Below, piece by piece: positions 1-64,000 of a stretch of DNA of 64,000 nucleotides. The DNA is taken from IMG/VR virus record IMGVR_UViG_3300028602_000006; one strand, 5' to 3'. How positions within the stretch are numbered: the first letter of the stretch is position 1; every line of letters begins with the position of its first letter. Under the pieces are notes generated by a model. That model saw nothing but the letters and a program-made list of their open reading frames with translations, made no database searches and had not been told where the DNA came from. The position numbers were made by a program, and so were the translations under genes. This DNA is from a virus (taxonomy: Duplodnaviria; Heunggongvirae; Uroviricota; Caudoviricetes).

Positions 1-33
1 AAAAAATAAGAGGGGTAGGCCGAAGAAAACATC

Positions 34-60
34 TTGACTTATTTAATATCTTATGATAGG
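34..60 (+). promoter_or_regulatory. Promoter-like motif TTGACT-N12-TATGATAGG upstream of first ORF
   Basis: TTGACT at 34-39, TATGAT at 52-57, 11 nt before the ATG at 69. Same architecture recurs at 2280, 51043, 53064, 54085 and 55413. Confidence 0.4.
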
Positions 61-68
61 CTTTAGAT

Positions 69-1037
69 ATGAAAAATGGAAAAATAAAATTGATTACGAA
101 GAGTAGTCCTTTAACTGAAATAACTCCTAAATTTGATAAAGTTATTGGGCAAGCTTCAGCGATAAAGAAAATGGCGTTTTTTATAGAGACGCATGATATG
201 AGTACTCCGTTGCCAACATTTTTGCTGACGGGTTCTCATGGATTAGGGAAAACGTATATCGCCGAAAAGATTGCCAATTGTATGGGTAGGCGTTTTATTG
301 AAGTAAATAGTGGTATGTTAGATGATCAAGAAGATCTTGTCAATGAGATTCTTCTTGGTAGAGTTATAGGTGATACTCCTGCGACATTATTCTTTGATGA
401 ATCGCATCGTTTGAATTCAGAGGTGACAACGGCGCTCTTATCGTTGCTTAACCCGTCTTCTGATCATAAAAATTATTTGAACTATAAAGAGTGGAGTATA
501 GAGTTTGATATGCGAAATATAAATGTTATTTTCGCAACAACAGATGCCCATCGTATGTTCGGGCCATTAGTTAATCGTTGCGAAAGAATCTTTTTTGATT
601 CGTACAACCACGATGATTTGTTGGCAATGCTTCATCTTTATTGTCCTGATGCGTATTTTTGTTGCAATAAAGAAGACCTTACTAATGCTTGCAGGGGAAG
701 AGGTAGAGACGCCTTTCAATTGGCCGGAAAGATATCTCGCTATCTTAACCAAAAGAATACTCCTATCCTTTCTAAAATAGGTTGGGGAAGATTGAAGAAT
801 ATCTTTGAGATTTATCCTCTTGGTTTAAACCGTCAGGAAGTTGAGCTTCTTCATATCGTTAGCACTTGCGGACCAATTTCTGTTGCCAACATAGCGCTAT
901 CTATGATGCTTAACACTGACAATATCGAATCTGAAATTGAAGTTCGTCCTAGGGAACTTGGGTTACTCCAAAGTACGACGAGAGGGCGAGTTCTTACTGA
1001 GAAAGGCGAAAAATATATTAAGAAAATTAAATTTTGA
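69..1037 (+). CDS. RuvB-like AAA+ ATPase
   Basis: Walker A LLTGSHGLGKTYIA, Walker B LFFDESHRL and sensor ATTDAHR are colinear with RuvB (LLxGPPGLGKTTLA / LFIDEIHRL). Length 322 aa matches RuvB. Confidence 0.6.
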   Translation: MKNGKIKLITKSSPLTEITPKFDKVIGQASAIKKMAFFIETHDMSTPLPTFLLTGSHGLGKTYIAEKIANCMGRRFIEVNSGMLDDQEDLVNEILLGRVIGDTPATLFFDESHRLNSEVTTALLSLLNPSSDHKNYLNYKEWSIEFDMRNINVIFATTDAHRMFGPLVNRCERIFFDSYNHDDLLAMLHLYCPDAYFCCNKEDLTNACRGRGRDAFQLAGKISRYLNQKNTPILSKIGWGRLKNIFEIYPLGLNRQEVELLHIVSTCGPISVANIALSMMLNTDNIESEIEVRPRELGLLQSTTRGRVLTEKGEKYIKKIKF

Positions 1038-1223
1038 TAATGTGAAATGGGAGTAAAAAGTGGAAAAGAATGGCAAATCTGACTTGGCTGAAAAAATTGT
1101 ATCTGATATAGTAGAGGATCTAACTGATCGAAGCGGGATTGGAGATGCCTTTGAAGACTGCGATGAAGACATTCAGAAAGAAATAAAAGATACATGGGAA
1201 AGAATAGTTAGGAGACATATAAA

Positions 1224-1844
1224 ATGAATTGCTGGGAAGAATATAAAGTGAGTGACGTACCCGAGGGATCATCCGGCGAATGGAAGATAGATAGATTTGA
1301 GATAACCGCAGAAGATGCTAAATTTCAGAATATAAGAGCATCATTTTCTTTTGGCGGAAGAGGATCTTTTTTTGTTCCGGGAAAATACACTCGTTTAACT
1401 AGAGGCGGCTTGGTAATTATGTCCGATACATTTGATGAAATTAGTGATCATCTTGGGGCAATTTATCAAGCGAAAGGACATTGCTTAGTCGGAGGGCTGG
1501 GATTGGGAGTCGTTATTAATGGTTGTCTTATGAATCCTGAAGTTGACCATGTAACGGTTATAGATTTGAGCAAAGATGTTATTAATCTTGTTGGCGATCA
1601 TTATCAAAAGAAATTCGGGGATCGTTTAACCATCATTAATGACAACATAATGACTTGGAAACCGCCTAAAGGAGCGCATTATGGAATGGCTTGGTTTGAT
1701 ATATGGGATGAAATCTGCGAAGATAATCTAGAATCCATGGCCGTTTTAAATCGTCGTTTCGCTCGTAAATCGGATTGGAAGGGATGCTGGAAACAGGAAA
1801 CAATTAAATATTATAGAGACTGCAATAAAAGAAGGGGATGGTAG
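1224..1844 (+). CDS. Rossmann-fold SAM-dependent methyltransferase-like protein
   Basis: Gly-rich motif I-like VGGLGLGV, followed by an acidic beta-strand end (VTVIDLSKD) and IINDNIM. Weak assignment. Confidence 0.35.
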   Translation: MNCWEEYKVSDVPEGSSGEWKIDRFEITAEDAKFQNIRASFSFGGRGSFFVPGKYTRLTRGGLVIMSDTFDEISDHLGAIYQAKGHCLVGGLGLGVVINGCLMNPEVDHVTVIDLSKDVINLVGDHYQKKFGDRLTIINDNIMTWKPPKGAHYGMAWFDIWDEICEDNLESMAVLNRRFARKSDWKGCWKQETIKYYRDCNKRRGW

Positions 1845-2051
1845 AAATGGGTAATAGCGTCAAAATAGATTATGCATACAAAGATATATCTGAAGTTGAA
1901 GAAATTTTGGGATATACAGTAAATGAATCATTTAAAACAGGGTTTAGTATGGCAAGAATGACTAATCCCATGTTCGGAAAATTGGATAAGGCGCATAAAC
2001 AGAGGAAGAAATCGAAATCACATAAATAGTCTTTAATTAGCGGAGATAATA

Positions 2052-2303
2052 ATGCCCAATAATATTAAAGACATTATGGATGAAGAGGGTAAATGGTGCA
2101 GAATAGACGGATGTAACGGGGCAATGGAGTTGCAATGGCCATTCGGAGAAGAATGCACCTGCCATCTTGGACATCCACCATGTCATGCTTGCATTAATAT
2201 GAGGCTTACCTGTACTAAATGCGGGCATGTCATAGAAGACGAGAATTACGAAGACGACGAAGAATATAAGGGAAATGTCTTGACTCATTACATTAATTTA
2301 TGA
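2052..2303 (+). CDS. Small Cys/His-rich (zinc-binding?) hypothetical protein
   Basis: SD-like GGAGATAATAATG. Multiple CxxC/HxxC pairs (CRIDGCNG, CTCHLGHPPCHAC, CTKCGH). Confidence 0.45.
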   Translation: MPNNIKDIMDEEGKWCRIDGCNGAMELQWPFGEECTCHLGHPPCHACINMRLTCTKCGHVIEDENYEDDEEYKGNVLTHYINL

Positions 2304-2306
2304 TAG
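2280..2306 (+). promoter_or_regulatory. Promoter-like motif TTGACT-N13-TATGATAGG
   Basis: Near-identical to the motif at 34-60 (TATGATAGG shared). Lies 11 nt upstream of the small leader ORF at 2317. Confidence 0.4.
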
Positions 2307-2316
2307 GATTTGTTTT

Positions 2317-2424
2317 ATGATGGAAGTACAAAAATATATTAGGGAAAACGGTCTCGATAAACTTCGGGAAGAATTTTCGATAATTGTTACCGATTATCCT
2401 GACCGAATTGGAGCAATATTATGA
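2317..2424 (+). other. 35-aa leader ORF homologous to the N-terminus of the RNA-ligase-like gene at 7102, translationally coupled (ATGA) to the nuclease-helicase gene
   Basis: Hand translation gives MMEVQKYIRENGLDKLREEFSIIVTDYPDRIGAIL. This aligns with MTMHVQKYLREKGLKSLIDEFHIDVREYDDRIV of the 7102 ORF at roughly 60 percent identity. Its stop TGA at 2422-2424 overlaps the ATG at 2421. Confidence 0.5.
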
Positions 2425-4619
2425 ATACTATTAAACTTACGCATCCTTTTATAAATAAATGTCCTGACATTGATGAATTATTCTTCAATAAAGATGGCGA
2501 AGTTGTTTGTACGATTAACGCCTTTTGTGGTAAAATTAAAACTTTGTCAGCAAAGTACTCCGACAGGATGGATGAAAATAAATTCAAAGGTGATGCTTTA
2601 GAGTTGTTTACTGAATTTATGATCCGAACAGCGCCTGAAGACAATCGTATTGGTATTTACAACTACAAACCTATTACTGATGCAGAAGACGATGATGTCG
2701 GCGTTGATGGATTTGGGGCAGGCGAAGATGGAAATCCAGCTACAGTTCAGGTGAAGTACAGGGCCGGTAATTATGTCTTGACAGCAAATGCAGATCACCT
2801 TTCTAATTTTCTTACTGCGTCTTGGAATGACTTCGCAGTTCCTATCAATTCAAAAACAAATATGCTTATTGTCACAACAGGCCAAAAGGTAGATGAAAGA
2901 ACTCGTCAAAAGATGCTCAAAGACAAAGTGAGAGTACTTAACAGAGATTCTTTACGAAGAATGTACGATAATCGTCCTGAATGGTGGAAACGATTTTACG
3001 AATCAGTAAAAAATAACCGTTTTGCTCCTAGCCACAAACGTACCCCCATCGTTTTAAGACAGCATCAAAAAGAAGCAAAAGACGCAATCAAAAATGATAA
3101 AAACGGTAAGGGTAAAGTACTTCTTCCCACTGGAACAGGGAAAACCATAATTGAGGTCCATACAGCAATTGATTCAATCAAAGCGCTAAGGCGTAAAAAA
3201 GTAATCGCCCCCATCATTAAAGTTAATTCGAGTCGTATTCTTCTTTGCTTCCAATTAGCTGATGATTTTATTAAAGAATTCGCTATGGCAAAAATAAATG
3301 CTCGATATGTTAATTTCAATTCGGGCAAAAAAGATGAAACAGAATATGCTGAATTGATGCAACAAGAAGGGTGGGGGTATAGAAAAATTCTATCCACTAC
3401 AAATCCCCAAGAAGTTGCTAAGGTCTATGAGGATTGTAAAAAGAAAAATATGCCTTTGGTTATCTTCAGCACTTATCATTCCTCTGAAAGACTGGCTGAA
3501 AGTGGATTGGTTCCCAATATGACAATTAATGACGAAGCTCATAATCTAGTTTCTAGAAATTTTCATAGGGCCGCTAAATTACCTACTGATAGTAATATCT
3601 TCTTCACTGCGACTGAAAAGGTAACAGATTCCGATGACGGTTTGGGCATGAACAACGAGGACGTGTTTGATAATATAATTTACACAAAATCTGCAAAGGA
3701 ATTGATTGACGCAGGAGAAATGGTTCCTCCTTATCTTCATGTTGTTCGATCTTCTAACGAATGCCGCATTGATACGGATTACGAAATGATGTTTCAATCT
3801 ATCGTAGAAGCATTTAAACATCATGAAAATAAGATAAAAGAAGTGTCTTATGATGCTGAAAATATAGGCGCTAAAGTTCTTGTCGTTTGTAGAGGACAGC
3901 AGGATCTACTTCAGATGTTTAAGACAAAAGCGCTTGAACATTTTAAGACAAATTACCCTGATATCCATCTATTTGCCTTATCTTCTGAATTTGGGATGGT
4001 TAATGATGGAGAGTTCTTTGAACCTCCTGTAACAAATATCAAGAAATATCATATGTTGAAAAAACTTAAAGCTATGGGTCATAACGAGAGGGCTTTGATT
4101 TTTCATGTCGATATGATTGGGGAAGGGATTGATGTCCCCGGTGTTACAGGAATAATGCCATTTAGGAATTGTGAAGAGTCTAAATTAATTCAGAATATTG
4201 GCAGGTCAACTAGACTTCATCCTGAAGATCGTAAGCGTTTTTACAATGAAGAAATTAGCCCTAATGACCGAACAATAGGATGGATTAAACCTTATGCATG
4301 GGTTATCATCCCATCATATATGATCGATTCTGAAGGTATCGAGGCTCGTTTTAGATTTATTATAGATCGTGTCAGAAGAGAGTACGGCTACATCCCTCAA
4401 CAGCATACAGTTATAGATAATGTTGAGGGTTTAAGCGATGAAGACGAAATTGATACTGTCAATAAAATCACTAAGAAAAAGAAACAAGTAAAATCTCATA
4501 TAGAAGAATTCAAACATGAATATGAAAAAGTTTGTGTTATGGAGAAAATTATCATGGAAGATAAGTTGACTCAAAAAGAGAAGGATGTATGGGATGAACT
4601 TAAGGCTATGGGATTGTAA
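2421..4619 (+). CDS. PD-(D/E)xK-like nuclease domain fused to SF2 (DEAH) helicase; restriction-enzyme-like motor subunit
   Basis: N-terminal GVDGFG...VQVKY (D...QxK variant of PD-(D/E)xK). Helicase motifs I LLPTGTGKT, II NDEAHN, III FFTAT, and a QNIGRSTR arginine finger. Confidence 0.7.
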   Translation: MNTIKLTHPFINKCPDIDELFFNKDGEVVCTINAFCGKIKTLSAKYSDRMDENKFKGDALELFTEFMIRTAPEDNRIGIYNYKPITDAEDDDVGVDGFGAGEDGNPATVQVKYRAGNYVLTANADHLSNFLTASWNDFAVPINSKTNMLIVTTGQKVDERTRQKMLKDKVRVLNRDSLRRMYDNRPEWWKRFYESVKNNRFAPSHKRTPIVLRQHQKEAKDAIKNDKNGKGKVLLPTGTGKTIIEVHTAIDSIKALRRKKVIAPIIKVNSSRILLCFQLADDFIKEFAMAKINARYVNFNSGKKDETEYAELMQQEGWGYRKILSTTNPQEVAKVYEDCKKKNMPLVIFSTYHSSERLAESGLVPNMTINDEAHNLVSRNFHRAAKLPTDSNIFFTATEKVTDSDDGLGMNNEDVFDNIIYTKSAKELIDAGEMVPPYLHVVRSSNECRIDTDYEMMFQSIVEAFKHHENKIKEVSYDAENIGAKVLVVCRGQQDLLQMFKTKALEHFKTNYPDIHLFALSSEFGMVNDGEFFEPPVTNIKKYHMLKKLKAMGHNERALIFHVDMIGEGIDVPGVTGIMPFRNCEESKLIQNIGRSTRLHPEDRKRFYNEEISPNDRTIGWIKPYAWVIIPSYMIDSEGIEARFRFIIDRVRREYGYIPQQHTVIDNVEGLSDEDEIDTVNKITKKKKQVKSHIEEFKHEYEKVCVMEKIIMEDKLTQKEKDVWDELKAMGL

Positions 4620-4684
4620 ATATTATTGACATTGCTTGTCGGATATGTTAATCTTTTCATATCTTAAATGGTAAAGGATATTTA

Positions 4685-5881
4685 ATGAGTCAAGAAAAAA
4701 TATTGGATGCTCAAGCTGTTAGAAGTGTTTATGAGAAGTTTTCTATAGATTTGCCAAATATAGGCAATCTACAGAACGTTTTTACTCCTTATTCGCTTTG
4801 CAAGGATATGATTGGACGCCTGAAGAAGTATAAGAGGAAGTTTGAAGGAGCGAACTTCTCTGTTTTTAATCTTGAATTTGCTGAAGTTTTAATGTATGAT
4901 TATGGAGTTAAGGCAAATCAGATTTGGTTCTTTACTGATTGTGTTGAGAAGAGCAAATTCGCTCAGTTGAATAGGTATGCGGGGTTGAATGTCGAATTGG
5001 TTAATTTAAGCCGATTCTTACGGGAGAAGATTACTATGAAATTTGATGTTGTTATTATGAATCCGCCTTATCAGGCCCCTAAAGCCAAAGAGCACGAAGG
5101 GAGAGGAAAATGTGGAACATCGCTGTGGGAAGATTTTGTTAGGAAATCCTTTGAATTGGCGAAAGATGATGGATATGTTTGTGCTATTCACCCTAATAGG
5201 TGGAGAAGACCCGAGGGCAAAATTGGCGAATTAATTAAGTCAAAACAAATTCATTATCTTGAAATGCATGGACTGGAAGACGGAAGGAAAACATTTTCTT
5301 GCCAAACCGATTATGATTGGTATATTGCTCAAAACAAAAAATCAGAGACCAATACGCAAGTTGTAGACTATGATGGTGAATCAAATTCAATTGATTTGAA
5401 AAACGCTCCTTTCATTCCCAACTCCAATGTGAAAGATGTTTTGTCTCTCGTCGCAAAAGAAGGAGAAGAAAAAGTCAATTTGTTATGGAACTGTGAATAT
5501 CATACTCAAGCAAGAGCAAAAGACGGAACGATGTCACCAATACAAACCGATGAATTTAAATACCCTTGTGTTTATTCTGTAACAATCAAAGGAGAAGTTA
5601 AGTTTTGGTACTCAAGCAAAAAAGAACAATTTTTTGGAATTCCTAAGGTCATATGTTGCAATGGTCATACTATGCCAATTGTTGACAAAAATGGGGAGTA
5701 CGGATTAACTCAATTCGCATTTGGAATAGCTGATAAAAAAACAAATTTAGAAAAAATACAAAATGTTATGAATTCTGATGAATTCAGGAAAACAATAATG
5801 GGTTATAGAGATAATGGTGGCAATGTTTATGACAAGAACATGATAGCAACTTTCCGCAAAGATTTTTGGAACGAAATATGA
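4685..5881 (+). CDS. N6-adenine DNA methyltransferase (NPPY) with C-terminal putative target-recognition region
   Basis: VVIMNPPYQAP is a motif IV. Upstream NVFTPYSLCKDMI is a motif X-like element. No clear FxGxG motif I in this ORF. Confidence 0.6.
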   Translation: MSQEKILDAQAVRSVYEKFSIDLPNIGNLQNVFTPYSLCKDMIGRLKKYKRKFEGANFSVFNLEFAEVLMYDYGVKANQIWFFTDCVEKSKFAQLNRYAGLNVELVNLSRFLREKITMKFDVVIMNPPYQAPKAKEHEGRGKCGTSLWEDFVRKSFELAKDDGYVCAIHPNRWRRPEGKIGELIKSKQIHYLEMHGLEDGRKTFSCQTDYDWYIAQNKKSETNTQVVDYDGESNSIDLKNAPFIPNSNVKDVLSLVAKEGEEKVNLLWNCEYHTQARAKDGTMSPIQTDEFKYPCVYSVTIKGEVKFWYSSKKEQFFGIPKVICCNGHTMPIVDKNGEYGLTQFAFGIADKKTNLEKIQNVMNSDEFRKTIMGYRDNGGNVYDKNMIATFRKDFWNEI

Positions 5882-6453
5882 AAACCACCACAAAAACTTG
5901 TACCAAACGCCAAAATCGAAAAAAACAAACTGCTGAGGATTTTACTCCGGCATGGTTGGTTAATCAAATGCTCGACAAGTTAAATGAATATGGAAAAGAA
6001 TCATGGGAAGAAGGGAAAACTTTTCTTGATCCTGCTTGCGGGAATGGAAATATGCTCGTATGTGTTTTGAAGCGTAAAATAAAACTAGGACATGATCCAT
6101 CAGAGGCATTGAAAACTATCTATGGAACCGACATAATGGATGATAATATCAAAGAGTGTCGCTTAAGGCTCCTTAAAATTATTCAAGAAGAAGGAATTAA
6201 AATAACACTTGAGCACATTAAATCTGTGTTTAATAATATTATTGTAACGAGATTGAGTAGATACAAAAGTGGATCTCTTGACTATAATTTCAAATTCAAA
6301 AACAAAGCATCGCATAAAGATGTTATTAAGTGGTTAGACGGAATACAGAACCACAACTGGCTTGAGTTAGTGGGACACGAAAACATTAATGCCATCATAA
6401 AAAATGACGTTGAAGCTAGTTTTGTTGAAGAGAAATTTGCCGCATTCTTTTAA
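5866..6453 (+). CDS. Methyltransferase N-terminal-like fragment (motif X + motif I + post-I, no NPPY)
   Basis: FTPAWLVNQML, LDPACGNGNMLV (FxGxG-type) and IYGTDIMDD. Overlaps the previous ORF by 16 nt in another frame. Confidence 0.45.
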   Translation: MERNMKTTTKTCTKRQNRKKQTAEDFTPAWLVNQMLDKLNEYGKESWEEGKTFLDPACGNGNMLVCVLKRKIKLGHDPSEALKTIYGTDIMDDNIKECRLRLLKIIQEEGIKITLEHIKSVFNNIIVTRLSRYKSGSLDYNFKFKNKASHKDVIKWLDGIQNHNWLELVGHENINAIIKNDVEASFVEEKFAAFF

Positions 6454-6531
6454 AGGAGTTTTGTTGGCTTTTCTTGTATAATATGTACATGAGAGCGACC
6501 AATAAACTCGTAGAAATTAGATATTTAATAA

Positions 6532-6596
6532 GGCTCTACCTAAGTAGGATCTGGGAGTTTGGTCGCTTTCACCTACTTGGGGACGAGCCTTTTTTA
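6532..6596 (+). terminator. Long-stem rho-independent terminator
   Basis: GGCTC...CTAAGTAGG...CCTACTTGG...GAGCC nested stems are followed by TTTTTTATT. It also carries three copies of AGCGACCAA (two direct, one inverted). Confidence 0.5.
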
Positions 6597-6775
6597 TTCC
6601 AGTTAAGGAGAGCGACCAAAAATGAAAGACGAAATAGAAATTGTAGTGCGATTGAGCGAAATTGCATCGAAAAGATTAGATAAATTGCGAATAGATGGGA
6701 TTGATATAATATTCGACTTACACAACGATGTAGAAGAATATGTTAATGTTTGGCTGATAGGATTAGAGGTCAATT

Positions 6776-7055
6776 ATGCAAACTAAAACATGTTCAATTT
6801 GTAAAGAAGATCTATCTATACATAACTTTTACAAAGATAAGAAGTCTCCTGACAGGCATAGTTATCGATATTTTCGGATGGTATGAAGTGGTCAAACTAT
6901 GGAGGTAGAACGGGATGGCAAATAGATCATATCATTCCTTGTGCAAAATTTGACTTGACAGATGTAAAAGAACAGCAAAAATGTTTTCATTATTTAAATT
7001 TACGACCTTTATGGGGAAAGGACAATCAGAATAAAGCTGCAAAAATTGCTTGACA
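6776..7055 (+). pseudogene. HNH endonuclease, apparently frameshifted (zinc-finger N-part and HNH core in different frames)
   Basis: Frame 1 reads MQTKTCSICKEDLSIHNFYKDKKSPDRHSYRYFRMV*. The +1 frame continues ...GGRTGWQIDHIIPCAKFDLTDV...NLRPLWGKDNQNK* (HNH D-H-I...N...N). The shift lies near the T-run ATTTTC at about 6878. Confidence 0.45.
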
Positions 7056-7078
7056 TTTATCATCGAATCATATACAAT
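7050..7078 (+). promoter_or_regulatory. Sigma70-like promoter (TTGACA-17-TACAAT)
   Basis: TTGACA at 7050-7055 with a 17-nt spacer to TACAAT at 7073-7078. Lies 24 nt upstream of the rnl-like ATG. Confidence 0.55.
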
Positions 7079-7101
7079 GACGTAAACAATGGAGAAATAT
7101 T

Positions 7102-8343
7102 ATGACAATGCATGTTCAAAAGTATTTACGAGAAAAAGGTCTTAAATCTCTGATAGATGAATTCCATATAGACGTTCGTGAATATGATGACCGAATTGTC
7201 TTGAATTACGATCAAATAGAATCGCCGAGGTTTCATCCTATTTGTGATGAATGCCGAGCGCTTATTCTCCGTAAGTCTGATTGGTCAGTAATGGCTCGCT
7301 CGTTCGATAGGTTCTATAATTGGGGAGAAGGCGTAGAAGATCGTGTTCTTAAAGAAAATCCTTTAATGCAAAGAATTACTATCGATCCTTTTTCATCTAC
7401 AATATACGATGGAAATAACAAGTTTATGCCGTTCCCCTTGCAAAACTCTCTAGTGCAAGAAAAACTAGATGGGTCTCTCATATCTGTATATTGGGACGGA
7501 GAAGATTGGTGCGCTTCAACTAGAAAGATGGCCCATGCTGAGGGTCAAACTAATTTCGGAACCACATTTTCTGAAATATTCTGGGGCGTAGATAAGGATT
7601 TGAAAGAAAAACTTTCCAAGTCTAATTGCCATCAGCAAACTATTGTTTTTGAACTAACGGGGCCAGCGAATAGGATCGTGACCGCTTATCCTAATACAGG
7701 AATAACTTTAATCGGAGGCCGGTGGAACCTAGAGAGCCTTGACTATAAGGAACTAACTGCCAAAGAGCTAGATGACTTGGAAAAATCATGGGGTATAACC
7801 CGACCAAAAAATTACGAGGTCGATGATGCTACTAATTTAATCTCATTAGTTCATGGATTTCCCGCCATGGACGAGGGAGTTGTCTTGGTATATGAAAATA
7901 CAAATGGCTCTCATTTTCGTGTGAAGGTGAAAAACCCTCGTTATGTAGCTATCGCTAATATGAGGGCTAATGGAGGTATTTCACCTAAGCGAATTCTCTT
8001 TCTTATTATGGAGAATGAACATCACGAGTATTTGAAATATTTTGAGGAAGATCTCAAATACTTCAAATTTGTTGAGGAAGAATATCTCGAAGCAATAAAT
8101 CGTATTACAAATACATGGAATAAGGTAAAAGACATTAAAGATCAGAAAGAGTTCGCTTTGACAATGATGCCTCTTACTGAATATTCATTTGAAAAAGGTT
8201 TATTGTTTTCCGTCAGAAAAAACGGGACAACTGTTGAACAAGAACTTAAGAAAATAGAACCGAAGAAAATTGCGTTATCAATGAATCTTAAGGGGAAATT
8301 CGCCAAAGAATTTGGTGTACAAACGGAGGAAGAAGATGAGTAA
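7102..8343 (+). CDS. ATP-dependent RNA ligase-like nucleotidyltransferase (Rnl1-like)
   Basis: Motif I KxDG in QEKLDGSLISVYW. Size 413 aa. SD GGAGAAATATTATG. Confidence 0.5.
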   Translation: MTMHVQKYLREKGLKSLIDEFHIDVREYDDRIVLNYDQIESPRFHPICDECRALILRKSDWSVMARSFDRFYNWGEGVEDRVLKENPLMQRITIDPFSSTIYDGNNKFMPFPLQNSLVQEKLDGSLISVYWDGEDWCASTRKMAHAEGQTNFGTTFSEIFWGVDKDLKEKLSKSNCHQQTIVFELTGPANRIVTAYPNTGITLIGGRWNLESLDYKELTAKELDDLEKSWGITRPKNYEVDDATNLISLVHGFPAMDEGVVLVYENTNGSHFRVKVKNPRYVAIANMRANGGISPKRILFLIMENEHHEYLKYFEEDLKYFKFVEEEYLEAINRITNTWNKVKDIKDQKEFALTMMPLTEYSFEKGLLFSVRKNGTTVEQELKKIEPKKIALSMNLKGKFAKEFGVQTEEEDE

Positions 8344-8546
8344 AAATACAGTATTTGACATATCTACGGACATTGCAAATTGTTTTCCTGTATCTATGGA
8401 ATACAAACGGAAAATCAGGAATATGATACTTCGAGCCGCTAAACAAGCTATTCTAGAGCAGCAATTGGATAATACTACAATTGATTCAATAAATAGGTGG
8501 ATAGAGGCTGGCTAATATTCACTAAAATAAACTTTGCTTAAATTAC

Positions 8547-8574
8547 TTGATTTTTGGTCTAGTTATAGTATAAT
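8547..8574 (+). promoter_or_regulatory. Sigma70-like promoter (TTGATT-16-TATAAT)
   Basis: TTGATT at 8547 with a 16-nt spacer to a perfect TATAAT at 8569-8574. Lies upstream of 8602. Confidence 0.5.
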
Positions 8575-8601
8575 GGGGTTGTTGAATAAGATTGAATATA
8601 A

Positions 8602-9411
8602 TTGAAAGGAATAAATATGAAGATACATTTGTTGACGATTGATCCTCAGCGAGATTTCTGTAGTCCAAACGGCGCTCTTTTTGTTCAGGATGCAGATCAA
8701 GACATGATTCGTTTAGCGGCAATGGTTGACCGTTTGCGCAATAAAATTGATGATATCCACGTTACGCTGGATAGCCACAATGAAGTAGACATTGCTCACC
8801 CTATATTCTGGATTGATTCTAACGGAGCGCATCCTAATCCCTTTACTATTATTACAGAAGAGGATGTTGTCAAGGGTGTATGGACAACTACTAGGCCAAC
8901 ATGCCGCCAGCGAGCAGTTGATTATGTTAAAGCCTTAGCTTCCAACGGGCGCTACCCTCTTTGTATTTGGCCTCCTCACTGTATTATCGGTACAGAAGGA
9001 TGGACAATTCAGCAGCCTCTTGCTGACTCATTGTCAAATTGGTGCAAAGATCGCTTTAAGAAAGTAGATTATCAGGTTAAGGGTTCAAACGTATTTACTG
9101 AGCACTATAGCGTTTTCAGGGCAGATGTAATAGATCCGTCTGATCCATCAACGATGTTAAACACTGATCTCATTAAGGTTATTTCTGAAGCTGACGAAAT
9201 TTTGATCGCTGGCGAAGCAAGAAGCCATTGTGTCAATCATAGTTTTCGTGATCTTATCGGGGAACTTGGCAAGGAACACGCTCAGAAGTTCATTCTTCTT
9301 GAGGACGCTATGAGTGATGTAACGGGATTCGAAAATCTTGGAAAACAGTTTTTCGATGATATGATAGCTCTCGGCGTAAAATCAACCACAACTAAAGATT
9401 ATCTTGCATAA
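8602..9411 (+). CDS. Isochorismatase-family cysteine hydrolase (nicotinamidase PncA-like)
   Basis: N-terminal LLTIDPQRDFC (Asp of the D-K-C triad) and C-terminal GEARSHCVNHS (catalytic Cys context). Confidence 0.5.
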   Translation: MKGINMKIHLLTIDPQRDFCSPNGALFVQDADQDMIRLAAMVDRLRNKIDDIHVTLDSHNEVDIAHPIFWIDSNGAHPNPFTIITEEDVVKGVWTTTRPTCRQRAVDYVKALASNGRYPLCIWPPHCIIGTEGWTIQQPLADSLSNWCKDRFKKVDYQVKGSNVFTEHYSVFRADVIDPSDPSTMLNTDLIKVISEADEILIAGEARSHCVNHSFRDLIGELGKEHAQKFILLEDAMSDVTGFENLGKQFFDDMIALGVKSTTTKDYLA

Positions 9412-9447
9412 TAAGGATTTATCTTTAATTAACTAAAGGGGTAAAAT

Positions 9448-10221
9448 ATGCCTGATATTACAAATGAAACTACTGATATGACGAATCTACAGACGGCTTC
9501 CCGTTATGGATTCAGCGCTGTAGGACTTGATTCCTTGGGCGCTTCTGAATATACATTGGCTACCGTTGTTGTGGATGTCTCAGGATCAGTATCTGGATGG
9601 GTTAAACAACTAGAAGATTGTCTTAAGGCGATTCTTAAATCATGCCAAAGTTCACCTAGAGCAGATAACCTTCTACTGCGTTTAGTTTCTTTCGGAGATA
9701 ACGTCAACGAAGTTCATGGGTTTCGTCTTTTGGGCGACATTGATCCCAATGAATATGACAATTGTTTGACAATAAAAGGATGTACCGCTCTATTTGACGC
9801 AACGCACACTTCTGTTGAAGCTACAGCAGATTATGGCAAGTTGCTTATAGATCAGGGCGATATGACTGCGAATGCGGTTATCTATGTATTGACGGATGGA
9901 GGAGATAATGCCTCGAAGAATACTGCTTCTACTATTAAGAAATTATTGCAAAAAGTTAGATCGGATGAAAAACTGGAATCAATAGCAGTTATTCTAATTG
10001 GGGTGGGGTATGACGAAGATCATCTAAAGATATATCTTGATAAGTTCAAAAATACTGCCGAACTAGATCAGTTTGTCGATTTAACTGAATTGTTTAATAA
10101 TAGCTCGCCCGACAAGGCATTAGCTAAACTTGCAGGATATGTTAGTAAAAGTATATCGTCTACTTCACAGGCGCTTGCTAGCGGATCTTCTGCCGTATCA
10201 TCTTCATTATTGACATTTTAA
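9448..10221 (+). CDS. von Willebrand factor A (vWA) domain protein, TerY-like
   Basis: MIDAS motif VVVDVSGSVSG, downstream TDGGDN, about 250 aa. Confidence 0.6.
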   Translation: MPDITNETTDMTNLQTASRYGFSAVGLDSLGASEYTLATVVVDVSGSVSGWVKQLEDCLKAILKSCQSSPRADNLLLRLVSFGDNVNEVHGFRLLGDIDPNEYDNCLTIKGCTALFDATHTSVEATADYGKLLIDQGDMTANAVIYVLTDGGDNASKNTASTIKKLLQKVRSDEKLESIAVILIGVGYDEDHLKIYLDKFKNTAELDQFVDLTELFNNSSPDKALAKLAGYVSKSISSTSQALASGSSAVSSSLLTF

Positions 10222-10259
10222 GCGGAAACAAATTAAGTTTCTGACATGGTGAGGAGCTT

Positions 10260-10294
10260 GGGGTGGAGTAGTACTGAACTCTCCACCCCTTCTT
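10260..10294 (+). terminator. Hairpin terminator candidate
   Basis: GGGGTGGAG-loop-CTCCACCCC (9-bp stem) followed by TTCTT. Confidence 0.4.
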
Positions 10295-10310
10295 ACAATA
10301 GGAGCGAAAT

Positions 10311-10607
10311 ATGATTAAGTATAAAAACGGATTTGCAGGCCATATCGAAACATTAGAAATTGGCGATAGAATGTCTGTATTTTCTGGCCAAAGTTTTTAT
10401 CCTAATTGTTTGTTTATTAAAGTTACTTCGAAAGGGTTCAACATACTTAATGTCGATACGAATAGAGTGGTTCTGAAAAGGCATTTATATATGAGAGGAA
10501 TGGGTGGTAAACAATACCCTAAATATGGAGTCATTAAAGGAAATTTTGTTATTCCATCATGGTTATCTATACAGAAGAAATCACAAGAAAGAGAAATTGC
10601 GTCATAA
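10311..10607 (+). CDS. Hypothetical protein
   Basis: SD GGAGCGAAATATG. No recognised motif. Confidence 0.4.
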   Translation: MIKYKNGFAGHIETLEIGDRMSVFSGQSFYPNCLFIKVTSKGFNILNVDTNRVVLKRHLYMRGMGGKQYPKYGVIKGNFVIPSWLSIQKKSQEREIAS

Positions 10608-10618
10608 AGCGAGGAGTA

Positions 10619-11100
10619 ATATGAGTATATATAGCGATATCAAAAAGAGAATTTTAGAGTGTATGAAGTCTGGCGAAGCAGAAGAGCGAGACATTTTAAG
10701 GACGCTTATAGGAGAAATCCAATCTAAGATGTCTCGTGAAGGGAAAAACGAAGCCGATGATACGATGGTTGAAAAAACACTCATTTCTTTTAAAGAAAAC
10801 GCTTATCAAAGCACACTTGAAGGGATATCTGAAAAAATTGGCGCTGAGTCCTGTACCGATGCTTGGCTGGAATCTGACAAAAGAGCAAAGATAGAAATAG
10901 CGATCTATGAAAAGTTCTTGCCCAGTTATGAATCTGTAGAAAATATTATAGTTCTATTAGAAGAGTTCAGGGATAGAATTTTATCGGCAAAATCAGATGG
11001 CCCCGCTGTAGGCATGGCGATGGGATTTTTGAAGAGTGCGGGTAAGAAAGTACAGGGCAAGGACGTATCTGAGGCCGTTGCTATTATCAGGAAGGTTTAA
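10619..11100 (+). CDS. GatB/YqeY-domain protein
   Basis: Start placed at the ATG with SD GAGGAG. IKKRILECMKSGEAEERDILRTLIGEIQ and YEKFLPSYESVENI...GPAVGMAMGFLKSAGKKVQGKDVS match the YqeY pattern. Confidence 0.5.
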
Positions 11101-11309
11101 AAAATGAAAATTAAATCTAAAAAACAAAAATATGATTCGGGGAGCGGGTCATTGTTTTTTATGTTCTATGGGTCATCCGAAGATGAGGATAAGTGGGGGA
11201 AGCTTCTTACTGTCAAGTTCGGATTCAGGAAAATAAAGAGTAATATCTTTGTTAAGCCCTAATAATTCACGGAAGATATTTAGTATTGGCGCATAAATAG
11301 GCAATAAAT

Positions 11310-12185
11310 ATGAATACAGATAGCTATTTTGAAATAGGTAACTCTCATGAAGTTTGCCAAGATTTTGCAATTTCCGGCAATATTAATGAGAATATAAGTT
11401 TTGCCATTGTAACGGACGGATGCACGACGTCTCATAATCAGTGCGCCCAAGTAGATACAGGGGCCAGAATTTTAGCCTATTCCGCAAGAGAAGCCTTAAA
11501 AAAGATTTGGGCAGATAAGGATTCAACAATATTCGAAAACACGACTCAAGAAATGGTTAGTGAATTTTTACGGAACCAATCAATTGTTACAACTAGATTG
11601 ATTGAACGTCAACTTGGTCTAGATCCATTATGTGCCGACTGTACGCTTGTTGTGGCTGTTGCAGATAAATTCGGGAATGCTCATTCTTTTGTATACGGTG
11701 ACGGATCTGTTTTTGTACAATTAAAGGATGGGTCGCAACATATGATGGATGTGACATTTTTGAGTGGAGCGCCTCTTTATTTGTCCTATCAAACAGATGA
11801 ACCCAGAAAAATTGCATATATGGGTGTTTATGGTAATCTTCCAGTCCTTATTGATCGTTATATTTTGGACGGAGGAGAAATAGAAACAAAAAACTCTAAC
11901 CAGATTTTAGCATATGATTATGGTTTATATGGAGCTTGCAATTCTCAATGGAAGGACGTTGATTTTATATCTGTAACATCCGATGGCGCTAAAAGTTTCT
12001 TGAAAAATGAGGGAAATGAAACAAACACAGTCCCTCATATTAAAATAATGAACGAATTCAATGCTATCAAAAACAGAAATGGAGTTTTCATTCAAAGAAG
12101 AATGAAGACGATGGGGAAGTCTAATAAGAAATTAAATATCTCTCATTACGATGATATTTCTATATCTGCCATTTTAGTTGGATAA
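11310..12185 (+). CDS. PP2C-family Ser/Thr phosphatase-like protein
   Basis: FAIVTDGCTTSH resembles the PP2C metal-binding xxDGHGG motif. GDGSVF lies downstream. Placed between the vWA and kinase genes. Confidence 0.45.
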   Translation: MNTDSYFEIGNSHEVCQDFAISGNINENISFAIVTDGCTTSHNQCAQVDTGARILAYSAREALKKIWADKDSTIFENTTQEMVSEFLRNQSIVTTRLIERQLGLDPLCADCTLVVAVADKFGNAHSFVYGDGSVFVQLKDGSQHMMDVTFLSGAPLYLSYQTDEPRKIAYMGVYGNLPVLIDRYILDGGEIETKNSNQILAYDYGLYGACNSQWKDVDFISVTSDGAKSFLKNEGNETNTVPHIKIMNEFNAIKNRNGVFIQRRMKTMGKSNKKLNISHYDDISISAILVG

Positions 12186-12188
12186 ATC

Positions 12189-13877
12189 ATGCCAAAAATC
12201 GCATATAATATTGAGGGAATTGGAAATGTTGTCGTAACAGACAATAATTACCTTGGGGCTGGCGGCGAGGCGAATGTCTATGCGAAGAATGATCTTGCAA
12301 TAAAGATATATCACGATCCCTCTCGGATGATACCCATTCAAAAGATAGAAGAATTGCGGGAGATTAAAGACAAACGAGTCCTCGTACCAAAGCATATTGT
12401 TTATAAATCAGGAAGCTCCCCTGTAGGGTATGCAACTCCTTTCAAACCTGATACGCATCCTTTATGTAAACTCTTCACAAAGACATTTAAAGTTAAAAGT
12501 GGGATTAGCGATGACATGATAAATAATCTCGTTGTTGAAATGCAGCAAACTATTAAGAACATACATAAGGCAAATTGCTTAGTAGTTGACTTGAATGAAA
12601 TGAACGAGCTGGTTTCTCCTAAATTCGATAACATATATTTTATTGATGTCGATAGCTATGAAACCCCATCATTCAGGGCTACGGCGATAATGGAAAGCGT
12701 CAGAGATAGGCAGATTAGAAAACAGCGATGGAATGAAGGAAGCGATTGGTATTCATTTGCCATTTTATCGTTTCAGATGTGGATTGGCATACATCCTTAT
12801 AAAGGCAAACATCCCGATTATAAACCCGCTGAGTGGACAAATCGCATGGATGAAGGCGTATCTGTATTCGATCCTAAAGTTATTTTACCTAGAACTTGCT
12901 CGGATTTGTCTGTTATACCCAAAAGTCATATAGAATGGTTGCGAGATATTTTTGTCAATGGAGCTAGATGCTCTCCGCCTGATATGTCAGACAATTTACT
13001 TATAGTTGTCCCAAATTCATTTAAATTTATTACGGCTAGTAAATCTTTTGAAACAAAACTTATAGAAACTTGTTCTGAGCTAATTAATCGAGTCTTTAAC
13101 TTTATTGGGGTTAACTATTTAATAGGCAAAACTAATATACACAGGGGCAGGGCAATCGTACCTGTTAATATTGATGGGGCAGATGAAGTGTTAATGTGCG
13201 AATCGGAGGGAGTTGACCCTATAATTTGTATTCAAAAAAACGGGATAGCCAGATTTTATTGCGAGAAAGGTCAAGAGTTTGGTTCAATATCTGCAAATTC
13301 CATGATGGCTAGAAACGGCTGTATTTATACAATATATGACGGACGTTTAATGGAAAACACATTTAGCCGCATGGGGAATAAGCTTATACATTCCTGTAGG
13401 CAATCCGCTTCTGTAATGGACTTATCGACGCAAATGTTTAATGGGGTTATAATTCAAGATATATTAAACAAGAAGTATGTTACGTTACCCTATGCGAAAG
13501 GTCTCTGCGCTCATCTTCCAGTAAAAGAACTTGATGGTTATCGCATTCTAGGCGCAAAATCCGAGCGAAATGTTTGTGCTATTATGGCTGAAAAAAGTGG
13601 TAAATATTATCGCTTTGTATTATCGTTTGGCGCAACATATTCTAATTATACTGTTAGAGTTGTTGCGGATGTTCCCTATGCCGACATCAATTTAACAGTA
13701 ATGCCCAATGGAGTCGCAGTTCTTGCCTTAGAAGATTCTGTAGAAATATTTAAAGATGAAGGTGTTAAGATAATTGACAATCCCCCATTCGACGCTACAA
13801 AAAGAATATTTAATATCTCCGGGGTTATACATTATATTGATGGGAAAGAATTATATACTGCAAAAATGAAGAGTTGA
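12189..13877 (+). CDS. Ser/Thr protein kinase-like protein with large C-terminal extension
   Basis: Gly loop GAGGEANVY, AIK lysine, catalytic-loop-like HKANCLVVDLNEMN, DFG-like IDVDSYE. Confidence 0.55.
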   Translation: MPKIAYNIEGIGNVVVTDNNYLGAGGEANVYAKNDLAIKIYHDPSRMIPIQKIEELREIKDKRVLVPKHIVYKSGSSPVGYATPFKPDTHPLCKLFTKTFKVKSGISDDMINNLVVEMQQTIKNIHKANCLVVDLNEMNELVSPKFDNIYFIDVDSYETPSFRATAIMESVRDRQIRKQRWNEGSDWYSFAILSFQMWIGIHPYKGKHPDYKPAEWTNRMDEGVSVFDPKVILPRTCSDLSVIPKSHIEWLRDIFVNGARCSPPDMSDNLLIVVPNSFKFITASKSFETKLIETCSELINRVFNFIGVNYLIGKTNIHRGRAIVPVNIDGADEVLMCESEGVDPIICIQKNGIARFYCEKGQEFGSISANSMMARNGCIYTIYDGRLMENTFSRMGNKLIHSCRQSASVMDLSTQMFNGVIIQDILNKKYVTLPYAKGLCAHLPVKELDGYRILGAKSERNVCAIMAEKSGKYYRFVLSFGATYSNYTVRVVADVPYADINLTVMPNGVAVLALEDSVEIFKDEGVKIIDNPPFDATKRIFNISGVIHYIDGKELYTAKMKS

Positions 13878-13909
13878 AAATTACATAAAATAAGGGAGCA
13901 GTTAGAAAA

Positions 13910-15109
13910 ATGAACAACGAGAATAAATCCGGTTTAACCTTATTCACTGTTATGATAATGCTGGCGTTTTTATCTATAGTGGGGGTATATGCATACAACG
14001 CTATGAGGACGGACATCTATATTTCTAACAATTATAGAGAAGGAGTTGAAGCTTTTTGTCAGGCCGATGCGGGTATTTTTTATGTTAGGGGATTAATAGA
14101 GCAACAGCTTAAAGAGGATACTCTTATATTTGTGGATGGGGATAACTCAGTTTTTTATGAGCCTCCCGAAGGATTTACATTCTTGCCTATCACTAATATA
14201 CATAAGATATCTGAGGGTATATATTGCTATGAATGTACAGGAAAGAAGAATAATTCTAGCGCTACGGTTAAGGTGGTTGTGGCCAGAAAACCTCTCCTTA
14301 TGGCAGGGCTGTTGGGGGATTTAAGATTAAACATACAACCTTTGGTGAATATTTATAGCTATGATTCCATAAGTACATTTAATCCTATTCCTTCAGACAG
14401 TTCATCAGAAGCAACCATCGGTTCAAATTTTTTAATAGAAATATCTCCCGGAGTATTTATCGACGGAGAGATAGAGATTGGACAGTCACCTGATGGGATA
14501 CCTGCTGTAATTGTGGGGGATTTAGCAGCTCCAATAGTTGATTTTGGAAGATTTGAAGAAGATCCGCTCGGCGCTATTGGAGGAGAAATTGAATCACAAT
14601 TTATCGAATATATGCAACCTGTTAATAATAACAATTTATTGGTAGATCCTCCTCAGGCAGTAGTCGGTACGGAACTATTTATGAAGAAAAATACTGCAAC
14701 TCAATTTGTTACACTAGAGGCGGGAAATTATTATCTCACTGATATTCAAATCGGTCCAGACTGTGTATTAACAATTGATGACTCAAACGGTCCCGTTAAC
14801 ATTTATCTGGACGGAGAAATGTATGCAGGCCCAGGTAGCGACATAAATAGCCCATCGCCATTGTCTTTCAGTATTTTTTCTAGGGCAGAAGATCCTATTT
14901 TAGTGCAACCAAACGGGAGTTTTGACGGGTTTATATATGCGCCATTTTCAGAAGTTACTATGAAACCGGGGAATGATGGTCATGGTGTTGTATGGGGAGA
15001 TAAAGTATATTTGTATCCTCAGGGCGATTGGTATATTGATATAAATCTTTTAAAGAGATTTTTGTCGAAAGAATTATATTTTATGAGCTGGAAAGAAATT
15101 AGAAACTGA
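13910..15109 (+). CDS. PilX-like (type IV pilus minor pilin/assembly) N-terminal domain protein
   Basis: GLTLFTVMIMLAFLSIVGVYAYNAMRTDIYISNNYREGVEAFCQADAGIFY resembles the PilX_N pattern (hydrophobic helix ... AfqAAEAGl). Confidence 0.35.
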   Translation: MNNENKSGLTLFTVMIMLAFLSIVGVYAYNAMRTDIYISNNYREGVEAFCQADAGIFYVRGLIEQQLKEDTLIFVDGDNSVFYEPPEGFTFLPITNIHKISEGIYCYECTGKKNNSSATVKVVVARKPLLMAGLLGDLRLNIQPLVNIYSYDSISTFNPIPSDSSSEATIGSNFLIEISPGVFIDGEIEIGQSPDGIPAVIVGDLAAPIVDFGRFEEDPLGAIGGEIESQFIEYMQPVNNNNLLVDPPQAVVGTELFMKKNTATQFVTLEAGNYYLTDIQIGPDCVLTIDDSNGPVNIYLDGEMYAGPGSDINSPSPLSFSIFSRAEDPILVQPNGSFDGFIYAPFSEVTMKPGNDGHGVVWGDKVYLYPQGDWYIDINLLKRFLSKELYFMSWKEIRN

Positions 15110-15119
15110 TTATTATATC

Positions 15120-15147
15120 TTGACTTAAAGCCCATATATGATATAGT
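15120..15147 (+). promoter_or_regulatory. Promoter (TTGACT ... TATGAT / TATAGT)
   Basis: TTGACT at 15120, N11, TATGAT at 15137-15142, then TATAGT. Lies about 40 nt upstream of nadE. Confidence 0.45.
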
Positions 15148-15186
15148 AACTAGAAAATTATGATTGTATCGATAAGGATTTGAATT

Positions 15187-17250
15187 ATGTCAATTGAACA
15201 AAAAATAAGTATATGTTTCGGGCAAATTGAGGTCGCTCCCGGTCTCCCTAGGGTCAACACTGAAAAAATGTTGAAGTATATCAAAGAAGCTAAAGCTGAA
15301 GCATCGGATCTATTGATATTCCCAGAATTATGCATTCCGGGATACCTTCTTGGAGATATGTGGGAACGTCCTGATTTTCTAGAAGATTGTGAAGAATGCG
15401 GTAAGAAAATAATTGAAGCTTCTCAAGGAATAACTATAGCCTTCGGGAATGTCAAAACAGATCCTAAAAATAAAAACGAAGACGGCAGAATCCGTAAATA
15501 TAATTGCTGTTTTATAGCATCAAACGGGCAATTGGTCACAACTGTCACAAAAACTTTACAGCCAAACTACAGGGAATTTGATGATAATCGCCACTTTTAT
15601 GACAAGCGTAAGCAATTGACTGATTCATATCTTTCAGAGCCAAGTACAAAGGTTTCATTTTCTGAATTCATTGATAAGGCCTATGAGCCATCCTTAACAA
15701 TAAATGGAATTAAGATTGGATTCTTACTCTGTGAAGACGCTTGGGATACAGATTATTCATTCTCTCCTATAGATGTACTCGCACCCAAATGCGATCTGAT
15801 AGTCAATATGAGTTGTTCTCCGTTTACCATGGGGAAGAACCAAAAAAGGAACAGGCTTTTCTCTCAAAGAGCTAAAAATAATAATGTTATGATTGCCTAT
15901 ATAAATAATGTGGGCATTCAAAATAACGGGAAAACAATTTATACTTTCGATGGGAATAGTTGTCTTTATGATATTAATGGTGCGCAGTTTGACCTTTCTG
16001 CTCCTTTTGAAGAAAGCCTTGAAGTTTTAAGCTTGGATTTAGATGCTCGTACAGGATCATATGAAGAGAGCGCCATTGGTTCGTCAAGCGATGATATTGA
16101 AGATTTGTATTCATCAATTTGTTATGGAATCGAAAAATTTCTTCAGCAGATAGGAGTTAATAAAGTAGTAATTGGTGTATCCGGCGGGATTGATTCGGCT
16201 GTTGTTGCGGCGTTGTTTTCTGAAATTCTTCCTCCGGAAAATATTTATCTTATTAACATGCCTAGCTCTTTTAATTCTCAAACCACAAAAGACTTGGCAA
16301 AAGACTTGGCTAAAAATCTGGGATGTAAATATAGTATAATTCCTATTGGATGTAGTATTGATCACACTAGAGAACAATTATTAAAAGAAGGATTTGATGT
16401 TAGTAAATTCGTTTTCGAGAACATTCAGGCAAGAGATCGTTCTTCCAGAATTCTTGCGGCCATTGCTTCTTCAGTAGGCGGGGTTTTCACTTGCAACGCC
16501 AATAAGTCTGAGGCAACCGTAGGGTATACGACTCTCTATGGGGATTTGTCCGGATTTTTGTGCCCATTAGCTGACGTATGGAAGACAGACGTGTACAAGC
16601 TTGCTGAGTATATAAATGATAGTAGTGATGAGATGATCATTCCCTATGGCATACTCGCAGTTAAGCCTTCGGCAGAATTAAACAACGATCAAAATGTCGA
16701 TGAGGGGAAGGGAGACCCTATTATTTACCCCTATCATGATTTGCTATTTAGAAGTTGGGTAGAAAAGTGGGAGAGGGCAACCCCCGCTGACATTCTACAA
16801 TGGGTCATAGATGATGATTTAGAAGGGAAATTAGGCTTTGAGGATGGGGATATAGTTGCCAAGTATTTTGGAGGAGATAAAAGAGCTTTTGTTGCCGACT
16901 TGGAAAGATGGTGGAATCTATATGACGGATTTGCTTATGCGAAAAGAATTCAGGCTCCTCCTGTTCTTGCGATCAGCCGCAGAAGTTACGGATTCGATCA
17001 CAGAGAAAGTTTAACCGCTCCATTTTATAGCCAAAAATATTACAAACTTCGTATGCAATATTTGGGAGAAGATTTGTCCATGAAAGAGGTTTATGACAAT
17101 TTAAAAACTATAAAAGAGAATGTCATTTTTGTTATGGCGAAAGAAGCTGGATTAGATATGGGAAAGTTTACAACCAAGGATTTAGCTCTTAAGGGATTCA
17201 TGTCCAAGATCTATGATTTATCCGATGAAGATATGGTTCATTGGGAGTGA
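15187..17250 (+). CDS. nadE: Glutamine-dependent NAD+ synthetase (nitrilase/CN-hydrolase domain + NAD synthase PP-loop domain)
   Basis: N-domain FPELCIPGY (Glu) and LLCEDAWD (Cys). C-domain PP-loop VIGVSGGIDSAVVAAL. 687 aa, typical of the fused form. Confidence 0.8.
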   Translation: MSIEQKISICFGQIEVAPGLPRVNTEKMLKYIKEAKAEASDLLIFPELCIPGYLLGDMWERPDFLEDCEECGKKIIEASQGITIAFGNVKTDPKNKNEDGRIRKYNCCFIASNGQLVTTVTKTLQPNYREFDDNRHFYDKRKQLTDSYLSEPSTKVSFSEFIDKAYEPSLTINGIKIGFLLCEDAWDTDYSFSPIDVLAPKCDLIVNMSCSPFTMGKNQKRNRLFSQRAKNNNVMIAYINNVGIQNNGKTIYTFDGNSCLYDINGAQFDLSAPFEESLEVLSLDLDARTGSYEESAIGSSSDDIEDLYSSICYGIEKFLQQIGVNKVVIGVSGGIDSAVVAALFSEILPPENIYLINMPSSFNSQTTKDLAKDLAKNLGCKYSIIPIGCSIDHTREQLLKEGFDVSKFVFENIQARDRSSRILAAIASSVGGVFTCNANKSEATVGYTTLYGDLSGFLCPLADVWKTDVYKLAEYINDSSDEMIIPYGILAVKPSAELNNDQNVDEGKGDPIIYPYHDLLFRSWVEKWERATPADILQWVIDDDLEGKLGFEDGDIVAKYFGGDKRAFVADLERWWNLYDGFAYAKRIQAPPVLAISRRSYGFDHRESLTAPFYSQKYYKLRMQYLGEDLSMKEVYDNLKTIKENVIFVMAKEAGLDMGKFTTKDLALKGFMSKIYDLSDEDMVHWE

Positions 17251-17456
17251 AATAGTGAAAGAAGAAAAAGAACATTTTCAGAAAAAGAAAGTAAACAAAC
17301 TCAACATCCAAGAGGCGAGAGATATGATGGATCTATTGAGGAAATGTGATCAAACTTTAAGCAAGAAATTCAGGCATGTCAGGGAAAGAGTAGAATACCT
17401 AGAAAAATCTAATACTTAGTAGAGGGAAAAGGGCGATCTTGCTTGAATAAAAATAC

Positions 17457-17939
17457 ATGAGCAAGATCATAAAAACTCAAATAGATGGAGTCCCCGTAGA
17501 ACTGGAAATCAGAAATGTCGGTCCTGCCTCCATTGACGAAATTCAACGCTTAAGCGAGAATTTGGCAAAAGAATCAAGCGTCCGTAATCCGTCCTCAACA
17601 GAAGTTAGAGTAATTAGAGTAGGGGATGAAAATAGGCCAGCTACGCCGGAAGAAGTTGAGAAAATTGAAGGCCAAATTAAAGATACTCCTGTTGAATTAG
17701 TGGGAGACCTTATTGAAAGCTTAAGTAACGTATCTGAAGGTAAAGAGTGGTGGCAGTCGAAGATAGTTTGGACAAATATTGCGGCCATAGTTACAGCGAT
17801 TACAGCACTATTTGGATTGCCCATTCAAATCAACCCTGAGATAGCAATGGTGCTTTTCCCTGTTATACTCGGTTTGGTAAATGTTTTTCTTAGGGGTAAG
17901 ACGGATAAGGCGATCAAGCCAATTTTTAAGAAAAATTAA
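17457..17939 (+). CDS. Hypothetical protein with C-terminal transmembrane anchor
   Basis: Hydrophobic stretch WTNIAAIVTAITALFGL...VLFPVILGLVNVF at the C-terminus. Confidence 0.4.
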   Translation: MSKIIKTQIDGVPVELEIRNVGPASIDEIQRLSENLAKESSVRNPSSTEVRVIRVGDENRPATPEEVEKIEGQIKDTPVELVGDLIESLSNVSEGKEWWQSKIVWTNIAAIVTAITALFGLPIQINPEIAMVLFPVILGLVNVFLRGKTDKAIKPIFKKN

Positions 17940-18020
17940 TTTCTTTTATTCTCCATCTTATGTATAATAATTTTGTCGATTCATTGATGGAATTTAGTTA
18001 TAAATCAAAGGAGAAAAAAT

Positions 18021-18206
18021 ATGAGAGAAATTTTTGGATTATTACTTATTTTAGCGGTTATACTTGTTATAATTTTTGGTCCTTTCATAACTATATGGAG
18101 TCTCAATACATTATTCCCATCCCTAGCAATAGCATATACCTTTAATACATGGGTCGCATCTCTTCTGCTATTCGGAGGCGGACTAATAGTATTCATTAAA
18201 CGCTAA
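18021..18206 (+). CDS. Small two-TM membrane protein (holin-like topology)
   Basis: 61 aa with two hydrophobic helices and a basic C-terminus (FIKR). SD GGAGAAAAAATATG. Confidence 0.35.
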   Translation: MREIFGLLLILAVILVIIFGPFITIWSLNTLFPSLAIAYTFNTWVASLLLFGGGLIVFIKR

Positions 18207-18227
18207 CGCTCAAATAATTATATTAGA

Positions 18228-18261
18228 AAAAAACGGTAGATATTTTTCTACCGTTTTTTCT
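18228..18261. terminator. Bidirectional rho-independent terminator
   Basis: AAAAAACGGTAGA-TATTTT-TCTACCGTTTTTTC. Perfect 7-bp stem flanked by an A-run and a T-run. Confidence 0.7.
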
Positions 18262-18323
18262 TGTTTTTGCGGGAATATGTAGTAGAATATTTAGCAGATG
18301 ATTAATAACCATAGGAGAAAAAA

Positions 18324-18689
18324 ATGACAGAAGAAAATAAGTCTAATTTTACATTAGGAACAGATGAAGAAATGGAAGTAGTAACTCCGGAGGCACAGGT
18401 TATATCCGAAGTTAAGAGCTATACAGACAATGAGGGACGCTCAATAACAGGTTTGTATCCTCTTGACGGATCGGTGGCGACATTTATAGGCGGATTTGTC
18501 GTTCAATCTAATATGGGTCCAATTCGTATGAGGATTGATTTCCCAGAAGGATTGAAGCTTGAAGAATGCTTCGACCAATTTGACTTTTTGGCGCAGGAAA
18601 CAATGCAAAAAGCGCAGGAAGAGGCAGAGAATAGAAGCCGTATTATCACACCCGATCAGGCCAGAAAATCCGGCATAATTGTTCCATAA
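18324..18689 (+). CDS. Hypothetical protein
   Basis: SD AGGAGAAAAAAATG. No motif. Confidence 0.4.
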   Translation: MTEENKSNFTLGTDEEMEVVTPEAQVISEVKSYTDNEGRSITGLYPLDGSVATFIGGFVVQSNMGPIRMRIDFPEGLKLEECFDQFDFLAQETMQKAQEEAENRSRIITPDQARKSGIIVP

Positions 18690-18857
18690 GTGATATCAGC
18701 GGAGATATAGACGGAGGGACTTTTAGCACAAAGCAATTCATGAAGGTATATGAGATTATTTGCAATAATTTCTTAAAAAGATGCTTGACATTCAGTCTGC
18801 TATATGCGAAGATGCTGAATAATTGATAGTTGAATAATAATTAGAAAGGATATAATC

Positions 18858-20192
18858 ATGGCATCGTTAGTTGAGAAAGTACATCTGATAAAGTCTGACC
18901 CAGTAAACAATAACAATAAGTTTTGGATTGGAGAATTATATGATGATGATTCCGTGGTTTGTAGATGGGGAAGAGTCGGAGATACTGGGCAAAGTAAATC
19001 ATTCCCCAGCGGAGGAAAGAAATTTTTAGATTCAAAAGTCCGCTCTAAAAAGAAATCAGGACGTAATGGTGAAATCGCATATCGAGAAATAGAAATTATA
19101 GACGGAGCAAGCGTTCCTGCACCCAAAACATCCTCTACAAAAACTACCAGCGGTAGCCAACTATCTCAAATCGCCAAAAAGCAAATTCAAACTGGTGGTA
19201 ATCCTGAGGCACTTAAACTCATTGATTACCTTGTTAAAGTTAACGCTCATCAAATCGCAAGTATGACGGGTGGCCAAATTACTTATAACTATGATACAGG
19301 TCTTTTCCAAACTCCGATGGGTCTTGTTTCTCAGGCTAATATTGATGAAGCGAGAGATAAAATTACAGGTATTGGTGATATTGTAGCAAAGAAAAAGTAC
19401 AATGATCCTAATCTTATGGAACTTACTAGGGATTATCTTATGCTTGTCCCTCAGGATATTGGGCGTAAAAGGCTTGAACTTGATGATTTTTGGTGCGATC
19501 TAACTGCCGTTCAGAAACAGGATGCTATTCTTGACGGGCTTCAAGCTTCTTTAACGCAAGCAGCTAAAACCCCCGTAAAGTCCGTCAAAGATAATAAGCC
19601 CGAAGAGCAAATATTTCAAACTAAGCTCGAACTCGTTTCCGATCCTAAGGCGATTAAGAAAATAAAGGACTTATACCATAAAACTCGTCAGTCTATGCAT
19701 AATTGTTATCACCTTGATGTCAAAAAAGTATATACAATTGATATTAATACGGTTCAAGATGCGTTCAAAAGAGACGGCGCTAAGATGGATAATGTTTGGG
19801 ATCTTTGGCATGGGACTAGAGCGAGTAATCTACTCTCCATTCTTAAGGGCGGATTGATTATTCCGCCGTCAAATGCATCAAATGTTACTGGGCGTATGTT
19901 CGGAAATGGGGTTTACGCTTCTGATCAGTCCACAAAGGCTCTTAACTATGCTTATGGATATTGGGGCGGGGGCAAATCAGATGACAACTGCTTTATGTTC
20001 CTTCTTAAAATGGCCATGGGTAATTATTACACTCCTAAAAGTCCGTTTTCAGCTAACTCTGCTCCCAAAGGCTATGATTCCACCTTTGCACAGGCTCATA
20101 AGAGCGGGGTATATAATAACGAAATGATTGTATATAGGACATCCCAAATAAATCTTAGGTATTTGGTGGAATTTAGTCCGAATGGTAAATAA
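18858..20192 (+). CDS. Poly(ADP-ribose) polymerase-like protein (WGR domain + PARP catalytic domain)
   Basis: N-terminal WGR (FWIGELYDD...CRWGRVGDTGQ). Catalytic H-Y-E triad context HGTRASN...GIYFA-like GNGVYASDQ...YNNEMIVY. Confidence 0.75.
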   Translation: MASLVEKVHLIKSDPVNNNNKFWIGELYDDDSVVCRWGRVGDTGQSKSFPSGGKKFLDSKVRSKKKSGRNGEIAYREIEIIDGASVPAPKTSSTKTTSGSQLSQIAKKQIQTGGNPEALKLIDYLVKVNAHQIASMTGGQITYNYDTGLFQTPMGLVSQANIDEARDKITGIGDIVAKKKYNDPNLMELTRDYLMLVPQDIGRKRLELDDFWCDLTAVQKQDAILDGLQASLTQAAKTPVKSVKDNKPEEQIFQTKLELVSDPKAIKKIKDLYHKTRQSMHNCYHLDVKKVYTIDINTVQDAFKRDGAKMDNVWDLWHGTRASNLLSILKGGLIIPPSNASNVTGRMFGNGVYASDQSTKALNYAYGYWGGGKSDDNCFMFLLKMAMGNYYTPKSPFSANSAPKGYDSTFAQAHKSGVYNNEMIVYRTSQINLRYLVEFSPNGK

Positions 20193-20276
20193 AAAAGAAG
20201 AAGGGATAAATGTAATGCGAGAAGTAGAAATTTTCCCGCTCATGGAAGAACTTTGTAAATAAGATTTATTAAAAAA

Positions 20277-20408
20277 CGTCGGGTAGCTTAGTTGGGAAGG
20301 TAAATGTAACCCTGTCGTTCGTCACTCATGATATCATGATGACGACTTCAAAGCGTAGGGCAAGGAACGGCTCTAAGATCGGTGGTTCGAATCCATCCCC
20401 GACGACCA
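20277..20408 (+). tRNA. tRNA-like gene, atypically long (132 nt) with about 56-nt insertion; isotype undetermined
   Basis: 7-bp acceptor CGTCGGG/CCCGACG, discriminator A, CCA encoded. D-arm GCTT-AGTTGGGA-AGGT. Canonical T-arm GGTGG-TTCGAAT-CCATC. Central palindromic hairpin TCATGATATCATGA interrupts the anticodon region. Confidence 0.5.
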
Positions 20409-20456
20409 AAATAGAGATATGAAAGAATTATAGTCGCAAAGAATAGAGATTAGCTA

Positions 20457-21629
20457 ATGATACCATTTTACCTATTGCTCATTATTTATTGCTTCGTAAC
20501 GATGTTCATCCATTTTAAGTTCCATACTATTACTTGGTATGAATGGCTGGGTGTATGTCTGATTGGATTTGCTGTAACTGGAGTATTTCATGCTATTGCC
20601 GTTCATGGAATGACGGCAGACAATGAAATTTGGTCAGGTCAAATTACACGAGCAGTTCATTATCCAAGGTGGATTGAAGAATATCAAGTCGCTATATATA
20701 AAACAGTAACACATACTCGTAGTGATGGCTCTACATATACAACATCAGAATTCTCCCATTATGAAACCCGGCATAGAACTCATCCTGAACATTGGCAAGC
20801 AGAAACATCTATAACCCGACCAAAGGAAATTGATAAAAAGTTCTTCAATGAGATTGTTCAGAATTTTGGAGATCTTACCACAGAAAAGCCTCATAAAAGC
20901 GGATTCGATAGCGGCGATCCAAACATCTATGTAGCCTATAACAAAACTGGTTATGTCTATCCCATTACTGATATTCGATCATTCAAGAACAAGATCAAAG
21001 CATCCCCATCTGTATTTAGCTTCTCTAAAGTGCCAGAAGGAACACCAGTTTATGAATATCCTTATAGTCATTGGCTGGTATCTGCACGATTGATTGGAAC
21101 TGCATCGACGGTGATTGACATAACTGAATTTGATCGTCTTAATAGCCGACTCGGGCCTACTAAGAGGGTCAATGTCATTATTGTTGGGTTCAACTCATTA
21201 GATTCTCAATTGGGTCAATGGCAAGAGGCAAAATGGATCGGTGGAAAGAAAAATGATCTCGTGATTTGTTATGGTGGAACGACTAATGCAAATTGGGCGT
21301 ATTGCTTTGGATGGACAGAACAAGAGATAGTAAAGCGAAATATTGAGACTATTTTCTTGAAATTTCCCGTAAATGATGATATACTATTAAAAATAGAAAA
21401 TGAGATTAGAAAGAATTATGTCATTAAAGATTGGTCAAAATTTGATTACATTAGAGTGGAACCACCAAGATGGGCATTCATGATATTGGTTATTATTTTT
21501 ATTGGTACGCAGGGCGGGTTATGGGCATTTGCTCATTATAATGATTTTACTGATGAAGATAGGCCAATTATATCAGCACGGGAAAGAGAACGATTAATGA
21601 AAAAATATGGTTATAGGAGAATGAGGTAA
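20457..21629 (+). CDS. Membrane protein (N- and C-terminal TM segments), hypothetical
   Basis: Hydrophobic N-terminus (FYLLLIIYCFVTMFI...) and C-terminal TM (FMILVIIFIGT). Confidence 0.4.
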   Translation: MIPFYLLLIIYCFVTMFIHFKFHTITWYEWLGVCLIGFAVTGVFHAIAVHGMTADNEIWSGQITRAVHYPRWIEEYQVAIYKTVTHTRSDGSTYTTSEFSHYETRHRTHPEHWQAETSITRPKEIDKKFFNEIVQNFGDLTTEKPHKSGFDSGDPNIYVAYNKTGYVYPITDIRSFKNKIKASPSVFSFSKVPEGTPVYEYPYSHWLVSARLIGTASTVIDITEFDRLNSRLGPTKRVNVIIVGFNSLDSQLGQWQEAKWIGGKKNDLVICYGGTTNANWAYCFGWTEQEIVKRNIETIFLKFPVNDDILLKIENEIRKNYVIKDWSKFDYIRVEPPRWAFMILVIIFIGTQGGLWAFAHYNDFTDEDRPIISARERERLMKKYGYRRMR

Positions 21630-21630
21630 T

Positions 21631-22047
21631 ATGAATCTACGTGACATAAGACTATTAACTGACCCCATAGGCAATTTTTTAATGCTTGCGTTGGGAATTT
21701 TTATGATGTTTTTTACTATGTCAATGACCCAATTTGCATATTGGAATGGTTATCATATTACATTCATTGTTTTTGGTTTACTTACATTAGGGGTTGTTTT
21801 ACTTTTTGCGCATCACATAAGGGTTATAAAGGAAGCACAAAAGCTTCGTGATGAATATCGAAAGAGAACTGATCCTATTGGATGGAAATATTCTAGAGAT
21901 GGAGTGGAAGTTACAGGCGAAGTAATTGAAGATCTTACCAAATATACATTTAATGGTAAAGAAATTGTTTTGAATGATAAAGAATTTGATGGGATAATGG
22001 CAGTCAATAACATGATATGGCAAGAAAAACAACTGAGGAAAGTATAA
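21631..22047 (+). CDS. Membrane protein, hypothetical
   Basis: Two N-terminal TM helices. ATG overlaps the previous stop (TAATATG). Confidence 0.4.
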   Translation: MNLRDIRLLTDPIGNFLMLALGIFMMFFTMSMTQFAYWNGYHITFIVFGLLTLGVVLLFAHHIRVIKEAQKLRDEYRKRTDPIGWKYSRDGVEVTGEVIEDLTKYTFNGKEIVLNDKEFDGIMAVNNMIWQEKQLRKV

Positions 22048-22227
22048 TGGGAAATACAACAAAACGTATATTGAAAAACGAGAATTACTTGGGGACAAAT
22101 ATTGGAAAGACCCTAGATGGAAGAAAGTAAGAAAGCTAAGAGATGCGGGGAAACTGCGTGAAGCTAATAAAATTGTTTGTGAGATAAGATATAGTTATGG
22201 TTTGTAATAAGTAAAGGAAAATAAAAA

Positions 22228-22764
22228 ATGAAGACATGGATAGTATTAGGTAGTTTGGTTGCGGTATTGGTTATGTTTGGTGTGTTTGCAGTGGGATTGC
22301 TGAATAGTGAGGCTCGATTGGCTATTGCCGTTGAATCCAAACAAACGGATCAAACCAGCGAGTTTGATAATCTGACGAAAAAGATTTCACAGATGGCACA
22401 AATTCCAGAAGCCAAGAAGGATGCTCTAAAGGAAATCTTCGTGGAGTATGCCTCCGCACGTTCTGGCGACAAGACATCAGGTTCTTTGGCAAATTGGATT
22501 CATGAGGCTGTGCCGAATGTTGATATGAAGGAATTTGAGAATCTTCAGAATATCATTGTAGCTTCTAGGGATGCATGGACGATGAGACAGAAGGAACTGA
22601 TTGATTTGGATCGGGAGCATGATGCTATGTTTGTGGAATTTCCTACTGGTCAGATTCTTCGTATGTTTGGGCGCAAGAGGACTGAGATTGTAGTTATTAC
22701 ATCCAGCAAGACTGAGAAGGCCTTTGAGACTGGCAAAGATGATGATGTCCAGTTATTTAATTGA
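22228..22764 (+). CDS. LemA-family-like membrane-anchored protein
   Basis: N-terminal TM followed by LNSEARLAIAVESKQTDQ...FVEYASARS, which resembles the LemA block YNSLV...EQ...FTEVAEARS. Confidence 0.4.
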   Translation: MKTWIVLGSLVAVLVMFGVFAVGLLNSEARLAIAVESKQTDQTSEFDNLTKKISQMAQIPEAKKDALKEIFVEYASARSGDKTSGSLANWIHEAVPNVDMKEFENLQNIIVASRDAWTMRQKELIDLDREHDAMFVEFPTGQILRMFGRKRTEIVVITSSKTEKAFETGKDDDVQLFN

Positions 22765-23004
22765 TGGGATATATCAGAATGAAAACATTCGCACTAACAG
22801 TAAAAGCAGATTTAGAAAAATTGACATGTGGAGATGATTGCCCCTTTCGTCATTATGTTTCGTCTTCTAGTAAACAGAAATGCCTTCTTTACAATGATGT
22901 TTTAGAAGACTATTATGTGTATAACTCAAAAGAGGGAGTTAGAATGTGTGATAAATGTGTTAAAGTTCTTAGGAACATAAAGCAGTAAATACTAAGGAGA
23001 AATA

Positions 23005-23310
23005 ATGAAGAGTAGAATAACGTTAATAATAGCATTTCTAATAATCAGTACGTTGGTATATATTGGGGTGCAATTCGGAATTGATGTCGGATCGGTTCCA
23101 GTTCAAAATGAGATAGCGCTATCTCAGGTTGAGTCTAATAATAACACAGGTGATTGGATTGCAACTAACACGGCAAATCGAGCATCTGAAATGATTGGAG
23201 ATGTAGGGACTTATATTTATTACGCCATATTGCTTATTGGCGGATATAAGTTGGTTAAAATAGGCGTAGAAGTAAAGAACAAAAAAGAAAAGGAAAACAA
23301 AAATGCGTAA
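23005..23310 (+). CDS. Small membrane protein, hypothetical
   Basis: Signal/TM helix (ITLIIAFLIISTLVYIGV) and a second hydrophobic stretch. Confidence 0.4.
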   Translation: MKSRITLIIAFLIISTLVYIGVQFGIDVGSVPVQNEIALSQVESNNNTGDWIATNTANRASEMIGDVGTYIYYAILLIGGYKLVKIGVEVKNKKEKENKNA

Positions 23311-23611
23311 ATTAATTATTAGTCTATTCACAGTGGCAATTCTGATGCAAGGAACAACTGGATGCATTATTCGTCCATACAAAAAGGCATTACTTGAAGA
23401 ATTTGAGTCAAACGAAACAGTCTTCATGATTATGCTTGAAGGCAGTAGCGAGGATCAGGCAAAGTTTTCAAGTGTTGATTTGCTTGAAAGGCAAAGGTAT
23501 CTAGTAAACGGGTCGAAATTCCACAGCGATGGCTTCCTCTTGGAAGGCTTCGCAATCATGGGAAATGGATTCCATCTGCTAAGATTATCAAAGTTAATAG
23601 GTCGCCAGTAG
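23303..23611 (+). CDS. Lipoprotein-like N-terminal segment (possible detached N-terminus of the downstream SPFH gene)
   Basis: Signal peptide plus Cys (LFTVAILMQGTTGC). Ends where the SPFH reading frame is already open in another frame. Confidence 0.35.
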   Translation: MRKLIISLFTVAILMQGTTGCIIRPYKKALLEEFESNETVFMIMLEGSSEDQAKFSSVDLLERQRYLVNGSKFHSDGFLLEGFAIMGNGFHLLRLSKLIGRQ

Positions 23612-24333
23612 CTCGTCGATGGACACCCGAAGTTGAGTCCGGGACTTCCAGATCTAAACAGGGGCTTTCCGCAGAATCAAAGGATAGTATTGGTGTAACA
23701 TCTGGATTTGCTATTACGGCTTATATTAAAGAAATTGATGCAGCAAAATATCTGTATTACTTCCCGAATAGCCATCTTAGTGAAGTAATCGACAATCAGG
23801 TTTTCAATGCAGCGCAAGCAGTATATACGGCATGGGCAGCAAAATATAATCTGGATGAACTTCGTGAAAAGAAGTCAGAGATTACAGACGCCATGAGAGA
23901 AGAACTTATTCCCAAGTTTGCCGAAATGGGTATAACAATTGATAATACAATGGGATTAATTGGCGGTCTGTATTACGAAAATATAGATATTCAGAAGGCT
24001 ATTGATCAGGTCTTTATCTCTCAGACATTGGAAGAAAAGGCAGATGCTGAGCGTCTTGCACAGATTAAGGAGAACGAGAGAATTCTATCTATTGAACAGA
24101 ATCAAGCATCGATGCGTAAGGTAAAGGCTGATGCTGAAGCATATGAGATTACAAAGAAAGCCGAAGCTGTATCAAAGGGCGGAGATTCGTATATCAAATT
24201 GCTTGAACTTGAAGTCGAAATTCTCAGGATCGGCAAGTGGAATGGTACAGTTCCTCAGTTTAGCGGTGGGGATGGCGCTGGTGTAATCGGTCATGTTGTT
24301 GCGGGTAATGCGGCTCCTATCATAAATAAATAA
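23488..24333 (+). CDS. SPFH/band-7 (stomatin/prohibitin-like) domain ORF; no in-frame ATG/GTG/TTG before 23893
   Basis: Stop-to-stop frame from 23488 encodes ...TSGFAITAYIKEIDAAKYLYY...AVYTAWAAKYNLDELREKKSEITDAMREELIPKFAEMGITID...AEAYEITKKAEA. These are SPFH core and C-terminal motifs. The ORF track starts only at M23893. Confidence 0.5.
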   Translation, partial: KAKVSSKRVEIPQRWLPLGRLRNHGKWIPSAKIIKVNRSPVARRWTPEVESGTSRSKQGLSAESKDSIGVTSGFAITAYIKEIDAAKYLYYFPNSHLSEVIDNQVFNAAQAVYTAWAAKYNLDELREKKSEITDAMREELIPKFAEMGITIDNTMGLIGGLYYENIDIQKAIDQVFISQTLEEKADAERLAQIKENERILSIEQNQASMRKVKADAEAYEITKKAEAVSKGGDSYIKLLELEVEILRIGKWNGTVPQFSGGDGAGVIGHVVAGNAAPIINK

Positions 24334-24393
24334 CAATAAAAATTGCGAGGGGATGGAATTACCCATCCTCTCGCAAAACGCTGATAGGTAATT

Positions 24394-24888
24394 ATGAGCA
24401 TTAAAGAAATATTTTCAAAAGACCCTTGCGGATTTGTAATAGATTGTGATGTATGTCACGAACGCAAGGAGGATAATAAAATAGCGGAAAGGTTATGCAA
24501 TAATAGAATACATATTTGCGAATCTTGTCGAAAAATGATTCCCGATGATCTAGTTGATGCCCTAAGACAGTCTAATTATCCTCGAATTGATAAAGAATGG
24601 AGATGTAAAGCCGCTCGTCATTTCTTATTTAATATTCATGATAGTGATGATTCGTTCGTTTATGAATTAAGAACTCCGTCCAATTTGAAGGTCGGGACTT
24701 GGGCGGTTTACGGGAATGATTATTCTGAGGAATTTACAATACAAAGCGTCGAAAGCATCGAAAAATTGGAGGAGCGTACTGGTTATTTTGAGTTTAAATA
24801 TCGTGAAGGCCCGCTACATCTTTTGGGAGTGTTGAATGATGGCAAGCTTAGAAATTTTGTTTTGAAGTGGTCATTGGAGGAAGAATGA
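24394..24888 (+). CDS. Cys-rich hypothetical protein
   Basis: CGFVIDCDVCHER...CNNRIHICESCRK zinc-binding-like cluster. Confidence 0.4.
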   Translation: MSIKEIFSKDPCGFVIDCDVCHERKEDNKIAERLCNNRIHICESCRKMIPDDLVDALRQSNYPRIDKEWRCKAARHFLFNIHDSDDSFVYELRTPSNLKVGTWAVYGNDYSEEFTIQSVESIEKLEERTGYFEFKYREGPLHLLGVLNDGKLRNFVLKWSLEEE

Positions 24889-25202
24889 GCGAAAAGATGA
24901 AAAGTTATTGTAGCAAGATCATATGTCTGTTTGCGCTCGCTATATTCATTATATTATATACTGTTGTTTTACCTTCAGCTTTAACTGTGTTTTTTGTATG
25001 CCATGTATTTCAACTAGCTGATTATTGGATGATACTTTTTGGTTGCTTATTTGAAATAATATTAGTTTGCTTTATGATTATTCCGTTAAAAAGGCATTTA
25101 ATTGTGCCTCTATGGAATGATTACAAGTTTAAAAAAGAGCTTATATGTACGGCATCAAAAATTAACGAACCTGTATTGGATCACGTAGAGAGGGGAGAAT
25201 AA
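24867..25202 (+). CDS. Membrane protein, hypothetical
   Basis: Three hydrophobic segments. Confidence 0.35.
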   Translation: MVIGGRMSEKMKSYCSKIICLFALAIFIILYTVVLPSALTVFFVCHVFQLADYWMILFGCLFEIILVCFMIIPLKRHLIVPLWNDYKFKKELICTASKINEPVLDHVERGE

Positions 25203-25203
25203 A

Positions 25204-25482
25204 ATGATTAAAGTAATATTGGCATCAGTTACATTAGGGTTGATTCTTTACTTTGCGATAGTTTGGGTATCTTTTAATTTGCTTTTTGACACCATGCCAT
25301 ATATACCAAAGCTTCCATCTGGCTATTCTATGTATGTGAATGAGTTCGATGATTACAAATTTGTAGATCCAGACGGATACACATCAGAGACATATGACAA
25401 TAAGAAGTTCTGTATTAATGCGGCTATCGATCATTATAAAGAGAATCATTCGTCTAATATAATATGGAGGGCTGTAGACTAA
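25204..25482 (+). CDS. Small membrane-anchored hypothetical protein
   Basis: N-terminal TM. ATG follows the previous stop by 1 nt. Confidence 0.35.
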   Translation: MIKVILASVTLGLILYFAIVWVSFNLLFDTMPYIPKLPSGYSMYVNEFDDYKFVDPDGYTSETYDNKKFCINAAIDHYKENHSSNIIWRAVD

Positions 25483-26033
25483 TGAATACAGCATTGATTA
25501 GAATATGTAAAGGTTGTGGCGTAGTAACTGCGATAGATATGGATAATACGCCCGAGCATAAGAAGGACATGGAACTCCACGGCCATACTATATGCGAAGT
25601 ACCACAAGAGGACGCAATGACATATTGGAAGAGTGCAGGAAAATGCAAATGTAAAACAATAATTGAAGAAAATGCCGAAGAACCGCCATATATAGAGGCG
25701 ATTAGGGTATCAATAATTAAAGAAAGTAAATACAATCCGAAATATGGCAATACTAAACTTTGCAAATGCGGACATCCATACTATAGACATTTTGATACAT
25801 CTGAGGATATGGAGGCGGTGGGTTGTAAACATTGTTTTTGTATGGGATTCGAAGAAGGGAATGACCAAGCAAATGGAGGCGGAATAGAACAGGAAGAGAT
25901 TTTGACAGTTGACGAATTTAAAGAAAAATTGAGAAATTCTAAATACACCAACATACATGATTTTTATACGGATTTTGTTAAATGCAATCCTAGCGCCAAT
26001 GATATTCAAGAAATTAATAAAATTATAGGATAA
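25464..26033 (+). CDS. Cys-rich hypothetical protein
   Basis: CKGCG...CKCK...CKCGH...CKHCFC motifs. Confidence 0.4.
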   Translation: MEGCRLMNTALIRICKGCGVVTAIDMDNTPEHKKDMELHGHTICEVPQEDAMTYWKSAGKCKCKTIIEENAEEPPYIEAIRVSIIKESKYNPKYGNTKLCKCGHPYYRHFDTSEDMEAVGCKHCFCMGFEEGNDQANGGGIEQEEILTVDEFKEKLRNSKYTNIHDFYTDFVKCNPSANDIQEINKIIG

Positions 26034-26041
26034 TTTGCATC

Positions 26042-26386
26042 ATGAATAATCCAAATCCCAATGACAAAAATAACATCAAAATAGCCAAGTTTTGTGGATA
26101 CGAAGAAACTATTCTTTCTAACTGGCCGACTCAGCTACTTAATACTAAGACTGGTTTAGTAGAGACTATTCCTGATTATTGTGATGATTTAAACGCCATG
26201 CATAACGCTGAAGGCGTATTATTAAATAATGGGAGTATGTGGGATGATTATTGTGACTTATTAATGGATAACCTAGTCAAAAAGCAAGGATATCAGGCAG
26301 GAGAATTACTTATACATTCTTCGGCAAAACAACGGTCAGTTGCATTTTTAGAAATAATTGAGAGAGAAAATGGAAACGGTAATTGA
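26042..26386 (+). CDS. Hypothetical protein
   Basis: ORF in operon context. No motif. Confidence 0.35.
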   Translation: MNNPNPNDKNNIKIAKFCGYEETILSNWPTQLLNTKTGLVETIPDYCDDLNAMHNAEGVLLNNGSMWDDYCDLLMDNLVKKQGYQAGELLIHSSAKQRSVAFLEIIERENGNGN

Positions 26387-26675
26387 TTTGTCTGAACAAT
26401 CATTCAAAAATTCGCTCCATACTAATGAACGAACAAACATGAGTACCATTGATGATGACTATATGTTTGTTGCTTCAACTGATATGCCCGCATTATTGCC
26501 CAAACGGAAATTGGAAATATATCATAAGTGTTTATTGCCGGGTTGCGAAAATATGACATCACATAATGGAGGATATTGTAGCGCAGAACATTGTCGTCTG
26601 CATCGTAAAGGGATTAGTTTTCCACCTCTGAAGCCCCCTCATCAAGTAGCTCTTGTTCATCCGGCAATAGAATAG
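26358..26675 (+). CDS. Hypothetical protein with C-terminal zinc-ribbon-like motif
   Basis: CLLPGCEN...GGYCSAEHCRLH. Confidence 0.35.
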   Translation: MREKMETVIDLSEQSFKNSLHTNERTNMSTIDDDYMFVASTDMPALLPKRKLEIYHKCLLPGCENMTSHNGGYCSAEHCRLHRKGISFPPLKPPHQVALVHPAIE

Positions 26676-26937
26676 ACAGGAGTTTTTGCAATTCACCAAC
26701 ATGGACTTTCTCTTCATCTGCAATATCCTGTAGAGTTTTTTTCACAGTTTCATTGTCAGTTGAATCAACTACAGTCTCATATTGCTTTATTGCATCTTCT
26801 TCGGCTATGATGGCGTCCCTGATCGCCCTTGTAAGCTCTCTATCATTAAGCATTTCCATCGTTTCGACATTATCTAAATGTTGCGCTTTTCTTAATAAAA
26901 TCATATTTCCTGAATCTATATGCATGGTTTTCTCCAA
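26614..26937 (-). CDS. Ferritin-like/rubrerythrin-like four-helix-bundle protein
   Basis: Only clear minus-strand gene in the first 47 kb. Paired ExxH-type segments AIIAEEDAIKQYE and ADEEKVHVGEL. Followed by an AT-rich gap. Confidence 0.45.
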   Translation of the reverse strand: MEKTMHIDSGNMILLRKAQHLDNVETMEMLNDRELTRAIRDAIIAEEDAIKQYETVVDSTDNETVKKTLQDIADEEKVHVGELQKLLSILLPDEQELLDEGASEVEN

Positions 26938-27383
26938 ACAAGTGTTAACTATATTACCCTATATAATTCTATATTTTGACGGAGGCTTCCTTTGTCATAT
27001 TCTATGAATTAAAACTTGAAATGTCATATCATTTATACTATATTAATATAAGGAAATTTGGTGATTATTAAAGATATAACGATTGGGGAATATAGATATG
27101 GCAACAATGAGTTCTTTTCATGAACAATGTCGGAATAAACAGGCTGATTCCGCTGGCAGGCGGCGGATTAGGTTCGATTGGAAGAGTTTCCGTTTTAAAT
27201 GTGGTCGTTTTTTTCATATAATTCATCCTGTCAAGGGATACAAAGACTATATTTGGTGGGAATGGGAAGATAAATGATTTTTTCCGTAGATTTTATGTAT
27301 AATAGTAAAGGTTTAAAAAAAATATTAATGAATATTATTGATGCATCTTAATTATTAGATGTTAGGAGAACAAAAAAACTTAT

Positions 27384-28553
27384 ATGGAAATAAAATCTTT
27401 GTTGGTCGATGAACCTCCGTCTATTATTGCTGATTCTGTAATGGAATCAGCAATAACTTTACCTATCCAAAACGAAATCAAACGAATTGAGCGATGGGAC
27501 AACTGGCAATGGCAAATGCAAAACCGCATTAGAACAGTTTCTCAATTAAACAAGCAGTTTCCTTACCTAAATACGAGTGGCATATATGATGCATCTGTGA
27601 AATTTCCGTTTGCAATTACTCCGTATTACGCATCTTTAATTAGGAATGCCGATTTGTCAGACCCCATATTTGCAATGAGTGTTCCTCAGGCGGAAGAACT
27701 ATTGAATCCATCTTATTTGAAAGAAGACCCGCTTGAAGAAGAAAAGTACATGCCTGTTCCGGGATTAGTCCATAGATACCCAGACAGAGCGTTGTTAATC
27801 ACAACATCGTCCTGCGCCATGTATTGCCGTCATTGTACTAGGAAAAGAGTTGCGGGTAAAAGAGATACTTGCGTTAATGAATCTCAGCTTAGTAAAATGA
27901 TAGATTATTTGAGGATTCACCCAGAAATCCATGATGTAATTATATCTGGAGGAGATCCGCTAACAATGTCCACTGGTAAATTGGAATCGATAATTAAACA
28001 AGTCAGATCTGTTGAGAGCGTTGATATTATCAGAATAGGAACTAGGACTCCTGTTGTCCTCCCAATGAGAATAACATCCGTATTGGTCAATATGTTGAAG
28101 AAATATCATCCAATATATATTAACACTCATTTCAATCACCCAAATGAATTAACTCCGCAGGCTCTTGAGGCCTGTTCAAAATTAGTAAATGCAGGTATTG
28201 TTCTCGGTAATCAGTCTGTTTTATTAAAGGGTGTTAATGACGACGCTACAACAATGGAAACCCTGCTCCGTGGGTTATTAAAAGCAAGAGTAAAACCATA
28301 TTATTTATTCCAATGTGACTTAATAAGCGGTACAGAGCATTTTAGAACCCCGATATCAAAGGGAATTGAAATTATGGAGTATCTAAGGGGAAGACTAAGC
28401 GGATTGGCTATCCCATCTTATATTGTTGATCTTCCCAATGGAGGGGGTAAAATTCCAGTCCTTCCTAGCTATATTGTGGCATTTAAAGATGAATATACCT
28501 TATTCAGGAACCCAGAGGGCGATTTGATCCGCTATCCTTGCCCCATCCACTAA
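27384..28553 (+). CDS. Lysine 2,3-aminomutase family radical SAM enzyme (KamA/EpmB-like)
   Basis: CAMYCRHCTRK (CxxxCxxC) and ISGGDPLT signature. 389 aa. Confidence 0.75.
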   Translation: MEIKSLLVDEPPSIIADSVMESAITLPIQNEIKRIERWDNWQWQMQNRIRTVSQLNKQFPYLNTSGIYDASVKFPFAITPYYASLIRNADLSDPIFAMSVPQAEELLNPSYLKEDPLEEEKYMPVPGLVHRYPDRALLITTSSCAMYCRHCTRKRVAGKRDTCVNESQLSKMIDYLRIHPEIHDVIISGGDPLTMSTGKLESIIKQVRSVESVDIIRIGTRTPVVLPMRITSVLVNMLKKYHPIYINTHFNHPNELTPQALEACSKLVNAGIVLGNQSVLLKGVNDDATTMETLLRGLLKARVKPYYLFQCDLISGTEHFRTPISKGIEIMEYLRGRLSGLAIPSYIVDLPNGGGKIPVLPSYIVAFKDEYTLFRNPEGDLIRYPCPIH

Positions 28554-28573
28554 CTAAAAAGTCTTATTTTATT

Positions 28574-28597
28574 CTTGCATTATCATGGCATATATAG
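28574..28597 (+). promoter_or_regulatory. Promoter-like TTGCAT-N12-TATAGT
   Basis: Same N12 spacing as the TTGACT-N12-TATGA(G/T) family. Lies upstream of 28610. Confidence 0.3.
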
Positions 28598-28609
28598 TAA
28601 TATATTACC

Positions 28610-28867
28610 ATGAAGATAGAAGAAAAATTATGGCGGACTTTAATCAGGGTAGAACGATATGACAGCAAGAATATCTACGTGGTAATTCCGGGATATAACG
28701 TTAATGAAGAAATTACAATACCAAAATCAATAATTCCCGAAGATGTCTTAGTGGTTATTGAAACTGAAATTGACGAAGAAGAAATTTATCGTTTTCATGT
28801 ACAATGCAATATCGGGGCAAAAAGCAAAGAAGACTTGATTTTTGCTCCTCCTTGGGAATGCGAATGA
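28610..28867 (+). CDS. Hypothetical protein
   Basis: Stop overlaps the GNAT start (ATGA). Confidence 0.35.
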   Translation: MKIEEKLWRTLIRVERYDSKNIYVVIPGYNVNEEITIPKSIIPEDVLVVIETEIDEEEIYRFHVQCNIGAKSKEDLIFAPPWECE

Positions 28868-29304
28868 AAGACTTTGCCATAGAACACTACTCGGATCAGT
28901 GTAAGATTGACGATTTATGGGATTTCATAGAAGATAACCTATCGCTAAAAGGATTCCCAAGCCCTGCGTTCTGGATTACTAAACGGGCATTAGAACTGCG
29001 AAGAAAAAATAATGAGATTTTGCTTGCAATGATCGATAATAAAATGATAGGATGTATTGTATTAAATAGAAGCCTTATTGAAATCTTATGCATTAAAAGG
29101 AGATACAGAAAGCGTGGAATAGGTAATAAGCTAGTAAGATATGCGGAAGAATTACTTAAAAAAGACGCTAGAAGGAAATACTTAAGAGTTGATAGCTTTA
29201 AACCTTTTAAAGCTAAAAACTTTTATGATAAGATGGGGTTCGAAACATATAATCAAAGCGAATACTGCGATACATGGCACTTTAGGAGAAAACTAAATGA
29301 ATGA
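28858..29304 (+). CDS. GNAT-family N-acetyltransferase
   Basis: Acetyl-CoA motif A CIKRRYRKRGIGNKLVRYAEELL (R/Q-x-x-G-x-G/A). Start at 28858 or 28864 assumed rather than 28804. Confidence 0.6.
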   Translation: MRMKDFAIEHYSDQCKIDDLWDFIEDNLSLKGFPSPAFWITKRALELRRKNNEILLAMIDNKMIGCIVLNRSLIEILCIKRRYRKRGIGNKLVRYAEELLKKDARRKYLRVDSFKPFKAKNFYDKMGFETYNQSEYCDTWHFRRKLNE

Positions 29305-29617
29305 CGGAAGCATAGCTGGTCAAATTATATTGAGTATTGTTTTTGCGATACTATTGGTTGTTTCATATAATAAATCCACCAAAGCAGATCAAGCTGTTTA
29401 TGATCGCTATGAGGCGCTTAGTTCAGGAACGGTAGAGCGTGAAGATACCCCTTATAAAGACTCGGTTGTTAATCGTTACGAGGGGCAACGTGAATTTTGG
29501 GGCGGAATGATGTTCGCCAGTATAATGATTTTATGCCTCGTTTGCCCTATCTTCCGCTATCTTATATTTTCCATCCTCGGAGTGGCATTATTGGGAATGT
29601 TTGGGAGTAAGGATTAA
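29297..29617 (+). CDS. Membrane protein, hypothetical
   Basis: Three TM helices. Confidence 0.35.
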   Translation: MNDGSIAGQIILSIVFAILLVVSYNKSTKADQAVYDRYEALSSGTVEREDTPYKDSVVNRYEGQREFWGGMMFASIMILCLVCPIFRYLIFSILGVALLGMFGSKD

Positions 29618-29640
29618 CCATACTTTTCTCTTGCTTTTTA

Positions 29641-30165
29641 TTGGGTAATACTTATAATTTTGACATGAATATTTTTGCTACAGATAAATGTCCGGTAGAG
29701 TCTGCGAAGGCTCTTCCGAATATTTTGGTTAATAAAATGATTGTAGAATCCGCTCAATTGCTTAGCACTGCTCACTATGTATTGGATAAAAACATGAAGG
29801 GATACAAAGCCACTCATATAAATCATCCATGCGCTAAATGGTGTAGGGAATCGAAAGGCAATTATGATTGGCTATTCAATCATTTCGATGCTCTCTGCGA
29901 CGAATATGAGGCTCGAAATGGTAAAACTCATAAATCGAGCGAGCTAAAAGATATATTGTCTGTATGCCCATCTTCCATAGCACAAAAAGGCGTTACAGAA
30001 TTTGCGAAAGCAATGCCTGACACTTTTAAGGAGAAAGGCTCTGCAATAGATTGTTATATTGCTTACTTAATATCAAAATTTGAAGGATGGGAAACTAGAA
30101 CGGATAAAAGGAAAATAACGCCAAGCTGGGGATGTCGCAACGCTCCTAAGTGGCTCAGGAGGTAA
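29641..30165 (+). CDS. Hypothetical protein
   Basis: No motif recognised. Confidence 0.35.
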   Translation: MGNTYNFDMNIFATDKCPVESAKALPNILVNKMIVESAQLLSTAHYVLDKNMKGYKATHINHPCAKWCRESKGNYDWLFNHFDALCDEYEARNGKTHKSSELKDILSVCPSSIAQKGVTEFAKAMPDTFKEKGSAIDCYIAYLISKFEGWETRTDKRKITPSWGCRNAPKWLRR

Positions 30166-30166
30166 C

Positions 30167-30907
30167 ATGGCAACTTTTTGGTTTATTAGACATGGGGAAT
30201 CTACAGCGCAGGCCAAGCCCGATGTAATAGGTGGTAGATCTCCGGACGCCGAAATAACCACCGTAGGTGCTTCGCAAGCTAGGGCGTTGGGATACTGCTT
30301 GGGGAAGGATAAAACACTTATTGGTGGATTTGATGACCTATGGAGATCAACGCTTATTCGAGCCAAGCAAACTTGTGATCTTATGATGGCAGAGATGGGA
30401 AGTTCATGCGAGCGCCCCATGAATACCCCGTCACCAATAGTAGATTCACGTCTAATTGAACTTGATCAAGGTAAATGGCAAGGGGAAGATAGAAAAAGTG
30501 TATATACTCCGCATATGATCCAACTGATAGAATCGAATACGTTGCATTTTTGCGCTCCGGGAGGAGAATCACAATTTCAAGTAACAGAGAGAATGCTTTC
30601 TTGGTTATATGATGCTTTACGCTTGGCTAGAACCAATCGAACTTTAAGAGAATCAATAATGCCATCGTTACGCAGTTTAAATGAATCTGATTACAATATA
30701 GCAGTCGTAGGACATGGATATGCGATTAGATGTTTATTGTGCAATCTATTTGATATACCAAACCGACAGGCCTTTCATATTAAGATCGATAACTGCTCAA
30801 TTACGAAAGTAAGAATATGGAGTGACGATTTCGACCATTTGGAAAATAATCTAAAATGTAATTTGGATTGCCTAAATTTTGTGTACCCTGATGTTAAATA
30901 TGCTTGA
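30167..30907 (+). CDS. Histidine phosphatase (phosphoglycerate mutase-like superfamily)
   Basis: N-terminal RHGE motif FWFIRHGESTAQ. Second His context VVGHGYAIR. Confidence 0.6.
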   Translation: MATFWFIRHGESTAQAKPDVIGGRSPDAEITTVGASQARALGYCLGKDKTLIGGFDDLWRSTLIRAKQTCDLMMAEMGSSCERPMNTPSPIVDSRLIELDQGKWQGEDRKSVYTPHMIQLIESNTLHFCAPGGESQFQVTERMLSWLYDALRLARTNRTLRESIMPSLRSLNESDYNIAVVGHGYAIRCLLCNLFDIPNRQAFHIKIDNCSITKVRIWSDDFDHLENNLKCNLDCLNFVYPDVKYA

Positions 30908-30931
30908 CAATGTATTTATTTACGATATACT
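30904..30931 (+). promoter_or_regulatory. Sigma70-like promoter (TTGACA-16-TATACT)
   Basis: TTGACA at 30904 and TATACT at 30926. Lies upstream of 30943. Confidence 0.45.
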
Positions 30932-30942
30932 CTTTGTAAATA

Positions 30943-31281
30943 ATGAAGGGAAGTATTATGGAACTAAAAATACCAGAAATGAGAAAAGAAGGTGGAGTAA
31001 CAATTTATTCTTTGCATAATGCGAAACTGTTAATAAATAAGTTTGGCAAACCTGATCGGGTTATTCTTAACTATGTTGTTGATCCATGGGATTATGTTTG
31101 TATAGCTGAATGGGGAAATGATTCATTTACATTTTCAGGATTTTCGTGGGGGTATTATGGTGAAGGATCTCGTGGTCTTGCTGAATTCCTTAATCTCTGT
31201 AGGCCTAAAACAGATACAGATACATGGTTTAAAAAAGTAACATCGCTAGAGAGAGAAATTAACGATTATAAAATCATATAA
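30943..31281 (+). CDS. Hypothetical protein
   Basis: SD GAAGGGAAGTATTATG. Confidence 0.4.
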   Translation: MKGSIMELKIPEMRKEGGVTIYSLHNAKLLINKFGKPDRVILNYVVDPWDYVCIAEWGNDSFTFSGFSWGYYGEGSRGLAEFLNLCRPKTDTDTWFKKVTSLEREINDYKII

Positions 31282-31583
31282 CTAATGAAATGATGGATGC
31301 ATGGGTAAATTACAAAGGGGAATGAAATGACTGATCGAATAAAGGGATTGACCGTAACAATAGAAAATATGCGAGAAGATGATGCTGAAAATATAATTAA
31401 CGCCGTCAGAATGATAAAAGGTGTTGTTGACGTAAATGCGCATGTTGCCGATATGGATCACTACATGGCCGTTGAAACAGTAAGGCATCAAATGCGAATG
31501 CAGATATTGGATATTATTATTCGTCCAAATGATGATTCGGGAAAGAAGACCGTTTAAATAACTAAAAAGAAAGGTAATGTCAA

Positions 31584-32366
31584 ATGAGTAATTCAATAGA
31601 TCAGGTAATTCGGGATGTAATTGATAAATTTGTGTCGGACGGTTTCATGTTTACCGCTTTCGATGTAACTCGTACCGTCAGGGAAGAAGTTGGGAAGAGC
31701 ACCTCTGTTTCTCATAATGATGTTAAAGTAATTATTCAGAATGCTTTTAATAATGGTGAGCTGGGCCAGTATGTACGTGATTTGATTAACGTAGGAACTA
31801 AAGTAGAGCCTTTTGTCTATTATCATCCATATAGCGATATAGTAAATTATGATCCCAAATGGATTCTAAATGATCCTAAACAGGACAATATGAAGGCCGA
31901 TTTATCCAAAGTGCCGTCAACTCCTGTAAACCCTGTTACTCCGTCCACTTCTGGCGGTTATCAGCCTCCAATACTTGATCTTGATGAAGACGATACTACT
32001 CCTGTTTCTGCGGCACCATCATCCACAGCAGGATCGCTTGCCATTTCAAATGCCATTCAACCCAAAAATAATCTCGGCAAGAACCAGCACCGATTGACGA
32101 GAGAAGGGCGTTTGCAAATTCCTATAAACATTGTTCGAGAGGCTGGATTTCAGGTCAACCAGAATACTTCTGTTATTAATGACAATGGAAAATTAACTAT
32201 TATGGGACAAGCAATCCCCGCAGTGAATTCAGAAATTGTCAGGGTTAATAAAGATGGCCGCATTAGAATATGCCACTCCATCTTAAAGTCAATCACTAGT
32301 AATCCCAAGAATGAAGTGTTTAAAGTTGAACGAAATAACGGAGAAATTATTATTGAAACTGTTTAA
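31584..32366 (+). CDS. Hypothetical protein with two C-terminal AbrB/SpoVT-like swapped-hairpin motifs
   Basis: GRLQIPINIVREAGF and DGRIRICHSILKSI resemble AbrB/MazE-type motifs. Low-complexity Pro/Ser/Thr linker in the middle. Confidence 0.35.
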   Translation: MSNSIDQVIRDVIDKFVSDGFMFTAFDVTRTVREEVGKSTSVSHNDVKVIIQNAFNNGELGQYVRDLINVGTKVEPFVYYHPYSDIVNYDPKWILNDPKQDNMKADLSKVPSTPVNPVTPSTSGGYQPPILDLDEDDTTPVSAAPSSTAGSLAISNAIQPKNNLGKNQHRLTREGRLQIPINIVREAGFQVNQNTSVINDNGKLTIMGQAIPAVNSEIVRVNKDGRIRICHSILKSITSNPKNEVFKVERNNGEIIIETV

Positions 32367-32384
32367 ATGGATTTGATAGATTGA

Positions 32385-32433
32385 CGAAAAAGTCCCTTGG
32401 AGAATTGTATAATGATCCAAGGGACTTTTTTCA
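32385..32433. terminator. Bidirectional rho-independent terminator
   Basis: AAAAAGTCCCTTGG-loop-CCAAGGGACTTTTTTC. Perfect 11-bp stem with an A-run and a T-run. Confidence 0.7.
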
Positions 32434-32455
32434 GACGGAAAGCGAGAAATAAGAA

Positions 32456-33028
32456 ATGAATGAAACAAACAGAGATATTTTGAAAAACCATTTTAGTCGT
32501 ATTGATTTTGACCCTAGGTTTAAATCAGATAACATTATTTATTGGTTTGACGGAACAGAATACTCATTCTTGAGCAATTTTCATATGCACCCCATAAAAT
32601 ATAATGGGAAAGTTTATGCATCAACGGAACACGCCTTTCAAGCCGCAAAAACCCTCGATGATATGTGGAAAGAAGCTATCCGTATTACAAAAACTCCCGG
32701 AGAAGCTAAGAGAAAGGGAGGTTTATGCCCCTTGAGACCCGATTGGGAGGAAGTAAAAAATTCAGTCATGGCCGAAGTATTGGAAATAAAGTTTCAAGGC
32801 CCTTATCTACAAGACGCATTACTTAACACCTATCCGAATTATCTTGTTGAAGGTACGCTATGGCATGATAACTGGTGGGGGATTTGCCTATTGAAAGATT
32901 GCAAGAAATGTGAAGATAAGAAGGCGTTAAACATGTTAGGAATTCTTTTAATGGAATTGAGAGAAAAAATACTAACAAGACGATTACAGGAAGAGGTTGA
33001 TCTAGTTAGGGGCATTGAAGGTAATTAA
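32456..33028 (+). CDS. NADAR (YbiA-like, DUF1768) domain protein
   Basis: YWFDGTEYSFLSNFHMHPI...ASTEHAFQAAKT...WHDNWWG are hallmark NADAR blocks. Confidence 0.7.
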   Translation: MNETNRDILKNHFSRIDFDPRFKSDNIIYWFDGTEYSFLSNFHMHPIKYNGKVYASTEHAFQAAKTLDDMWKEAIRITKTPGEAKRKGGLCPLRPDWEEVKNSVMAEVLEIKFQGPYLQDALLNTYPNYLVEGTLWHDNWWGICLLKDCKKCEDKKALNMLGILLMELREKILTRRLQEEVDLVRGIEGN

Positions 33029-33508
33029 ATGGGAATGACTGAACAACAGAAGAAACGGTGGAGAGAATATAAACATCGTGATTATAAGCGATCTCGCATC
33101 TTCCAAAAAATGAAAGAGTGCAAAGATGAAATAATTAAACTCCACAAAGACAATGAAATAATTTATGAGGATAGGGTTTATAGATTCTACCATGCTTCTT
33201 TTAAGATTTTTTGGCTGCAAAACCAAATCGAAGATATCTTAAAATTGCTCAAGAAATTAAACCCGCATCGTCCATACAAATTTGACGAATGGTTCCTTAA
33301 AATCATAAAAGAAGCTCAGGATAAAGGTCAATTTAACATAGATTATAATGAAGATTTTAGCGCCCATGCAAGGCCAGTCTTGGAAGCTTATCTACATTGT
33401 AAGTATTTTCTTGATATGTTAAGGGAATGTATTAAAATAAAACAAGAACCAAAATCCTGCATAACTTCGGGATGGGCAGCGATATTAGAACTATATAACT
33501 TAAGGTAA
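33029..33508 (+). CDS. Hypothetical protein
   Basis: ATG follows the previous stop directly. No motif. Confidence 0.35.
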   Translation: MGMTEQQKKRWREYKHRDYKRSRIFQKMKECKDEIIKLHKDNEIIYEDRVYRFYHASFKIFWLQNQIEDILKLLKKLNPHRPYKFDEWFLKIIKEAQDKGQFNIDYNEDFSAHARPVLEAYLHCKYFLDMLRECIKIKQEPKSCITSGWAAILELYNLR

Positions 33509-33511
33509 AAT

Positions 33512-33964
33512 ATGACAGATAAAAGCAAAAATCAATTGATAATATTCATAACTCTATTCTTCACACTTGTGGCATCATTTTTATATCAAAAGTATAGCGG
33601 AGATCCTAACGGAGAATTAATAAGTAATATATTGGGGGGAAATGAAACATTATCCAACATGGTAAGCGTTGTATGGGATGAAAGTGATGTTAAAGATGTT
33701 AACCCATCAAATGTGATCTTGGAACTTGAATATGGGAAAATTATTGAAGCAGGAGTCTACAGTAATGATCTTGGAATAGCAACACGGTATATTTATTTCC
33801 CTAATTGGCCTTTCCCCTCAAATCAAGTGGTCGAATGCAGTAAATTATCTCTCAAGGATTCTATTACTGGTAAGGACTTAACCAATGTTATCTCATTTGT
33901 TTTAACTCCGTCTAATAAATCGTTAGAAGTACTCATTGTTCCTTATGACGGGAAATTATTTTAA
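33512..33964 (+). CDS. Hypothetical membrane-anchored protein
   Basis: N-terminal TM (LIIFITLFFTLVASFLY). Confidence 0.35.
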   Translation: MTDKSKNQLIIFITLFFTLVASFLYQKYSGDPNGELISNILGGNETLSNMVSVVWDESDVKDVNPSNVILELEYGKIIEAGVYSNDLGIATRYIYFPNWPFPSNQVVECSKLSLKDSITGKDLTNVISFVLTPSNKSLEVLIVPYDGKLF

Positions 33965-33975
33965 AGGAGGATATT

Positions 33976-34410
33976 ATGGAAACAATAGAATTCAGAGTTT
34001 GGAGTAGGCCTCTTAAACGATGGTTGACAGATTCGGACGGGAGTCTTCATTGTCGCAGTAATTGGATGATGGATATCTTTACCGGAGAAATTGTTGATTG
34101 GGTGAATAGTAGAGGCGGCGAAGAAGAATATTACTCGCCAGAAAGAGAGCGTATATATGCTGAGAATAGTTCGGGAAAAATAAGTACATTTATAAAGCAA
34201 ATGTATACTGGGATTGATGACAAAAATGACCAAAAAATATATGATGGGGATATCGTTGACTTTAATGGCACTAAGGTATTGATAGAATGGAATGCTTCCG
34301 AAGGTTGTTTTTGGGGCGGTTGCAATAAGCAACGGCACATCTTGCAGTATTGGGACATGTTGAGGGTTATCGGGAATATAATTGAAAACCCCAATTTGTT
34401 AGAAAGTTAA
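33976..34410 (+). CDS. Hypothetical protein
   Basis: SD AAAGGAGGATATTATG. Confidence 0.4.
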   Translation: METIEFRVWSRPLKRWLTDSDGSLHCRSNWMMDIFTGEIVDWVNSRGGEEEYYSPERERIYAENSSGKISTFIKQMYTGIDDKNDQKIYDGDIVDFNGTKVLIEWNASEGCFWGGCNKQRHILQYWDMLRVIGNIIENPNLLES

Positions 34411-34651
34411 AACATATGCTCACGAATGAACAAATAGTTAAAGCAGATCAGTGGAGGATTTTGCATGCCGAGCATGTTACGGAGCTATTAAAAGAAAATG
34501 ATCCTTCATATCCTCCAAACAAAGAAGACGCTTCGCATCCAGAGTTATGGAAGGCTGGCCACTGGAAGTGGTTTCTAATAAACGCATAAAGCGAAAATCA
34601 ATTTTAAATTTTTAAAAATTGTGAAAATATTATATTTTGGAGTTATAAATA

Positions 34652-35149
34652 ATGGTTGAAAAATTTAATAAGAAAGAACTGGATCTTCCTTGGGCTAAAT
34701 CAGAAGAAATTGACCGTCATATATATTCAGAGAAATACGGACTTGTAATCCATTGTTGTCACAGAAATTTTAGTGATTTTATTTTAGAAGCGGTAAATAA
34801 CTATCATGATTTAATGGCTCTTAAAGAAGAGTATGAGAGTGCAAAAGAATTCGTTCTAGATGATAAGTGTTCTGAATCGGAACAACATTGCGGATGCGTA
34901 TCGGTATTAAGACCGGAGACAAAAAAGCTGGAAAAAGAAAATAAGGATTTAAAGGACAGGGTTAAAAATCTTTTGAAATTTCGAATCAGCGTTTCTGACG
35001 AATACAGAAAGAAAGCGCAAAGATGTTTTAATGAAGAATGTCCTCATTATAACGTTAATATACCTACTTTTTGCGACTCTTTAAGCATTAAACAAATGAG
35101 AAAATGTACTAAACTTAGGGCTGAAGAATCTGAGGTAGATAATGGGTGA
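34652..35149 (+). CDS. Cys-rich hypothetical protein
   Basis: CCHRN...CSESEQHCGC...CFNEECPHY. Confidence 0.35.
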   Translation: MVEKFNKKELDLPWAKSEEIDRHIYSEKYGLVIHCCHRNFSDFILEAVNNYHDLMALKEEYESAKEFVLDDKCSESEQHCGCVSVLRPETKKLEKENKDLKDRVKNLLKFRISVSDEYRKKAQRCFNEECPHYNVNIPTFCDSLSIKQMRKCTKLRAEESEVDNG

Positions 35150-35336
35150 GGACAAAAATAAAGATAACTGTTTAATCGGTAATCATTTCATAGGAATCGC
35201 AAGTGATGGGTTCGATCTTCATGATTTTGTTCATACATACGATGACCTAAACGAAATATATAAGCTGGGGATGAAAATGACTTGTAAATTCAAATTCTGC
35301 CCACATTGCGGAATAATAGTGAACGGAGGAGAATAA

Positions 35337-35699
35337 ATGAAATCGGGATGCGGGTTTAATGAGGCGCAAACAGATAATGAAAAGCTTTGGAGATCAGAAT
35401 GGGAACAAATCTCTAAAATTGCAAAAGAATTACAAGAAGAAAATGATCGTCTAAAGATTCTTTTGAAGATAGCAATATGCCCGAATTGTGATGGAAGCGG
35501 CGCTATCCCAGTTCAAACTTGCGCTCGCCAATATGTTACACATGATATGGCGATGGATGCTTGTTGTCCCGAAATGGAAGGAAGTTTATACTGTGATGAT
35601 GAATGGGAAGCAACGCAATGTCAATGGTGTTACGAAAAAGATGAAATATTAAAGACAACTGAAGATAAGAAAATTAAGGAGGATGATCTCCCCTTTTAA
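35337..35699 (+). CDS. Cys-rich hypothetical protein
   Basis: CPNCDGSG...CCPEMEGSLYCDDEWEATQCQWC. Confidence 0.35.
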   Translation: MKSGCGFNEAQTDNEKLWRSEWEQISKIAKELQEENDRLKILLKIAICPNCDGSGAIPVQTCARQYVTHDMAMDACCPEMEGSLYCDDEWEATQCQWCYEKDEILKTTEDKKIKEDDLPF

Positions 35700-35900
35700 T
35701 ACTAAATTAAAGGAGGCGAATAATGATTATTGAAAGTGATGAAGTTATATACTCTCTTCAAGATCCACCCGATAAGGATGAACAAATAACTGTTAGAGCA
35801 ATACGTTCTGCATATTCGGATGAATGGATTATTTTTACAGAGAATGACTATGGTGAATTAGATATTAGTTTAATAAGTGAAGCAGAGTTGGTAGAGCAAA

Positions 35901-36197
35901 ATGGCGAAATACCAAAAGACTGATTTTGTCTGTCCGATTTGCGAAAGAAAAGTTCCCGAAGGACTTATAGAGAAACATCATCTCATTCCTAAATGCAAAA
36001 AGGGAAGAGTGACCATAATGTTATGCGTGAATTGTGGAGATATCATACATAAGTTAATACCGCTAAATGAGTTAAAGAATAAGTATAATTCGATAGAAAG
36101 TCTGAAGTCGCATTCGTCTATTAAGAAATGGGCGGCATGGATTAAGAAGCGAAATGATTTTTCAGTTTGCATGGCGAGAAAGAAAAGAAAGAAGTAA
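35901..36197 (+). CDS. Small HNH nuclease-family protein
   Basis: CPICERK...EKHHLIPKCKKG...LCVNCGDIIH (HNH His-Asn-His with flanking Cys pairs). Confidence 0.55.
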   Translation: MAKYQKTDFVCPICERKVPEGLIEKHHLIPKCKKGRVTIMLCVNCGDIIHKLIPLNELKNKYNSIESLKSHSSIKKWAAWIKKRNDFSVCMARKKRKK

Positions 36198-36226
36198 TTT
36201 AGGATAAATAGAAGAAGGAAAGAAAA

Positions 36227-36544
36227 ATGAAATCAGATATGATAGATATTATTCAAGAACTGGTACACCTCTGTCCTGAGACAAACCCCAATTTCAGAGC
36301 TTTAATACTACTTGGAGAAGAATTTAGGAAACATGATCTTCCCATAAAGTATATCGGGAAAATAAAAATAGATGTTGATGAGAATTTTTTCGAAGATAAA
36401 CCTCAAGTTGAAGAATTCATGCGTATAATGGGAGAAGTTATTTCAAAAATTTATAAGGCTATTGTAGATGAATTCGGGGAAGAAGACGCAAAATATATTT
36501 TTTCTGATATGATGGAAGATTTCTCCATTATTCACAAACTCTGA
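36227..36544 (+). CDS. Hypothetical acidic protein
   Basis: SD GAAGGAAAGAAAAATG. Confidence 0.4.
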   Translation: MKSDMIDIIQELVHLCPETNPNFRALILLGEEFRKHDLPIKYIGKIKIDVDENFFEDKPQVEEFMRIMGEVISKIYKAIVDEFGEEDAKYIFSDMMEDFSIIHKL

Positions 36545-36548
36545 TTTG

Positions 36549-36577
36549 ATCGAAATCAAAAAAATATGTATAATAAT
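36549..36577 (+). promoter_or_regulatory. Extended -10 promoter (TTGATC-15-TGTATAAT)
   Basis: TTGATC...TG-TATAAT with 17-nt overall spacing. No SD-led ORF for about 170 nt downstream. Confidence 0.45.
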
Positions 36578-36980
36578 TAGAAATGAGTATTCCATTTTTA
36601 AATCTTACGCTAAAAATACAGCGAATTTTGCGCTCACTTGCCGGCGCTGCTATAAACACTTTTGTCTACCTTACGTATTTTAAACAAATTCGAGAGGAAG
36701 TTATTAGACCATTAGGAAAAGAAAACAGTCCAACCCAAAAGGCAAGCGGATATGAATACAGAACAAACTTTAGAAGATCTTATTGTTAAGGCGAAAGAAT
36801 GCGATTTGTTTTATAAAGATCCTCCCGCACCTGAAACATGCGAGTTTCTATCTTGCGAAAATCCTGCCGTCTTGTACCTAGAACGATTTCATGTCTGCGT
36901 TGCCCATGGATTTAGATTAATTCAATGCTTGACAGAAAAGCCATTAAATGATACTGTAGATCAGAATAGTAATAATATAA

Positions 36981-37439
36981 ATGATTGCAACCATAAAGAA
37001 TAATATTATGAATGAAACAAGTTCATTTTTTACGCAGTATCTTAACGAAACCGTCGATAAAGCGGGTACGCCATTTTCGACATTGAATTGGCTAAAACAT
37101 CTTGATACCGACAGCTTAGAGATGTTATGCGGATATATTGACAATTTCGATGAAAGAACCCCAATGGAAAAAGTCGATGAAAATGAGGCCAAGGATATGT
37201 TCCAGCTCGTTCATCAACTAATTATTCTCGAAACAGATAAGAAAGAATGGGAATCTGACTATCCCGACGATATTTCCGCTCTGCAAGCTTTATCTGGGTT
37301 GATCGTGATGGAAGGTATGCGAAGAAAGGGGATTATAGAAATTAAAGGCGATGGACTTATTACGAAAAAGAATACTTTCTCAAAGCTTACTAAACTTGGG
37401 GCAGAAGTTCAAAAAGAATTGAAGGCAAAATCACATTGA
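36981..37439 (+). CDS. Hypothetical protein
   Basis: No motif. Confidence 0.35.
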   Translation: MIATIKNNIMNETSSFFTQYLNETVDKAGTPFSTLNWLKHLDTDSLEMLCGYIDNFDERTPMEKVDENEAKDMFQLVHQLIILETDKKEWESDYPDDISALQALSGLIVMEGMRRKGIIEIKGDGLITKKNTFSKLTKLGAEVQKELKAKSH

Positions 37440-37523
37440 TTAAAACATTGACAAATAAAGCTTTATATTGTCTGATCATACGATAATATATTGCTTGAAT
37501 GATAGAAATAGAGGAGAGAAAAA

Positions 37524-38075
37524 ATGATTTTTATAGTGCTTAGCGTTTTACTTACTATTTTCGGGATAGCATTAATTATTTGTGCATTCAGAGAATTCTT
37601 TGACGGCGTTTATACAGTAATGGGACGTATAGTATCTGCTGGGCTTATGGTTATTCTTATCTTCTTTATTTTTGCGCTTTGGGTGCTTGGGATTTATGGC
37701 ATACAATCTTTTTGTGAATACCAGTTTAGATATACGACATGCGTTGAAGATAAAATTGAAACCATAGTATCTTTGGACAAATCCCCTTCTATTAATGGGC
37801 GCTTTATTCTCGGAAGTGGATCTATTAACGGGCAATCACAGTACACCTTCTTCGTAGAAAAAGGAACGAATCAATATTTGCGATCCAATCTTCCTGCATC
37901 AGAGACTTTAGTTCAGGAGCATGAAAATATGAAATGCCCGAATGTATCTTATGAAAGAAGTTATTACGATGTACCTTGGTGGTCGACCTCAGAATGCAAA
38001 CTAGAACCTTTTAAAGACCATAATTATGTTTTGAATGTGCCAACTGGAACTATCATTAGGGCGATTGAATTGTAA
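37524..38075 (+). CDS. Membrane protein with extracytoplasmic Cys-containing domain
   Basis: Two N-terminal TM helices. SD AGGAGAGAAAAAATG. Confidence 0.4.
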   Translation: MIFIVLSVLLTIFGIALIICAFREFFDGVYTVMGRIVSAGLMVILIFFIFALWVLGIYGIQSFCEYQFRYTTCVEDKIETIVSLDKSPSINGRFILGSGSINGQSQYTFFVEKGTNQYLRSNLPASETLVQEHENMKCPNVSYERSYYDVPWWSTSECKLEPFKDHNYVLNVPTGTIIRAIEL

Positions 38076-38088
38076 TGCGGGGAAAATA

Positions 38089-38424
38089 ATGAAAGCAATG
38101 ACTAAAGATTTAAAGCCCCTAGGATTTAAGGGCGATAATATATTTGGATCAAATTGTCATAATATATATCATCTTGCTATTCCAAAAACAAGAAAGATAA
38201 TTGTTGTCGATAATTTGAACCAAGCTATATATACTTATGCGTTGACACCTACGCAATGGACTCAATGGGAGACTAATAAGCTTTCGATTGTACCTATGAA
38301 TTCAATCACAGTAACAGGGGGCAAATGCATTGGTAAATATAAAATAGAGCATAAGGGTGATTTCAAAAAAACTTTTAAGACTCAGAAATCTTTAATAGAA
38401 TACATAACAGGGGTAACTAAATAG
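38089..38424 (+). CDS. Hypothetical protein
   Basis: Start set at MKAMTKD (SD GGGGAAAATAATG) rather than the upstream in-frame ATG. Confidence 0.35.
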   Translation: MKAMTKDLKPLGFKGDNIFGSNCHNIYHLAIPKTRKIIVVDNLNQAIYTYALTPTQWTQWETNKLSIVPMNSITVTGGKCIGKYKIEHKGDFKKTFKTQKSLIEYITGVTK

Positions 38425-38425
38425 C

Positions 38426-39682
38426 ATGTCAAAAAAGATCAAGTTTTTCAAAATAAATAACGTTCAAGTAGTGCATATACCTTCCGAAAGCAATATATCG
38501 GCATTCGGAGTCCAAGTTGTAGCGGGAGCAAGATATGAAAACTTCTCCAACGCAGGTGTTGCTCATTTTGCAGAGCATATGTTTTTCAAAGGGACAGGGC
38601 TATATGATTGGAAACAGCAAGATCGATTATTCGCAAAAGCTGGCGCATCTCAGAACGCTTACACAGGTAATGATCTTGTTATGTACCATGCAACATTCCC
38701 AGAGATAAATAAAGACAAAGTTATACATCTTATAATGGACATGTTCTTTAACGCTACATTCCCCGAAGATGAAATGGAAAAAGAACGTCAAGTAATAATG
38801 GAGGAGAAACGAAGACTTTTAGATGATGCGGATGGTTTCTTTTACGACTCAATCGGAGAGAACCTTTTAGAATGGCAAATAGGTCATTCAACCATAGGAA
38901 CATTTGAAACCATAAAATCATTAAAGAGGAAAGATATTATTGAATTTCTTAACTCAAGATGCGGTATCGAAACCATAACAATTATTTATGTTGGCAAGGA
39001 AAGCAATGATCTCAATAAAATAATTGAAGACAATATTCCTGCCAATCATCCGTATCTCAGCAACGGGAAAACTATTTTGTATGGGCAGAAGTTGTGGAAT
39101 AGATCGTCGGTAGATAACGCAGATAAAATAAAATTAACTGTCCATCGAAATGATATAACTCAAGCTCAGCTAAACATGTCGATTGCAGGACTTCCATTTA
39201 ATTCTAAACACCGGTTTGCAGAAAAGATTTTGCTTCGGGGTCTTGGAGGAGGGATGTACTCAAAATTATTTTCACGTATTCGCCAAGAACTAGGATTATG
39301 TTATAGCGTTGGGTTTTCTTCTTATGATCTAGCTCTCCCTGAATATCAGATGGTCTTTTTGTATGGCGGAACCGCTCCAGAAAATATTCCTCAGTTTATG
39401 GAAGAATCGGAAAAAGTAATCGACACCGTAATTAGAGATGGGATGGAAGAAGAGATATTTGAATGCGCAAAAGCTGATCTTTTAGCATCCACTCTTCGTT
39501 CAACAGAAACATCAATGGGCAAACTAGAGTATTACAATTCCAGAGCGGCTTTTGGAGAATGTAAACCGATTGATGGTATTGTTCACAATATACAAAATAT
39601 AACGATTGATGAATGCAATGAAGTTGCCAATATTTTGTTTAGCGGTAATCGGAATTGGTCGGTCATGATCCCATTGGAGTAA
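38426..39682 (+). CDS. M16-family (insulinase/pitrilysin-like) zinc peptidase
   Basis: Inverted zinc motif HxxEH in GVAHFAEHMFFKGT. Downstream EEKRRLLDD (Glu ligand region). Confidence 0.7.
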   Translation: MSKKIKFFKINNVQVVHIPSESNISAFGVQVVAGARYENFSNAGVAHFAEHMFFKGTGLYDWKQQDRLFAKAGASQNAYTGNDLVMYHATFPEINKDKVIHLIMDMFFNATFPEDEMEKERQVIMEEKRRLLDDADGFFYDSIGENLLEWQIGHSTIGTFETIKSLKRKDIIEFLNSRCGIETITIIYVGKESNDLNKIIEDNIPANHPYLSNGKTILYGQKLWNRSSVDNADKIKLTVHRNDITQAQLNMSIAGLPFNSKHRFAEKILLRGLGGGMYSKLFSRIRQELGLCYSVGFSSYDLALPEYQMVFLYGGTAPENIPQFMEESEKVIDTVIRDGMEEEIFECAKADLLASTLRSTETSMGKLEYYNSRAAFGECKPIDGIVHNIQNITIDECNEVANILFSGNRNWSVMIPLE

Positions 39683-39889
39683 TATTTCTAAAGAAAGGGC
39701 TTGAAAAATGATAGATAAAGAGTTAGAATACTTATCAAACAAAGTTCGCAAGGGAATTCCTATTGGCATTCCTGATATATTAAGAGTAATTAAATATCAA
39801 AAAAGAAAGAAATCAATTAAAGATAGAATTATTTCAAATTGGTATTATATGAAAGGGTTGACGGGCGAAGAAAATGAGGAGTAAAAAAT

Positions 39890-40444
39890 ATGAAACAATA
39901 TAGTTTAAGCAAAGTGTTTGGGAATATAGCATTCGCAATTAAGAATGCATTAATATTCTTTGTCAAGTTTATCGTTCCGGGTGCGCTCATTTTAGCAATT
40001 ATACTTGCGCTCATTCTCAGAATATTCTTCTTGTCTTTTGTGGATAAACATGAACTTGGTTATTGCTATAACAAGATCACTGGCGAAATTGTAAAATTCG
40101 AACGCACAGGGTACTTTTTATTTCCTCCTTGGTTCTACTCAGTTCACTCTATCGATTTAAGGCCAATGCAATTACAGATAACAGCCAATTCATTCGGTAA
40201 TACAAGCGCCATGGATATGGTCAATCAGCGAGTTCTTAATGCTAAACTCGTATCCTTCAATCCTGACGGTCTTGAAACTTTCATCGAATGGCATGGGCGT
40301 AACGCTGGAGATAGGAGAACAGAGCTTGCTGAAATTCTAAGATGTTATGCCTTTGACAGAGAGGGAGGTAAGAATTGTCCTTTCCTGACGATTGAGAGAG
40401 AACTTAGCCCCGCTCAAACTCCCGATAAAGAAACGGATGAATAA
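39890..40444 (+). CDS. Membrane protein with SPFH-like N-terminal segment (paralog A)
   Basis: TM followed by GYFLFPPWFYSVHSIDLRPMQLQIT. Paralogous to the next ORF. Confidence 0.4.
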   Translation: MKQYSLSKVFGNIAFAIKNALIFFVKFIVPGALILAIILALILRIFFLSFVDKHELGYCYNKITGEIVKFERTGYFLFPPWFYSVHSIDLRPMQLQITANSFGNTSAMDMVNQRVLNAKLVSFNPDGLETFIEWHGRNAGDRRTELAEILRCYAFDREGGKNCPFLTIERELSPAQTPDKETDE

Positions 40445-40989
40445 TGGAATCACCGCTGAAACTATTATTGATTGAATTAAAGACTGATGTGATGAAAACA
40501 TTTCCGTTTTTGGAAAGAGGAGTCGCATTCTTTAAGACTTCGTTATGGAAATGGATCAAGAGAACTATGATCGCCATTTTTATATGGCTATTCTTATGGG
40601 TTAACCTTATAACACATATAGAGCCGACAGAAGCAGGGATAGGAATTAATTGGTTTAATGGTAACTTACAGCTTCTAGATCGTTCTGGATGGCATGTTAC
40701 TCCTCCTTGGGTGTGGGTATGTAAAATTGAAACAACTCCCATGAGAGTTAGCGTGTCAACTGCCAGTCGAGGTTATAGTTCTAAACTAATACAATTCAAT
40801 AAAGAATTTTACAAAGAATTTGTTGAAACAGAAGGATGGTATTTTTATTGGTGGTATAATCGGCTTTCCTTTAATATAGGATATGATCGCAATGAGGAAT
40901 ATCGTGGGTTTAGGGATATTATGAGGGCTTACGCATATTCTGCCAAAAAATATCAGTTTATTACGACGCTGAAAGAGTATGAGGATTGA
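40444..40989 (+). CDS. Membrane protein with SPFH-like N-terminal segment (paralog B)
   Basis: TM followed by GWHVTPPWVWVCKIETTPMRVSVST. Start overlaps the previous stop (TAATGG). Confidence 0.4.
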   Translation: MESPLKLLLIELKTDVMKTFPFLERGVAFFKTSLWKWIKRTMIAIFIWLFLWVNLITHIEPTEAGIGINWFNGNLQLLDRSGWHVTPPWVWVCKIETTPMRVSVSTASRGYSSKLIQFNKEFYKEFVETEGWYFYWWYNRLSFNIGYDRNEEYRGFRDIMRAYAYSAKKYQFITTLKEYED

Positions 40990-41413
40990 AATGGGTGCAA
41001 TTATAAAAAGAGTGAATGATAAATTTTTAGTTACAAATACTGTTTCTGATGACACTTCTGCTCCTCTCACTCTTAAAGAGGCTATTGCCAGAGTATCAGC
41101 CTCTGAAATATTGAATCATCGTGAAAAGATCATCGAGTATTATATGACGTTTCCGCATGGTTGGGGCAAACATGGCATGCGGATATGGACATGCAATGAG
41201 CAGGGACGCAATGACTATTTCGAGTTCATATTAGCCGTATTAAAGAAAAAAGATTACTGGAAAATTATTGAAGAAACTTACAACGAGATATACGACATAC
41301 TTAACGATGATAATTCCGATTATAAACCCTACCGTGAAATAAAATGGATCGGAGAAATATTAAATCAAACTTTAAAAGAGAAGAACCATGAAAAAAAAGC
41401 CATACCTTGTTGA
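40979..41413 (+). CDS. Hypothetical protein
   Basis: No motif. Confidence 0.35.
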   Translation: MRIEMGAIIKRVNDKFLVTNTVSDDTSAPLTLKEAIARVSASEILNHREKIIEYYMTFPHGWGKHGMRIWTCNEQGRNDYFEFILAVLKKKDYWKIIEETYNEIYDILNDDNSDYKPYREIKWIGEILNQTLKEKNHEKKAIPC

Positions 41414-41726
41414 TGTGAATTTCGAAGGCGAAGGTACATTTCTAGTATTTGCAACCGACGAACGTGACGCAAAAAATACGATTGATGTGACTTGCGAGGA
41501 TGTAGATATGGAATGTTATGAGAAAGTACGTCTAGTAGAAAGCGAAAAGAATATTCCTGATTACATTATGGATAAAAATGGTGATATTAATCCAGAATAC
41601 GTTTATGGGCTTGAGAATGGAGAAACTGCGCTAGAATATTTTGAAGATTTAGCAAAGAAAATAAAAATGAGACAATTGGACGAAAAGCATTACCATTTTG
41701 ATTTCTGGGGGAAAGAGGAACAATAA
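41388..41726 (+). CDS. Hypothetical acidic protein
   Basis: Overlaps the previous ORF by 26 nt. Confidence 0.35.
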   Translation: MKKKPYLVDVNFEGEGTFLVFATDERDAKNTIDVTCEDVDMECYEKVRLVESEKNIPDYIMDKNGDINPEYVYGLENGETALEYFEDLAKKIKMRQLDEKHYHFDFWGKEEQ

Positions 41727-42330
41727 TGCCTTCAGCAGTAATTGTTTTAGTTTTTATAACGGGATGTTTATTGGCATCCATTCATATAACGAGAGATAAC
41801 GATAAAAAACATTTGCATAAAATGTTGGTACGGGAAGTGGAGAAGACGAATTTAACATTCAACATAACAGAATAAGGTAAGCTATGACTCCGAATGAGAT
41901 AGAAAAAATGATGAATGATGCAAAATGGGGCAAAACAATTAGACAGATATGGAATGCTATTAATCTTGCGTATTCAAGCACAGATGACAAAATAGTTGCC
42001 TTCAAAAGTTATGTAAAATTATTGCATGAAGATACCGGAATGATTTTAAAGATGATGGAAAATTGAAAGGAAAATAAATGAAGAAATTTAATGTAAAAGT
42101 CCAGCGTACAGAATATAAAGAACATATTTTTTAGGTAGAGGCTGAAAGCGAGGCCGAAGCCAAAGAAAAGGCTCTCGATGAGCATTCTTTTGATTATGGT
42201 TGGAATGATGATGTTCTCTATGGTGCGGATGAGGTCATAGAAGACGTTAAAGTAAAGAAAAATAAAAGACCTTGTTGATGTTTTAGGAGAATCATCTCGG
42301 GTAAAAAATAGTGATAATTGAATATAAGGA

Positions 42331-43032
42331 ATGGAGACAAAAATGTCAAATATACTCAAGCCAGTAGAAAGATATCCAGAATTTGATCTTACAGACAGGA
42401 GCAATGACCATATCGGATATTACGCCGAGATTAATGATGATGAATTTACTATATTAAAGAGGATATTCCTAGAAGAATTTGAGGTCAAACCAACTGCCAT
42501 ATTAAAAGGCGCGTTGTGCAAAGGCATCCTAGATATGGAATATGTAAAGAGCATGGTTAATTGCCTGAATAAAAACCACAATGAAGAAGTAGAGGACGTG
42601 GAAGCAATAAAAGAAACATCTTCTGAAAACACATACGATAATATGGAAGGAGATGAAATAGATGAAATTCCTAAGCTTCTACAAGAGGAAGAGTTTAAGG
42701 CAATCATCAATAATCTAATTGATGATATTGCAACAGACCTTATTAAGCGAAAACTTGGATTAAGCCTTCTTATTGGAGCTAATGAAGAAGGTAAATTGCA
42801 AGTGATAGGATATCAGAGTAACGGAACTGTTTATCACGTCTCTAACGCTTTCGATGTGATCAGAATTTATGGATCTTCATTCGGACAGTCTGGGATGCAT
42901 TCAATTGGGAACTTCTTTAATGATGGGAGAAAGAAAAAATATAATGAAAAAATGGAGAAAGAAAAGACCCTTGTAGAAGAAAAAAAGCCTGTCAAAAGGT
43001 CACTTATTAAAAGATTCTTTAGGATGAATTAA
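42331..43032 (+). CDS. Hypothetical acidic protein
   Basis: SD AAGGAATGGAGACAAAAATG. Confidence 0.4.
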   Translation: METKMSNILKPVERYPEFDLTDRSNDHIGYYAEINDDEFTILKRIFLEEFEVKPTAILKGALCKGILDMEYVKSMVNCLNKNHNEEVEDVEAIKETSSENTYDNMEGDEIDEIPKLLQEEEFKAIINNLIDDIATDLIKRKLGLSLLIGANEEGKLQVIGYQSNGTVYHVSNAFDVIRIYGSSFGQSGMHSIGNFFNDGRKKKYNEKMEKEKTLVEEKKPVKRSLIKRFFRMN

Positions 43033-43330
43033 ATATAGTCTGAGAACGCATGAGGTAATGGAAAAGAAAGGATAATTTTATGAAAAAGATAACACCAAGA
43101 ACAATTATTTATAGCGGAGCATTGTTAATTTCTGTTGGCATTGGTATTGGAGCCGGATCTTTAATTACTATGTTCTCTTCCATATGTATATTATTGGGAT
43201 TATGCGCAATTATTGACGGTATAATGCAGGCAATAAACTGCTGCTGAATTATCTTGTTTTATTTAAACTTTATACTATATTAACTAAGTATAAAATAAGG
43301 GGTATAGATCTATCAAATAAGGCATTAGTT

Positions 43331-43792
43331 ATGAAAAAGTGGTTTAAAAATATATTCTTTAGTTTGTTCCCATGTAATGAAACCTGTCTGTCTAAATATA
43401 GATGGTATAGAAAATGGCATGGTGGTGTATGGAACTTATGGCTTACTGATTTTTGCGGACGAATATGGGTTCACTATGGTTCCGTCTATGTCCCTCAATC
43501 ATCTAAGCTAATAAAAATAGAAAATTATAATAACCACAATAATATTGAGATAGACCCTCTTAAAAATGAGTTAATGGGAATAGTATCAGCACAGATAGGT
43601 GTAAGTAAAAACAATATAGATACTACCTCCGATTTAATAGATATTGGAGGAGATTCTCTAGATTATATTAGTATCATAATGCATGTGGAGGAGGAATTTA
43701 ACGTAGAGATCCCGGACGATAAATTGTCATCTTTAAAGTCTATAGACGATATGTACGATTATCTCATTAGTAAAGGTGTAAAGATTTCCTAA
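43331..43792 (+). CDS. Carrier-protein (ACP/PCP-like) domain protein with Trp-rich N-terminal extension
   Basis: C-terminal LIDIGGDSLDYISIIMHVEEEFNVEIPD matches the phosphopantetheine attachment motif (GxDSL). Confidence 0.55.
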   Translation: MKKWFKNIFFSLFPCNETCLSKYRWYRKWHGGVWNLWLTDFCGRIWVHYGSVYVPQSSKLIKIENYNNHNNIEIDPLKNELMGIVSAQIGVSKNNIDTTSDLIDIGGDSLDYISIIMHVEEEFNVEIPDDKLSSLKSIDDMYDYLISKGVKIS

Positions 43793-44820
43793 GAGTGGGC
43801 ATTCGAAATAATTAAAGTAGATAAAAATAGAGTTATGGACATCAGATTGCAATACCAATGTTCTCTGATGGATGCCAAAAGAATCGTTATGAAAGAAGCC
43901 TTGCTTGACGCTACTAAAAACGCAAAATCTATAGAAGACATAAAACAAGTAATTGAAGATACTGCGCTATGAAAGGCTAAGAGGCAACTTAATCCATCAA
44001 TGGTGGTAGAATTGATAAAACTTGAAACGAGCGTTCCAGATAAAAATGGGATGACTTTGTGTTAATTAAACTCTCCCAACATAAGGAGAAATATGAAATC
44101 TGAAACGAACGAAGTACCGGGAAAAACTTACCGTGAAGCGCCTTACTGGGTCTATGTATTTCTCCATCCTTTGATGTGGATGCGATGGAAGAGAACATCC
44201 CAACGTGTGCTTTCAACGCCCGACAACCAGTATGTGACTTTCTTAGCATACATTAGGGGGCATCGATAAAAACTAAAGGATTTTGCGATAAAAATAATTC
44301 CGCAATAGGAGAATTACAATGATAGTTACAATATTCATTATTTTATTGATTGTCTGCTTACTTATTGTACGCAAGAGAGAAACCGGAATACAATATCTGC
44401 CACTCAGAATGATTATAGAGGAAATAGAACATATGATTCACGAGGATAAGATGACGGCAATCGCATCAATAAAATACCTAGAAATATTAAACGCAATGAG
44501 CGAAATGCTATGTACGAGACTCAATCACCAAGATTCTCTGTATGCATGCCAATATAATTTATTTTTTTTAACTTATGTACTTTCAAAATACACGAAAGAT
44601 GATTTATACACAGCATACGAAAATCTAGGAGTCTAATGAAAACAGAAATAACTATCCTAAAAGTAGAAAAGTTAACAATAGAACACCCCGAATCATGGAT
44701 GAAAGGTGAACTCAAGCAACTGGCTCAACAATATTGCGAATCCAATGGTTCTGTCAGCAAGCGATGGGATCTTACCGGCATTAATATAGAAAGAAATTGC
44801 ATTATCGAAAAAATACTTGA

Positions 44821-45357
44821 GTGAATAACAATAAAAGGATAAATAATATGAAAAACAATACACTTATACCAATAATACTGATTGTATCTCTCGTATCTCT
44901 GTCAATGCTCTTAACAGGATGTAATCTAAATAAACTTATTGAACCGATTCTTGAAAAATCATACGAGGTCGTCATTTATGTGGAGCAAATTGTCAGTAAT
45001 GAAAGTCCCGAAGATTTGATGTCTAAAATGAATAATATAGACCAAGCCCTAGTCGTCCTGTCGCAAAGTCTATCTTTTATAAACAAAAATATAAATAATC
45101 CGCAAACGCAAGACATAATACTTGAAGTGATCAACAAAATAGATGAAGTACATAACTATATACAAGAAACCGATATAGATGATGTTGCGGAAATAAAACA
45201 AAAAATTATGGATACTATGAGTGATGTTAAAGGGGCTATAGAATCTATCGCAGACAAACTTGGTATCATCCTAGATGTAACTGTTAAAAAGAATTCCAAT
45301 ACTGTAGATTTACTCAATCAATCAATAAATGAATTGGAAAAACTGATCGAAGAATGA
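44821..45357 (+). CDS. Lipoprotein, hypothetical
   Basis: Signal peptide plus lipobox LLTGC. Coiled-coil-like remainder. Confidence 0.5.
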   Translation: MNNNKRINNMKNNTLIPIILIVSLVSLSMLLTGCNLNKLIEPILEKSYEVVIYVEQIVSNESPEDLMSKMNNIDQALVVLSQSLSFINKNINNPQTQDIILEVINKIDEVHNYIQETDIDDVAEIKQKIMDTMSDVKGAIESIADKLGIILDVTVKKNSNTVDLLNQSINELEKLIEE

Positions 45358-45372
45358 AGAGGAGAATAAACT

Positions 45373-45612
45373 ATGAAGTGCATTAAGAAAAATGATGAAG
45401 TCCGTAAAGTGGACGATAAAGAAGCTAGAGAAAAAGTATTGAATGGATGGGAATATTGTTCTAGGGAGAGCTGGAGGAAAGCCAATAATGCCTCTGGCCC
45501 TAAGCCTTCGGAAAAAGATGAAAAAGCAGAGATTACTCCCAAAAAGAAAAAACACGCTCGTAATGATAGGAAGGGGCAAAAATCGGTCAAGAATTCTGAT
45601 GTTGTGAAATAA
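45373..45612 (+). CDS. Small basic (Lys/Arg-rich) hypothetical protein
   Basis: SD GAGGAGAATAAACTATG. KKKKHARNDRKGQK tail. Confidence 0.4.
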   Translation: MKCIKKNDEVRKVDDKEAREKVLNGWEYCSRESWRKANNASGPKPSEKDEKAEITPKKKKHARNDRKGQKSVKNSDVVK

Positions 45613-46774
45613 ATTTGAATAAAGGAAGGCTCAAAGAGTAATATGGCCATTAAAGGTCGGCATCCGACCTCCTTATAAATCAATTGGTTCATATACTCAC
45701 CATCCCTTCTGACGGGTAGCGAACGTTTGAGATAGCTCCCGTATTAATTATTGCAATTCAAGTAAATGACAATTAAATCTACAACTATATTGCCTGCTGA
45801 TTCATTCAAAATAGGAAAGAAATACTTTAAATATTTGTCTCCTCCTTCATCTTCTCTTTTGGGGGAGAATGAAGAATGGGTACTGGGGATTGTCCCTTTA
45901 AATACCTATTATATCGCTTTAAATTTTGATAGCCCTGAACATAAGGGGAGCGAGCTTAGATCAGATAGGAATCCTCCGTATAATGGGGATATGAACGGAA
46001 TGAGATGGTACAAAGCAAAATCTTAAAAATGATTAAGATGAGAATAGATTTTGAAGAAAAAAAATAAAGCTACAAAAACATGGTAGCATTATGGGATATT
46101 GTGTTGTTAAAGAAAAAAATCTATCAGGACTTATTAAGAAAGTTAATTCACTTTCTTGTGATGGATATAGGCCTGTTGGCGGAATAGCGGTTATTCAAGA
46201 ATCTGAGGTTTATCAAGTATACATGTATTATCAGGCAATGTTTAAGAAGGACGATGTATGCGCAGAAGAGTTTTAGAGATGGTCTAGTTGGGATTAATGA
46301 TTCGGAGATCACCATCAATGAATAATAGAGAAAAATCAATACAGAAAATACGACGTTGGCTTAAAAAGAATGATATGACCTATGATGATATAGGAGGCGT
46401 AGGCCAATTGTCCAAAGCATCAGATGAAATTATCTCCGAAATATTAGAAGATATAGCGGAAGATGAAGCTAAAGACATGGGCAGACGCTATGAGGAACAA
46501 GAAGCCCTAAAATATATGTCAGAAGAAGATTCGTTATGAAAACCAATCAATGATATAAGAAAAATTAGAGATATAACGGCAGAACAGGTAACAAAATGAA
46601 TAATAGATATTCTTTTGATGATTGGGGCATAGGCAGATTAAAGAATAGTGGAAGAAGCCTAACGAGTCATGATATTGCTCGTCCTAATGGCATAGATAAG
46701 TCTGATTGGTACAAGTTTGCATGTGAAGTAATCAAGATTCTTAATTCTTGTGACAAAACGAAAGAAGGTAACTA

Positions 46775-47044
46775 ATGAGAGTGGATTATGAAATTGTTTA
46801 TTTAAAAGAGGGCAAACTTTTATTCAAGCAGTTTTCCTATGAAATGGACGAAACAAATATTCCCTTTAACTCACATCTACCTGACGACGCTTATGAGTTT
46901 TATAAACGATTACATGACGCTAATGTTCCTGTAATAGTTCTTATTGGTGAATTGGAACGAGGATCTGGCTTGATAAGATATTCGGGTGCTGATCCTGTTA
47001 GTGACTTAACGACAGAAGGTAACAAAGAGGGCGAAAATGATTAA
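46775..47044 (+). CDS. Hypothetical protein ending in TTEGNKEGEND
   Basis: Its C-terminus lies in the repeated TAACGACAGAAGGTAACAAAG element. Confidence 0.4.
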   Translation: MRVDYEIVYLKEGKLLFKQFSYEMDETNIPFNSHLPDDAYEFYKRLHDANVPVIVLIGELERGSGLIRYSGADPVSDLTTEGNKEGEND

Positions 47045-47400
47045 GACGCAAAAAGAGTTATATGAGAACCTAAAAAGCATCAGAGAGAATGAAGCTCTCT
47101 CAAAATATCTTGAAGAGATATTTCAAATACTTCATAATAAGTTTAGTGACATAACGACAGAAGGTAAAAAAATTCTTGACATAGAATAAACAGAGGCTAT
47201 ATTAGTAGCAACAAAGGTAGATATGTTAATAGCTTTTATATTACTAGTATTTCTTTATGGAATACAAACATGGAGAGTTAAAAAGTGGAAGTGGAACTAT
47301 GAGCGTCTACTTAGGGATTATCACAGATTAGAAGAAAGGTATATAACGGAATAATGACTAAAAATAAACAGATTGTATAGTCAAATACATAACGACAGAA
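47007..47400 (+). repeat. Three dispersed copies of TAACGACAGAAGGTAA(C/A)AAAG at successive small-gene junctions
   Basis: Copies at 47007-47027, 47152-47172 and 47380-47400, with a partial copy at 46755-46776. Each encodes a -TTEG(N/K)K C-terminus and supplies the GAAGGT SD for the next small ORF (ATGs at 47037, 47223, 47421). Confidence 0.6.
47176..47203 (+). promoter_or_regulatory. Sigma70-like promoter (TTGACA-16-TATATT)
   Basis: TTGACA at 47176 and TATATT at 47198. Confidence 0.4.
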
Positions 47401-47501
47401 GGTAACAAAGGCGAATAAAAATGGTTGATGTATATAATTGTCAGGAAGGTTGTCATCCCTTTGCAGATTCATGTGAAGAATATATGAAATCTATGAATGA
47501 A

Positions 47502-48731
47502 CTACCCAGACACTAAAGATGTCTGGGTTTCGTGACTCGCAGGCTCGTCTAACGACAACGCCTCCTCACGTTTTTGTTTTGATTCCGACTGTATTCCACA
47601 ACCAGAATTGTAAATCATTAATCCTTGACTGAGGGCTTCGCCTGCAAGTCTCAGCCCTTGCTCCAATATATTTTTTGAAGCATTGATGTCTCTATCTAGT
47701 TTAGCACCACAAACAGGACAAACCCATTTTCTATCTTTCAATGTCAAATCCTGATTAACAAACTTACACTTGTTACAGGTTTTGCTTGAAGGGAAGAACT
47801 TATCTATTTGAATTAGGTTTCGTTCATTCCATTCCGATTTATACTTCAGTTGTCTTAGGAATTCGCTCCAAGAACAATCTGAAATACTTTTTGCTAGGTT
47901 ATGGTTTTTCATCATATTTGCAACAGATAAGTCCTCAACACAGATCGTTTGATTCTCACGAACTATTTGAGTTGTTATGTTATGGATATGATTTAGCCTA
48001 CTGTTTGTGATTTTCTCATGAACTCTAGCAACTTTGATTCGTTGTCTATTCCTACTACTTGATCCTTTTTGTTTTTTACTGAGTTGTTTCTGCTCATAAG
48101 AAAGTTTTTTAGCATACTTATTAGTAGTTTTTATGTTCTCATAGATTTTGCCATCAGAACATATTGCTAAATCTTTAATTCCTAAATCAACTCCTACTTG
48201 ATTTTTGTTCTTTTTATATGGAGCGTGTTCGGTTTCACAGGTAATAGAAACAAAATACTTACCTGATGGATTTTTGGAAATGGTTGAAAAGAGTATTGTT
48301 CCTTCAAGTGGTCTATCCTCTTTTACCTTGATGGGTTGTTTGAATTTAGGTATCTCTAGTTTCCCATTCTCATACTTAGTTGATTGAGGAATACGAAATG
48401 ATTGTTTGTCTTTCTTGGATTTGAATCGTGGGAACTTACCTTGTTTTGAAAAGAATCGGTTGTAAGCTACTTCTAAGTCTCTTAATGAAGCTTGAACTGA
48501 CTGAGAGTTAGTTTCTTTAAGCCAACTATATTCGTCTTGTTTCTTTAGCTTAGTGAGAGAGGATGCATTGTCATAATAGTTTAAAGAAGTGTTGTTTTCA
48601 AGATAGGCGTTTTTTCGTTCATTAAGAAAATGGTTCCATACAAATCTTTTAGCCCCGAAGTGTTTAGCCAATAGGACTTCTTGATCCTTAGTTGGGTATA
48701 TTCGATATTTAAATGACTTCTTTATTTTCAT
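47502..48731 (-). CDS. tnpB: TnpB (IS200/IS605-family OrfB, RuvC-like plus zinc finger)
   Basis: C-terminal CNKCKFVNQD...WVCPVCGAKLDRDINASKNI. The 3' end overlaps the perfect hairpin CCCAGACA-CTAAAGA-TGTCTGGG (47505-47527). No adjacent tnpA. Confidence 0.75.
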   Translation of the reverse strand: MKIKKSFKYRIYPTKDQEVLLAKHFGAKRFVWNHFLNERKNAYLENNTSLNYYDNASSLTKLKKQDEYSWLKETNSQSVQASLRDLEVAYNRFFSKQGKFPRFKSKKDKQSFRIPQSTKYENGKLEIPKFKQPIKVKEDRPLEGTILFSTISKNPSGKYFVSITCETEHAPYKKNKNQVGVDLGIKDLAICSDGKIYENIKTTNKYAKKLSYEQKQLSKKQKGSSSRNRQRIKVARVHEKITNSRLNHIHNITTQIVRENQTICVEDLSVANMMKNHNLAKSISDCSWSEFLRQLKYKSEWNERNLIQIDKFFPSSKTCNKCKFVNQDLTLKDRKWVCPVCGAKLDRDINASKNILEQGLRLAGEALSQGLMIYNSGCGIQSESKQKREEALSLDEPASHETQTSLVSG

Positions 48732-48734
48732 GTG

Positions 48735-49202
48735 TTATTTATAATTTTTATCCAAAATAGATACATTTTTACCACTAAATACGCAACATGTTAGTATCCC
48801 GCTTTCTAATATCTTTACACCATCATATTTATGAATATCTTGAATGACATTGTTTATAACCCAACTTGTGCTAACATCATCTATATCTGGTCTAGATAGC
48901 AATTGCGTTTCGACATTAGAATCGTTAAATTTTATCCCGATGTCAGAAAATAGGAATTCAATGTCTCCGTCATCTATATTTATTGTATCATCCATATCAT
49001 ACGCTGTTAAATCTAAGTAGTTAGAGGCGGATAATCTCACGGTATATAGGACGTTTGCCTTTTTGCCTTCTGTAGACCAACTAATATAGTCAGATGCCAT
49101 ATTTTTATCACTAGTAAACCAACTGTAATCATTAAATTGATCAAAATCTTTTACTGATCCATGATACCATAACTCGGCAGATGCTATTTTATATATTCTC
49201 AT
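48735..49202 (-). CDS. Hypothetical protein directly upstream of the solo tnpB
   Basis: Same strand as tnpB, 3-nt gap. No HuH motif, so not TnpA. Confidence 0.4.
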   Translation of the reverse strand: MRIYKIASAELWYHGSVKDFDQFNDYSWFTSDKNMASDYISWSTEGKKANVLYTVRLSASNYLDLTAYDMDDTINIDDGDIEFLFSDIGIKFNDSNVETQLLSRPDIDDVSTSWVINNVIQDIHKYDGVKILESGILTCCVFSGKNVSILDKNYK

Positions 49203-49348
49203 GCTTAATAATTCACTAAAAATTTAATTTATACCTTCTTATTCTAAAAATATTTACAAAATCCTTCTTTTTTTGCAGGAATTTTCCACTTTATTTTTGA
49301 ATAATATATTGGTACTTGAAAACATTAAGGAATCCTGTATAATATAAA

Positions 49349-49708
49349 ATGAAAACAAAAGAATGCCGATTCAGTAAAAAATGCCCCTTATGGGATATGA
49401 CTTTGAACGGGGCAGAATGGTGCGATGGCGATGCAATTGGTATAGATTTTGAGAGATGTCCAAAGCCTAAAAAGTGCAAGGAGGCATTGAAATCTTTGAC
49501 TGCGGGAAAAATGAGCGACTTTCATCTATATTATAAGCTTCCTTATTGTGCAAGCATGGTTAATGGAGAGTCTGAAAATCGATGTCAGATTCTTCGTTCA
49601 GATACAGAAAAAATTGTTACCTATGCATCCACCCCAAAGAAAGCTGAACAAATTTGTAAAAAGTTTTCTAAAACAGGAATCCTTCCAAAAATGAATAATT
49701 GTAACTAA
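49349..49708 (+). CDS. Cys-rich hypothetical protein
   Basis: Several Cys pairs (CRFSKKCPLW, CDGD, CPKPKKC). Confidence 0.35.
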   Translation: MKTKECRFSKKCPLWDMTLNGAEWCDGDAIGIDFERCPKPKKCKEALKSLTAGKMSDFHLYYKLPYCASMVNGESENRCQILRSDTEKIVTYASTPKKAEQICKKFSKTGILPKMNNCN

Positions 49709-49735
49709 GTTAAAAACTTTAAAAGGATAAATGAA

Positions 49736-50527
49736 ATGAAAATGCAAAAATGGTATAAAATAAACGAAGATGATCCATGGAATAACAACGAATTAATAGG
49801 ACTGGTCGCTGGCATTGATGAATATGGCTACACGACATGGTTCTCAAAAGCGTTTTACTGGGCGGGCGGTCAAAACAGTATAGAGGACTGGAGTAAAACA
49901 TACGATAATTTCCACGAATGCTCAGAAGAAAAAGCGATGACATTTATCAAGGCACAAAAATGGTATAAAGAAGGATGTGATGCCGATAAACTACCAACCC
50001 CTCTTATCTCAAACGAAGAATTTAAACTAATTGGGGGTAAGTTTGAAATATGCTGGTGCGAAACATGTAAGTCTTATTATGTAAAATGTCCTCGATGCGG
50101 GAATAACTGCTGTAACGGAGGATATGGAGATAATGGGCATTGCGATTTTTGTAAATACGCCTACGAATTCCAAGATGTAATTAATAGAATATTGAAAGAA
50201 AGAGATATTTCTCCATCATTTGAGAAGAGCGGGGATTTGTCGGATGATACGGCAGAAAAAATAGAAAAATGGCCGTATACATTAATGGATGAGATTTGGG
50301 ATTATATTGATAAATGCTGGAATCATGAATATGGAAAAATAGAAATAAGATCGGAAGTAAGAGAGATCCATTTTTCTACCGGCGGTTGGAGAGACAATGA
50401 GTTAATAATTGACTCCCTGCATAAAAATTCCCAATTCTGGCACGTTCACTGGTTGTCTTCCCATAAAGGCGGTAGATATATTTTTAGATATCCTGAAAGT
50501 CTATTATCCAACGAGGTGAAATCATGA
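49736..50527 (+). CDS. Cys-rich hypothetical protein
   Basis: CWCETCKSYYVKCPRCGNNCCNGGYGDNGHCDFC. Confidence 0.4.
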   Translation: MKMQKWYKINEDDPWNNNELIGLVAGIDEYGYTTWFSKAFYWAGGQNSIEDWSKTYDNFHECSEEKAMTFIKAQKWYKEGCDADKLPTPLISNEEFKLIGGKFEICWCETCKSYYVKCPRCGNNCCNGGYGDNGHCDFCKYAYEFQDVINRILKERDISPSFEKSGDLSDDTAEKIEKWPYTLMDEIWDYIDKCWNHEYGKIEIRSEVREIHFSTGGWRDNELIIDSLHKNSQFWHVHWLSSHKGGRYIFRYPESLLSNEVKS

Positions 50528-51042
50528 TGGGAATTAGATCTCCTAGCCTGTTTAATGCCAAAGAAAAAGAATTAAAGCTACTATTAAGCATTACTGCACA
50601 AACATCTGACGGGAAATGGATATTGGCTAGACCCTATGGCTTAATCGGATTATATTTGGGAAGACGCCTTAAATATGCGTGGAATGTTTTTATTGGAAAA
50701 TATGATGTCCTGAAATGGGAGGAATGATATCAACAGCATTAAGCCATCGTTCTTTATAGCATTCTCTATTATGTTTTTTGTAGGGAGGAATTCAAAATGA
50801 AAATTGAAAAAGGTGTTAATTATGTAGTGCGATGCATCCGAGACAATAATAATCGCTTTGGATTCGGTTATCGGCATAAAAAAGGTCAGTTTGTTACCTA
50901 TATAGGAAAAGGATCTTTTGACATCAATGAAGCCCATATCTACAAACATAATAAAAACGGAGATATGGTATTCGATGAAACAACTGATTTATGGGAAAAA
51001 TATTACGAATATGTACCCCTAATTATTCTTACAAAATTAAGC

Positions 51043-51075
51043 TTGACTAATTGAAAAGAATATGAGATGATGTTG
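51043..51075 (+). promoter_or_regulatory. Promoter-like motif TTGACTAATT-N8-TATGAGATGATGTT
   Basis: Near-identical to 53064-53095 and 55413-55440. Lies upstream of 51108. Confidence 0.45.
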
Positions 51076-51107
51076 TCTGTAATAGCTGAGAAAGAAGTAA
51101 AAAGGAA

Positions 51108-51431
51108 ATGGAGAAAATAATGAATGTAAGATATATTGTGATGTTAGCGGTATCGTTTGCCCTTATGGGTTGTCAGCCGGATACAAAGGTACTTGATGCT
51201 GGTAAAAAGGTAAAAGCTGCCTTTGGATTTTTTGCTCCTAAAAATTTGAATGACTTAAGAAGCAGAGGGCAAGAGGTAACAGAAGCACAATGGAGAAATA
51301 CATCTGCAAGTAATGAATATTTGTTCGGTGCAGGTGTTGGTAAAATCGGAAATATGGGCATAGTACAGCCACAGCAAGTTATAGTATTAAATCAAGTAGC
51401 CACAAATATTGTTGAAGCAGGAGAAAAATAA
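51108..51431 (+). CDS. Secreted/lipoprotein-like hypothetical protein
   Basis: Signal peptide plus LMGCQ lipobox-like. Confidence 0.4.
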   Translation: MEKIMNVRYIVMLAVSFALMGCQPDTKVLDAGKKVKAAFGFFAPKNLNDLRSRGQEVTEAQWRNTSASNEYLFGAGVGKIGNMGIVQPQQVIVLNQVATNIVEAGEK

Positions 51432-51638
51432 TGGCAGAAGTCCAAGAAATTAATATTATTGGTGATACGGAATCCCCCCTTGAAGTAATGGGAATTGCTA
51501 TATTTGTAAATAAAAATCCCGAACTTGTTTTCCGCAAAAGAATCGGGATGAGAGAGTCAGTCCTCCTTGATTTTAGGGGCGGCGATGACAGTATTTATTC
51601 GGGAGTAGATATACAGTTTGATGTAAAGTTATAAGATA

Positions 51639-53057
51639 ATGGGGACTAATATGAACTGCAAATATATCATTGTATTATTTTTGATTGCTGGCTCTTGTTA
51701 TGGAATCACGAACAGGTTTGATAAATTGGTGACGCTTGAAGGAGCGGAATATTTAAAGGCAAAAATAACCGAAAGCCATATTCAAACAAACAGATATGGG
51801 CATGTCTACGGAAGTATGACGATTATTTATAATGGCGGCGTGGGCGATATATTAGTTAATAGTTTGCCAGATGATGTTCGTGTATCTATCGGCTTACCTT
51901 CTCGTGAACAGGTTAGGGCGAGTATAGAAAAGTGCAAAGAAAATCGCAGAAAAGACAGGGAAAGCATTCGTGAGTCAAATAGGAAAAGGGCGCAGGAACA
52001 TCAGAATCAATTGGAAGGTTATGATCTGGAATATGAGCGACAGTTAGAAGAATATAATCAGAAATATGCAATATGGGACTACGAAATAAGGCAGATTGTA
52101 TCCCAGATTGAAATAAGAAATCGCTATAATGATAATCTTCGTCAAGAAGCCAATAAACGAATCGAATTGGAAAATGCTGAGGCCATAAGGAATGGGAGGA
52201 TTAAACTAAGTAATAAAATTAGAACTCTTGGTCTTTATCCATTATCAAAAATAAACTATAGAGATCTTCAAAGTGATTGTTATAACGACGAAGAATTTGC
52301 GAGCAAAAAAGATAGAAGATTTGAGTTAAATTATCTCGGCAAGGTTATAGAATGGGTTGGTGTTATTGAGGACAGTGGCATATTCTCTAACACTGGAGAA
52401 CCGTATTTGAAAATCAAAACATCAGGTGATTACTTGGGGGATGATTCTAGCACCATTATAGTAGAGTTGGAAGGTACGTCAGAAATTGATAAAATCTCTG
52501 GTAAAGCTGGCGAGATTATTATGTTTCGTGGAATTATGCAGAGCAGAACCACAACTCCCGCCCTCATTAATATTCCCAAAATATTGGGTATTACGCTAGA
52601 AAATGATAACAATACCTTACAGTTAGGTAATTGTATTATTATTGCCAGATTATCTCCCATGAATTACGGGGCGATGGAGGAGACCATAGATATTGATTCT
52701 ATTCAAACTAAATCAGTTAAGCCAATTATGCCCGTAAAACTACCGCCGGCGGCTTCACCCAGAGTAATTGATTTGCCAGTGGAAATTACAGATAGGATGG
52801 CGTTTGAAGAGCCTACCATTTCTATGCCATATTTACCCAATCAGCCCGTAGTAGCTTCTTTAAGAGGTACTATTCGATGCCCTGCTTGCCGTGGTACTGG
52901 ACAAGGCGTACAATCGTCACAGCAGAGGATTGTTTGTGATAAATGTGTGAATGGAAATCGAAATTGTACTTATTGTAAGGGAACTGGATGGAGATATGAT
53001 ACTCCCGCCACGCCTCCCTGTTCAAGATGTAACGGATCAGGGAAAATCAGACAATAA
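51639..53057 (+). CDS. Signal-peptide protein with coiled-coil region and C-terminal DnaJ-type CxxCxGxG zinc-finger repeats
   Basis: CPACRGTG, CTYCKGTG and CSRCNGSG repeats at the C-terminus. N-terminal hydrophobic signal. Confidence 0.5.
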   Translation: MGTNMNCKYIIVLFLIAGSCYGITNRFDKLVTLEGAEYLKAKITESHIQTNRYGHVYGSMTIIYNGGVGDILVNSLPDDVRVSIGLPSREQVRASIEKCKENRRKDRESIRESNRKRAQEHQNQLEGYDLEYERQLEEYNQKYAIWDYEIRQIVSQIEIRNRYNDNLRQEANKRIELENAEAIRNGRIKLSNKIRTLGLYPLSKINYRDLQSDCYNDEEFASKKDRRFELNYLGKVIEWVGVIEDSGIFSNTGEPYLKIKTSGDYLGDDSSTIIVELEGTSEIDKISGKAGEIIMFRGIMQSRTTTPALINIPKILGITLENDNNTLQLGNCIIIARLSPMNYGAMEETIDIDSIQTKSVKPIMPVKLPPAASPRVIDLPVEITDRMAFEEPTISMPYLPNQPVVASLRGTIRCPACRGTGQGVQSSQQRIVCDKCVNGNRNCTYCKGTGWRYDTPATPPCSRCNGSGKIRQ

Positions 53058-53063
53058 ATCTTA

Positions 53064-53095
53064 TTGACTAATTCCCCAAAGCATGAGATGATGTT
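53064..53095 (+). promoter_or_regulatory. Promoter-like motif TTGACTAATT-N8-CATGAGATGATGTT
   Basis: Copy of the 51043 motif. Lies upstream of 53121. Confidence 0.45.
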
Positions 53096-53120
53096 CAGAA
53101 ATAATTGAAAAGGAACTGAT

Positions 53121-53558
53121 ATGAAAAAATTAACTATGGCATGGAAAAAGGGGGAGAAGGAGTTTCATTCTATTTATGGCGTAAAAAATGATTTTGCCCT
53201 TGAACTTCTTATTATGAAAGCTATTCCAATCTCTATGAAAGATGCAAGTAAGTTAGGTCTTAAAAATACCTCTTCAGATCAAATTGTAACATTTATAACC
53301 GCAAAAGAAGCATCTAAATATCTTGAATCAAAAGGGTGGAAGTGGGTTAATATTATTAAAGGACGACAAATGAGCAAGAAAACAGACGATTTTAAAGAGT
53401 GGGGAGATGCATGGGTATATTGCAATCAGCATCTTCGGGTACATAAGACGGGTTGGTGTACCGTTAGTGTTAATAACAAGGTCTGCGTATGCTCTGGCGA
53501 AAAGACAGAGGATGAAGCTGAAAAGAAATGCAAAAAATGGGGGTTCAAAATTGTATGA
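53121..53558 (+). CDS. Hypothetical protein
   Basis: No motif. Confidence 0.35.
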   Translation: MKKLTMAWKKGEKEFHSIYGVKNDFALELLIMKAIPISMKDASKLGLKNTSSDQIVTFITAKEASKYLESKGWKWVNIIKGRQMSKKTDDFKEWGDAWVYCNQHLRVHKTGWCTVSVNNKVCVCSGEKTEDEAEKKCKKWGFKIV

Positions 53559-54084
53559 GCAAGAAAACAGACGCATTTAATTCACTTCCTGACTTTCAAA
53601 AATGGAAGACACAGAAAGAACAAAAGGGGAATGAATAGTGCAACTTGATATTGATGTAGATGTTTTAATACAAAGTATCTCTATAGGTAGAAGTATAAAT
53701 AATGAAGACGCTTTTGCTTTAATAGCAGGTATTGACGAAAGAATAGCCGATTATGACTTCACTAAAAGGTTGGCAGATCATTTCACAAATATTATTAAAA
53801 AAGAAGACGAAATCAAGGACTAATGTGAAAATATTTGGAAGAACATTTCTTTTCCCCATATTGATACATAAGACAGAGAGTGGTTATAGCGGGCAACCCA
53901 ATCTAACTGTACGATGGAACAAGAGTCGTATGGCGGGAACTATGAAAACCACAAGTTATACTCTTGAAATATGTACCAAGACAAAAAAATGGCAATGGGC
54001 ATTTGTTTGGAGGCCAGATGTTACTCGTCATTGGTGGGTCACAAGTAAGAAAAAAATACCTAATTATTCTTATAAAATTAAAGC

Positions 54085-54108
54085 TTGACTTATCTCCCCA
54101 AATATGGT
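54085..54108 (+). promoter_or_regulatory. Promoter-like motif TTGACT-N12-TATGGT
   Basis: Same architecture. Lies upstream of 54141. Confidence 0.35.
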
Positions 54109-54140
54109 CTAATGTCTTTAAAGAATAAAGAAAGGCAGAT

Positions 54141-54638
54141 ATGAAAGAAGTAAAAATGACCGCACATGTTCTTAACACCATAGACACATTCTTGAAAAAT
54201 GGAAAGGATGCCCTAATGGACGTTTCTAATGGCTATAAACCATCTCCAAAATGGCGTGATTGTACTCTAAATGATTTTTATAATGCCGTACATATATGCC
54301 ACCTCCTGCAAAATGAGAAATTCGAAAAAGCAAATGAACTTCTCGAATCAGTAGATGCCTCAATATTGCCGTGGACTATCAGAAAGTGGATAGATAAATG
54401 GTTTGAGGCGCATATAAAACAAATGAAAGATCATCCGTTTGACAAAAATTTAGCGCCAAAAGGATATTATGCGGTAATCCAAAGTAAAGTGGAACGAGAA
54501 GAGTCTTCATGTTCAGGCTGTGCTTTTAATGTATTTAATGTAAGTTCTTCTTGCGGACCGGATCGCCCCTGTTGCCAAGATGAAAGACCCGATAAACAAT
54601 TCGTCATTTTTAAGAAAAGAAAGACAAGTAAACATTAA
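54141..54638 (+). CDS. Hypothetical protein
   Basis: SD AAAGGCAGATATG. Confidence 0.35.
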   Translation: MKEVKMTAHVLNTIDTFLKNGKDALMDVSNGYKPSPKWRDCTLNDFYNAVHICHLLQNEKFEKANELLESVDASILPWTIRKWIDKWFEAHIKQMKDHPFDKNLAPKGYYAVIQSKVEREESSCSGCAFNVFNVSSSCGPDRPCCQDERPDKQFVIFKKRKTSKH

Positions 54639-55412
54639 TTAAAGTCAGCGCCAAATAAGATAATTTCGAAAACGTCTTATGCGGCCTTCAAGCAGGGTTC
54701 CCCGGATTAATTTCCGGTTGGCTGACAGTTGTTATATGGAATGATATCTAAAAACATATGATTACCGTAACCCGCACCAATTTTTAATCAAGGAGAATAT
54801 ATGATGCGAGAATCACAAAAAGAAAAAATAGCCCATTATAATGATCGAATGGGCTGTCAATTGCGGTGGATTCTCAGAAAAAGAACTCTTCCAAGGTAGA
54901 AGGCAATAATATGGAAAATCAATATAATTTAAGCGATGACGATATCGGAGACTTGCTTACTGGATATGCCGATGGAGAACGACGAGTAATGCAAGAAACA
55001 GGAATGGAAATTGATGAGATTGAGGAATGGGGATTGAATCATAATATCGAAAAATGCCCTACTTGCGGTTGCTGGACTGAATCTCATAACTTGTTACCCG
55101 ATGAACCCGATGACAGCGACGAACCTGACGGATTTTGTGACAATTGCCGTTAAAATTAAGAGGAAAAAAGAATGAAACTCTATGGAACTATAGGCCCAAA
55201 TTGCGAACACTTCCGATTTATACGAGGAAGACATACCGGAGGAGGAACATATCTGTGGCAACGAGTCGAATGTAAATGCCTCTTCCATCTATTCGGATTA
55301 AACTGGGGTAAGAAAAAATGGAGAATCACTGGATCACCCATTAGAGAACACGAATGTAATTATTACGAAATAAATAGCTAATGTCCAAAGGTAAAAGAAC
55401 TCAATAAATGGC

Positions 55413-55440
55413 TTGACTAATTCCAAATAATATGAGATGC
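55413..55440 (+). promoter_or_regulatory. Promoter-like motif TTGACTAATT-N8-TATGAGATGC with no downstream + gene before the IS element
   Basis: Third copy of the 51043-type motif. Followed by a GC-rich patch and then the IS200/IS605 element. Confidence 0.35.
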
Positions 55441-55798
55441 CCCGCCCCCAAACCGCCCACTACCTCCATCTTTATCTTCTAAATACAATATTGATTTTTG
55501 TGAAGGATAAAATATTATCAAAACCATCAGTAAGAATGAATATAGATTATATAGGAACATATGATAGGCCGGGTCTATGGGAAAAATAATCCATTGGCAG
55601 TACATCGACATCCCTCTTTGTGACTCTGTAATAGTAGCGATGCGGCGACTTGTAAGATATAATCCTTTATAATCTTTAGCTTCTTCAGGATCTTCCACAA
55701 ATATACACTCCCGTTCAAAATAATCCTAGAAAAATAAAGGATTTGTTATTTATATATAGAATAAATAACATAAACGATAACTGCGTGGAGTTAAAATA

Positions 55799-56212
55799 AT
55801 GGAGCTAAAAAATCCGAATAGAATATTTCATGAAGAAAAAAAATATGTGTACTCTTGCCAGTATCATGTAATCTTTTGCCCAAAGTACCGAAGAAGTGTA
55901 CTAATAAATGGAATAGAGAAAAGGTTGAAGGAACTTATCCATGAGAAGCAAAAGGAATATAACTATGAAGTAATAGACATAGAAGTAATGCCAAACCATG
56001 TGCATCTTCTATTAGATATAAATCCTAAAATGGGGATATGGTCTATTATTAGCAAAATTAAAGGATATACATCTAACACACTTCGTAAAGAATTTCCTGT
56101 TCTAAGATCTAGATTACCTACACTATGGTCTGGTTCAAAATTTATCGGTACAGTCGGATCTATATCACTAGATGTTATCAAAAAATATATTGAGGAACAA
56201 AAGAACAAATGA
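55799..56212 (+). CDS. tnpA: IS200-type Y1 HuH transposase TnpA
   Basis: CQYHVIFCPKYRRSVL, HuH MPNHVHLLL, catalytic Tyr region KGYTSNTL. 137 aa. Confidence 0.85.
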   Translation: MELKNPNRIFHEEKKYVYSCQYHVIFCPKYRRSVLINGIEKRLKELIHEKQKEYNYEVIDIEVMPNHVHLLLDINPKMGIWSIISKIKGYTSNTLRKEFPVLRSRLPTLWSGSKFIGTVGSISLDVIKKYIEEQKNK

Positions 56213-57282
56213 TCCTAACTTATAGAATTAAGCACGATAGAGACTTTAGTTCAGAGCTTAGTAAGGCATTGAAAATCGCTAAGTTCGCTATTCGTACTAA
56301 ATCTCGTTCAAGTAAAGATGTAAGTTTTTTTGGTCTTAAATCAATAATATCTAACCAAATACTTAAAAAATATGCAGGCCAAAAGAACTGTAAATTAATT
56401 CACTCAGTGAAACTAACAATCCCAAATCAGGGTATTAATGTAGATCAAGAAGAGCGCATCGTCAATATTCCATGTATAAAGCTGAAACTACAATACCACT
56501 TCCCAAATAACTTCAATAAAGTCAATCAAATAGAAATAGATAATAAGTATTGTTATATATCATGCCAATTCCCCGATAAACCTGAAATCGAAATAGAAAA
56601 CTACATTGGTTTAGATAGAAATACCACTGGGCATATAGCGGTGGGAGCTATTGTCTCTACAGGTAAGGTTTATAAGTTGGGAAAGAAAGCTTATCATACT
56701 CACCGTAAGTACAAAAAAATTCGAGCACATCTACAAGAGAAAGGCGCTAAGAAAAAACTAAAAAGAATAAGAAAACGAGAGAAAAATATTATCAAAGATA
56801 TTAATCATAAAACTTCTAGAAAGATCGTTGAAATAGCTAAAGATAATAAATGCGGAATAGCTTTAGAGGATTTAAAAGGAATAAGAAAAGGCAAAAGAAG
56901 TAATAAGATAAACAAAACAGGAGAAAGTTTCAAGTCTTCCATAAATAGTTGGGAATTCTATCAATTACAGACTATGATAGAATACAAAGCCAAAATATGT
57001 GGGATACCTTTAGTATATGTTGATCCCAAATACACATCTCAAAAATGTAGTAAATGCGGACTCATTGCTAAGAATAATAGGAAACAAAAAAAGTATACAT
57101 GCACCGAATGCGGTCATGTTGATCATGCGGATGCTAATGCTGCTTTTAATATTTCAGCATTGGCATTTCAAAGAAAATCAATGAGCAATGATCAATCCAT
57201 AGCAGACAGGGATGTTATGGAAGGGAGCACTGATACCCCGCAGTTGGAAACACAACACGAGCTTATAGCGAGTGTTGCTTAA
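56209..57282 (+). CDS. tnpB: TnpB (OrfB) RNA-guided nuclease-family protein
   Basis: Overlaps tnpA by 4 nt. C-terminal CSKCGLIAKNN...YTCTECGHVDHADANAAFNI zinc finger and RuvC-III. Confidence 0.8.
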   Translation: MILTYRIKHDRDFSSELSKALKIAKFAIRTKSRSSKDVSFFGLKSIISNQILKKYAGQKNCKLIHSVKLTIPNQGINVDQEERIVNIPCIKLKLQYHFPNNFNKVNQIEIDNKYCYISCQFPDKPEIEIENYIGLDRNTTGHIAVGAIVSTGKVYKLGKKAYHTHRKYKKIRAHLQEKGAKKKLKRIRKREKNIIKDINHKTSRKIVEIAKDNKCGIALEDLKGIRKGKRSNKINKTGESFKSSINSWEFYQLQTMIEYKAKICGIPLVYVDPKYTSQKCSKCGLIAKNNRKQKKYTCTECGHVDHADANAAFNISALAFQRKSMSNDQSIADRDVMEGSTDTPQLETQHELIASVA

Positions 57283-57568
57283 CCAAGAGCATCCTGTACT
57301 TTAAGGTATGGGTAGTATGTCAGTATGCACTGAATGGCGTGATTATAACCGCCTAAGCCATTTACACTCAAAAAAATCACAGTAAAAATTACTTTTGCAA
57401 TTCGCCTTCAATCACTCTTTTTACTATATATAGTGTTGCGAAAATAGAGTGGGACAAAAAGACGCTAATTTTGTTCACGGAATATTCTTTATGATTCCTT
57501 TGGCGGGGGACAAGTGGGAGGAAGTGGGGTAAAGTGGGGGATAAGTCATATTGAAAACCTACAAAAAA

Positions 57569-57656
57569 TAGATCCACGTAGATCCACAGCATGTTTTTAT
57601 GAGAAAAAACATGTAGAAATTGAAGCATGTTTTTATGAGAAAAAACATGTAGAAAT
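57569..57656. repeat. Tandem direct repeats: TAGATCCAC x2, then 32-nt unit GCATGTTTTTATGAGAAAAAACATGTAGAAAT x2 (4-nt gap), each unit internally palindromic
   Basis: Units at 57589-57620 and 57625-57656 are identical. Each contains the inverted repeat CATGTTTTT-ATGAG-AAAAACATG. Confidence 0.7.
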
Positions 57657-57799
57657 GAGAGAGTTGATTGAGAGAGTTGATATGGATTAGTATCTGGCGT
57701 GAGATTTAGGAAGTAAAAAACGAAAAAAACTCTTGAAAAGGCAATAATAATTTGTAGAATACAGAGCGATTAACGTCCTAAATGGAATAGGAGAATAAT

Positions 57800-58474
57800 A
57801 TGAAAACAGAGATAACTTCTGAAGAGATGGTAAAGGCGACAAGGAAAAAGGTATTTTGGAGGCTATATGGTTTGCCATGGATAATTTGCGTATTTATCTT
57901 GGCGAGTACATGTATAGGATGTTTATTTTATGTACGGGATCTACAAATAAGATTCGACAGGAAAGATAGTTTTAGGGAAAAAGTATTATTGGCCAGTAAA
58001 AAAGGCGGAGAAGTACTTAGGACTGAGCTAGAATCAGAATTAATTAATAGGGGGATAATTTTAGGGGTTGAACGTATTCGGAGGGAAATAGTTGATCGTG
58101 GGTATGGATATTGGGATGTAAATGATAATACATTAGATATTGAATTCAAATGGTATGATATAAAGCAGACATCTATATCTGAAAGTACCAATATAATCTA
58201 TTCACGGAATGTGCGGGATGTGGGGAAGAGAGAACGGGAAGAAAGGGAATATCCTTTTACATGGGATAATTATAAATTTAGTCAAGAGATAGGTTTAGAT
58301 TTTGAGAATCAGTTAATTGGGACTGTACGGTTAACAATTGATCATTTATTTAAGACGAGAGGAATAAAGGATGCACGGAATGATATAGAATTTAGCATTC
58401 ACGTAAAGAATGAGGTAGAGGAATCTATTCGCAAGAGATTTGATGGATTTGAAACTTATAATAGAACTAACTAA
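57800..58474 (+). CDS. Membrane-anchored hypothetical protein
   Basis: N-terminal TM (LPWIICVFILASTCIGCLFYV). SD GGAGAATAATATG. Confidence 0.4.
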   Translation: MKTEITSEEMVKATRKKVFWRLYGLPWIICVFILASTCIGCLFYVRDLQIRFDRKDSFREKVLLASKKGGEVLRTELESELINRGIILGVERIRREIVDRGYGYWDVNDNTLDIEFKWYDIKQTSISESTNIIYSRNVRDVGKREREEREYPFTWDNYKFSQEIGLDFENQLIGTVRLTIDHLFKTRGIKDARNDIEFSIHVKNEVEESIRKRFDGFETYNRTN

Positions 58475-58485
58475 AAGGATATCAA

Positions 58486-59085
58486 ATGGTTAAGAAAATA
58501 ATGAAGAAAAGAGGAAGACCGCCAAAGAAAGCTACAGCGCCAAAGAAAGTGTCCAAGAAGAAGTCATCTAGAGCGAAAAAATCTTTCACGGAATGTGTGC
58601 AGGCAGGTAAGAAAGCGCCAAAGAAAGCGGTAGCGCCAAAGAAAGCGGGGAAGAGGGCAAAGAGCAATAAAGATATATTATCTGATAAGCCAAAACTTTC
58701 AAAGCGTCCAAAATGTCCTAGGGGTAATCCGAATTTTATTAAGAAAAGGAAACCCACGGAATGTAATTTAGAGCCATCGCCAACGCTTAAGGTATTTAAG
58801 ATATTGGGATATTGCTCTGGCACTGAATGTAATGGGATAGTAACTACTGGGGATTATGAGGATAAGAAGAAGGGGATAGTTTGTTGTGTTAGTTGTGGGA
58901 AACGTCAAAAAGTTACTAGATTGAGGAAAAACATTAAAAGGGCTGAAAAACCATCAAAAGATTTTTCACGGAATAATAGAAATGATTTAGATGATATTAC
59001 TATTCCTCATGATGGATTACTTAGAGATATTCCAGATATACCTGATGAATTTCGTAATATAAAAATAGGGGAGGAGTGGGATTAA
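58486..59085 (+). CDS. AT-hook / histone H1-like lysine-rich DNA-binding protein with C-terminal zinc-ribbon
   Basis: KRGRPPKK (AT-hook RGRP core). Repeats APKKVSKKK, APKKAVAPKKAGKRAK. C-terminal CxxC...CCVSCGKRQK. Confidence 0.55.
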   Translation: MVKKIMKKRGRPPKKATAPKKVSKKKSSRAKKSFTECVQAGKKAPKKAVAPKKAGKRAKSNKDILSDKPKLSKRPKCPRGNPNFIKKRKPTECNLEPSPTLKVFKILGYCSGTECNGIVTTGDYEDKKKGIVCCVSCGKRQKVTRLRKNIKRAEKPSKDFSRNNRNDLDDITIPHDGLLRDIPDIPDEFRNIKIGEEWD

Positions 59086-59825
59086 TTATGATATGGCAAT
59101 TAACTTATAAGATAAAAACGGTTGATAAAGCGACTTGTAATTGTAATGTTCTTATTGAGACGCATGAGAAAAATAATAGTCAACATGTAACGAATCTTTT
59201 TTGGCATGGGATTGGGGAATATGTTAGTAATATGCGCCTTAAATTGATAGAGATTATTGATATTGAATGTTTAGGGGTAGTAAGCATAAAAGATGTAGAG
59301 TAATAAGTATTTATCTTTAGGAGGTAATTTTGGGGAAAGGAGCATTATTTTTTAAAGTTACGGGATCTAATCCATCTGATTATGCGGTATACAAGATAAT
59401 TAATTCTATTAGCGGGCGGCGTATTTATATATCTGAGGGGGAGACATGGGATAGGGGGAATAGATGGAACAGGCCCGGCAGGAATAATCGATGGCCATTA
59501 ACTTGGTATTATCCTGATCCTCGGAGTCAAAAAATAGAATATTTAAATGATTTTGATATATTGGATTAAATAATATATTGGAATAGAATATTTTTATGGA
59601 TTAAACGTCTTATTTCATTTTAGAATATAATTAATATCTTTGATGGGGGAGTTCTGACTATTATTTCGAATTAATTAAATTTATATTAAATATTTAGCCT
59701 CATTTACTTTAAAAGGGTATTTAACCGTTGACCTCAAACCTACAAAATCCTACAAACAACTAAAAAATACTTTTATTTAAATAGAGGATTTTTCTGTATA
59801 ATATAGAATAAAAGGAGTATGAAAA

Positions 59826-60065
59826 ATGAAATCATCAAAATTTGCAAGGATAATGAAAGATATGGAAAATAAAAATCATAAGGTCGTTAGAGTCTCTAAA
59901 ACAGAATTTGAACTAGATACGGGAGACATTTACCCAATCCCGTTTGATTTGGGATATGAACCAACGCTAGAAGAATTCCAAAAATTTATAAATGATTCCA
60001 AGTCGCTTATATCTGAATTCATTAAAAAGTCAGAAAAGGAGAAGCGAAATGCTAGAAAAAGATAA
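59826..60065 (+). CDS. Hypothetical protein
   Basis: SD AAAGGAGTATGAAAAATG. Confidence 0.4.
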   Translation: MKSSKFARIMKDMENKNHKVVRVSKTEFELDTGDIYPIPFDLGYEPTLEEFQKFINDSKSLISEFIKKSEKEKRNARKR

Positions 60066-60735
60066 ACTCCTTAGTATGGCAGAAACTTGTTCTCTTCTCA
60101 ATGTATCCCAAGAAACCTTAAGGAATTGGGATGCTGATGGAACTCTAAAGCCAGTTAGAACAAAAGGTGGTCATCGTAGGTATAAGCAGAGCGATATTAA
60201 TTCTTACATGGGAATTAAAGAAGAAGAAATCAATAGGAATCTTCTTCCTGTTGCGACTTATGCTAGAGTGAGTAGTCATGAACAGAAACAAAAAGGCGAT
60301 TTAGATAGACAAAGCCAAAGATTGTCTGAATACTGTGCCAAAAAGAAGTATAGAGTTGAACACATTATTAAGGATGTCGGTTCAGGTCTATCGGACACAA
60401 GAAGTGGATTTAATAAATTATTTGACCTTGTAATCCAGAAAAAAGTATCTAAAGTAATTGTAGAGCATAAAGATAGATTGACTCGTTTCCAATTTAATGT
60501 ATTAGTAAGATTTTTTGAGAGTTATGGTGTTGACATAGAGAAGGTTGAGTCTACGTCTTCTAATGATGAAGAGGAATTAGTTCAAGATATTATGATGCTT
60601 ATGGCTGTTTTCTCAGGGCGACTTTACGGCAAAAGGTCAGCAAAACGAAGAAAAGAGAAAAAATTGCAGAAAGAGCTTGACTTACTCAATGGTTCTGGTA
60701 TGATGACGCCAACAGTTGAGAAAGGAATAGAATGA
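60049..60735 (+). CDS. IS607-type serine recombinase (MerR-like HTH + resolvase catalytic domain)
   Basis: N-terminal HTH LSMAETCSLLNVSQETLRNWDADG. Catalytic YARVSSHEQ, DVGSGLSD, RLTR. Start set at the ATG with SD AAAAGGAGAAGCGAAATG. Confidence 0.7.
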   Translation: MLEKDKLLSMAETCSLLNVSQETLRNWDADGTLKPVRTKGGHRRYKQSDINSYMGIKEEEINRNLLPVATYARVSSHEQKQKGDLDRQSQRLSEYCAKKKYRVEHIIKDVGSGLSDTRSGFNKLFDLVIQKKVSKVIVEHKDRLTRFQFNVLVRFFESYGVDIEKVESTSSNDEEELVQDIMMLMAVFSGRLYGKRSAKRRKEKKLQKELDLLNGSGMMTPTVEKGIE

Positions 60736-61424
60736 AAAACGATAACCAATTAGACAATGATATGTTGGCAACTTCGATAACCCATCCAAGAAATATTGCG
60801 GTTAAATGTTGGGATGTGCTTTTAGAGAAGTGTAGTTCATTGTCTTGTTTTGCGTCCAGAATAGAAAAACAGGCTGGAATTATAGAAAAATCAGAAAAAG
60901 TTGATTTCTTTGATAAATATGGCGAGGATGGAGCCAATTCTTTCAAAGGTGATGTAACAGAGGTTTTTGCAGAATATGTCCTTAAAGGATATGGAAGAAC
61001 ATGGGGAATTTATAACTATGTTCCATTCTTTTCTGTTTGTGGGGAAGATCAAGATGTGGGAGTGGACGGAACAGGCAAGACAAAAGACGGAAGAGTTATT
61101 ACGGTTCAGGTTAAATATGGCAACTGGTCAACTGCCCTTGATCATATTAAAAGAAAATTAAGAACCTTCCATTGGACTTCAATTTCGAAATATGGAGTTG
61201 GAACCACAAGTAGAGATCAAATGTTTGTCTTTACCTTGGCTCACGATATAAATTGGATGACTTTAGGTGGACATTTTCATGGGAGATTGAAATTCATAGC
61301 CCAAGAAGAGTCTGGCGGAATTTATCTTCCAAATAACGATCCAACAGAAGTTTGTTCTTTGAAGTCTGTCTGTGGCAATAATCCTACGTTTTGGAAAACA
61401 TTTTGCGAAATGGTGAAATCATGA
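60732..61424 (+). CDS. PD-(D/E)xK-like nuclease domain protein (paralog of the N-terminus of 2421-4619)
   Basis: QDVGVDGTGKTKDGRVITVQVKY parallels DDVGVDGFGAGEDGNPATVQVKY. ATGA overlap with the recombinase gene. Confidence 0.6.
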   Translation: MKNDNQLDNDMLATSITHPRNIAVKCWDVLLEKCSSLSCFASRIEKQAGIIEKSEKVDFFDKYGEDGANSFKGDVTEVFAEYVLKGYGRTWGIYNYVPFFSVCGEDQDVGVDGTGKTKDGRVITVQVKYGNWSTALDHIKRKLRTFHWTSISKYGVGTTSRDQMFVFTLAHDINWMTLGGHFHGRLKFIAQEESGGIYLPNNDPTEVCSLKSVCGNNPTFWKTFCEMVKS

Positions 61425-63781
61425 AAACAAATCATATATTCAAATTCAAAATTCTTAATGGAAGCGTCTCTAATGCTGGTAATTTGATGCCTTCTGATTT
61501 GTCCTTTGACGGATTTGGACAAAATCTTAGGAAACTTTCACTAGAAAGTAAAACTGCTAAAGACTTTATTGAGAGTGGCTTTCAGTCTTTTGTGGAAGCA
61601 TTGATACTTTATTTTGGAGATAAAATCGGTATCAGTGATTACGAAAATATTAATTCGATTAATCATAAATATAAGGCTCATGGTCTTGGCAAGAGAAATG
61701 GCAAGGTTGTAACTGCTTTCTTCGCCTTTAATGGCAAAGAGTTCATGACAGATGGCAACAGTCAACTTACTGAATATTTTTCTCAATCATGCTATCTTGA
61801 CGGATTTGATTTGTCTGCCGATGAAAAGGTATTCAATATATTTTCTGATTCTGTTGCGATTCATGAAAACACTATAAAGAACTTTGTTTTGCCAGAGAAA
61901 ACAAAATTTTATGGAATTAATGAAATCAAGTCTTTGGTTGATGGCAATATCGGTTTCTGGAAGGCATATAGGGAATCTTTGGAAAATGCCGTCAATGAAG
62001 TTTTATCATGTTCAATGGATTTTGTTCCAGACGCATACCAAGTGGAAGCAATAGATAGGCTATTGGCTATTCGTACAACAGAGTTTATTTCTGGTCAAAA
62101 GATGGAAAGCGAAATAATAAATGAAGTTTGTTTAGATAAGCCTCGATTCAAAATCTCCAACAATAAGATAATTACATTCTATAGACATGAAAAATTAATC
62201 ATTGAAATAGATATGTCTCATAAGAGAGCACAGGTAATATGGCCCACTGGAACGGGAAAAAATGAAATTATGATGGAATTTTCAATACGATTGGCTAAAC
62301 TGCTTAGATCGCAAGGGATGTCAGTTAAAATATTATTCATATCTCCTCGTATTAATTTAGGAGTGCAAGGAATTAGAAAAATTGTCAATAGGCTCAAGCA
62401 GTATGATGCTGATAATGAAGTTGAAATAGTTAATTTTTCGTCAGGAGGCTACGATAATGATAGCCTCGCAAAACTTGATTGCAATATTGATGGAGTAACC
62501 AGCACAACGTCGGTGAATGTTCTCAAAGACATTATCAATAGGTCAAATGGTTGTACTTTTGTTTTCTCCACATATAATTCAGTTGATAAGATTATTGATG
62601 CTGGTATTAAATTTGATCTTATAAATTGTGACGAAGCTCATAATATTGTTAAGGGGAAAAGCATTCCGCAAAAAAGTAGAGAGGCTGTTATTTCTGAACA
62701 GGCTAGACGCCTTTCTCCTTTTACTGTATTTTATACTGCCACACAAGCTCTAACTGGGACTCCAGATGCCCCTATAGAAGATGGGAAAGGAATGGATAAC
62801 CCATCATTATTCGGAGAAGTTATTTCCCGAAAGACTCCCAAGGAAATGATAGAATGTGGAAAAATTGTCCGTCCTCTTTTGTGCCATTTGTCGATTACAA
62901 AAGCTATTTTAAGAAAGCACGTTGACATCTCTTCTGCAACGCAGGAAGAAATAACTAAAAATGCGGAACTTAATGCTTATATAATATGGGAATCTTATTT
63001 AGAAATTGAGAGAATCAACCAAAGACATTCCTTAAATAGTGACCAAAATTGCATCAAAATGTTGGTTAAGTGTCCGGGAGGTAAATCATATTCTGAAATA
63101 ATAAAATCAAAAACATTTCAGCAATATAGCAAGAAATTTCCTAGTGTTGGAATATATGGAATTTCTAGCGATTGGGGTAATTGGATAGACGGAATAAGAT
63201 ATGAATCAAATTCTAAATCAGAAAATCTATTCTTAGACACGTTAAGGGACAAAAAATCAGATGAAAAAGCAATCATTCTTCACATAGCGAAAGTAGGTGA
63301 AGGATGGGATGTACCGGGAATTAATGCTATTCTTCCCTTTGGCGACATGAGCGATATTACTTCAAGTCAGGCTTTGGGTAGGGGAATGAGACTTCATCCT
63401 TTTGATAGAGAAAGATTGTCTAAGAGCTTGATAGTCCCTTCGGATTGCTATAAAGGGAAGTTCTATAAGCCATTCTGTTATGTTATTATGCCAAAATATT
63501 GTGGATTTAGCGATATTAACAGAAACAATATTGAGAGAATGGTGGATCAGATTCAGTCCGATATTGGGTATTGTCCTTATGAGATATTCAATGAGGAGAC
63601 CTATGATGGCAAGATGATTACTGTTCCACCGCCTAGAATTGAAAAGACCTATACTGTTCCTGAAGAGATTGAGCATGAATTTAGTATTATTCTTTCAATT
63701 GAGGAAAGAAAAAAGCAAGAAGAGTTTAGGAAACAAGTGGATAGCGAGAAAGAGGCGTTGCGAAAGGAATTTGCGTTATGA
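61391..63781 (+). CDS. SF2 DEAH-type helicase (paralog of the C-terminal part of 2421-4619), Walker A variant GKN
   Basis: WPTGTGKN, NCDEAHN, FYTATQ and GEGWDVPG...QALGRGMR. Overlaps the nuclease-domain ORF by 34 nt in another frame. Confidence 0.65.
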   Translation: MENILRNGEIMKTNHIFKFKILNGSVSNAGNLMPSDLSFDGFGQNLRKLSLESKTAKDFIESGFQSFVEALILYFGDKIGISDYENINSINHKYKAHGLGKRNGKVVTAFFAFNGKEFMTDGNSQLTEYFSQSCYLDGFDLSADEKVFNIFSDSVAIHENTIKNFVLPEKTKFYGINEIKSLVDGNIGFWKAYRESLENAVNEVLSCSMDFVPDAYQVEAIDRLLAIRTTEFISGQKMESEIINEVCLDKPRFKISNNKIITFYRHEKLIIEIDMSHKRAQVIWPTGTGKNEIMMEFSIRLAKLLRSQGMSVKILFISPRINLGVQGIRKIVNRLKQYDADNEVEIVNFSSGGYDNDSLAKLDCNIDGVTSTTSVNVLKDIINRSNGCTFVFSTYNSVDKIIDAGIKFDLINCDEAHNIVKGKSIPQKSREAVISEQARRLSPFTVFYTATQALTGTPDAPIEDGKGMDNPSLFGEVISRKTPKEMIECGKIVRPLLCHLSITKAILRKHVDISSATQEEITKNAELNAYIIWESYLEIERINQRHSLNSDQNCIKMLVKCPGGKSYSEIIKSKTFQQYSKKFPSVGIYGISSDWGNWIDGIRYESNSKSENLFLDTLRDKKSDEKAIILHIAKVGEGWDVPGINAILPFGDMSDITSSQALGRGMRLHPFDRERLSKSLIVPSDCYKGKFYKPFCYVIMPKYCGFSDINRNNIERMVDQIQSDIGYCPYEIFNEETYDGKMITVPPPRIEKTYTVPEEIEHEFSIILSIEERKKQEEFRKQVDSEKEALRKEFAL

Positions 63782-64000
63782 TTCTGTCAGCAAAACAATT
63801 GGCTCTTAGAGAGTATTATCAAGAAGTATTCAAGGAGTGGGAAACTCTTGATAATAACTTGCAGAATGTTTTTACGCCTTATGATCTTTGTGAGAAAATG
63901 ATAGATAAGGTTTGCAAGTATTGTGAACTAAAGGGCAAAAAGATATTGGTTACGAATTTGGAATTTGCTATAGTTCTTGTTGAAAGAGGGATTGATCCTA
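63779..64000 (+). CDS. Methyltransferase paralog (5' part; continues beyond window)
   Basis: LQNVFTPYDLCEKMI...NLEFAIVLVERG parallels LQNVFTPYSLCKDMI...NLEFAEVLMYDYG of 4685. ATGA overlap with the helicase gene. Confidence 0.5.

Follow-up and report, generated by a model that had tools for sequence, protein, structure and literature searches.

The window, as the 64,000-nt stretch of phage DNA analysed here is called, opens inside a gene. Positions 2-37 (+ strand) hold the last 11 codons and the stop (KNKRGRPKKTS*) of an RpoD-like phage sigma gene cut by the contig end, and its TGA stop sits within the TTGACT of the first of nine + strand sites of the TTGACT...TATGA kind. These TG-type sites are written below as -35 hexamer, spacer length, [last spacer bases] and -10 hexamer. 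The first, TTGACT-17-[TATGa]-TAGGCT (34-62), precedes a RuvB-like AAA+ gene, and its predicted +1, position 69, is the A of the ATG. The second, TTGACT-18-[TATGa]-TAGGAT (2280-2309), has a predicted +1 at ~2316 and is followed by an ATG at 2317, where a 35-codon RNA-ligase 5' stub begins; the stop of this stub and the start of a helicase gene overlap. TTGACA-17-[TATGt]-TAATCT (4626-4654) has a methyltransferase gene (4685) 30 nt downstream, TTGACT-16-[TATGa]-TATAGT (15120-15147) precedes an NAD synthase gene (15187), and TTGACA-17-[TATGc]-GAAGAT (18785-18813) precedes a PARP gene (18858). The other four lie at 51-55 kb: TTGACT-17-[TATGa]-GATGAT (51043-51071) before a small lipoprotein-like ORF (51108), TTGACT-17-[CATGa]-GATGAT (53064-53092) before the ORF at 53121, TTGACT-17-[TATGg]-TCTAAT (54085-54113) before the ORF at 54141, and TTGACT-17-[TATGa]-GATGCC (55413-55441), a truncated copy that has lost T-7 and is followed by no + strand gene.

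A preliminary description of this DNA had listed most of these copies, and each was found where it had been placed or at most 1 nt away; the members at 4626 and 18785 were absent from that list. The copy at 53064 is present but reads CATGAG, not TATGAG. Not every copy has a + strand start 10-45 nt downstream, as had been stated: from 55413 it is ~360 nt to the next + strand gene (55799). Enrichment upstream of genes relative to shuffled sequence, on which that description had staked its motif, was found. A pattern search of the 64-kb window gave 6 matches to TTGACT-N11-13-TATGRK, all on the + strand, versus 0.19 expected. The looser TTGACW-N11-13-YATG gave 11 on both strands versus 2.14 expected; nine of these are on the + strand, intergenic or at gene ends, and two are on the - strand within coding sequence. 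Another count of TG-type sites in the window gave 7 versus 0.18 expected. Scanning with a generic sigma-70 matrix yields 19 + strand and 8 - strand sites (~4.9 expected per strand), and 11 of the 19 fall in intergenic DNA, which is 16% of the window. The real-looking TG-type sites are all on the gene strand and at gene boundaries, and are enriched over chance.

The TTGACT...TATGA repeats are real promoters of this large uncultivated phage. It is very improbable that they are non-functional, whether as repeats that recombination or duplication has spread or as fortuitous matches in the AT-rich DNA between genes: the paralogy and mosaic structure of three copies are clear and 55413 drives no gene, but the enrichment over shuffles is accompanied by a strict strand and position bias, exactly the functional bases are kept while spacers drift, among paralogs and among lineages alike, and the copies lack a stem-loop or other repeat structure. 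The copies at 51043, 53064 and 55413 are paralogous promoter modules before small ORFs, the third being a truncated remnant; the pattern of the modules at 51-55 kb is TTGACTAATT-N9-ATGAGATGATGTT. Described earlier as three near-identical copies, only 51043 and 53064 carry the full ATGAGATGATGTT, whereas 55413 diverges after ATGAGATG into C-rich DNA, with an IS200/IS605-type element downstream. Between 51043 and 53064, 8 of 9 spacer positions differ and the flanks are identical through GATGATGTT; the 30 nt upstream of 51043 are common to 54085. The arrangement resembles the PeSL cassettes of T4-type phages, mosaic sets of near-identical early-type promoters before small variable ORFs (PMC2839356, PMC4122927), and the mosaic pattern at 51-55 kb suggests recombination between copies. 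The PeSL promoter/stem-loop cassette itself was rejected, its defining composite motif being absent because the promoter copies come without a stem-loop: over the 70 nt preceding each of the four copies at 51-55 kb, folding is no better than in shuffles (z -0.3 to +1.8).

The spacing in these promoters had appeared anomalous, since TATGA(G/T) was taken for the -10 hexamer at 12 nt from TTGACT. This is a mis-registration: TATGA(G/T) is TRTG plus one base plus the first base of the hexamer, and the -35/-10 spacing is 16-18 nt. The predicted true -10 box is five bases downstream of the one first proposed, and TATG is the putative TRTG/TGn extended -10 ("-16 region"), much as the second alternative of the preliminary description, a TG-extended -10, had it. 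The other half of that alternative, TTGACT as a -35-like UP element, does not hold; TTGACT is the true -35, and the UP role would fall to a separate A-tract at -45 to -40.

The nine sites agree closely in this register. All have TTGACT or TTGACA as -35; TATG occurs in eight and CATG in one, with the G invariant; and the spacer to the hexamer after TATG-n is 17 nt at seven sites, 16 at one and 18 at one. A is present at -11 in 8/9 and T at -7 in 8/9, both together in 7/9 (~10% expected by chance), the exceptions being 54085, which lacks A-11, and the truncated 55413, which lacks T-7. NANNNT exactly one base after TG is thus seen at seven of nine + strand sites versus neither of the two - strand background sites. 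The hexamers after TG-n read TAGGCT, TAGGAT, TAATCT, TATAGT, GAAGAT, GATGAT (twice) and TCTAAT. Several of them are poor (GATGAT, GAAGAT, TCTAAT). The sites share an A-tract, spanning roughly -45 to -40, and a C at -36, and the base at -13 is nearly always A, giving the consensus WATGATAnnnT. A program-made promoter scan likewise reads 2280, 15120, 51043 and 53064 as TG promoters with 16-18 nt spacing. Among 60 candidate sites across lineages, the 17-nt register accommodates 29 and the 12-nt register 19; since A is the usual base at -13 and T at -12, the latter yields a plausible WATGAT at ~60% of sites, and single sites therefore do not all discriminate between the two.

Comparison with relatives supports a 16-18 nt register, the spacers and downstream bases drifting while the core elements and their spacing stay fixed. 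Between the promoter at 34 and its ortholog in L087, a ~90% identical relative, substitutions affect 7 of the 12 spacer positions and 4 of the 6 that precede the ATG, and TTGACT and TATGATAGGCT are invariant; the same architecture is found in L085, L101, L102 and L103. The promoter at 15120 is 100% conserved in L083, and its L084 ortholog is TTGACA-17-[AATGa]-TACCGT. Orthologs of 18785 read TTGACT-17-[TCTGc]-CATACT in L084, TTGACA-16-[TTTGt]-TAATAT in L085 and TTGACA-17-[TATGt]-AATGAT in L086. Thus TG is kept while the two preceding bases vary (TCTG, TTTG, AATG). Across the PARP, sigma and RuvB-like promoters of 4-6 lineages TTGAC, N12, TG, A-11 and T-7 are kept.

These comparisons bear on a quite different reading, in which TATGAN is the -10 and TTGACT a -30 box 12 nt upstream, used by an activator or through sigma appropriation as at the MotA/AsiA-dependent middle promoters of T4. 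There the activator box lies 11-13 bp upstream of the -10, a like distance, and TATGAT, a 5/6 match to TATAAT, recurs at many sites. The likeness, which consists in a TAnnnT-like hexamer preceded at 11-13 nt by a conserved box, is superficial, and the reading is highly unlikely. TATGAN ends in T at only five of nine sites, while its G, which no -10 box needs, is invariant. In the PARP, sigma and RuvB-like orthologs this "hexamer" decays to TCTGCC, TTTGTT, TATGTA or AATGCA; in the paralog and L087 comparisons conservation runs 5-8 nt past TATGAN, and the comparative data put the real -10 of the phage 5 nt further downstream. The box differs too: TTGACT is not the MotA box TTTGCTTTA, whose consensus (a/t)(a/t)(a/t)TGCTT(t/c)A is centred at -30. 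A T4 MotA-dependent middle promoter was accordingly rejected on both elements, the box being TTGAC(T/A) at every site and the last T of a -10 at 11-13 nt missing in 4/9 sites, with the hexamer lost in orthologs. No MotA or AsiA match was found among the window proteins scanned, which represent part of the ORFs, with 118 kb of the contig lying outside the window.

Promoters without TG are interleaved with the TG type along the genome. Classical ones with 16-17 nt spacers had been reported and are present: TTGACA-17-TACAAT (7050-7078), with a strong -10, at an RNA ligase gene; TTGATT-16-TATAAT (8547-8574), whose spacer is mutated in L083 with both hexamers intact; TTGACA-16-TATACT (30904-30931); TTGATC-17-TATAAT (36546-36574, earlier given as 36549), which also belongs to the TGTATAAT family; and TTGACA-16-TATATT (47176-47203). 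Two further promoters are TTGAAA-16-TATAAT (49316-49343), with a predicted +1 near the ATG at 49349, and TTGAAA-16-TAGAAT (57733-57760), before the ORF at 57800; all are on the + strand. The site listed earlier as TTGCAT...TATAGT at 28574 exists, starting at 28575, but TATAGT is not its -10; it is the TATA-g of a -16 region, and the promoter reads TTGCAT-17-TAATAT (28575-28603, + strand), with its predicted +1 at 28610, on the ATG. Matches to the -10 consensus average 3.7/6 in TG-type sites versus 5.25/6 in sites without TG (p=0.003, the two site sets having been selected with the data already in view). This trade-off points to a single promoter class whose elements compensate one another in the usual way: TG-type and classical sites, previously proposed as two classes, differ only in having a weak -10 with TG or a strong -10 without it, and look like one.

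The candidate reader other than the host polymerase is the phage's own sigma factor. The C-terminus encoded by the stub is identical to that of P0132, a 300-aa Sigma70_r2/r4 protein of L087, and full sigma genes occur in L087, L083, L085 and L101-L103, with the order sigma, then RuvB-like gene, conserved in L085, L101, L102 and L103. For both of the relatives' sigma-70-family proteins, NCBIfam gives the RpoD C-terminal domain as best match, with a score far under its cut-off. Regions 2.4 and 4.2 of the phage sigma presumably keep primary-sigma-like recognition residues, as judged by manual comparison with E. coli sigma-70. The scan of window proteins found no sigma gene within the window apart from the stub at 2-37.

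That a phage RpoD-like sigma reads the TG-type sites, and above all the modules at 51-55 kb of the form TTGACTAATT...TGaGATGAT, alone or beside host sigma, draws on these relatives, on the gene ending at 2-37 and on the presumed recognition residues, but is unlikely. The motif is indistinguishable from a host-type consensus, its elements being a canonical -35, TGn and TAnnnT; interleaved promoters with and without TG differ only in -10 strength; and the window itself lacks a sigma gene. Moreover, in five lineages a TG-type promoter precedes the sigma gene itself and must fire before phage sigma exists, so that a pre-existing host holoenzyme must be able to read this type. The earlier suggestion of a separate class read by a phage-specified factor is therefore not supported, although the lineage does encode a sigma factor.

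The reading preferred here, with a probability of roughly 75%, is that the TG-type sites are sigma-70-family (sigma-A-type) promoters read by host RNA polymerase holoenzyme with the primary sigma. A host among the Bacillota is probable, judging from one auxiliary gene: the cellular NAD synthases nearest the phage copy are from Bacillota/Negativicutes. In order, the elements visible in the sequence are an UP-like A-tract (-45 to -40), C-36, the -35 TTGACT/TTGACA, a 16-18 nt spacer ending in (T/A)ATG-n, and a degenerate -10 that retains A-11 and T-7. From established sigma-70 knowledge, region 4.2 would bind the -35, region 3.0 contact TG and region 2 capture A-11 and T-7. A poor hexamer would be compensated by the strong -35 and TG, and the non-TG promoters in the window carry a near-perfect TATAAT. 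An unlikely variant is that the combination of weak -10, TG and perfect -35, especially TTGACTAATT-N9-ATGAGATGATGTT, is tuned to the phage's own truncated ~300 aa RpoD-like sigma (regions 2-4 only), which would displace host sigma. If so, the core polymerase would be held on host-like phage promoters read preferentially by the phage factor, and the TG-type promoter of the sigma gene would create a positive feedback loop.

The promoter type is already known, an ordinary sigma-70-type promoter with an extended -10, and of low novelty. TRTG (the "-16 region") is common in Bacillota as 5'-TRTGNTATAAT-3', with TG at -15/-14 (PMC5036317); that source cites Voskuil and Chambliss for the -16 region of Gram-positive sigma-A promoters. 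Such promoters, which abound in low-GC Bacillota and in the phages of these bacteria, likewise have TRTG one base before the -10 and a TTGACA-type -35 at 17 +/- 1 nt (PMC5036317). The phage sites differ in pairing TRTG with unusually weak hexamers (GATGAT, GAAGAT, TAGGCT) and a near-perfect -35, and in having A nearly always at -13 (WATGATAnnnT); host and polymerase are here deduced from sequence. The extended -10 (TGn) of E. coli, contacted by sigma-70 region 3.0 (formerly 2.5), has TG at the same position and also compensates weak elements. In those E. coli promoters the -35 box is typically poor, whereas the phage sites have an excellent -35 and a poor -10. Bacillus phage SPO1, with its early promoters and cascade from host sigma to phage sigma, is also a large phage, as here with a probable Bacillota host, and has consensus-like host-type promoters before early/metabolic genes and before the phage sigma gene (PMC13401047), but is unrelated at the sequence level. 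SPO1 gp28/gp34-type phage-sigma promoters, which have their own distinct consensus, were rejected as a match although this lineage encodes a sigma factor; the window showed no motifs like the middle or late ones of SPO1.

Several of the promoters lie close to their genes. The predicted +1 falls within 0 to 2 nt of the ATG at 34, 2280, 28575, 36546 and 49316; the 12-nt register would miss these ATGs by 5 nt. With the hexamer only 6-7 nt before the ATG, transcripts from several promoters are probably leaderless. Promoters in relatives show this fit as well.

The motif TTGACT-N11-13-TATGRK occurs six times in the window against 0.19 expected, all six on the + strand. The unbiased core, TTGACW-N11-13-YATG, has 11 matches against 2.14 expected. 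The nine on the + strand each lie at a gene end or in intergenic DNA; the two on the - strand lie within coding sequence and represent the background rate. This search added the members at 4626 and 18785 (promoters are named by the start of the -35) to the copies listed in the preliminary description. All the listed copies are present, with some corrections: 53064 reads CATGAG, the copy placed at 28574 begins at 28575, and among the "three near-identical copies" ATGAGATGATGTT is found in two, 55413 being different. A + strand gene start was said to follow every copy, which fails for 55413, behind which there is no + strand gene.

When all nine sites are aligned on the TG, they take the form TTGAC(T/A)-N11-13-(T/C)ATG-n-HEXAMER, the hexamers being TAGGCT, TAGGAT, TAATCT, TATAGT, GAAGAT, GATGAT, GATGAT, TCTAAT and GATGCC. 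Seven of the hexamers are 17 nt from the -35, one is 16 nt and another 18 nt away; the 12-nt spacer proposed earlier, with TATGA(G/T) as the -10, is thus a mis-registration. The hexamer has A at position 2 in 8/9 sites and T at position 6 in 8/9, the bases that a sigma-70 -10 box is hard put to lose. NANNNT follows the TG at 7/9 + strand sites and at 0/2 background - strand sites (~10% expected by chance). Read in the 12-nt register, the hexamer ends in T at only 5/9 sites, and its G, which no -10 box requires, is invariant. An independent consensus promoter scan also interpreted 2280, 15120, 51043 and 53064 as promoters having a TG and a spacing of 16-18 nt. The TG-extended -10, offered earlier as an alternative, is correct: the (T/A)ATG-n plus hexamer of these sites corresponds to the extended -10 published for Gram-positive bacteria, 5'-TRTGNTATAAT-3', in which TG occupies -15/-14 (PMC5036317; also PMC6212719). 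On sequence grounds, the motif copies are genuine promoters and, within an undescribed phage lineage, new members of a well-known kind.

Comparison with relatives confirms the 17-nt register, three kinds of footprint being in agreement. Between promoter 34 and its ortholog in the relative L087, 7/12 bases of the spacer and 4/6 between hexamer and ATG are changed, while TTGACT, TATGATAGGCT and both distances are kept. The paralogs 51043 and 53064 differ at 8/9 spacer bases and are identical in TTGACTAATT and ATGAGATGATGTT; conservation therefore extends through the downstream hexamer. The promoter of the PARP gene, TTGACA-17-TATGc-GAAGAT in the window (18785), reads TTGACT-17-TCTGc-CATACT, TTGACA-16-TTTGt-TAATAT and TTGACA-17-TATGt-AATGAT in other lineages. 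TTGAC, TG, A-11 and T-7 are constant across the four, and the "hexamer" of the N12 register degenerates to TCTGCC, TTTGTT and TATGTA. Promoters preceding the sigma and RuvB-like genes show the same conservation behaviour in five lineages. Among 60 TTGAC[ATG]-N11-13-NNTG sites from the PARP, sigma and RuvB-like loci, NANNNT fits 29 in the 17-nt register vs 19 in the 12-nt register, and 15 of these 19 also fit the former, solely through the usual A at -13 and the T at -12. The comparisons (orthologous promoters and register counts across lineages) also led to the rejection of a T4 MotA-like reading.

Scanned with a generic sigma-70 matrix, the + strand has 19 strong sites and the - strand eight, against ~5 expected per strand; intergenic DNA, 16% of the window, holds 11/19 of the + strand sites. 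The mean -10 match to TATAAT is 3.7/6 with TG vs 5.25/6 without (p = 0.003, for sets chosen after looking at the data). A separate promoter class, as proposed earlier, is not borne out: TG-type and non-TG sites are interleaved along the genome, and both commonly carry an A-tract at -45 to -40 (A at -42 in up to 21/28 promoters) and C at -36 (22/28). These features agree with the proximal UP-element subsite and with the classical tcTTGACat consensus. By their -10 trade-off, interleaving and shared features, the two kinds of site look like one class, not two. Nor is TTGACT an UP element; it is the -35, and it is the A-tract that matches the UP subsite. K-mer enrichment in intergenic DNA yielded no unrelated (non-sigma-70) third motif, the enriched words being TATAAT/TGTATAAT, A-runs and Shine-Dalgarno-like words (AAAGGA, TAGGAG). 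The outcome is a usable annotation model for a lineage of large uncultivated phages (A-tract, cTTGACW, N12, WATG-A-TAnnnT); its value is mainly in annotation, and a new promoter class is not revealed.

The main rival explanation is that the TG-type promoters are read by the phage's own sigma factor. Such a factor is available in principle, since the lineage encodes sigma-70-family proteins, which among NCBIfam models resemble the RpoD C-terminal domain most, at scores well short of its cut-off. RpoD-like genes of ~260-300 aa are found in the relatives L087 (1699-2601), L083 (9026-9817), L085 (1762-2613) and L101-L103. One such gene, cut off by the contig end, finishes at window 2-37; these last 11 codons match the C-terminus of the 300-aa L087 protein exactly, and the TGA stop lies inside the -35 of promoter 34. 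Against this reading, a TG-type promoter precedes the sigma gene in 5/5 lineages examined, as TTGACA-N12-(T/A)ATG-n followed by TATCTT, AATTAT, TAGTAT, TAATAT or TAGTCT; the polymerase present ahead of any phage sigma must therefore read the TG type. Furthermore, no sigma gene was found inside the window beyond the 11-codon stub (Pfam on ~55% of the proteome; tblastn with two relatives' sigmas). The phage sigma gene is predicted to be an early, host-transcribed gene. A second sigma gene in L083 occupies the place of an unrelated 399-aa window gene (13910-15109).

TRTG promoters are common in Bacillota, and the promoter model suggests a Bacillota-type transcription apparatus in the host. One gene, NAD synthase, likewise suggests a Bacillota host: its cellular homologs (~52% identity) come nearly all from Negativicutes and other Bacillota (Sporomusa, Selenomonas, Schwartzia, Pectinatus, Desulforamulus). 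Matches to the IS-element TnpB, at most 49% identical and from many phyla, are uninformative on host, as are tblastn searches with PARP and helicase, whose only matches were distant relatives among jumbo phages or cyanophages.

The 17-nt register puts the predicted +1 (7 nt past the hexamer) 0-2 nt from an ATG at 34, 2280, 28575, 36546 and 49316, a number of coincidences with an estimated chance of ~2%; the 12-nt register misses these ATGs by 5 nt. At these sites (34-71, 2280-2319, 28575-28612, 36546-36585 and 49316-49351) the hexamer lies 5-8 nt before an ATG that lacks a Shine-Dalgarno sequence; the mRNAs of several genes are therefore probably leaderless. Relatives keep the start of the RuvB-like protein and have stop codons immediately before it, and they offer two further examples of the arrangement (L087 736, L083 ~21040). 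In L083, a ~190-nt insertion (20886-21086) lies between the conserved 28.6-kb promoter and the gene it serves (window 28604-28612); it brings its own promoter, TTGCAT-17-TATTGT, and the hexamer-N6-ATG geometry is restored.

A second promoter-like family, TGTATAAT(A), has seven copies on the + strand (6475-6482, 17961-17968, 27296-27303, 32406-32413, 36567-36574, 49336-49343 and 59795-59802) and none on the - strand; 7/7 are intergenic (p ~2e-6 for the 8-mer). In four or five no -35 can be recognised, and the TG directly adjoins the hexamer, without the intervening base of TGnTATAAT. Sites 17963 and 27298 are kept in L083 despite diverged upstream sequence, and site 32408 lies within the loop of a terminator hairpin. 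The family may represent promoters dominated by the -10, or it may be what the phage sigma targets. Downstream of site 6477 is a ~140-nt non-coding stretch (6483-6621) in which GAGCGACCAA words recur and a hairpin precedes a T-run (GGCTCTACCTAAGTAGG...CCTACTTGGGGACGAGCCTTTTTT). The stretch has no Rfam match; it may represent a small RNA or a leader of the attenuator type.

The sites 51043, 53064 and 55413 are evidently paralogous modules. The upstream 30 nt common to 51043 and 54085 form a mosaic pattern, which suggests recombination between promoter copies. PeSL-type cassettes were rejected, as no stem-loops accompany the repeated promoter copies. An exact-pattern scan for TTGACTAATT-N9-ATGAGATG gave no matches in viral contigs and 13 in JGI metagenomes, all unrelated chance ones. 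Module 55413 diverges after ATGAGATG, where T-7 is lost and C-rich sequence begins; downstream are a doubtful - strand ORF and an IS200/IS605-type pair (tnpA 55799-56212, tnpB 56209-57282, within 55441-57590). Most simply, 55413 is a remnant truncated by insertion or rearrangement. Blastn found no similarity between the two IS200/IS605-type elements that would define element ends, so truncation by the IS element is something we infer. A restored junction ...GAGATG/ATGTT... at 57590 is possible, but the 5-mer concerned would turn up by chance in a region so large. The tnpA/tnpB pair is flanked by inverted-like sequences, C-rich at 55441-55468 and G-rich at 57497-57545. Just downstream of the element are two perfect 33-nt direct repeats (57588-57620 and 57624-57656; AGCATGTTTTTATGAGAAAAAACATGTAGAAAT), each internally palindromic, adjoined by the shorter tandem words TAGATCCAC and GAGAGAGTTGAT, two copies of each. 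The second tnpB (47502-48731) and an adjacent 155-aa ORF (48735-49202), presumed tnpA and without a family match, are on the - strand; an IS607-like MerR-HTH/resolvase recombinase lies at 60049-60735.

The window covers the initial 64 kb of an ENA metagenome contig of 182,571 bp (ERZ27250894:k141_2398814), with ~36% GC and almost all genes on the + strand. Megablast with 20 kb gave no DNA-level similarity to known phages. Relatives, retrieved with the NAD synthase and sigma proteins as starting queries, include a close one, ~90-93% identical (L083/L087, Logan SRR11702755), and more distant ones (L084, L085, L086, L101-L103 and L001); one relative has a contig of 368 kb (JGI Ga0502773_0000005). 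The gene content is that of a typical large phage, with a RuvB-like AAA+ protein, helicases, methyltransferases, an Rnl1-type RNA ligase, NAD synthase, a radical-SAM aminomutase, PARP and NADAR as well as IS200/IS605- and IS607-type elements. The NAD-related cluster consists of an isochorismatase/nicotinamidase-like gene (8602-9411), glutamine-dependent NAD synthase (15187-17250), PARP with a WGR domain (18858-20192) and a NADAR protein (32456-33028). The cluster may serve as a module for NAD salvage or ADP-ribosylation, perhaps aimed at NAD-depleting host defences.

Behind promoter 2280, a 35-codon ORF (2317-2424) duplicates the 5' end of the RNA ligase gene, and the relative's ligase N-terminus is nearer to it than to the window's own ligase (7102). 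The helicase-methyltransferase block between stub and ligase (2421-7100) is absent from L087; the stub and this absence suggest that a ~4.7-kb module was inserted into the ligase gene 5' end. A tRNA-like gene on the + strand (20277-20405), missed by ARAGORN and by a whole-window Rfam scan, reaches 40.7 bits against Rfam tRNA (gathering score 29) in a search of this region by itself. Its D-loop contains a hairpin insertion of ~55 nt, its anticodon loop is 9 nt long, and the CCA end is encoded.

Follow-up and report, generated by a model that had tools for sequence, protein, structure and literature searches.

A 4.8-kb insertion (about positions 2411-7198) interrupts the RNA-ligase gene rnl at codon 31/32 in the window that we analyzed, a 64,000-nucleotide stretch of the Caudoviricetes record IMGVR_UViG_3300028602_000006. 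The best joint explanation of the data, which we hold with moderate confidence, combines this insertion with the view that the inserted genes encode a three-protein, motor-driven restriction-modification-like (R-M-like) enzyme related to Type ISP. The genome is a large one and probably that of a phage; this assignment rests on gene content and on relatives, as the window showed no phage structural genes. The neighborhood is an early-type region with counter-defence-like genes for RNA ligase, NAD synthase, and PARP. The features of the locus are as follows.

2280..2309, + strand: weak sigma-70-like promoter match (TTGACT-18-TAGGAT, 9/12), a consensus match not enriched over shuffles
2317..2424, + strand: leader ORF of 35 codons, the displaced original rnl codons 1-31 plus 4 new codons
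2400..2410, + strand: left junction, 11 nt TGACCGAATTG, identical to 7188-7198
2421..4619, + strand: nuclease-helicase, 732 aa, Pfam ResIII and Helicase_C
4685..5881, + strand: large methyltransferase (MTase) bigM, 398 aa, Pfam Eco57I MTase family, NPPY
5878..6453, + strand: short MTase-like protein shortM, ~191 aa, Pfam N6_Mtase positions 19-110 (N-terminal half)
6530..6597, + strand: long hairpin (6530-6591) plus U6, likely intrinsic terminator
6622..6786, + strand: ORF of 54 codons, overlapping at its end with the beginning of the HNH remnant
6776..7053, + strand: decayed homing-endonuclease gene of the HNH type (endonuclease VII-like), split over two frames (6776-6886 and 6883-7053)
7050..7078, + strand: sigma-70-like promoter match (TTGACA-17-TACAAT, 11/12), a consensus match
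7102..7198, + strand: imported rnl 5' end (codons 1-32); the 11-nt junction repeat, 7188-7198, forms its end
7199..8343, + strand: resident rnl remainder, T4 RnlA-family RNA ligase (whole gene 7102-8343)

All ORFs on which the original prediction had been built were verified at their positions. The cassette runs from the leader through the nuclease-helicase, bigM, and shortM to the terminator hairpin, and the predicted coupling of leader and helicase genes by ATGA is present at 2421-2424, as is a second ATGA at 5878, where the shortM start overlaps the bigM stop. The GGAG of the helicase ribosome-binding site (2410-2413) lies directly past the left junction. The weak match at 2280-2309 could be the old rnl promoter, which would now drive the cassette, and the best promoter-like match of the region, at 7050-7078, falls within the imported DNA, a short distance before the present start of rnl. 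The terminator that had been suspected after the MTase-like gene was supported by folding, with a hairpin of -32.1 kcal/mol (z=-3.95) that none of 200 shuffles equaled in stability and that is followed by U6; a simple terminator scan did not pick it up. This hairpin likely closes the cassette operon. The 54-codon ORF at 6622-6786 had no match in Pfam, PHROG, PADLOC, or NCBIfam.

The original prediction had seen a mobile island next to rnl, and related genomes agree with it. The segment is absent from four related lineages represented by five contigs (L007, L008, L010/L011, and L012), in which a RuvB-like gene is followed by small ORFs and then by rnl, with no helicase or MTase gene between the RuvB-like gene and rnl. 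The flanks of the segment are shared with the closest relative L007, the one close relative compared, at 88-99.9% DNA identity. The Zn-ribbon gene near the cassette is only 65% identical to its L007 counterpart; as the cassette lies in a variable region that is a mosaic too, the insertion could be an old one that was passed on as a block.

The leader peptide shares 18 of 30 residues with Rnl (BLASTP, E=2e-9 for the pair), confirming a resemblance to the Rnl N-terminus that had been noticed before, and the match was recovered again by tblastn over the whole window. In comparison with the rnl start of L007, the leader shows 79% DNA and 70% amino acid identity, whereas its DNA identity to the window's own rnl start is 60-62%. 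The present rnl start is closest to the distant lineages P0144, P0126, and P0127. Over residues 3-32, its identity is 53% to L007 and 87% (26/30) to P0144, whereas residues 33-413 are 89-90% identical to L007 Rnl and only 46-52% to P0144, and the comparison with these two genomes places the breakpoint at codon 32. At the DNA level, the identity to L007 is 60% over the imported 5' end versus 83-87% downstream, climbing gradually past the junction. The gene is a mosaic of foreign codons 1-32 and an L007-like remainder, and the leader is, as judged by its sequence, the displaced original 5' end of rnl. It had been suggested that the island carried a diverged copy of the rnl 5' end, and this holds, with the imported copy being the present rnl start and the leader the resident remnant. 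The mosaic product matches Pfam RNA_lig_T4_1 over the full profile (E=2.2e-17) and carries the KxDG adenylylation motif as EKLDGS, in agreement with membership in the T4 RnlA family.

In a three-way ungapped alignment, rnl homology stops right after the 2400-2410 repeat, and both junctions lie at the same rnl position and share the 11 identical nucleotides. The repeat encodes the conserved residues D-R-I, and its identity could partly reflect this conservation. No rnl fragment was found at any other helicase locus compared. The inserted DNA ends with a promoter-like site, a ribosome-binding site, and the foreign rnl codons 1-32, so that rnl stays intact as a mosaic, and the old rnl start was left upstream as the 35-codon leader, ATGA-coupled to the first cassette gene.

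How the DNA arrived is less certain. The HNH gene, already recognized as frameshifted, is also internally deleted: its two pieces map to positions 61-91 and 176-213 of phrog_1035, with ~85 profile positions missing. The C-terminal piece (6883-7053) retains the DH...N...N motif, and tblastn with residues 36-90 recovered HNH and endonuclease VII genes of phages. The motif of a free-standing HNH homing endonuclease is thus present in a gene that is no longer an intact ORF. As expected of such genes, it is absent from L007, L008, L010/L011, and L012 and adjoins the foreign rnl codons 1-32. No donor genome or HNH cleavage site for the insertion was found. It is plausible that the HNH enzyme encoded beside the imported rnl start made the break that led to insertion. 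The gene conversion by HNH that had originally been suggested is in line with the diverged rnl 5' end, but the part ascribed to HNH is circumstantial, the gene being decayed.

Alternatively, the insertion could have occurred without HNH, either by microhomology recombination between co-infecting phages or by inheritance of a block of ~1845-7200 through homologous recombination from a lineage with an old insertion. We give this route a substantial, if somewhat less than even, chance of being correct. It would account for the decay of the HNH gene, for trio cassettes at about 20 other loci that have no adjacent HNH (except L048, on the opposite strand), for a Zn-ribbon gene (65%) and a leader (79%) that are less L007-like than the outer flanks (88-99.9%), and for the gradual rise of rnl identity after the junction. 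However, the HNH gene directly adjoins the strongly diverged rnl start, and the coincidence of both junctions at one rnl position also argues for an involvement of HNH.

The first cassette protein consists of an Mrr-family PD-QxK nuclease (residues ~1-200), an SF2 translocase core (~210-610), and a C-terminal helical region. The profile search that had been proposed for 2421-4619 yielded, besides ResIII and Helicase_C, Mrr_cat_2, which the N-terminal 205 residues alone matched with 22.8 bits (Pfam gathering score 22). Across 65 homologs, there is no or hardly any variation at E61, D92-V-G94-V-D96, and Q110-V-K112. By the definition of the DxGxD and QxK motifs in PMC2790908, E61, D92, D96, Q110, and K112 correspond to E38, D74, D78, Q92, and K94 of LlaGI, which matter for cleavage according to mutagenesis (PMC2790908). 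The best PDB match of the AlphaFold2 model (pLDDT 88) in Foldseek was the Type ISP enzyme LlaBIII (4xqk, E=2e-15, 701 columns), and it spans nuclease and motor; XPB, RadD, and HsdR (EcoR124I HsdR) were also good structural matches for the motor. As a phmmer search of all PDB sequences, among them LlaBIII and LlaGI, found nothing relevant at E<=1, the likeness to these enzymes is one of fold and motif only. A search with the nuclease domain over 1.84 billion representatives delineated a small separate family of 398. The same helicase family also occurs as a stand-alone core gene in cyanomyoviruses, without nuclease or MTase neighbors at the two loci inspected (S-SSM7 and S-SZBM1; 254-300 bits to the family profile), and the nuclease-helicase query matched 419 cyanophage records in tblastn. 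The motor by itself therefore need not imply restriction.

For 4685-5881, the expected N6-adenine MTase fold with a recognition domain was found: bigM has a gamma-class fold with NPPY and a C-terminal DNA-recognition domain, its AlphaFold2 model (pLDDT 93.8) is best matched by CamA, M.BseCI, and M.TaqI in Foldseek, and the motif order X-I-II-III-IV followed by the C-terminal domain is that of M.TaqI and CamA. In an alignment of ~35 homologs, a conserved FNLEF occupies the place of the SAM-binding motif I, with N62 nearly invariant and E64 invariant. FNLEF, seen in all split systems, has bulky residues and a shorter loop in comparison to the glycine-rich motif I, which makes the methylation activity of bigM uncertain. 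Conversely, shortM carries the gamma N6A MTase motifs X, I (DPACGNGN), II, and III and has no NPPY. It shows 42% identity to the N-terminal MTase half of P0109, a single-chain relative, and adjoins bigM in every locus with enough sequence. Two details of the original prediction had to be revised. The start at 5866 gives way to the ATG at 5878, which is most likely correct in view of the ATGA overlap with the bigM stop, and the supposed MTase-like fragment is, by its canonical motif I and its constant place beside bigM, better described as a conserved third subunit. Since bigM is predicted to form a complete fold by itself, shortM would be an extra duplicated half and not a missing one.

About 20 independent loci combine modules for nuclease, helicase, bigM, and shortM, with several gene orders and fusions, among them a shortM-bigM fusion in L048 and a separate nuclease gene in L056 and the cyanophages L001 and L002; none of these loci lacks the nuclease module, which is either fused or adjacent. 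Single-chain nuclease-helicase-MTase-TRD relatives of 1228-1282 aa (P0106, P0109, P0112, L049, and L051) have one canonical MTase (DPA[CM]G[ST]G) and no shortM, and bigM has FNLEF in exactly those systems that also have shortM. The window contains one more copy of this system, at 60.7-64 kb, which is diverged. The domain identities, the conserved co-occurrence, and the fusions are shown by these data, and from them we infer that the cassette encodes a three-polypeptide relative of Type ISP R-M enzymes. In the proposed mechanism, bigM and shortM would act together in recognizing a target sequence in the DNA of the phage itself and in methylating it. Where DNA of the host or of a competing phage is unmethylated, the bound complex would load the motor, which would translocate using ATP, and the Mrr nuclease would cut. 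That the three proteins assemble, methylate DNA, and cleave it in an ATP-driven manner is predicted, as is their biological target.

We consider it rather improbable that the cassette is instead a DNA-metabolism or anti-restriction module, with a helicase for replication, recombination, or repair and MTase-like proteins that protect phage DNA, in analogy to DarB of phage P1, which is an MTase plus helicase. The stand-alone cyanomyovirus core gene, the repair helicases XPB and RadD among the top structural matches, and the early-type, counter-defence-like neighborhood would suit such a module, but the invariance of the Mrr catalytic residues across 65 homologs and a nuclease that is fused or adjacent in every case speak against it. 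The single-chain relatives, which have the Type ISP architecture, and the restriction enzyme as best PDB match also speak for the restriction reading.

It is likewise unlikely that bigM is a catalytically dead, DNA-recognizing pseudo-methyltransferase with shortM acting only as a SAM sensor, so that cutting would occur without protection by methylation. Such an enzyme could be a modification-dependent or specificity-subunit-guided nuclease, with phage DNA being protected in some other way. FNLEF in all split systems and the fact that neither protein has both motif I and NPPY would be explained. The conserved NPPY, motif X, and motif II aspartate of bigM, however, argue for a working catalytic pocket, and the L048 fusion and the ATGA coupling suggest joint action of bigM and shortM. 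In addition, the single-chain relatives have a complete canonical MTase, indicating that methylation is ancestral to the family.

Hardly credible, finally, is the idea that the leader, although short with its 35 codons, is a chance ORF, which the E value of 2e-9 opposes, or a later diverged in situ tandem duplication of the window's rnl start, which is contradicted by the different nearest relatives of the two rnl starts (L007 for the leader; P0144, P0126, and P0127 for the present start).

Returning to the R-M-like enzyme, we tentatively propose that nuclease, helicase, bigM, and shortM constitute an undescribed ATP-dependent R-M class, so far confined to phage-like genomes, in which methylation needs both MTase-like chains and whose cassettes spread when a break induces their insertion and the start of the target gene is rewritten in the process. 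If so, bigM (NPPY and recognition domain) and shortM (SAM-binding motifs) would form a composite or SAM-gated active site, and large phages would carry at least one such system, of differing specificity, to destroy host or rival-phage DNA.

Type ISP enzymes translocate along DNA in an ATP-dependent manner and cleave between head-to-head unmethylated sites. The original prediction named this class as the closest one, which the LlaBIII match and the existence of single-chain relatives support. As in LlaGI and LlaBIII, an N-terminal Mrr nuclease with DxGxD and QxK is followed by an SF2 helicase-like ATPase and by what is, in fold and motif order, a gamma N6A MTase with C-terminal recognition domain, its activity being uncertain in view of FNLEF, and the single-chain relatives of ~1250 aa keep the same domain order. 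Unlike in Type ISP, there are three polypeptides (2421-4619, 4685-5881, and 5878-6453) instead of one, an extra half-MTase subunit, and a remodeled MTase motif I; the fused relatives are shorter (~1250 aa, whereas the LlaBIII structure resolves 1484 residues), no similarity to LlaGI or LlaBIII was detected at the sequence level, and the carriers are large phage-like genomes in contrast to the plasmid-borne bacterial Type ISP systems. The Type ISP coupler domain was not identified in the cassette proteins.

The statement that such a split is not a textbook class was too strong, as Type I and Type III systems are likewise built from a nuclease-motor subunit and a separate MTase. The N-terminal nuclease resembles that of Type I HsdR, EcoR124I HsdR being among the structural matches, and the recognition domain inside the MTase polypeptide resembles Type III Mod. 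Nevertheless, membership in Type I is rejected because the separate specificity subunit HsdS, which accompanies HsdM and HsdR in that type, has no counterpart here and recognition resides in bigM; the nuclease is Mrr-type and not RecB-like, and PADLOC gave only a weak local match to Type I REase_I (8.7e-5). Membership in Type III is rejected because the nuclease is N-terminal (C-terminal in Res) and the MTase has the gamma motif order, being TaqI-like in contrast to the beta-class Mod. Phage P1 carries the Type III system EcoP1I, and a phage-borne ATP-dependent R-M system therefore has precedent. M.AquI and M.EcoHK31I are two-polypeptide DNA methyltransferases, and the EcoP15I Mod dimer divides labor; here, too, cofactor-binding and catalytic/recognition roles are apparently spread over two chains, but unlike in M.AquI and M.EcoHK31I, bigM alone is predicted to form a complete fold. 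The combination of bigM with an extra half-MTase was not found in the literature searched.

With regard to the insertion, the expected pattern for free-standing homing endonucleases such as T-even Seg and Mob is a co-converted, cleavage-immune flank beside the gene. In agreement with these genes, the HNH remnant lies between conserved genes, is absent from close relatives, and adjoins a strongly diverged gene segment. It differs in being decayed, in the 4-kb three-gene cargo that is part of the mobilized DNA, and in the non-homologous left junction that left a target-gene remnant. Integrating elements such as prophages in tRNA genes restore the end of the gene into which they insert. In the same way, the insert described here supplies a substitute gene end that keeps the gene functional and has a displaced partial copy on its other side, but it is the 5' rather than the 3' end that is replaced, the target is protein-coding, the cassette has no integrase, and the two copies are only ~62% DNA-identical apart from the 11 nt at the junction.

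All open reading frames named in the original prediction are present in the window, at the positions given there. The cassette (approximately 2411-7198) ends within the start of rnl, the gene of a T4 RnlA-family RNA ligase, and includes a large and a short methyltransferase-like protein, here termed bigM and shortM.

2421-4619, plus strand: nuclease-helicase, Pfam ResIII and Helicase_C
4685-5881, plus strand: bigM, Pfam Eco57I methylase
5866-6453, plus strand: shortM open reading frame, Pfam N6_Mtase in its N-terminal part
6776-6886 and 6883-7053, plus strand: two pieces of an HNH gene remnant, phrog_1035 positions 61-91 and 176-213
7102-8343, plus strand: rnl, Pfam RNA_lig_T4_1

The predicted similarity of the 35-codon leader (2317-2424) to the N-terminus of Rnl was borne out by 18 identities in 30 positions (pair E=2e-9), and in a tblastn search the leader was the sole second match of Rnl within the 64-kb window. 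The leader is also coupled to the nuclease-helicase gene as described, with its stop codon overlapping the ATG in an ATGA at 2421-2424. The HNH gene is frameshifted, as claimed, and its middle is missing too, because the two pieces match only the mentioned positions of phrog_1035, an endonuclease VII-like family. The C-terminal piece is similar to phage HNH genes. The proposed terminator folds into a hairpin at -32.1 kcal/mol (z=-3.95) that is followed by six U. Between this hairpin and the HNH remnant, a 54-codon open reading frame without database match (6622-6786) overlaps the HNH start and may belong to a decayed homing-endonuclease unit; neither its product nor the HNH pieces matched Pfam. 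The GC content does not set the island apart. With PADLOC and NCBIfam, no protein reached the cut-off for a named defence system, and the matches to PbeA, dnd_restrict_1, and XPB were weak and limited to the helicase core.

The cassette had been proposed to be an island, and it is indeed missing from every related genome that covers the site, because these genomes (L007, L008, L010/L011, and L012) run from a RuvB-like gene through small open reading frames to rnl. In L007, the closest relative retrieved, the flanking genes are 88-99.9% identical to the window in DNA, and the order is RuvB-like gene, 55-aa ORF, 206-aa ORF, small ORFs, Zn-ribbon gene, 75-aa ORF, and rnl, with no helicase or methylase genes in this interval. 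The other three, more distant lineages have only one or two small ORFs between the RuvB-like gene and rnl. In the other genomes examined, the three cassette genes occupy other sites, never beside rnl. A 206-aa gene 5' of the island (1224-1844), which matched phrog_15480 (annotated as methyltransferase) and no Pfam family, is resident backbone and not part of the cassette, since 93% DNA identity is kept in L007.

The sequence of the window is contained, without differences, in a metagenomic contig of 182,571 bp that was deposited as a Synergistaceae MAG, with ENA accession ERZ27250894 for the source sample. Gene content and relatives suggest that the source genome is a large phage; no phage structural genes were identified in the window, including ten further large ORFs that were inspected. 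A megablast comparison of positions 1-10000 with 50,697 phage records gave no match, so there is no close sequenced phage among them. Scans of IMG/VR yielded one relative of Rnl (40%) and, with the helicase alignment, two marginal matches. The latter alignment found nothing in the GTDB species genomes, in a scan that uses two peptide patterns and therefore excludes only close relatives.

A three-way alignment and the identities of segments gave a clear answer to the question of the two rnl starts, namely that the leader is the resident start that was pushed aside, and that the insert supplied a foreign one. This reading is based on the leader being L007-like, the intact rnl start being P0144-like, and the rest of rnl again being L007-like. 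Compared with the rnl start of L007, the leader (2320-2412) has an identity of 79% in DNA and 70% in protein; right after TGACCGAATTG (2400-2410), its homology to rnl breaks off. For the first 32 codons of the intact rnl, the identity with L007 is just 60% in DNA and 53% in protein, and from codon 33 onward, the identity of the two Rnl proteins is 89-90%. The Rnl homolog P0144 matches the Rnl start of the window in 26 of 30 N-terminal residues; its remainder is just 46-52% identical. The 11 nt of TGACCGAATTG recur at 7188-7198, precisely where the imported part stops; as they encode the conserved residues D-R-I, part of this identity may be due to conservation. Ahead of the foreign start lies the region's best promoter-like site (TTGACA-17-TACAAT, 7050-7078), and the left junction coincides with GGAG in the ribosome-binding site of the helicase gene. 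The former rnl expression signals and the leader would now be feeding the cassette.

Since the Zn-ribbon gene that adjoins the leader is just 65% identical to L007, the variable block may have been passed on in its entirety by a lineage that had acquired the insertion long before. An in-situ duplication of the rnl start was ruled out, as the two copies differ in their nearest relatives. An intron or intein was likewise rejected, as the leader is not an exon when the intact rnl has a complete start of its own. As to rnl in the relatives, an intein interrupts the L007 gene directly after the ligase active-site motif EKLDG (L007 5433-8260; the intein region also contains a 377-aa DUF7487 ORF in a different frame), and P0218, another Rnl homolog, has an Intein_splicing match, too. 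In this phage group, selfish elements seem to have a hotspot in rnl.

Homing endonucleases that spread with their flanks, such as Seg and Mob of T-even phages, are found as free-standing genes beside a strongly diverged stretch of the neighbor gene. The window resembles this pattern, with a free-standing HNH gene adjoining the strongly diverged stretch of rnl. For the displacement of the resident start, one can envisage that the HNH endonuclease would break a resident-type rnl near codon 31, that the left end would prime on the donor via microhomology just 5' of the helicase gene, and that the right end would recombine inside rnl. This model fits both junctions, and we regard the odds of HNH involvement as about even. 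Against it stand the decay of the HNH gene and the lack of an HNH gene beside the other cassette copies in the surveyed loci. No genome could be identified as the donor, and helicase homologs reach at most 69% identity; an rnl fragment upstream of the helicase was seen in 0 of about 50 loci, and no cassette adjoins the rnl of P0144. A donor that reads ...ATTGGAGCAATATT upstream of the helicase would favor the microhomology join at the left junction.

The original prediction had called for a profile and structure search with the nuclease-helicase. More than 200 homologs, mostly of about 735 aa, were found. When 65 of these were aligned, there was no variation at E61, G94, D96, Q110, and K112 and almost none at D92; D92-x-G94-x-D96 with Q110-x-K112 is the signature of the Mrr family. 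The corresponding residues D74, D78, Q92, K94, and E38 of LlaGI, which is a Type ISP enzyme, are needed for cleavage, as determined by mutagenesis (PMC2790908). The N-terminal 205 residues alone matched Mrr_cat_2 at the Pfam gathering score. With the AlphaFold model (pLDDT 88, pTM 0.83), the top match in a fold search of solved structures was Type ISP LlaBIII (E=2e-15, 701 aligned columns), followed by XPB, RadD, SauUSI, and EcoR124I HsdR; only the fold search was informative in this respect, as phmmer against PDB sequences gave nothing relevant. The nuclease-domain family has 398 representatives among 1.84 billion, and it was seen in phage-like contigs only. Some homologs of 860-935 aa (P0002, P0003, P0018, P0020, P0030, and others) carry a C-terminal DUF4357, which the window protein does not have. 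The cassette motor is in one helicase family with the 'helicase' that cyanomyoviruses have as a core gene (T4-like gene cluster 36), and 419 cyanophage records were matched by the query in all. The helicases of S-SSM7 (L066 3495-4712) and S-SZBM1 (L067 3495-4739) scored 254-300 bits with the family profile, and neither of these two inspected cyanomyoviruses has a nuclease or methylase gene beside it, so the motor alone does not imply restriction. Among cyanophages, only ACG-2014f and S-CAM7 surround the helicase with nuclease, bigM, and shortM modules.

bigM and shortM are the two METHYLTRANSFERASE-like proteins of the cassette. In its AF2 model (pLDDT 93.8), bigM (398 aa) is similar to CamA, M.BseCI, and M.TaqI, which are monomeric adenine methyltransferases of the gamma class with a C-terminal recognition domain. 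Motif X, the motif II aspartate, and NPPY are all kept, and at the site of motif I, FNLEF takes the place of DPACGxGN; among 69 homologs, E64 of this stretch is invariant and N62 nearly invariant. In shortM (ORF of 195 aa), the motifs X, I (DPACGNGN), II, and III are canonical, NPPY is missing, and about 70 unrelated residues follow. shortM probably starts at the ATG at 5878, which gives 191 aa and an ATGA overlap with the bigM stop codon.

We surveyed the arrangement of these modules in 50 metagenomic loci collected with the helicase alignment and in the loci fetched earlier, using BLAST and profiles of the four modules. Wherever the sequence 3' of the helicase suffices (about 20 independent loci), both bigM and shortM were found. 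The commonest arrangement is nuclease-helicase, bigM, and shortM. L056 has helicase, bigM, shortM, and a separate nuclease gene at the end, cyanophages ACG-2014f and S-CAM7 have nuclease, bigM, helicase, and shortM all as separate genes, and L048 has, upstream of the nuclease-helicase, a shortM-bigM fusion. Single chains of 1228-1282 aa (P0106, P0109, P0112, and L049/L051) combine nuclease, helicase, and one methyltransferase with canonical motif I and have no shortM nearby; the N-terminal half of this methyltransferase scores with the shortM profile and the C-terminal half with the bigM profile. In the surveyed sample, FNLEF in bigM always coincides with the presence of shortM. A conserved neighborhood, a shuffled gene order, and fusions that recur are what is usually seen with proteins that work together, and on these grounds shortM, which had been taken for a methyltransferase-like fragment, is most likely a subunit paired with bigM. 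The idea that shortM is the missing half of the bigM fold was rejected, as AF2 gives bigM a complete TaqI-like domain.

A tblastn search of the window with the cassette proteins detected, at the far end, a set of diverged paralogs (60732 onward).

59992-64000 and beyond (L065 4272-10826): region of the second set, including the serine recombinase gene upstream of it
60732-61424: second nuclease protein, 230 aa, DxGxD and QVK motifs intact
61391-63781: second helicase, 796 aa, with its own N-terminal nuclease-like domain, DxGxD and QxK motifs lost
from 63781, running off the window: second bigM (P0326), 395 aa on the full contig, 40% identical to the first
beyond the window, after the second bigM on the full contig: second shortM, 183 aa

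Judged from these genes, the genome carries two such systems. The second is flanked by a serine recombinase gene upstream (59992-60735) and a TnpB-like gene downstream, and the contexts of both systems suggest mobility. The window also contains an IS200/IS605-type pair (Y1 transposase, 55799-56212; TnpB, 56209-57282) and, on the minus strand, another TnpB-like gene (47502-48731); TnpB genes are frequent in the related contigs L003, L008, and L010 as well. Located 3' of rnl are an isochorismatase-like gene (8602-9411, a weak match under the gathering score), a glutamine-dependent NAD synthase gene (15187-17250, CN_hydrolase and NAD_synthase), and the gene of a PARP-like protein (18858-20192, WGR, PARP_reg, and PARP domains). 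Relatives also have NAPRTase and NADAR genes, and this NAD-related gene set might counter NAD-depleting defences.

With the Type ISP definition of PMC3874165, the architecture of the cassette is most likely that of a Type ISP enzyme split over three chains. By homology, bigM with shortM would recognize a short sequence and methylate an adenine in the DNA of the phage itself. If DNA is unmethylated, the complex would engage the motor, DNA would be pulled in an ATP-driven manner, and the Mrr nuclease would cut; the targets would be the chromosome of the host or rival phages that co-infect it. Points against this function are that bigM may not bind SAM, that the assembly of nuclease-helicase, bigM, and shortM is a prediction, and that the same helicase family stands alone in the two cyanomyoviruses inspected.

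If this is true, large phages would have motor-driven restriction enzymes of their own, in some cases two in one genome, and DNA-level warfare would be waged not just by the host but also by the virus, on the host chromosome or on rival phages. Type ISP-like enzymes that were dismantled and reassembled in many gene orders would be a natural experiment on the communication between nuclease, motor, and methyltransferase, and the bigM/shortM pair a testable case of a duplicated cofactor-binding half given to a second chain. The rnl scar, with the resident start as leader, a foreign start with its own promoter, and a one-codon breakpoint, would be an unusually clean record of a cargo cassette that entered an essential-looking gene without destroying it.

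Our literature searches turned up no account of a Type ISP-like system that is split or phage-borne. Neither could we find a description of the small nuclease-helicase family itself, which is seen in phage-like contigs only, of an obligatory pair of a methyltransferase with rebuilt cofactor loop and a half-size canonical paralog, or of split and fused forms in such variety. The single parts, namely an Mrr nuclease, an SF2 motor, a gamma methyltransferase, an HNH gene, and a T4-type RNA ligase, are of known kinds, and phage-borne ATP-dependent restriction has a precedent in P1. Known Type ISP enzymes consist of one chain, whereas the system of the cassette comprises three polypeptides.

Follow-up and report, generated by a model that had tools for sequence, protein, structure and literature searches.

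Two overlapping genes on the analysed window (the whole stretch of 64,000 nucleotides, taken from a tailed-virus contig) probably encode a split gamma-type N6-adenine methyltransferase within a Type ISP-like three-polypeptide module, the pair being a partial-duplication or split-gene intermediate. We assign this reading a probability of about 0.6. According to it, the first gene product (ORF A) would contribute the pocket for base flipping and catalysis (NPPY, strands 4-7) as well as the sequence-recognition domain, and its own N-half would have lost the glycine-rich AdoMet loop. The second (ORF B) would be a free-standing copy of the N-terminal half (motifs X, I, II, and III), which supplies the AdoMet site. 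Both genes would be translated as a coupled pair, and their products would join the upstream Mrr-nuclease/SF2-helicase in a three-polypeptide Type ISP-like restriction-modification enzyme. We infer that A and B associate physically, that AdoMet is bound by B and not by A, and that the complex, in which A's pseudo-N-half would have its place, is active in methylation and restriction. In evolutionary terms, the pair would be one intermediate in a family that appears to span every stage from the normal gamma order to a circularly permuted, beta-like order. The features of the first module are:

2421-4619, + strand: fusion of an Mrr-like (PD-QxK) nuclease (aa 1 to about 200) and an SF2/ResIII helicase, module 1; putative restriction/translocase subunit
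4685-5881, + strand: ORF A, TaqI/CamA-like methyltransferase chain with a pseudo-N-half, then the catalytic half with NPPY, then the recognition domain
4766-5020, + strand: N-half of ORF A (aa 28-112), with motif X-like NLQNVFTP, FNLEFAEVL replacing motif I, and FFTDC (motif II acid D85)
5042-5074, + strand: motif IV of ORF A, FDVVIMNPPYQ (NPPY at nt 5060-5071, aa 126-129)
5330-5878, + strand: C-terminal target-recognition domain of ORF A (about aa 216-398), with the terminal family signature FRKDFW
5878-6453, + strand: ORF B, standalone AdoMet-binding half followed by a helical tail; catalytic motif absent
5878-5881, + strand: A/B junction ATGA, the ORF B start codon overlapping the ORF A stop codon; predicted translational coupling

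ORF A (398 aa) starts with ATG and ends with TGA at 5879-5881. The longest form of ORF B (5866-6453, 195 aa) begins with TTG, but ATG 5878 (191 aa) is the better start, because it matches the recorded product P0121 (100% identity, 100% coverage) and creates the ATGA overlap with ORF A. Among related pairs, 13 of 28 A-B junctions read TAATG or TGATG (1-nt stop/start overlap), and an AAGGAG-like motif (AAGGA/AAAGA) lies 8-9 nt upstream in 12 of these 13. Scanning 2000-7200 for promoters and terminators gave background level, which is uninformative as to operon structure.

The NPPY and the putative recognition domain that the first-pass annotation had noted in ORF A were both borne out. N126 and P128 of the motif are invariant among 96 sequences, conservation of P127 and Y129 is 93% or higher, and the Pfam family Eco57I (PF07669) covers aa 109-179 (E 1.8e-13). 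In the AlphaFold model (pLDDT 94.2, pTM 0.91), a complete Rossmann-like fold of class I precedes a C-terminal recognition domain, whose boundary at about aa 216 is an estimate. In Foldseek searches with this model, the two-domain enzymes CamA, M.BseCI, and M.TaqI were matched at E about 1e-13, with alignments of 417-557 columns and query-normalised TM values of 0.54-0.60. ORF A has 788 homologues (E down to 1e-147), the best non-identical match being 56% identical. A protein search against 50,697 phage records matched a single uncultured phage, and a DNA-level search with 4000-7000 against the same records gave no match.

The absence of a convincing FxGxG from ORF A, also noted in the first pass, was confirmed and could be localized. 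Glycine-rich motif I is missing, FNLEFAEVL (aa 61-69) stands at the equivalent position, and in a profile-profile alignment the loop corresponding to DPACGNG is four residues shorter than in ORF B. None of 96 homologues in the ORF A family has a glycine at this loop position; bulky residues are found instead. The N-half of ORF A is homologous to ORF B (hhalign, probability 93.7%), and this homology together with the loss of the glycine loop is what a partial-duplication origin would leave. The suggestion of an ancestral methyltransferase that was duplicated and then decayed is thus supported as to origin. The N-half is not decaying, being conserved to much the same degree as the rest of ORF A: mean pairwise identity is 41% here, 46% in the catalytic half, and 38% in the recognition domain. 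Q30, T34, N62, and E64 vary hardly or not at all, motif X is conserved (Q30, T34, P35), position 85 is acidic throughout (95% D, 5% E), and D/N-F/Y is kept at the motif III position. The pseudo-N-half is under strong purifying selection. In the AlphaFold model it has strands at 58-60, 80-84, and 102-105 and contributes strands 1-3 to a Rossmann sheet that is complete (pLDDT >95), so ORF B cannot simply insert beside strand 4 unless A's N-half moves.

Because of this selection and the retention of D85 and the motif III position, ORF A may retain the ability to bind a ligand, be it an adenosine-containing one or AdoMet in some non-canonical mode. An alternative that we consider unlikely goes further and takes ORF A as a self-sufficient adenine methyltransferase with an atypical motif I (N62-x-E64-F65). 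ORF B would then be an accessory AdoMet-binding protein, which might, for instance, regulate, sense AdoMet, or stimulate ORF A as the inactive subunits of some heterodimeric methyltransferases do for their partners. The complete and confidently predicted fold of ORF A would suit this explanation, as would the ligand-pocket-like selection on N62, E64, and F65 (91-99%), the acidic position 85, and motif X. The four-residue shortening of the glycine loop and its bulky residues in all 96 homologues speak against it; to our knowledge, AdoMet-binding methyltransferases of class I have at least one small residue left in the motif I loop.

ORF B carries the complementary motif set, as the first pass had described: motif X (AEDFTP, aa 19-24, nt 5932-5949), motif I (LDPACGNGN, aa 50-58, nt 6025-6051), and motif II (IYGTDI, aa 81-86, nt 6118-6135). 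Its methyltransferase motifs are limited to X, I, and II/III, and NPPY, the catalytic motif IV, is absent from its sequence; a further family motif, GSLDYNF, lies at nt 6271-6291. The AdoMet residues D51, P52, G55, G57, and D85 are invariant or nearly so among 106 homologues. With its best non-identical match at 83% identity, ORF B is more conserved than ORF A. It has 295 homologues (E down to 1e-100), and its family comprises 166 clusters (50% identity, E <= 1e-30), nearly all of 110-250 aa. The high-confidence AlphaFold prediction consists of N-terminal helices and just strands 1 and 2, i.e. an incomplete sheet; its matches, all weak, are confined to the first ~110 residues of CamA, M.BseCI, DrdV, and LlaGI.

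The profile searches proposed in the first pass assigned ORF A to Eco57I and ORF B to the N-half of N6_Mtase, aa 16-114 of ORF B aligning with positions 19-110 of 311 in the latter profile (E 3.5e-6). Other profiles are divided between the two ORFs in the same manner: positions 7-103 of TIGR02987 are spanned by ORF B and 104-130 by ORF A, and positions 267-334 of the PADLOC mad2 profile by ORF B and 341-416 by ORF A. Since each ORF has hundreds of homologues at E values down to those given above, this match to consecutive parts of a model is far beyond chance. NCBIfam holds no curated name for ORF A, ORF B, or their bacterial counterparts. The first-pass annotation had named two results that would jointly refute its idea, a complete SAM-binding fold with a divergent motif I in ORF A and membership of ORF B in a non-DNA methyltransferase family. 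The former was found in the predicted structure. As to the latter, ORF B is clearly, by its motifs and profiles, the N-terminal half of an enzyme that methylates adenine N6 in DNA, not a non-DNA methyltransferase.

Overlapping reading frames and complementary motifs are also what a broken gene might leave, i.e. a pseudogene, or one methyltransferase disrupted by a frameshift or in assembly. This explanation is effectively refuted already. With the catalytic half coming first, no frameshift could restore a normal gamma enzyme; hundreds of homologues exist on either side, those of ORF B forming clusters of which nearly all fall within 110-250 aa; the junctions are conserved, both fold predictions are of high confidence, and a diverged second copy of the whole module occurs on the same contig. 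Both belong to large conserved families with confident fold predictions, and neither ORF A nor ORF B is a decaying pseudogene.

The relatives of the pair show how closely B follows the state of A. A standalone B lies within 1.5 kb of all 23 distinct A proteins with a degenerate N-half, downstream in 22 of them. It also adjoins 4/4 A proteins with a DPxxKxG motif I, 6/6 of normal length with other degenerate N-halves (versus 0/2 large fusion proteins of that kind), and 12/18 without an N-half, as compared with 4/30 with a canonical GxG loop. The presence of B is associated with the motif I state of A at an odds ratio of 37 (Fisher p = 1e-10, a value that is overstated because the loci are phylogenetically related). 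A strict rule that B occurs only where A lacks GxG was rejected: the association is strong, yet there are four exceptions (L060, L062, L075, and L238), in which the loop of A is apparently intact and B is a neighbour.

A proteins without an N-half, which start at motif IV and cannot form the fold alone, are conserved beside B in both gene orders; such short forms were counted only if an upstream in-frame stop was confirmed within the locus. Reading the B-then-short-A pairs as frameshifted single genes was also considered and rejected, as it leaves the commoner short-A-then-B order unexplained. In a neighbour-joining tree of catalytic halves, A proteins without an N-half are scattered among the degenerate ones; this tree, on which no conclusion is based, carries no support values, and many short proteins in the databases stem from contigs of 1-2 kb and are possibly truncated.

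Fused versions at homologous loci, for which the first pass had suggested to look, do exist. Single chains were found in the orders (i) B, pseudo-N-half, and catalytic half (P0316 and P0329); (ii) B and catalytic half (P0279); and (iii) catalytic half, recognition domain, and B, i.e. permuted fusions (L016, L017, L019, P0318, P0341, and gp239 of Aeromonas phage AsFcp_4). In addition, B occurs in one chain with whole methyltransferases of the beta class (P0246 and P0255), so B may act beyond fold completion. These last fusions, and the company that B keeps with some GxG-loop A proteins, would fit an ORF A that is sufficient by itself. That explanation does not account for the conservation of A proteins without an N-half beside B, for the permuted fusions, or for the near absence of B beside A proteins with canonical motif I. 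Of the two interpretations offered in the first pass, two partial methyltransferases complementing each other is thus the one best supported by synteny, coupled junctions, A proteins lacking the N-half, and fusions, all of it evidence from comparing sequences.

At three loci (L006, L013, and L015), a single B precedes two to four catalytic ORFs that start at motif IV. Possibly, and we put this forward tentatively, as somewhat less probable than its opposite, B is a shared, exchangeable AdoMet-binding subunit that would complete the Rossmann fold in trans, its strand 1 pairing with strand 4 of several catalytic/recognition subunits. One B would then serve up to four such subunits, amounting to a modular, multi-specificity phage methyltransferase, and the family would keep every intermediate of the gamma-to-beta permutation as living genes. 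The conserved pseudo-N-half of A would have taken on a new role, that of a placeholder or of a coupler between A and the helicase. Such repurposing is consistent with the distribution of the helicase, which occurs in 18 of 23 loci carrying an A with a degenerate N-half versus 0 of 19 with an A lacking it.

The first module consists of three separate genes (2421-4619, 4685-5881, and 5878-6453). In the product of the first, the helicase is recognized by Pfam ResIII (4.3e-9) and Helicase_C (3.4e-6), and aa 87-191 of the N-terminal domain match Mrr_cat_2 (PF13156) marginally (22.9 bits, cutoff 22). Residues E61, E65, D92, D96, Q110, and K112 of this nuclease domain are invariant among 13 homologues. 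PDB sequence searches returned no usable match for either the helicase or its N-domain. Bacterial counterpart triads match the single-chain PADLOC model REase_MTase_IIG. A second module lies towards the end of the window:

60732-61424, + strand: nuclease-domain gene of module 2 (230 aa), with GD..E..E / GVDG / VQVK motifs as in module 1; phrog_7683 at 1.3e-10
61421-63781, + strand: helicase paralogue of module 2 (786 aa as called on the contig)
63778-64000, + strand: first 74 aa of the A paralogue of module 2 (P0086, 395 aa; 40% identical to ORF A)

The B gene of this module follows just past the window end (183 aa, 50% identical to ORF B). The nuclease-helicase/methyltransferase module is thus present twice on a contig that is probably from a jumbo phage. 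Both the membership of the pair in a three-gene nuclease-helicase module and the second copy had been overlooked in the first pass.

The association with the helicase, together with the missing AdoMet loop, could also be read differently. ORF A would be no methyltransferase but a DNA-recognition and base-flipping sensor for the nuclease-helicase, and ORF B would have a separate function, for example to sequester AdoMet or to serve another catalytic subunit as its partner. In Type ISP enzymes, as described in PMC4666363, the methyltransferase-recognition unit does double as target sensor. We regard this explanation as improbable, more so than a self-sufficient ORF A. NPPY is invariant in the ORF A family as in active enzymes, B is fused in cis to A in the two chains that retain the pseudo-N-half, no alternative NPPY-bearing partner for ORF B was found within the 64-kb window, and a carrier would pay dearly for a restriction module that left it unprotected.

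Among the known systems closest to the proposed split enzyme are the monomeric gamma-class enzymes M.TaqI, CamA, and M.BseCI (PF07669/PF02384). ORF A shares with them the two-domain fold, NPPY, and the domain order (motif X, strands 1-3, motif IV, recognition domain), and ORF B resembles the first ~110 residues of such enzymes. They differ in having AdoMet loop and NPPY in one chain, whereas here the loop is on the separate 191-aa ORF B. ORF A therefore departs from the gamma class in lacking a motif I in the same polypeptide as motif IV, but by itself it has the complete fold plus recognition domain of this class; ORF B has no more than two clear strands.

By definition, a Type ISP enzyme consists of one polypeptide. 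Here, the corresponding parts are distributed over three genes (module 1) or four (module 2), with an extra AdoMet-binding half, and the module resides on a phage-like contig and not on a bacterial plasmid. The Type ISP domain set, as given in PMC4666363 and PMC3874165, comprises an Mrr-like PD-QxK nuclease, an SF2 helicase, a gamma methyltransferase, and a recognition domain. Judged by sequence, module 1 has the same set.

For the assembly of a DNA methyltransferase fold from two polypeptides there is precedent in the natural two-subunit C5-cytosine methyltransferases M.AquI and M.EcoHK31I, in one case with overlapping genes, and in laboratory fragment complementation of M.BspRI, M.HhaI, and M.SssI (PMC3404938). 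These are, however, C5-cytosine enzymes, whereas A/B are of the N6-amino type (NPPY). They are divided inside the variable region or behind it (motifs VIII/IX), whereas the break in A/B lies between motifs III and IV, with the AdoMet half-sheet on one side and the catalytic half-sheet on the other. A redundant pseudo-half, as kept in ORF A, is found in neither subunit of those enzymes. METTL3-METTL14, Trm61-Trm6, and the ciliate MTA1 complex combine an active methyltransferase with an inactive paralogue (PMC5023411, PMC2175304). As proposed for A/B, such heterodimers pair an AdoMet-binding subunit with one unable to bind AdoMet. Their partners are full domains, though, with AdoMet site and catalytic motif in the same subunit, whereas in A/B the chain that lacks the AdoMet loop carries the catalytic motif and its partner amounts to only half a domain.

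The gene order A then B equals the order of the beta class (IV-VIII, recognition domain, X, I-III). In our pair this order extends across two genes, not one chain, and ORF A still carries an N-half; single-chain relatives in exactly beta order are the permuted fusions listed above (e.g. L016, L019, P0318, P0341, and AsFcp_4 gp239). By sequence, A/B belong to the gamma (Eco57I/TaqI-like) family and not to the known beta families. Unlike in the beta class, the permutation is at the level of separate genes, with a redundant N-half retained and conserved. For the origin of the permuted classes, two models have been proposed and are summarized in PMC3320104, one with permutation through duplication (Jeltsch 1999) and one with fission and fusion (Bujnicki 2002). 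The relatives of A/B also include partial-duplication forms of the kind that the duplication model predicts.

In the literature searched, outside which lie most subscription journals and REBASE, we came across no account of a gamma-class methyltransferase that is split in nature, and an earlier description is possible. If A and B indeed form one active site, they would be the first natural amino-methyltransferase, among the literature searched, to be split into AdoMet half and catalytic half. The family would also offer natural intermediates for the debated origin of the permuted classes (duplication versus fission-fusion) and natural templates for split-methyltransferase tools. It would further suggest that phages could multiply their methylation specificities by adding catalytic/recognition subunits only. 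In cultured T4-like phages (e.g. Klebsiella phage PKO111 and Vibrio phage phi-ST2), the A partners are annotated as "hypothetical protein" and the B partners as "DNA methyltransferase". With A and B labelled separately in this way, methylome predictions from either gene alone would, if the two act together, be wrong.

Features of the first module
2421-4619, nuclease-helicase gene (Mrr-like nuclease domain and SF2 helicase)
4685-5881, + strand, ORF A, with NPPY and a recognition domain and an N-half without the glycine loop (pseudo-N-half)
5878-6453, + strand, ORF B, a standalone half predicted to bind AdoMet, without catalytic motif

ORF A encodes 398 aa and contains the NPPY motif reported by the first-pass annotation, within FDVVIMNPPYQ (NPPY = aa 126-129); residues 109-179 match Pfam Eco57I (E 1.8e-13). 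Its AlphaFold model (pLDDT 94.2, pTM 0.91; 96-sequence alignment) comprises a complete Rossmann-like domain, with strands including 58-60, 80-84, 102-105, and 120-125, followed by a C-terminal domain. Foldseek grouped this model with CamA, M.BseCI, and M.TaqI (E ~1e-13). A convincing glycine motif I had been found missing from ORF A, and indeed the loop corresponding to DPACGNG is four residues shorter and reads FNLE.

For ORF B, the best start is the ATG at 5878, which overlaps the stop codon of A as ATGA and gives 191 aa, matching the recorded product (P0121). The motifs initially read in the frame 5866-6453 are all present, i.e. AEDFTP (motif X), LDPACGNGN (motif I), and IYGTDI (motif II), and NPPY is absent as described. 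In the AlphaFold model (pLDDT 91.8, pTM 0.86), helices are joined by just two clear strands, 49-51 and 81-83, and the tail is helical. Fold matches to gamma-class enzymes were weak (E >= 0.17) and, like the PDB sequence matches, confined to their first ~110 residues. Across 106 homologues, there is little or no variation at the AdoMet residues D51, P52, G55, G57, and D85 or in the family motif GSLDY(D/N)F. An exhaustive profile search returned 166 clusters (50% identity) at E <= 1e-30 and 2216 at E <= 1e-10, most of them 110-250 aa long. Two proteins carry a B-type half fused to a beta-class-type methyltransferase domain: P0246, with SPPY and an FxGxG motif, and P0255, with FxGxG and no clear (D/S)PPY. 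Given these fusions, B may have partners or roles outside the A family.

B and the N-half of A are homologues (probability 93.7% in hhalign, which pairs QNVFTPYSLCKDMIGRL with AEDFTPAWLVNQMLDKL). This agrees with one element of the earlier proposal that an ancestral methyltransferase was duplicated and decayed, but the second element, decay, does not hold: mean pairwise identity within A is 41% for the N-half, on a par with the catalytic half (46%) and the recognition domain (38%), Q30 and T34 never vary, conservation of N62 and E64 is 99%, and position 85 is acidic throughout (95% D, 5% E).

In profile searches, A and B covered successive stretches of single methyltransferase-domain profiles. 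TIGR02987 was divided into positions 7-103 (B) and 104-130 (A), and PADLOC mad2 into 267-334 (B) and 341-416 (A). Database searches gave 788 homologues of A and 295 of B. In all, 271 related loci were fetched, and every distinct member of the A catalytic-half family was classed by the state of its N-half. Synteny was counted only at loci where B was present or where the flanks each measured >=700 nt.

Standalone B within 1.5 kb of A, by N-half state of A
FNLEF-type N-half (as in the window): 23/23, 22 downstream
DPxxKxG N-half: 4/4
Other degenerate N-half: 6/6
Other degenerate N-half inside large fusion proteins: 0/2
No N-half: 12/18
Canonical GxG N-half: 4/30

Several of the other loci without an N-half show a weaker B or one lying further off (L045 and L085), and in L206 the short A lies below the family score cutoff. 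The odds ratio for the presence of B with non-canonical versus canonical A was 37 (Fisher p = 1e-10, an overstated value because the loci are related by descent). Of 28 window-type pairs, 13 share a single base between the stop codon of A and the start codon of B (TAATG or TGATG); the window junction is the ATGA variant. A Shine-Dalgarno-like AAGGA/AAAGA, formed by the codons of the conserved C-terminal K-E of A, lies 8-9 nt upstream in 12 of these 13 junctions. A and B are thus both real, conserved families that occur together, and a pseudogene or artefact was excluded as an explanation of the pair.

Several relatives of A lack the N-half altogether. These proteins of ~280-300 aa start at motif IV (each start verified by an upstream in-frame stop) and adjoin B, which lies either downstream (L010, L011, L113, L221, L206, L018, L024-26) or upstream (L003, L006, L050, L064-66); without a partner they cannot form the fold. 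Several NPPY-first ORFs follow a single B in L006 (two), L013 (two), and L015 (four). Inspection of homologous loci for a fused version revealed single-chain proteins of three forms: (i) B plus catalytic half (P0279); (ii) B plus pseudo-N-half plus catalytic half (P0316 and P0329); and (iii) a circularly permuted fusion of catalytic half, recognition domain, and B (L016, L017, L019, P0318, P0341, and gp239 of Aeromonas phage AsFcp_4). Such fusions of the halves are classic evidence that parts act together, and would indicate the same for A and B.

The gene upstream of A (2421-4619) encodes an SF2/ResIII helicase whose N-domain matches Mrr_cat_2 marginally (22.9 bits, cutoff 22). In this domain, E61, E65, D92, D96, Q110, and K112 are invariant and make up the PD-QxK signature known from Type ISP enzymes (PMC3874165). 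Of 23 loci with window-type A, 18 contain a helicase from the same family, the remaining five being short of upstream flank; of 19 loci where A has no N-half, none does.

The best-supported model is a heteromer of A and B. The two would be synthesised in a coupled fashion and then associate, B supplying AdoMet binding and A flipping the target adenine into the NPPY pocket and reading the DNA sequence. The heteromer would methylate DNA and double as recognition unit for the nuclease-helicase. Its weak point is that AlphaFold sets the N-half of A itself in the position B would need; the strong conservation of this half also counts against a simple A+B geometry. Both observations would fit a less likely alternative, in which A is self-sufficient, using AdoMet non-canonically, and B is an accessory docked elsewhere. 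Within the heteromer model, the pseudo-half possibly shifts aside, serving as placeholder or as coupler to the helicase; the co-occurrence of helicase and pseudo-N-half fits the coupler role. It is also possible that A is merely a sensor for the nuclease-helicase and not a methyltransferase. In the fusions of B, pseudo-half, and catalytic half, the two N-halves are together in a single functional unit; their arrangement there may follow any of these three options.

A second, diverged module lies on the same contig.

Features of the second module
60732-61424, separate nuclease gene (230 aa), with GD..E..E / GVDG / VQVK intact
61421-63781, helicase gene retaining the N-domain, with these motifs degenerate
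From 63778, A'
Just past the window end, B'

Here, an intact separate nuclease copy stands beside a degenerate attached one, paralleling B and the N-half of A. The module is flanked by two mobile-element genes, a serine-recombinase/MerR-HTH gene upstream (59992-60735; phrog_6620 transposase, E 6.7e-57) and a Cas12f/TnpB-like gene downstream, just past the window end (L111, 7738-8826). This IS607-like gene pair suggests that the module may be mobile cargo. A bacterial counterpart triad is found in Phocaeicola, Bifidobacterium, and Lachnospiraceae genomes, comprising a B-like protein, a GIY-YIG-helicase (870-970 aa), and an Eco57I-type protein of ~520 aa that carries DPxxK(S/T)G; the large subunits of this triad fit one single-chain PADLOC model, REase_MTase_IIG. 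At one Lachnospiraceae locus (L160, 4316-5651), a tandem pair of B-like genes precedes one Eco57I-type gene and a helicase gene.

Type ISP enzymes, as defined in PMC4666363, combine Mrr nuclease, SF2 ATPase, coupler, methyltransferase, and recognition domain in a single chain. In the first module, the same domain set is spread over three polypeptides, and an additional AdoMet half is present. In the C5 family, DNA methyltransferases that naturally consist of two subunits are known (M.AquI and M.EcoHK31I), and fragments of C5 enzymes made in the laboratory complement one another (PMC3404938); however, these enzymes are broken in or after the variable region and not between the AdoMet and catalytic halves. 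In active/inactive heterodimers such as METTL3-METTL14 and Trm61-Trm6, AdoMet site and catalytic motif share one subunit. Duplication (Jeltsch 1999) and fission-fusion (Bujnicki 2002), both reviewed in PMC3320104, have been proposed to explain how methyltransferases became circularly permuted. What both models predict can be found in the A/B family: partial duplicates in which one half is redundant, halves encoded separately in either order, and halves fused in either order. No account of a gamma-class enzyme that is split in nature turned up in the full-text literature searched, which covers the field incompletely.

The metagenomic contig (ena:ERZ27250894:k141_2398814) is 182,571 bp long and deposited as a Synergistaceae bacterium MAG; the window is its opening 64 kb. 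Nearly all genes lie on the + strand, GC content is ~36%, and PHROG matches include a helicase, NAD synthetase, polymerase, and T4 Rnl1-like RNA ligase. IMG/VR viral contigs are rich in relatives of both A and B. Judging from gene orientation, PHROG-type genes, and these relatives, the contig is probably a jumbo phage binned as a bacterium. The pair also occurs in cultured T4-like phages. In Klebsiella phage PKO111, it consists of gp114, in which a degenerate N-half and NPPF are joined by a GIY-YIG domain, and the B-like gp115. The pair of Vibrio phage phi-ST2 (genes 0371 and 0372) is directly followed by genes for 6-pyruvoyl-tetrahydropterin synthase (QueD-like) and QueC (L273, 242520-246345), placing two DNA-modification systems, the A-B pair and 7-deazaguanine pathway genes, side by side.

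Near the first module, ORF 1224-1844 (206 aa) matches phrog_15480 'methyltransferase' (E 6e-36) and no Pfam family; it contains GGLGLG, lacks NPPY, and seems to be a third small AdoMet-dependent enzyme, unrelated to the others. Between B and a T4 Rnl1-type RNA ligase gene (7102-8343; PF09511, E 2.2e-17), which directly follows the module, ORF 6883-7053 (56 aa; HNH endonuclease matches weak, E 0.07-0.08) is apparently a remnant of a truncated HNH gene. An RNA-repair-type HAD domain (PF18143, E 1.7e-22) comes after the permuted methyltransferase in Aeromonas phage AsFcp_4.
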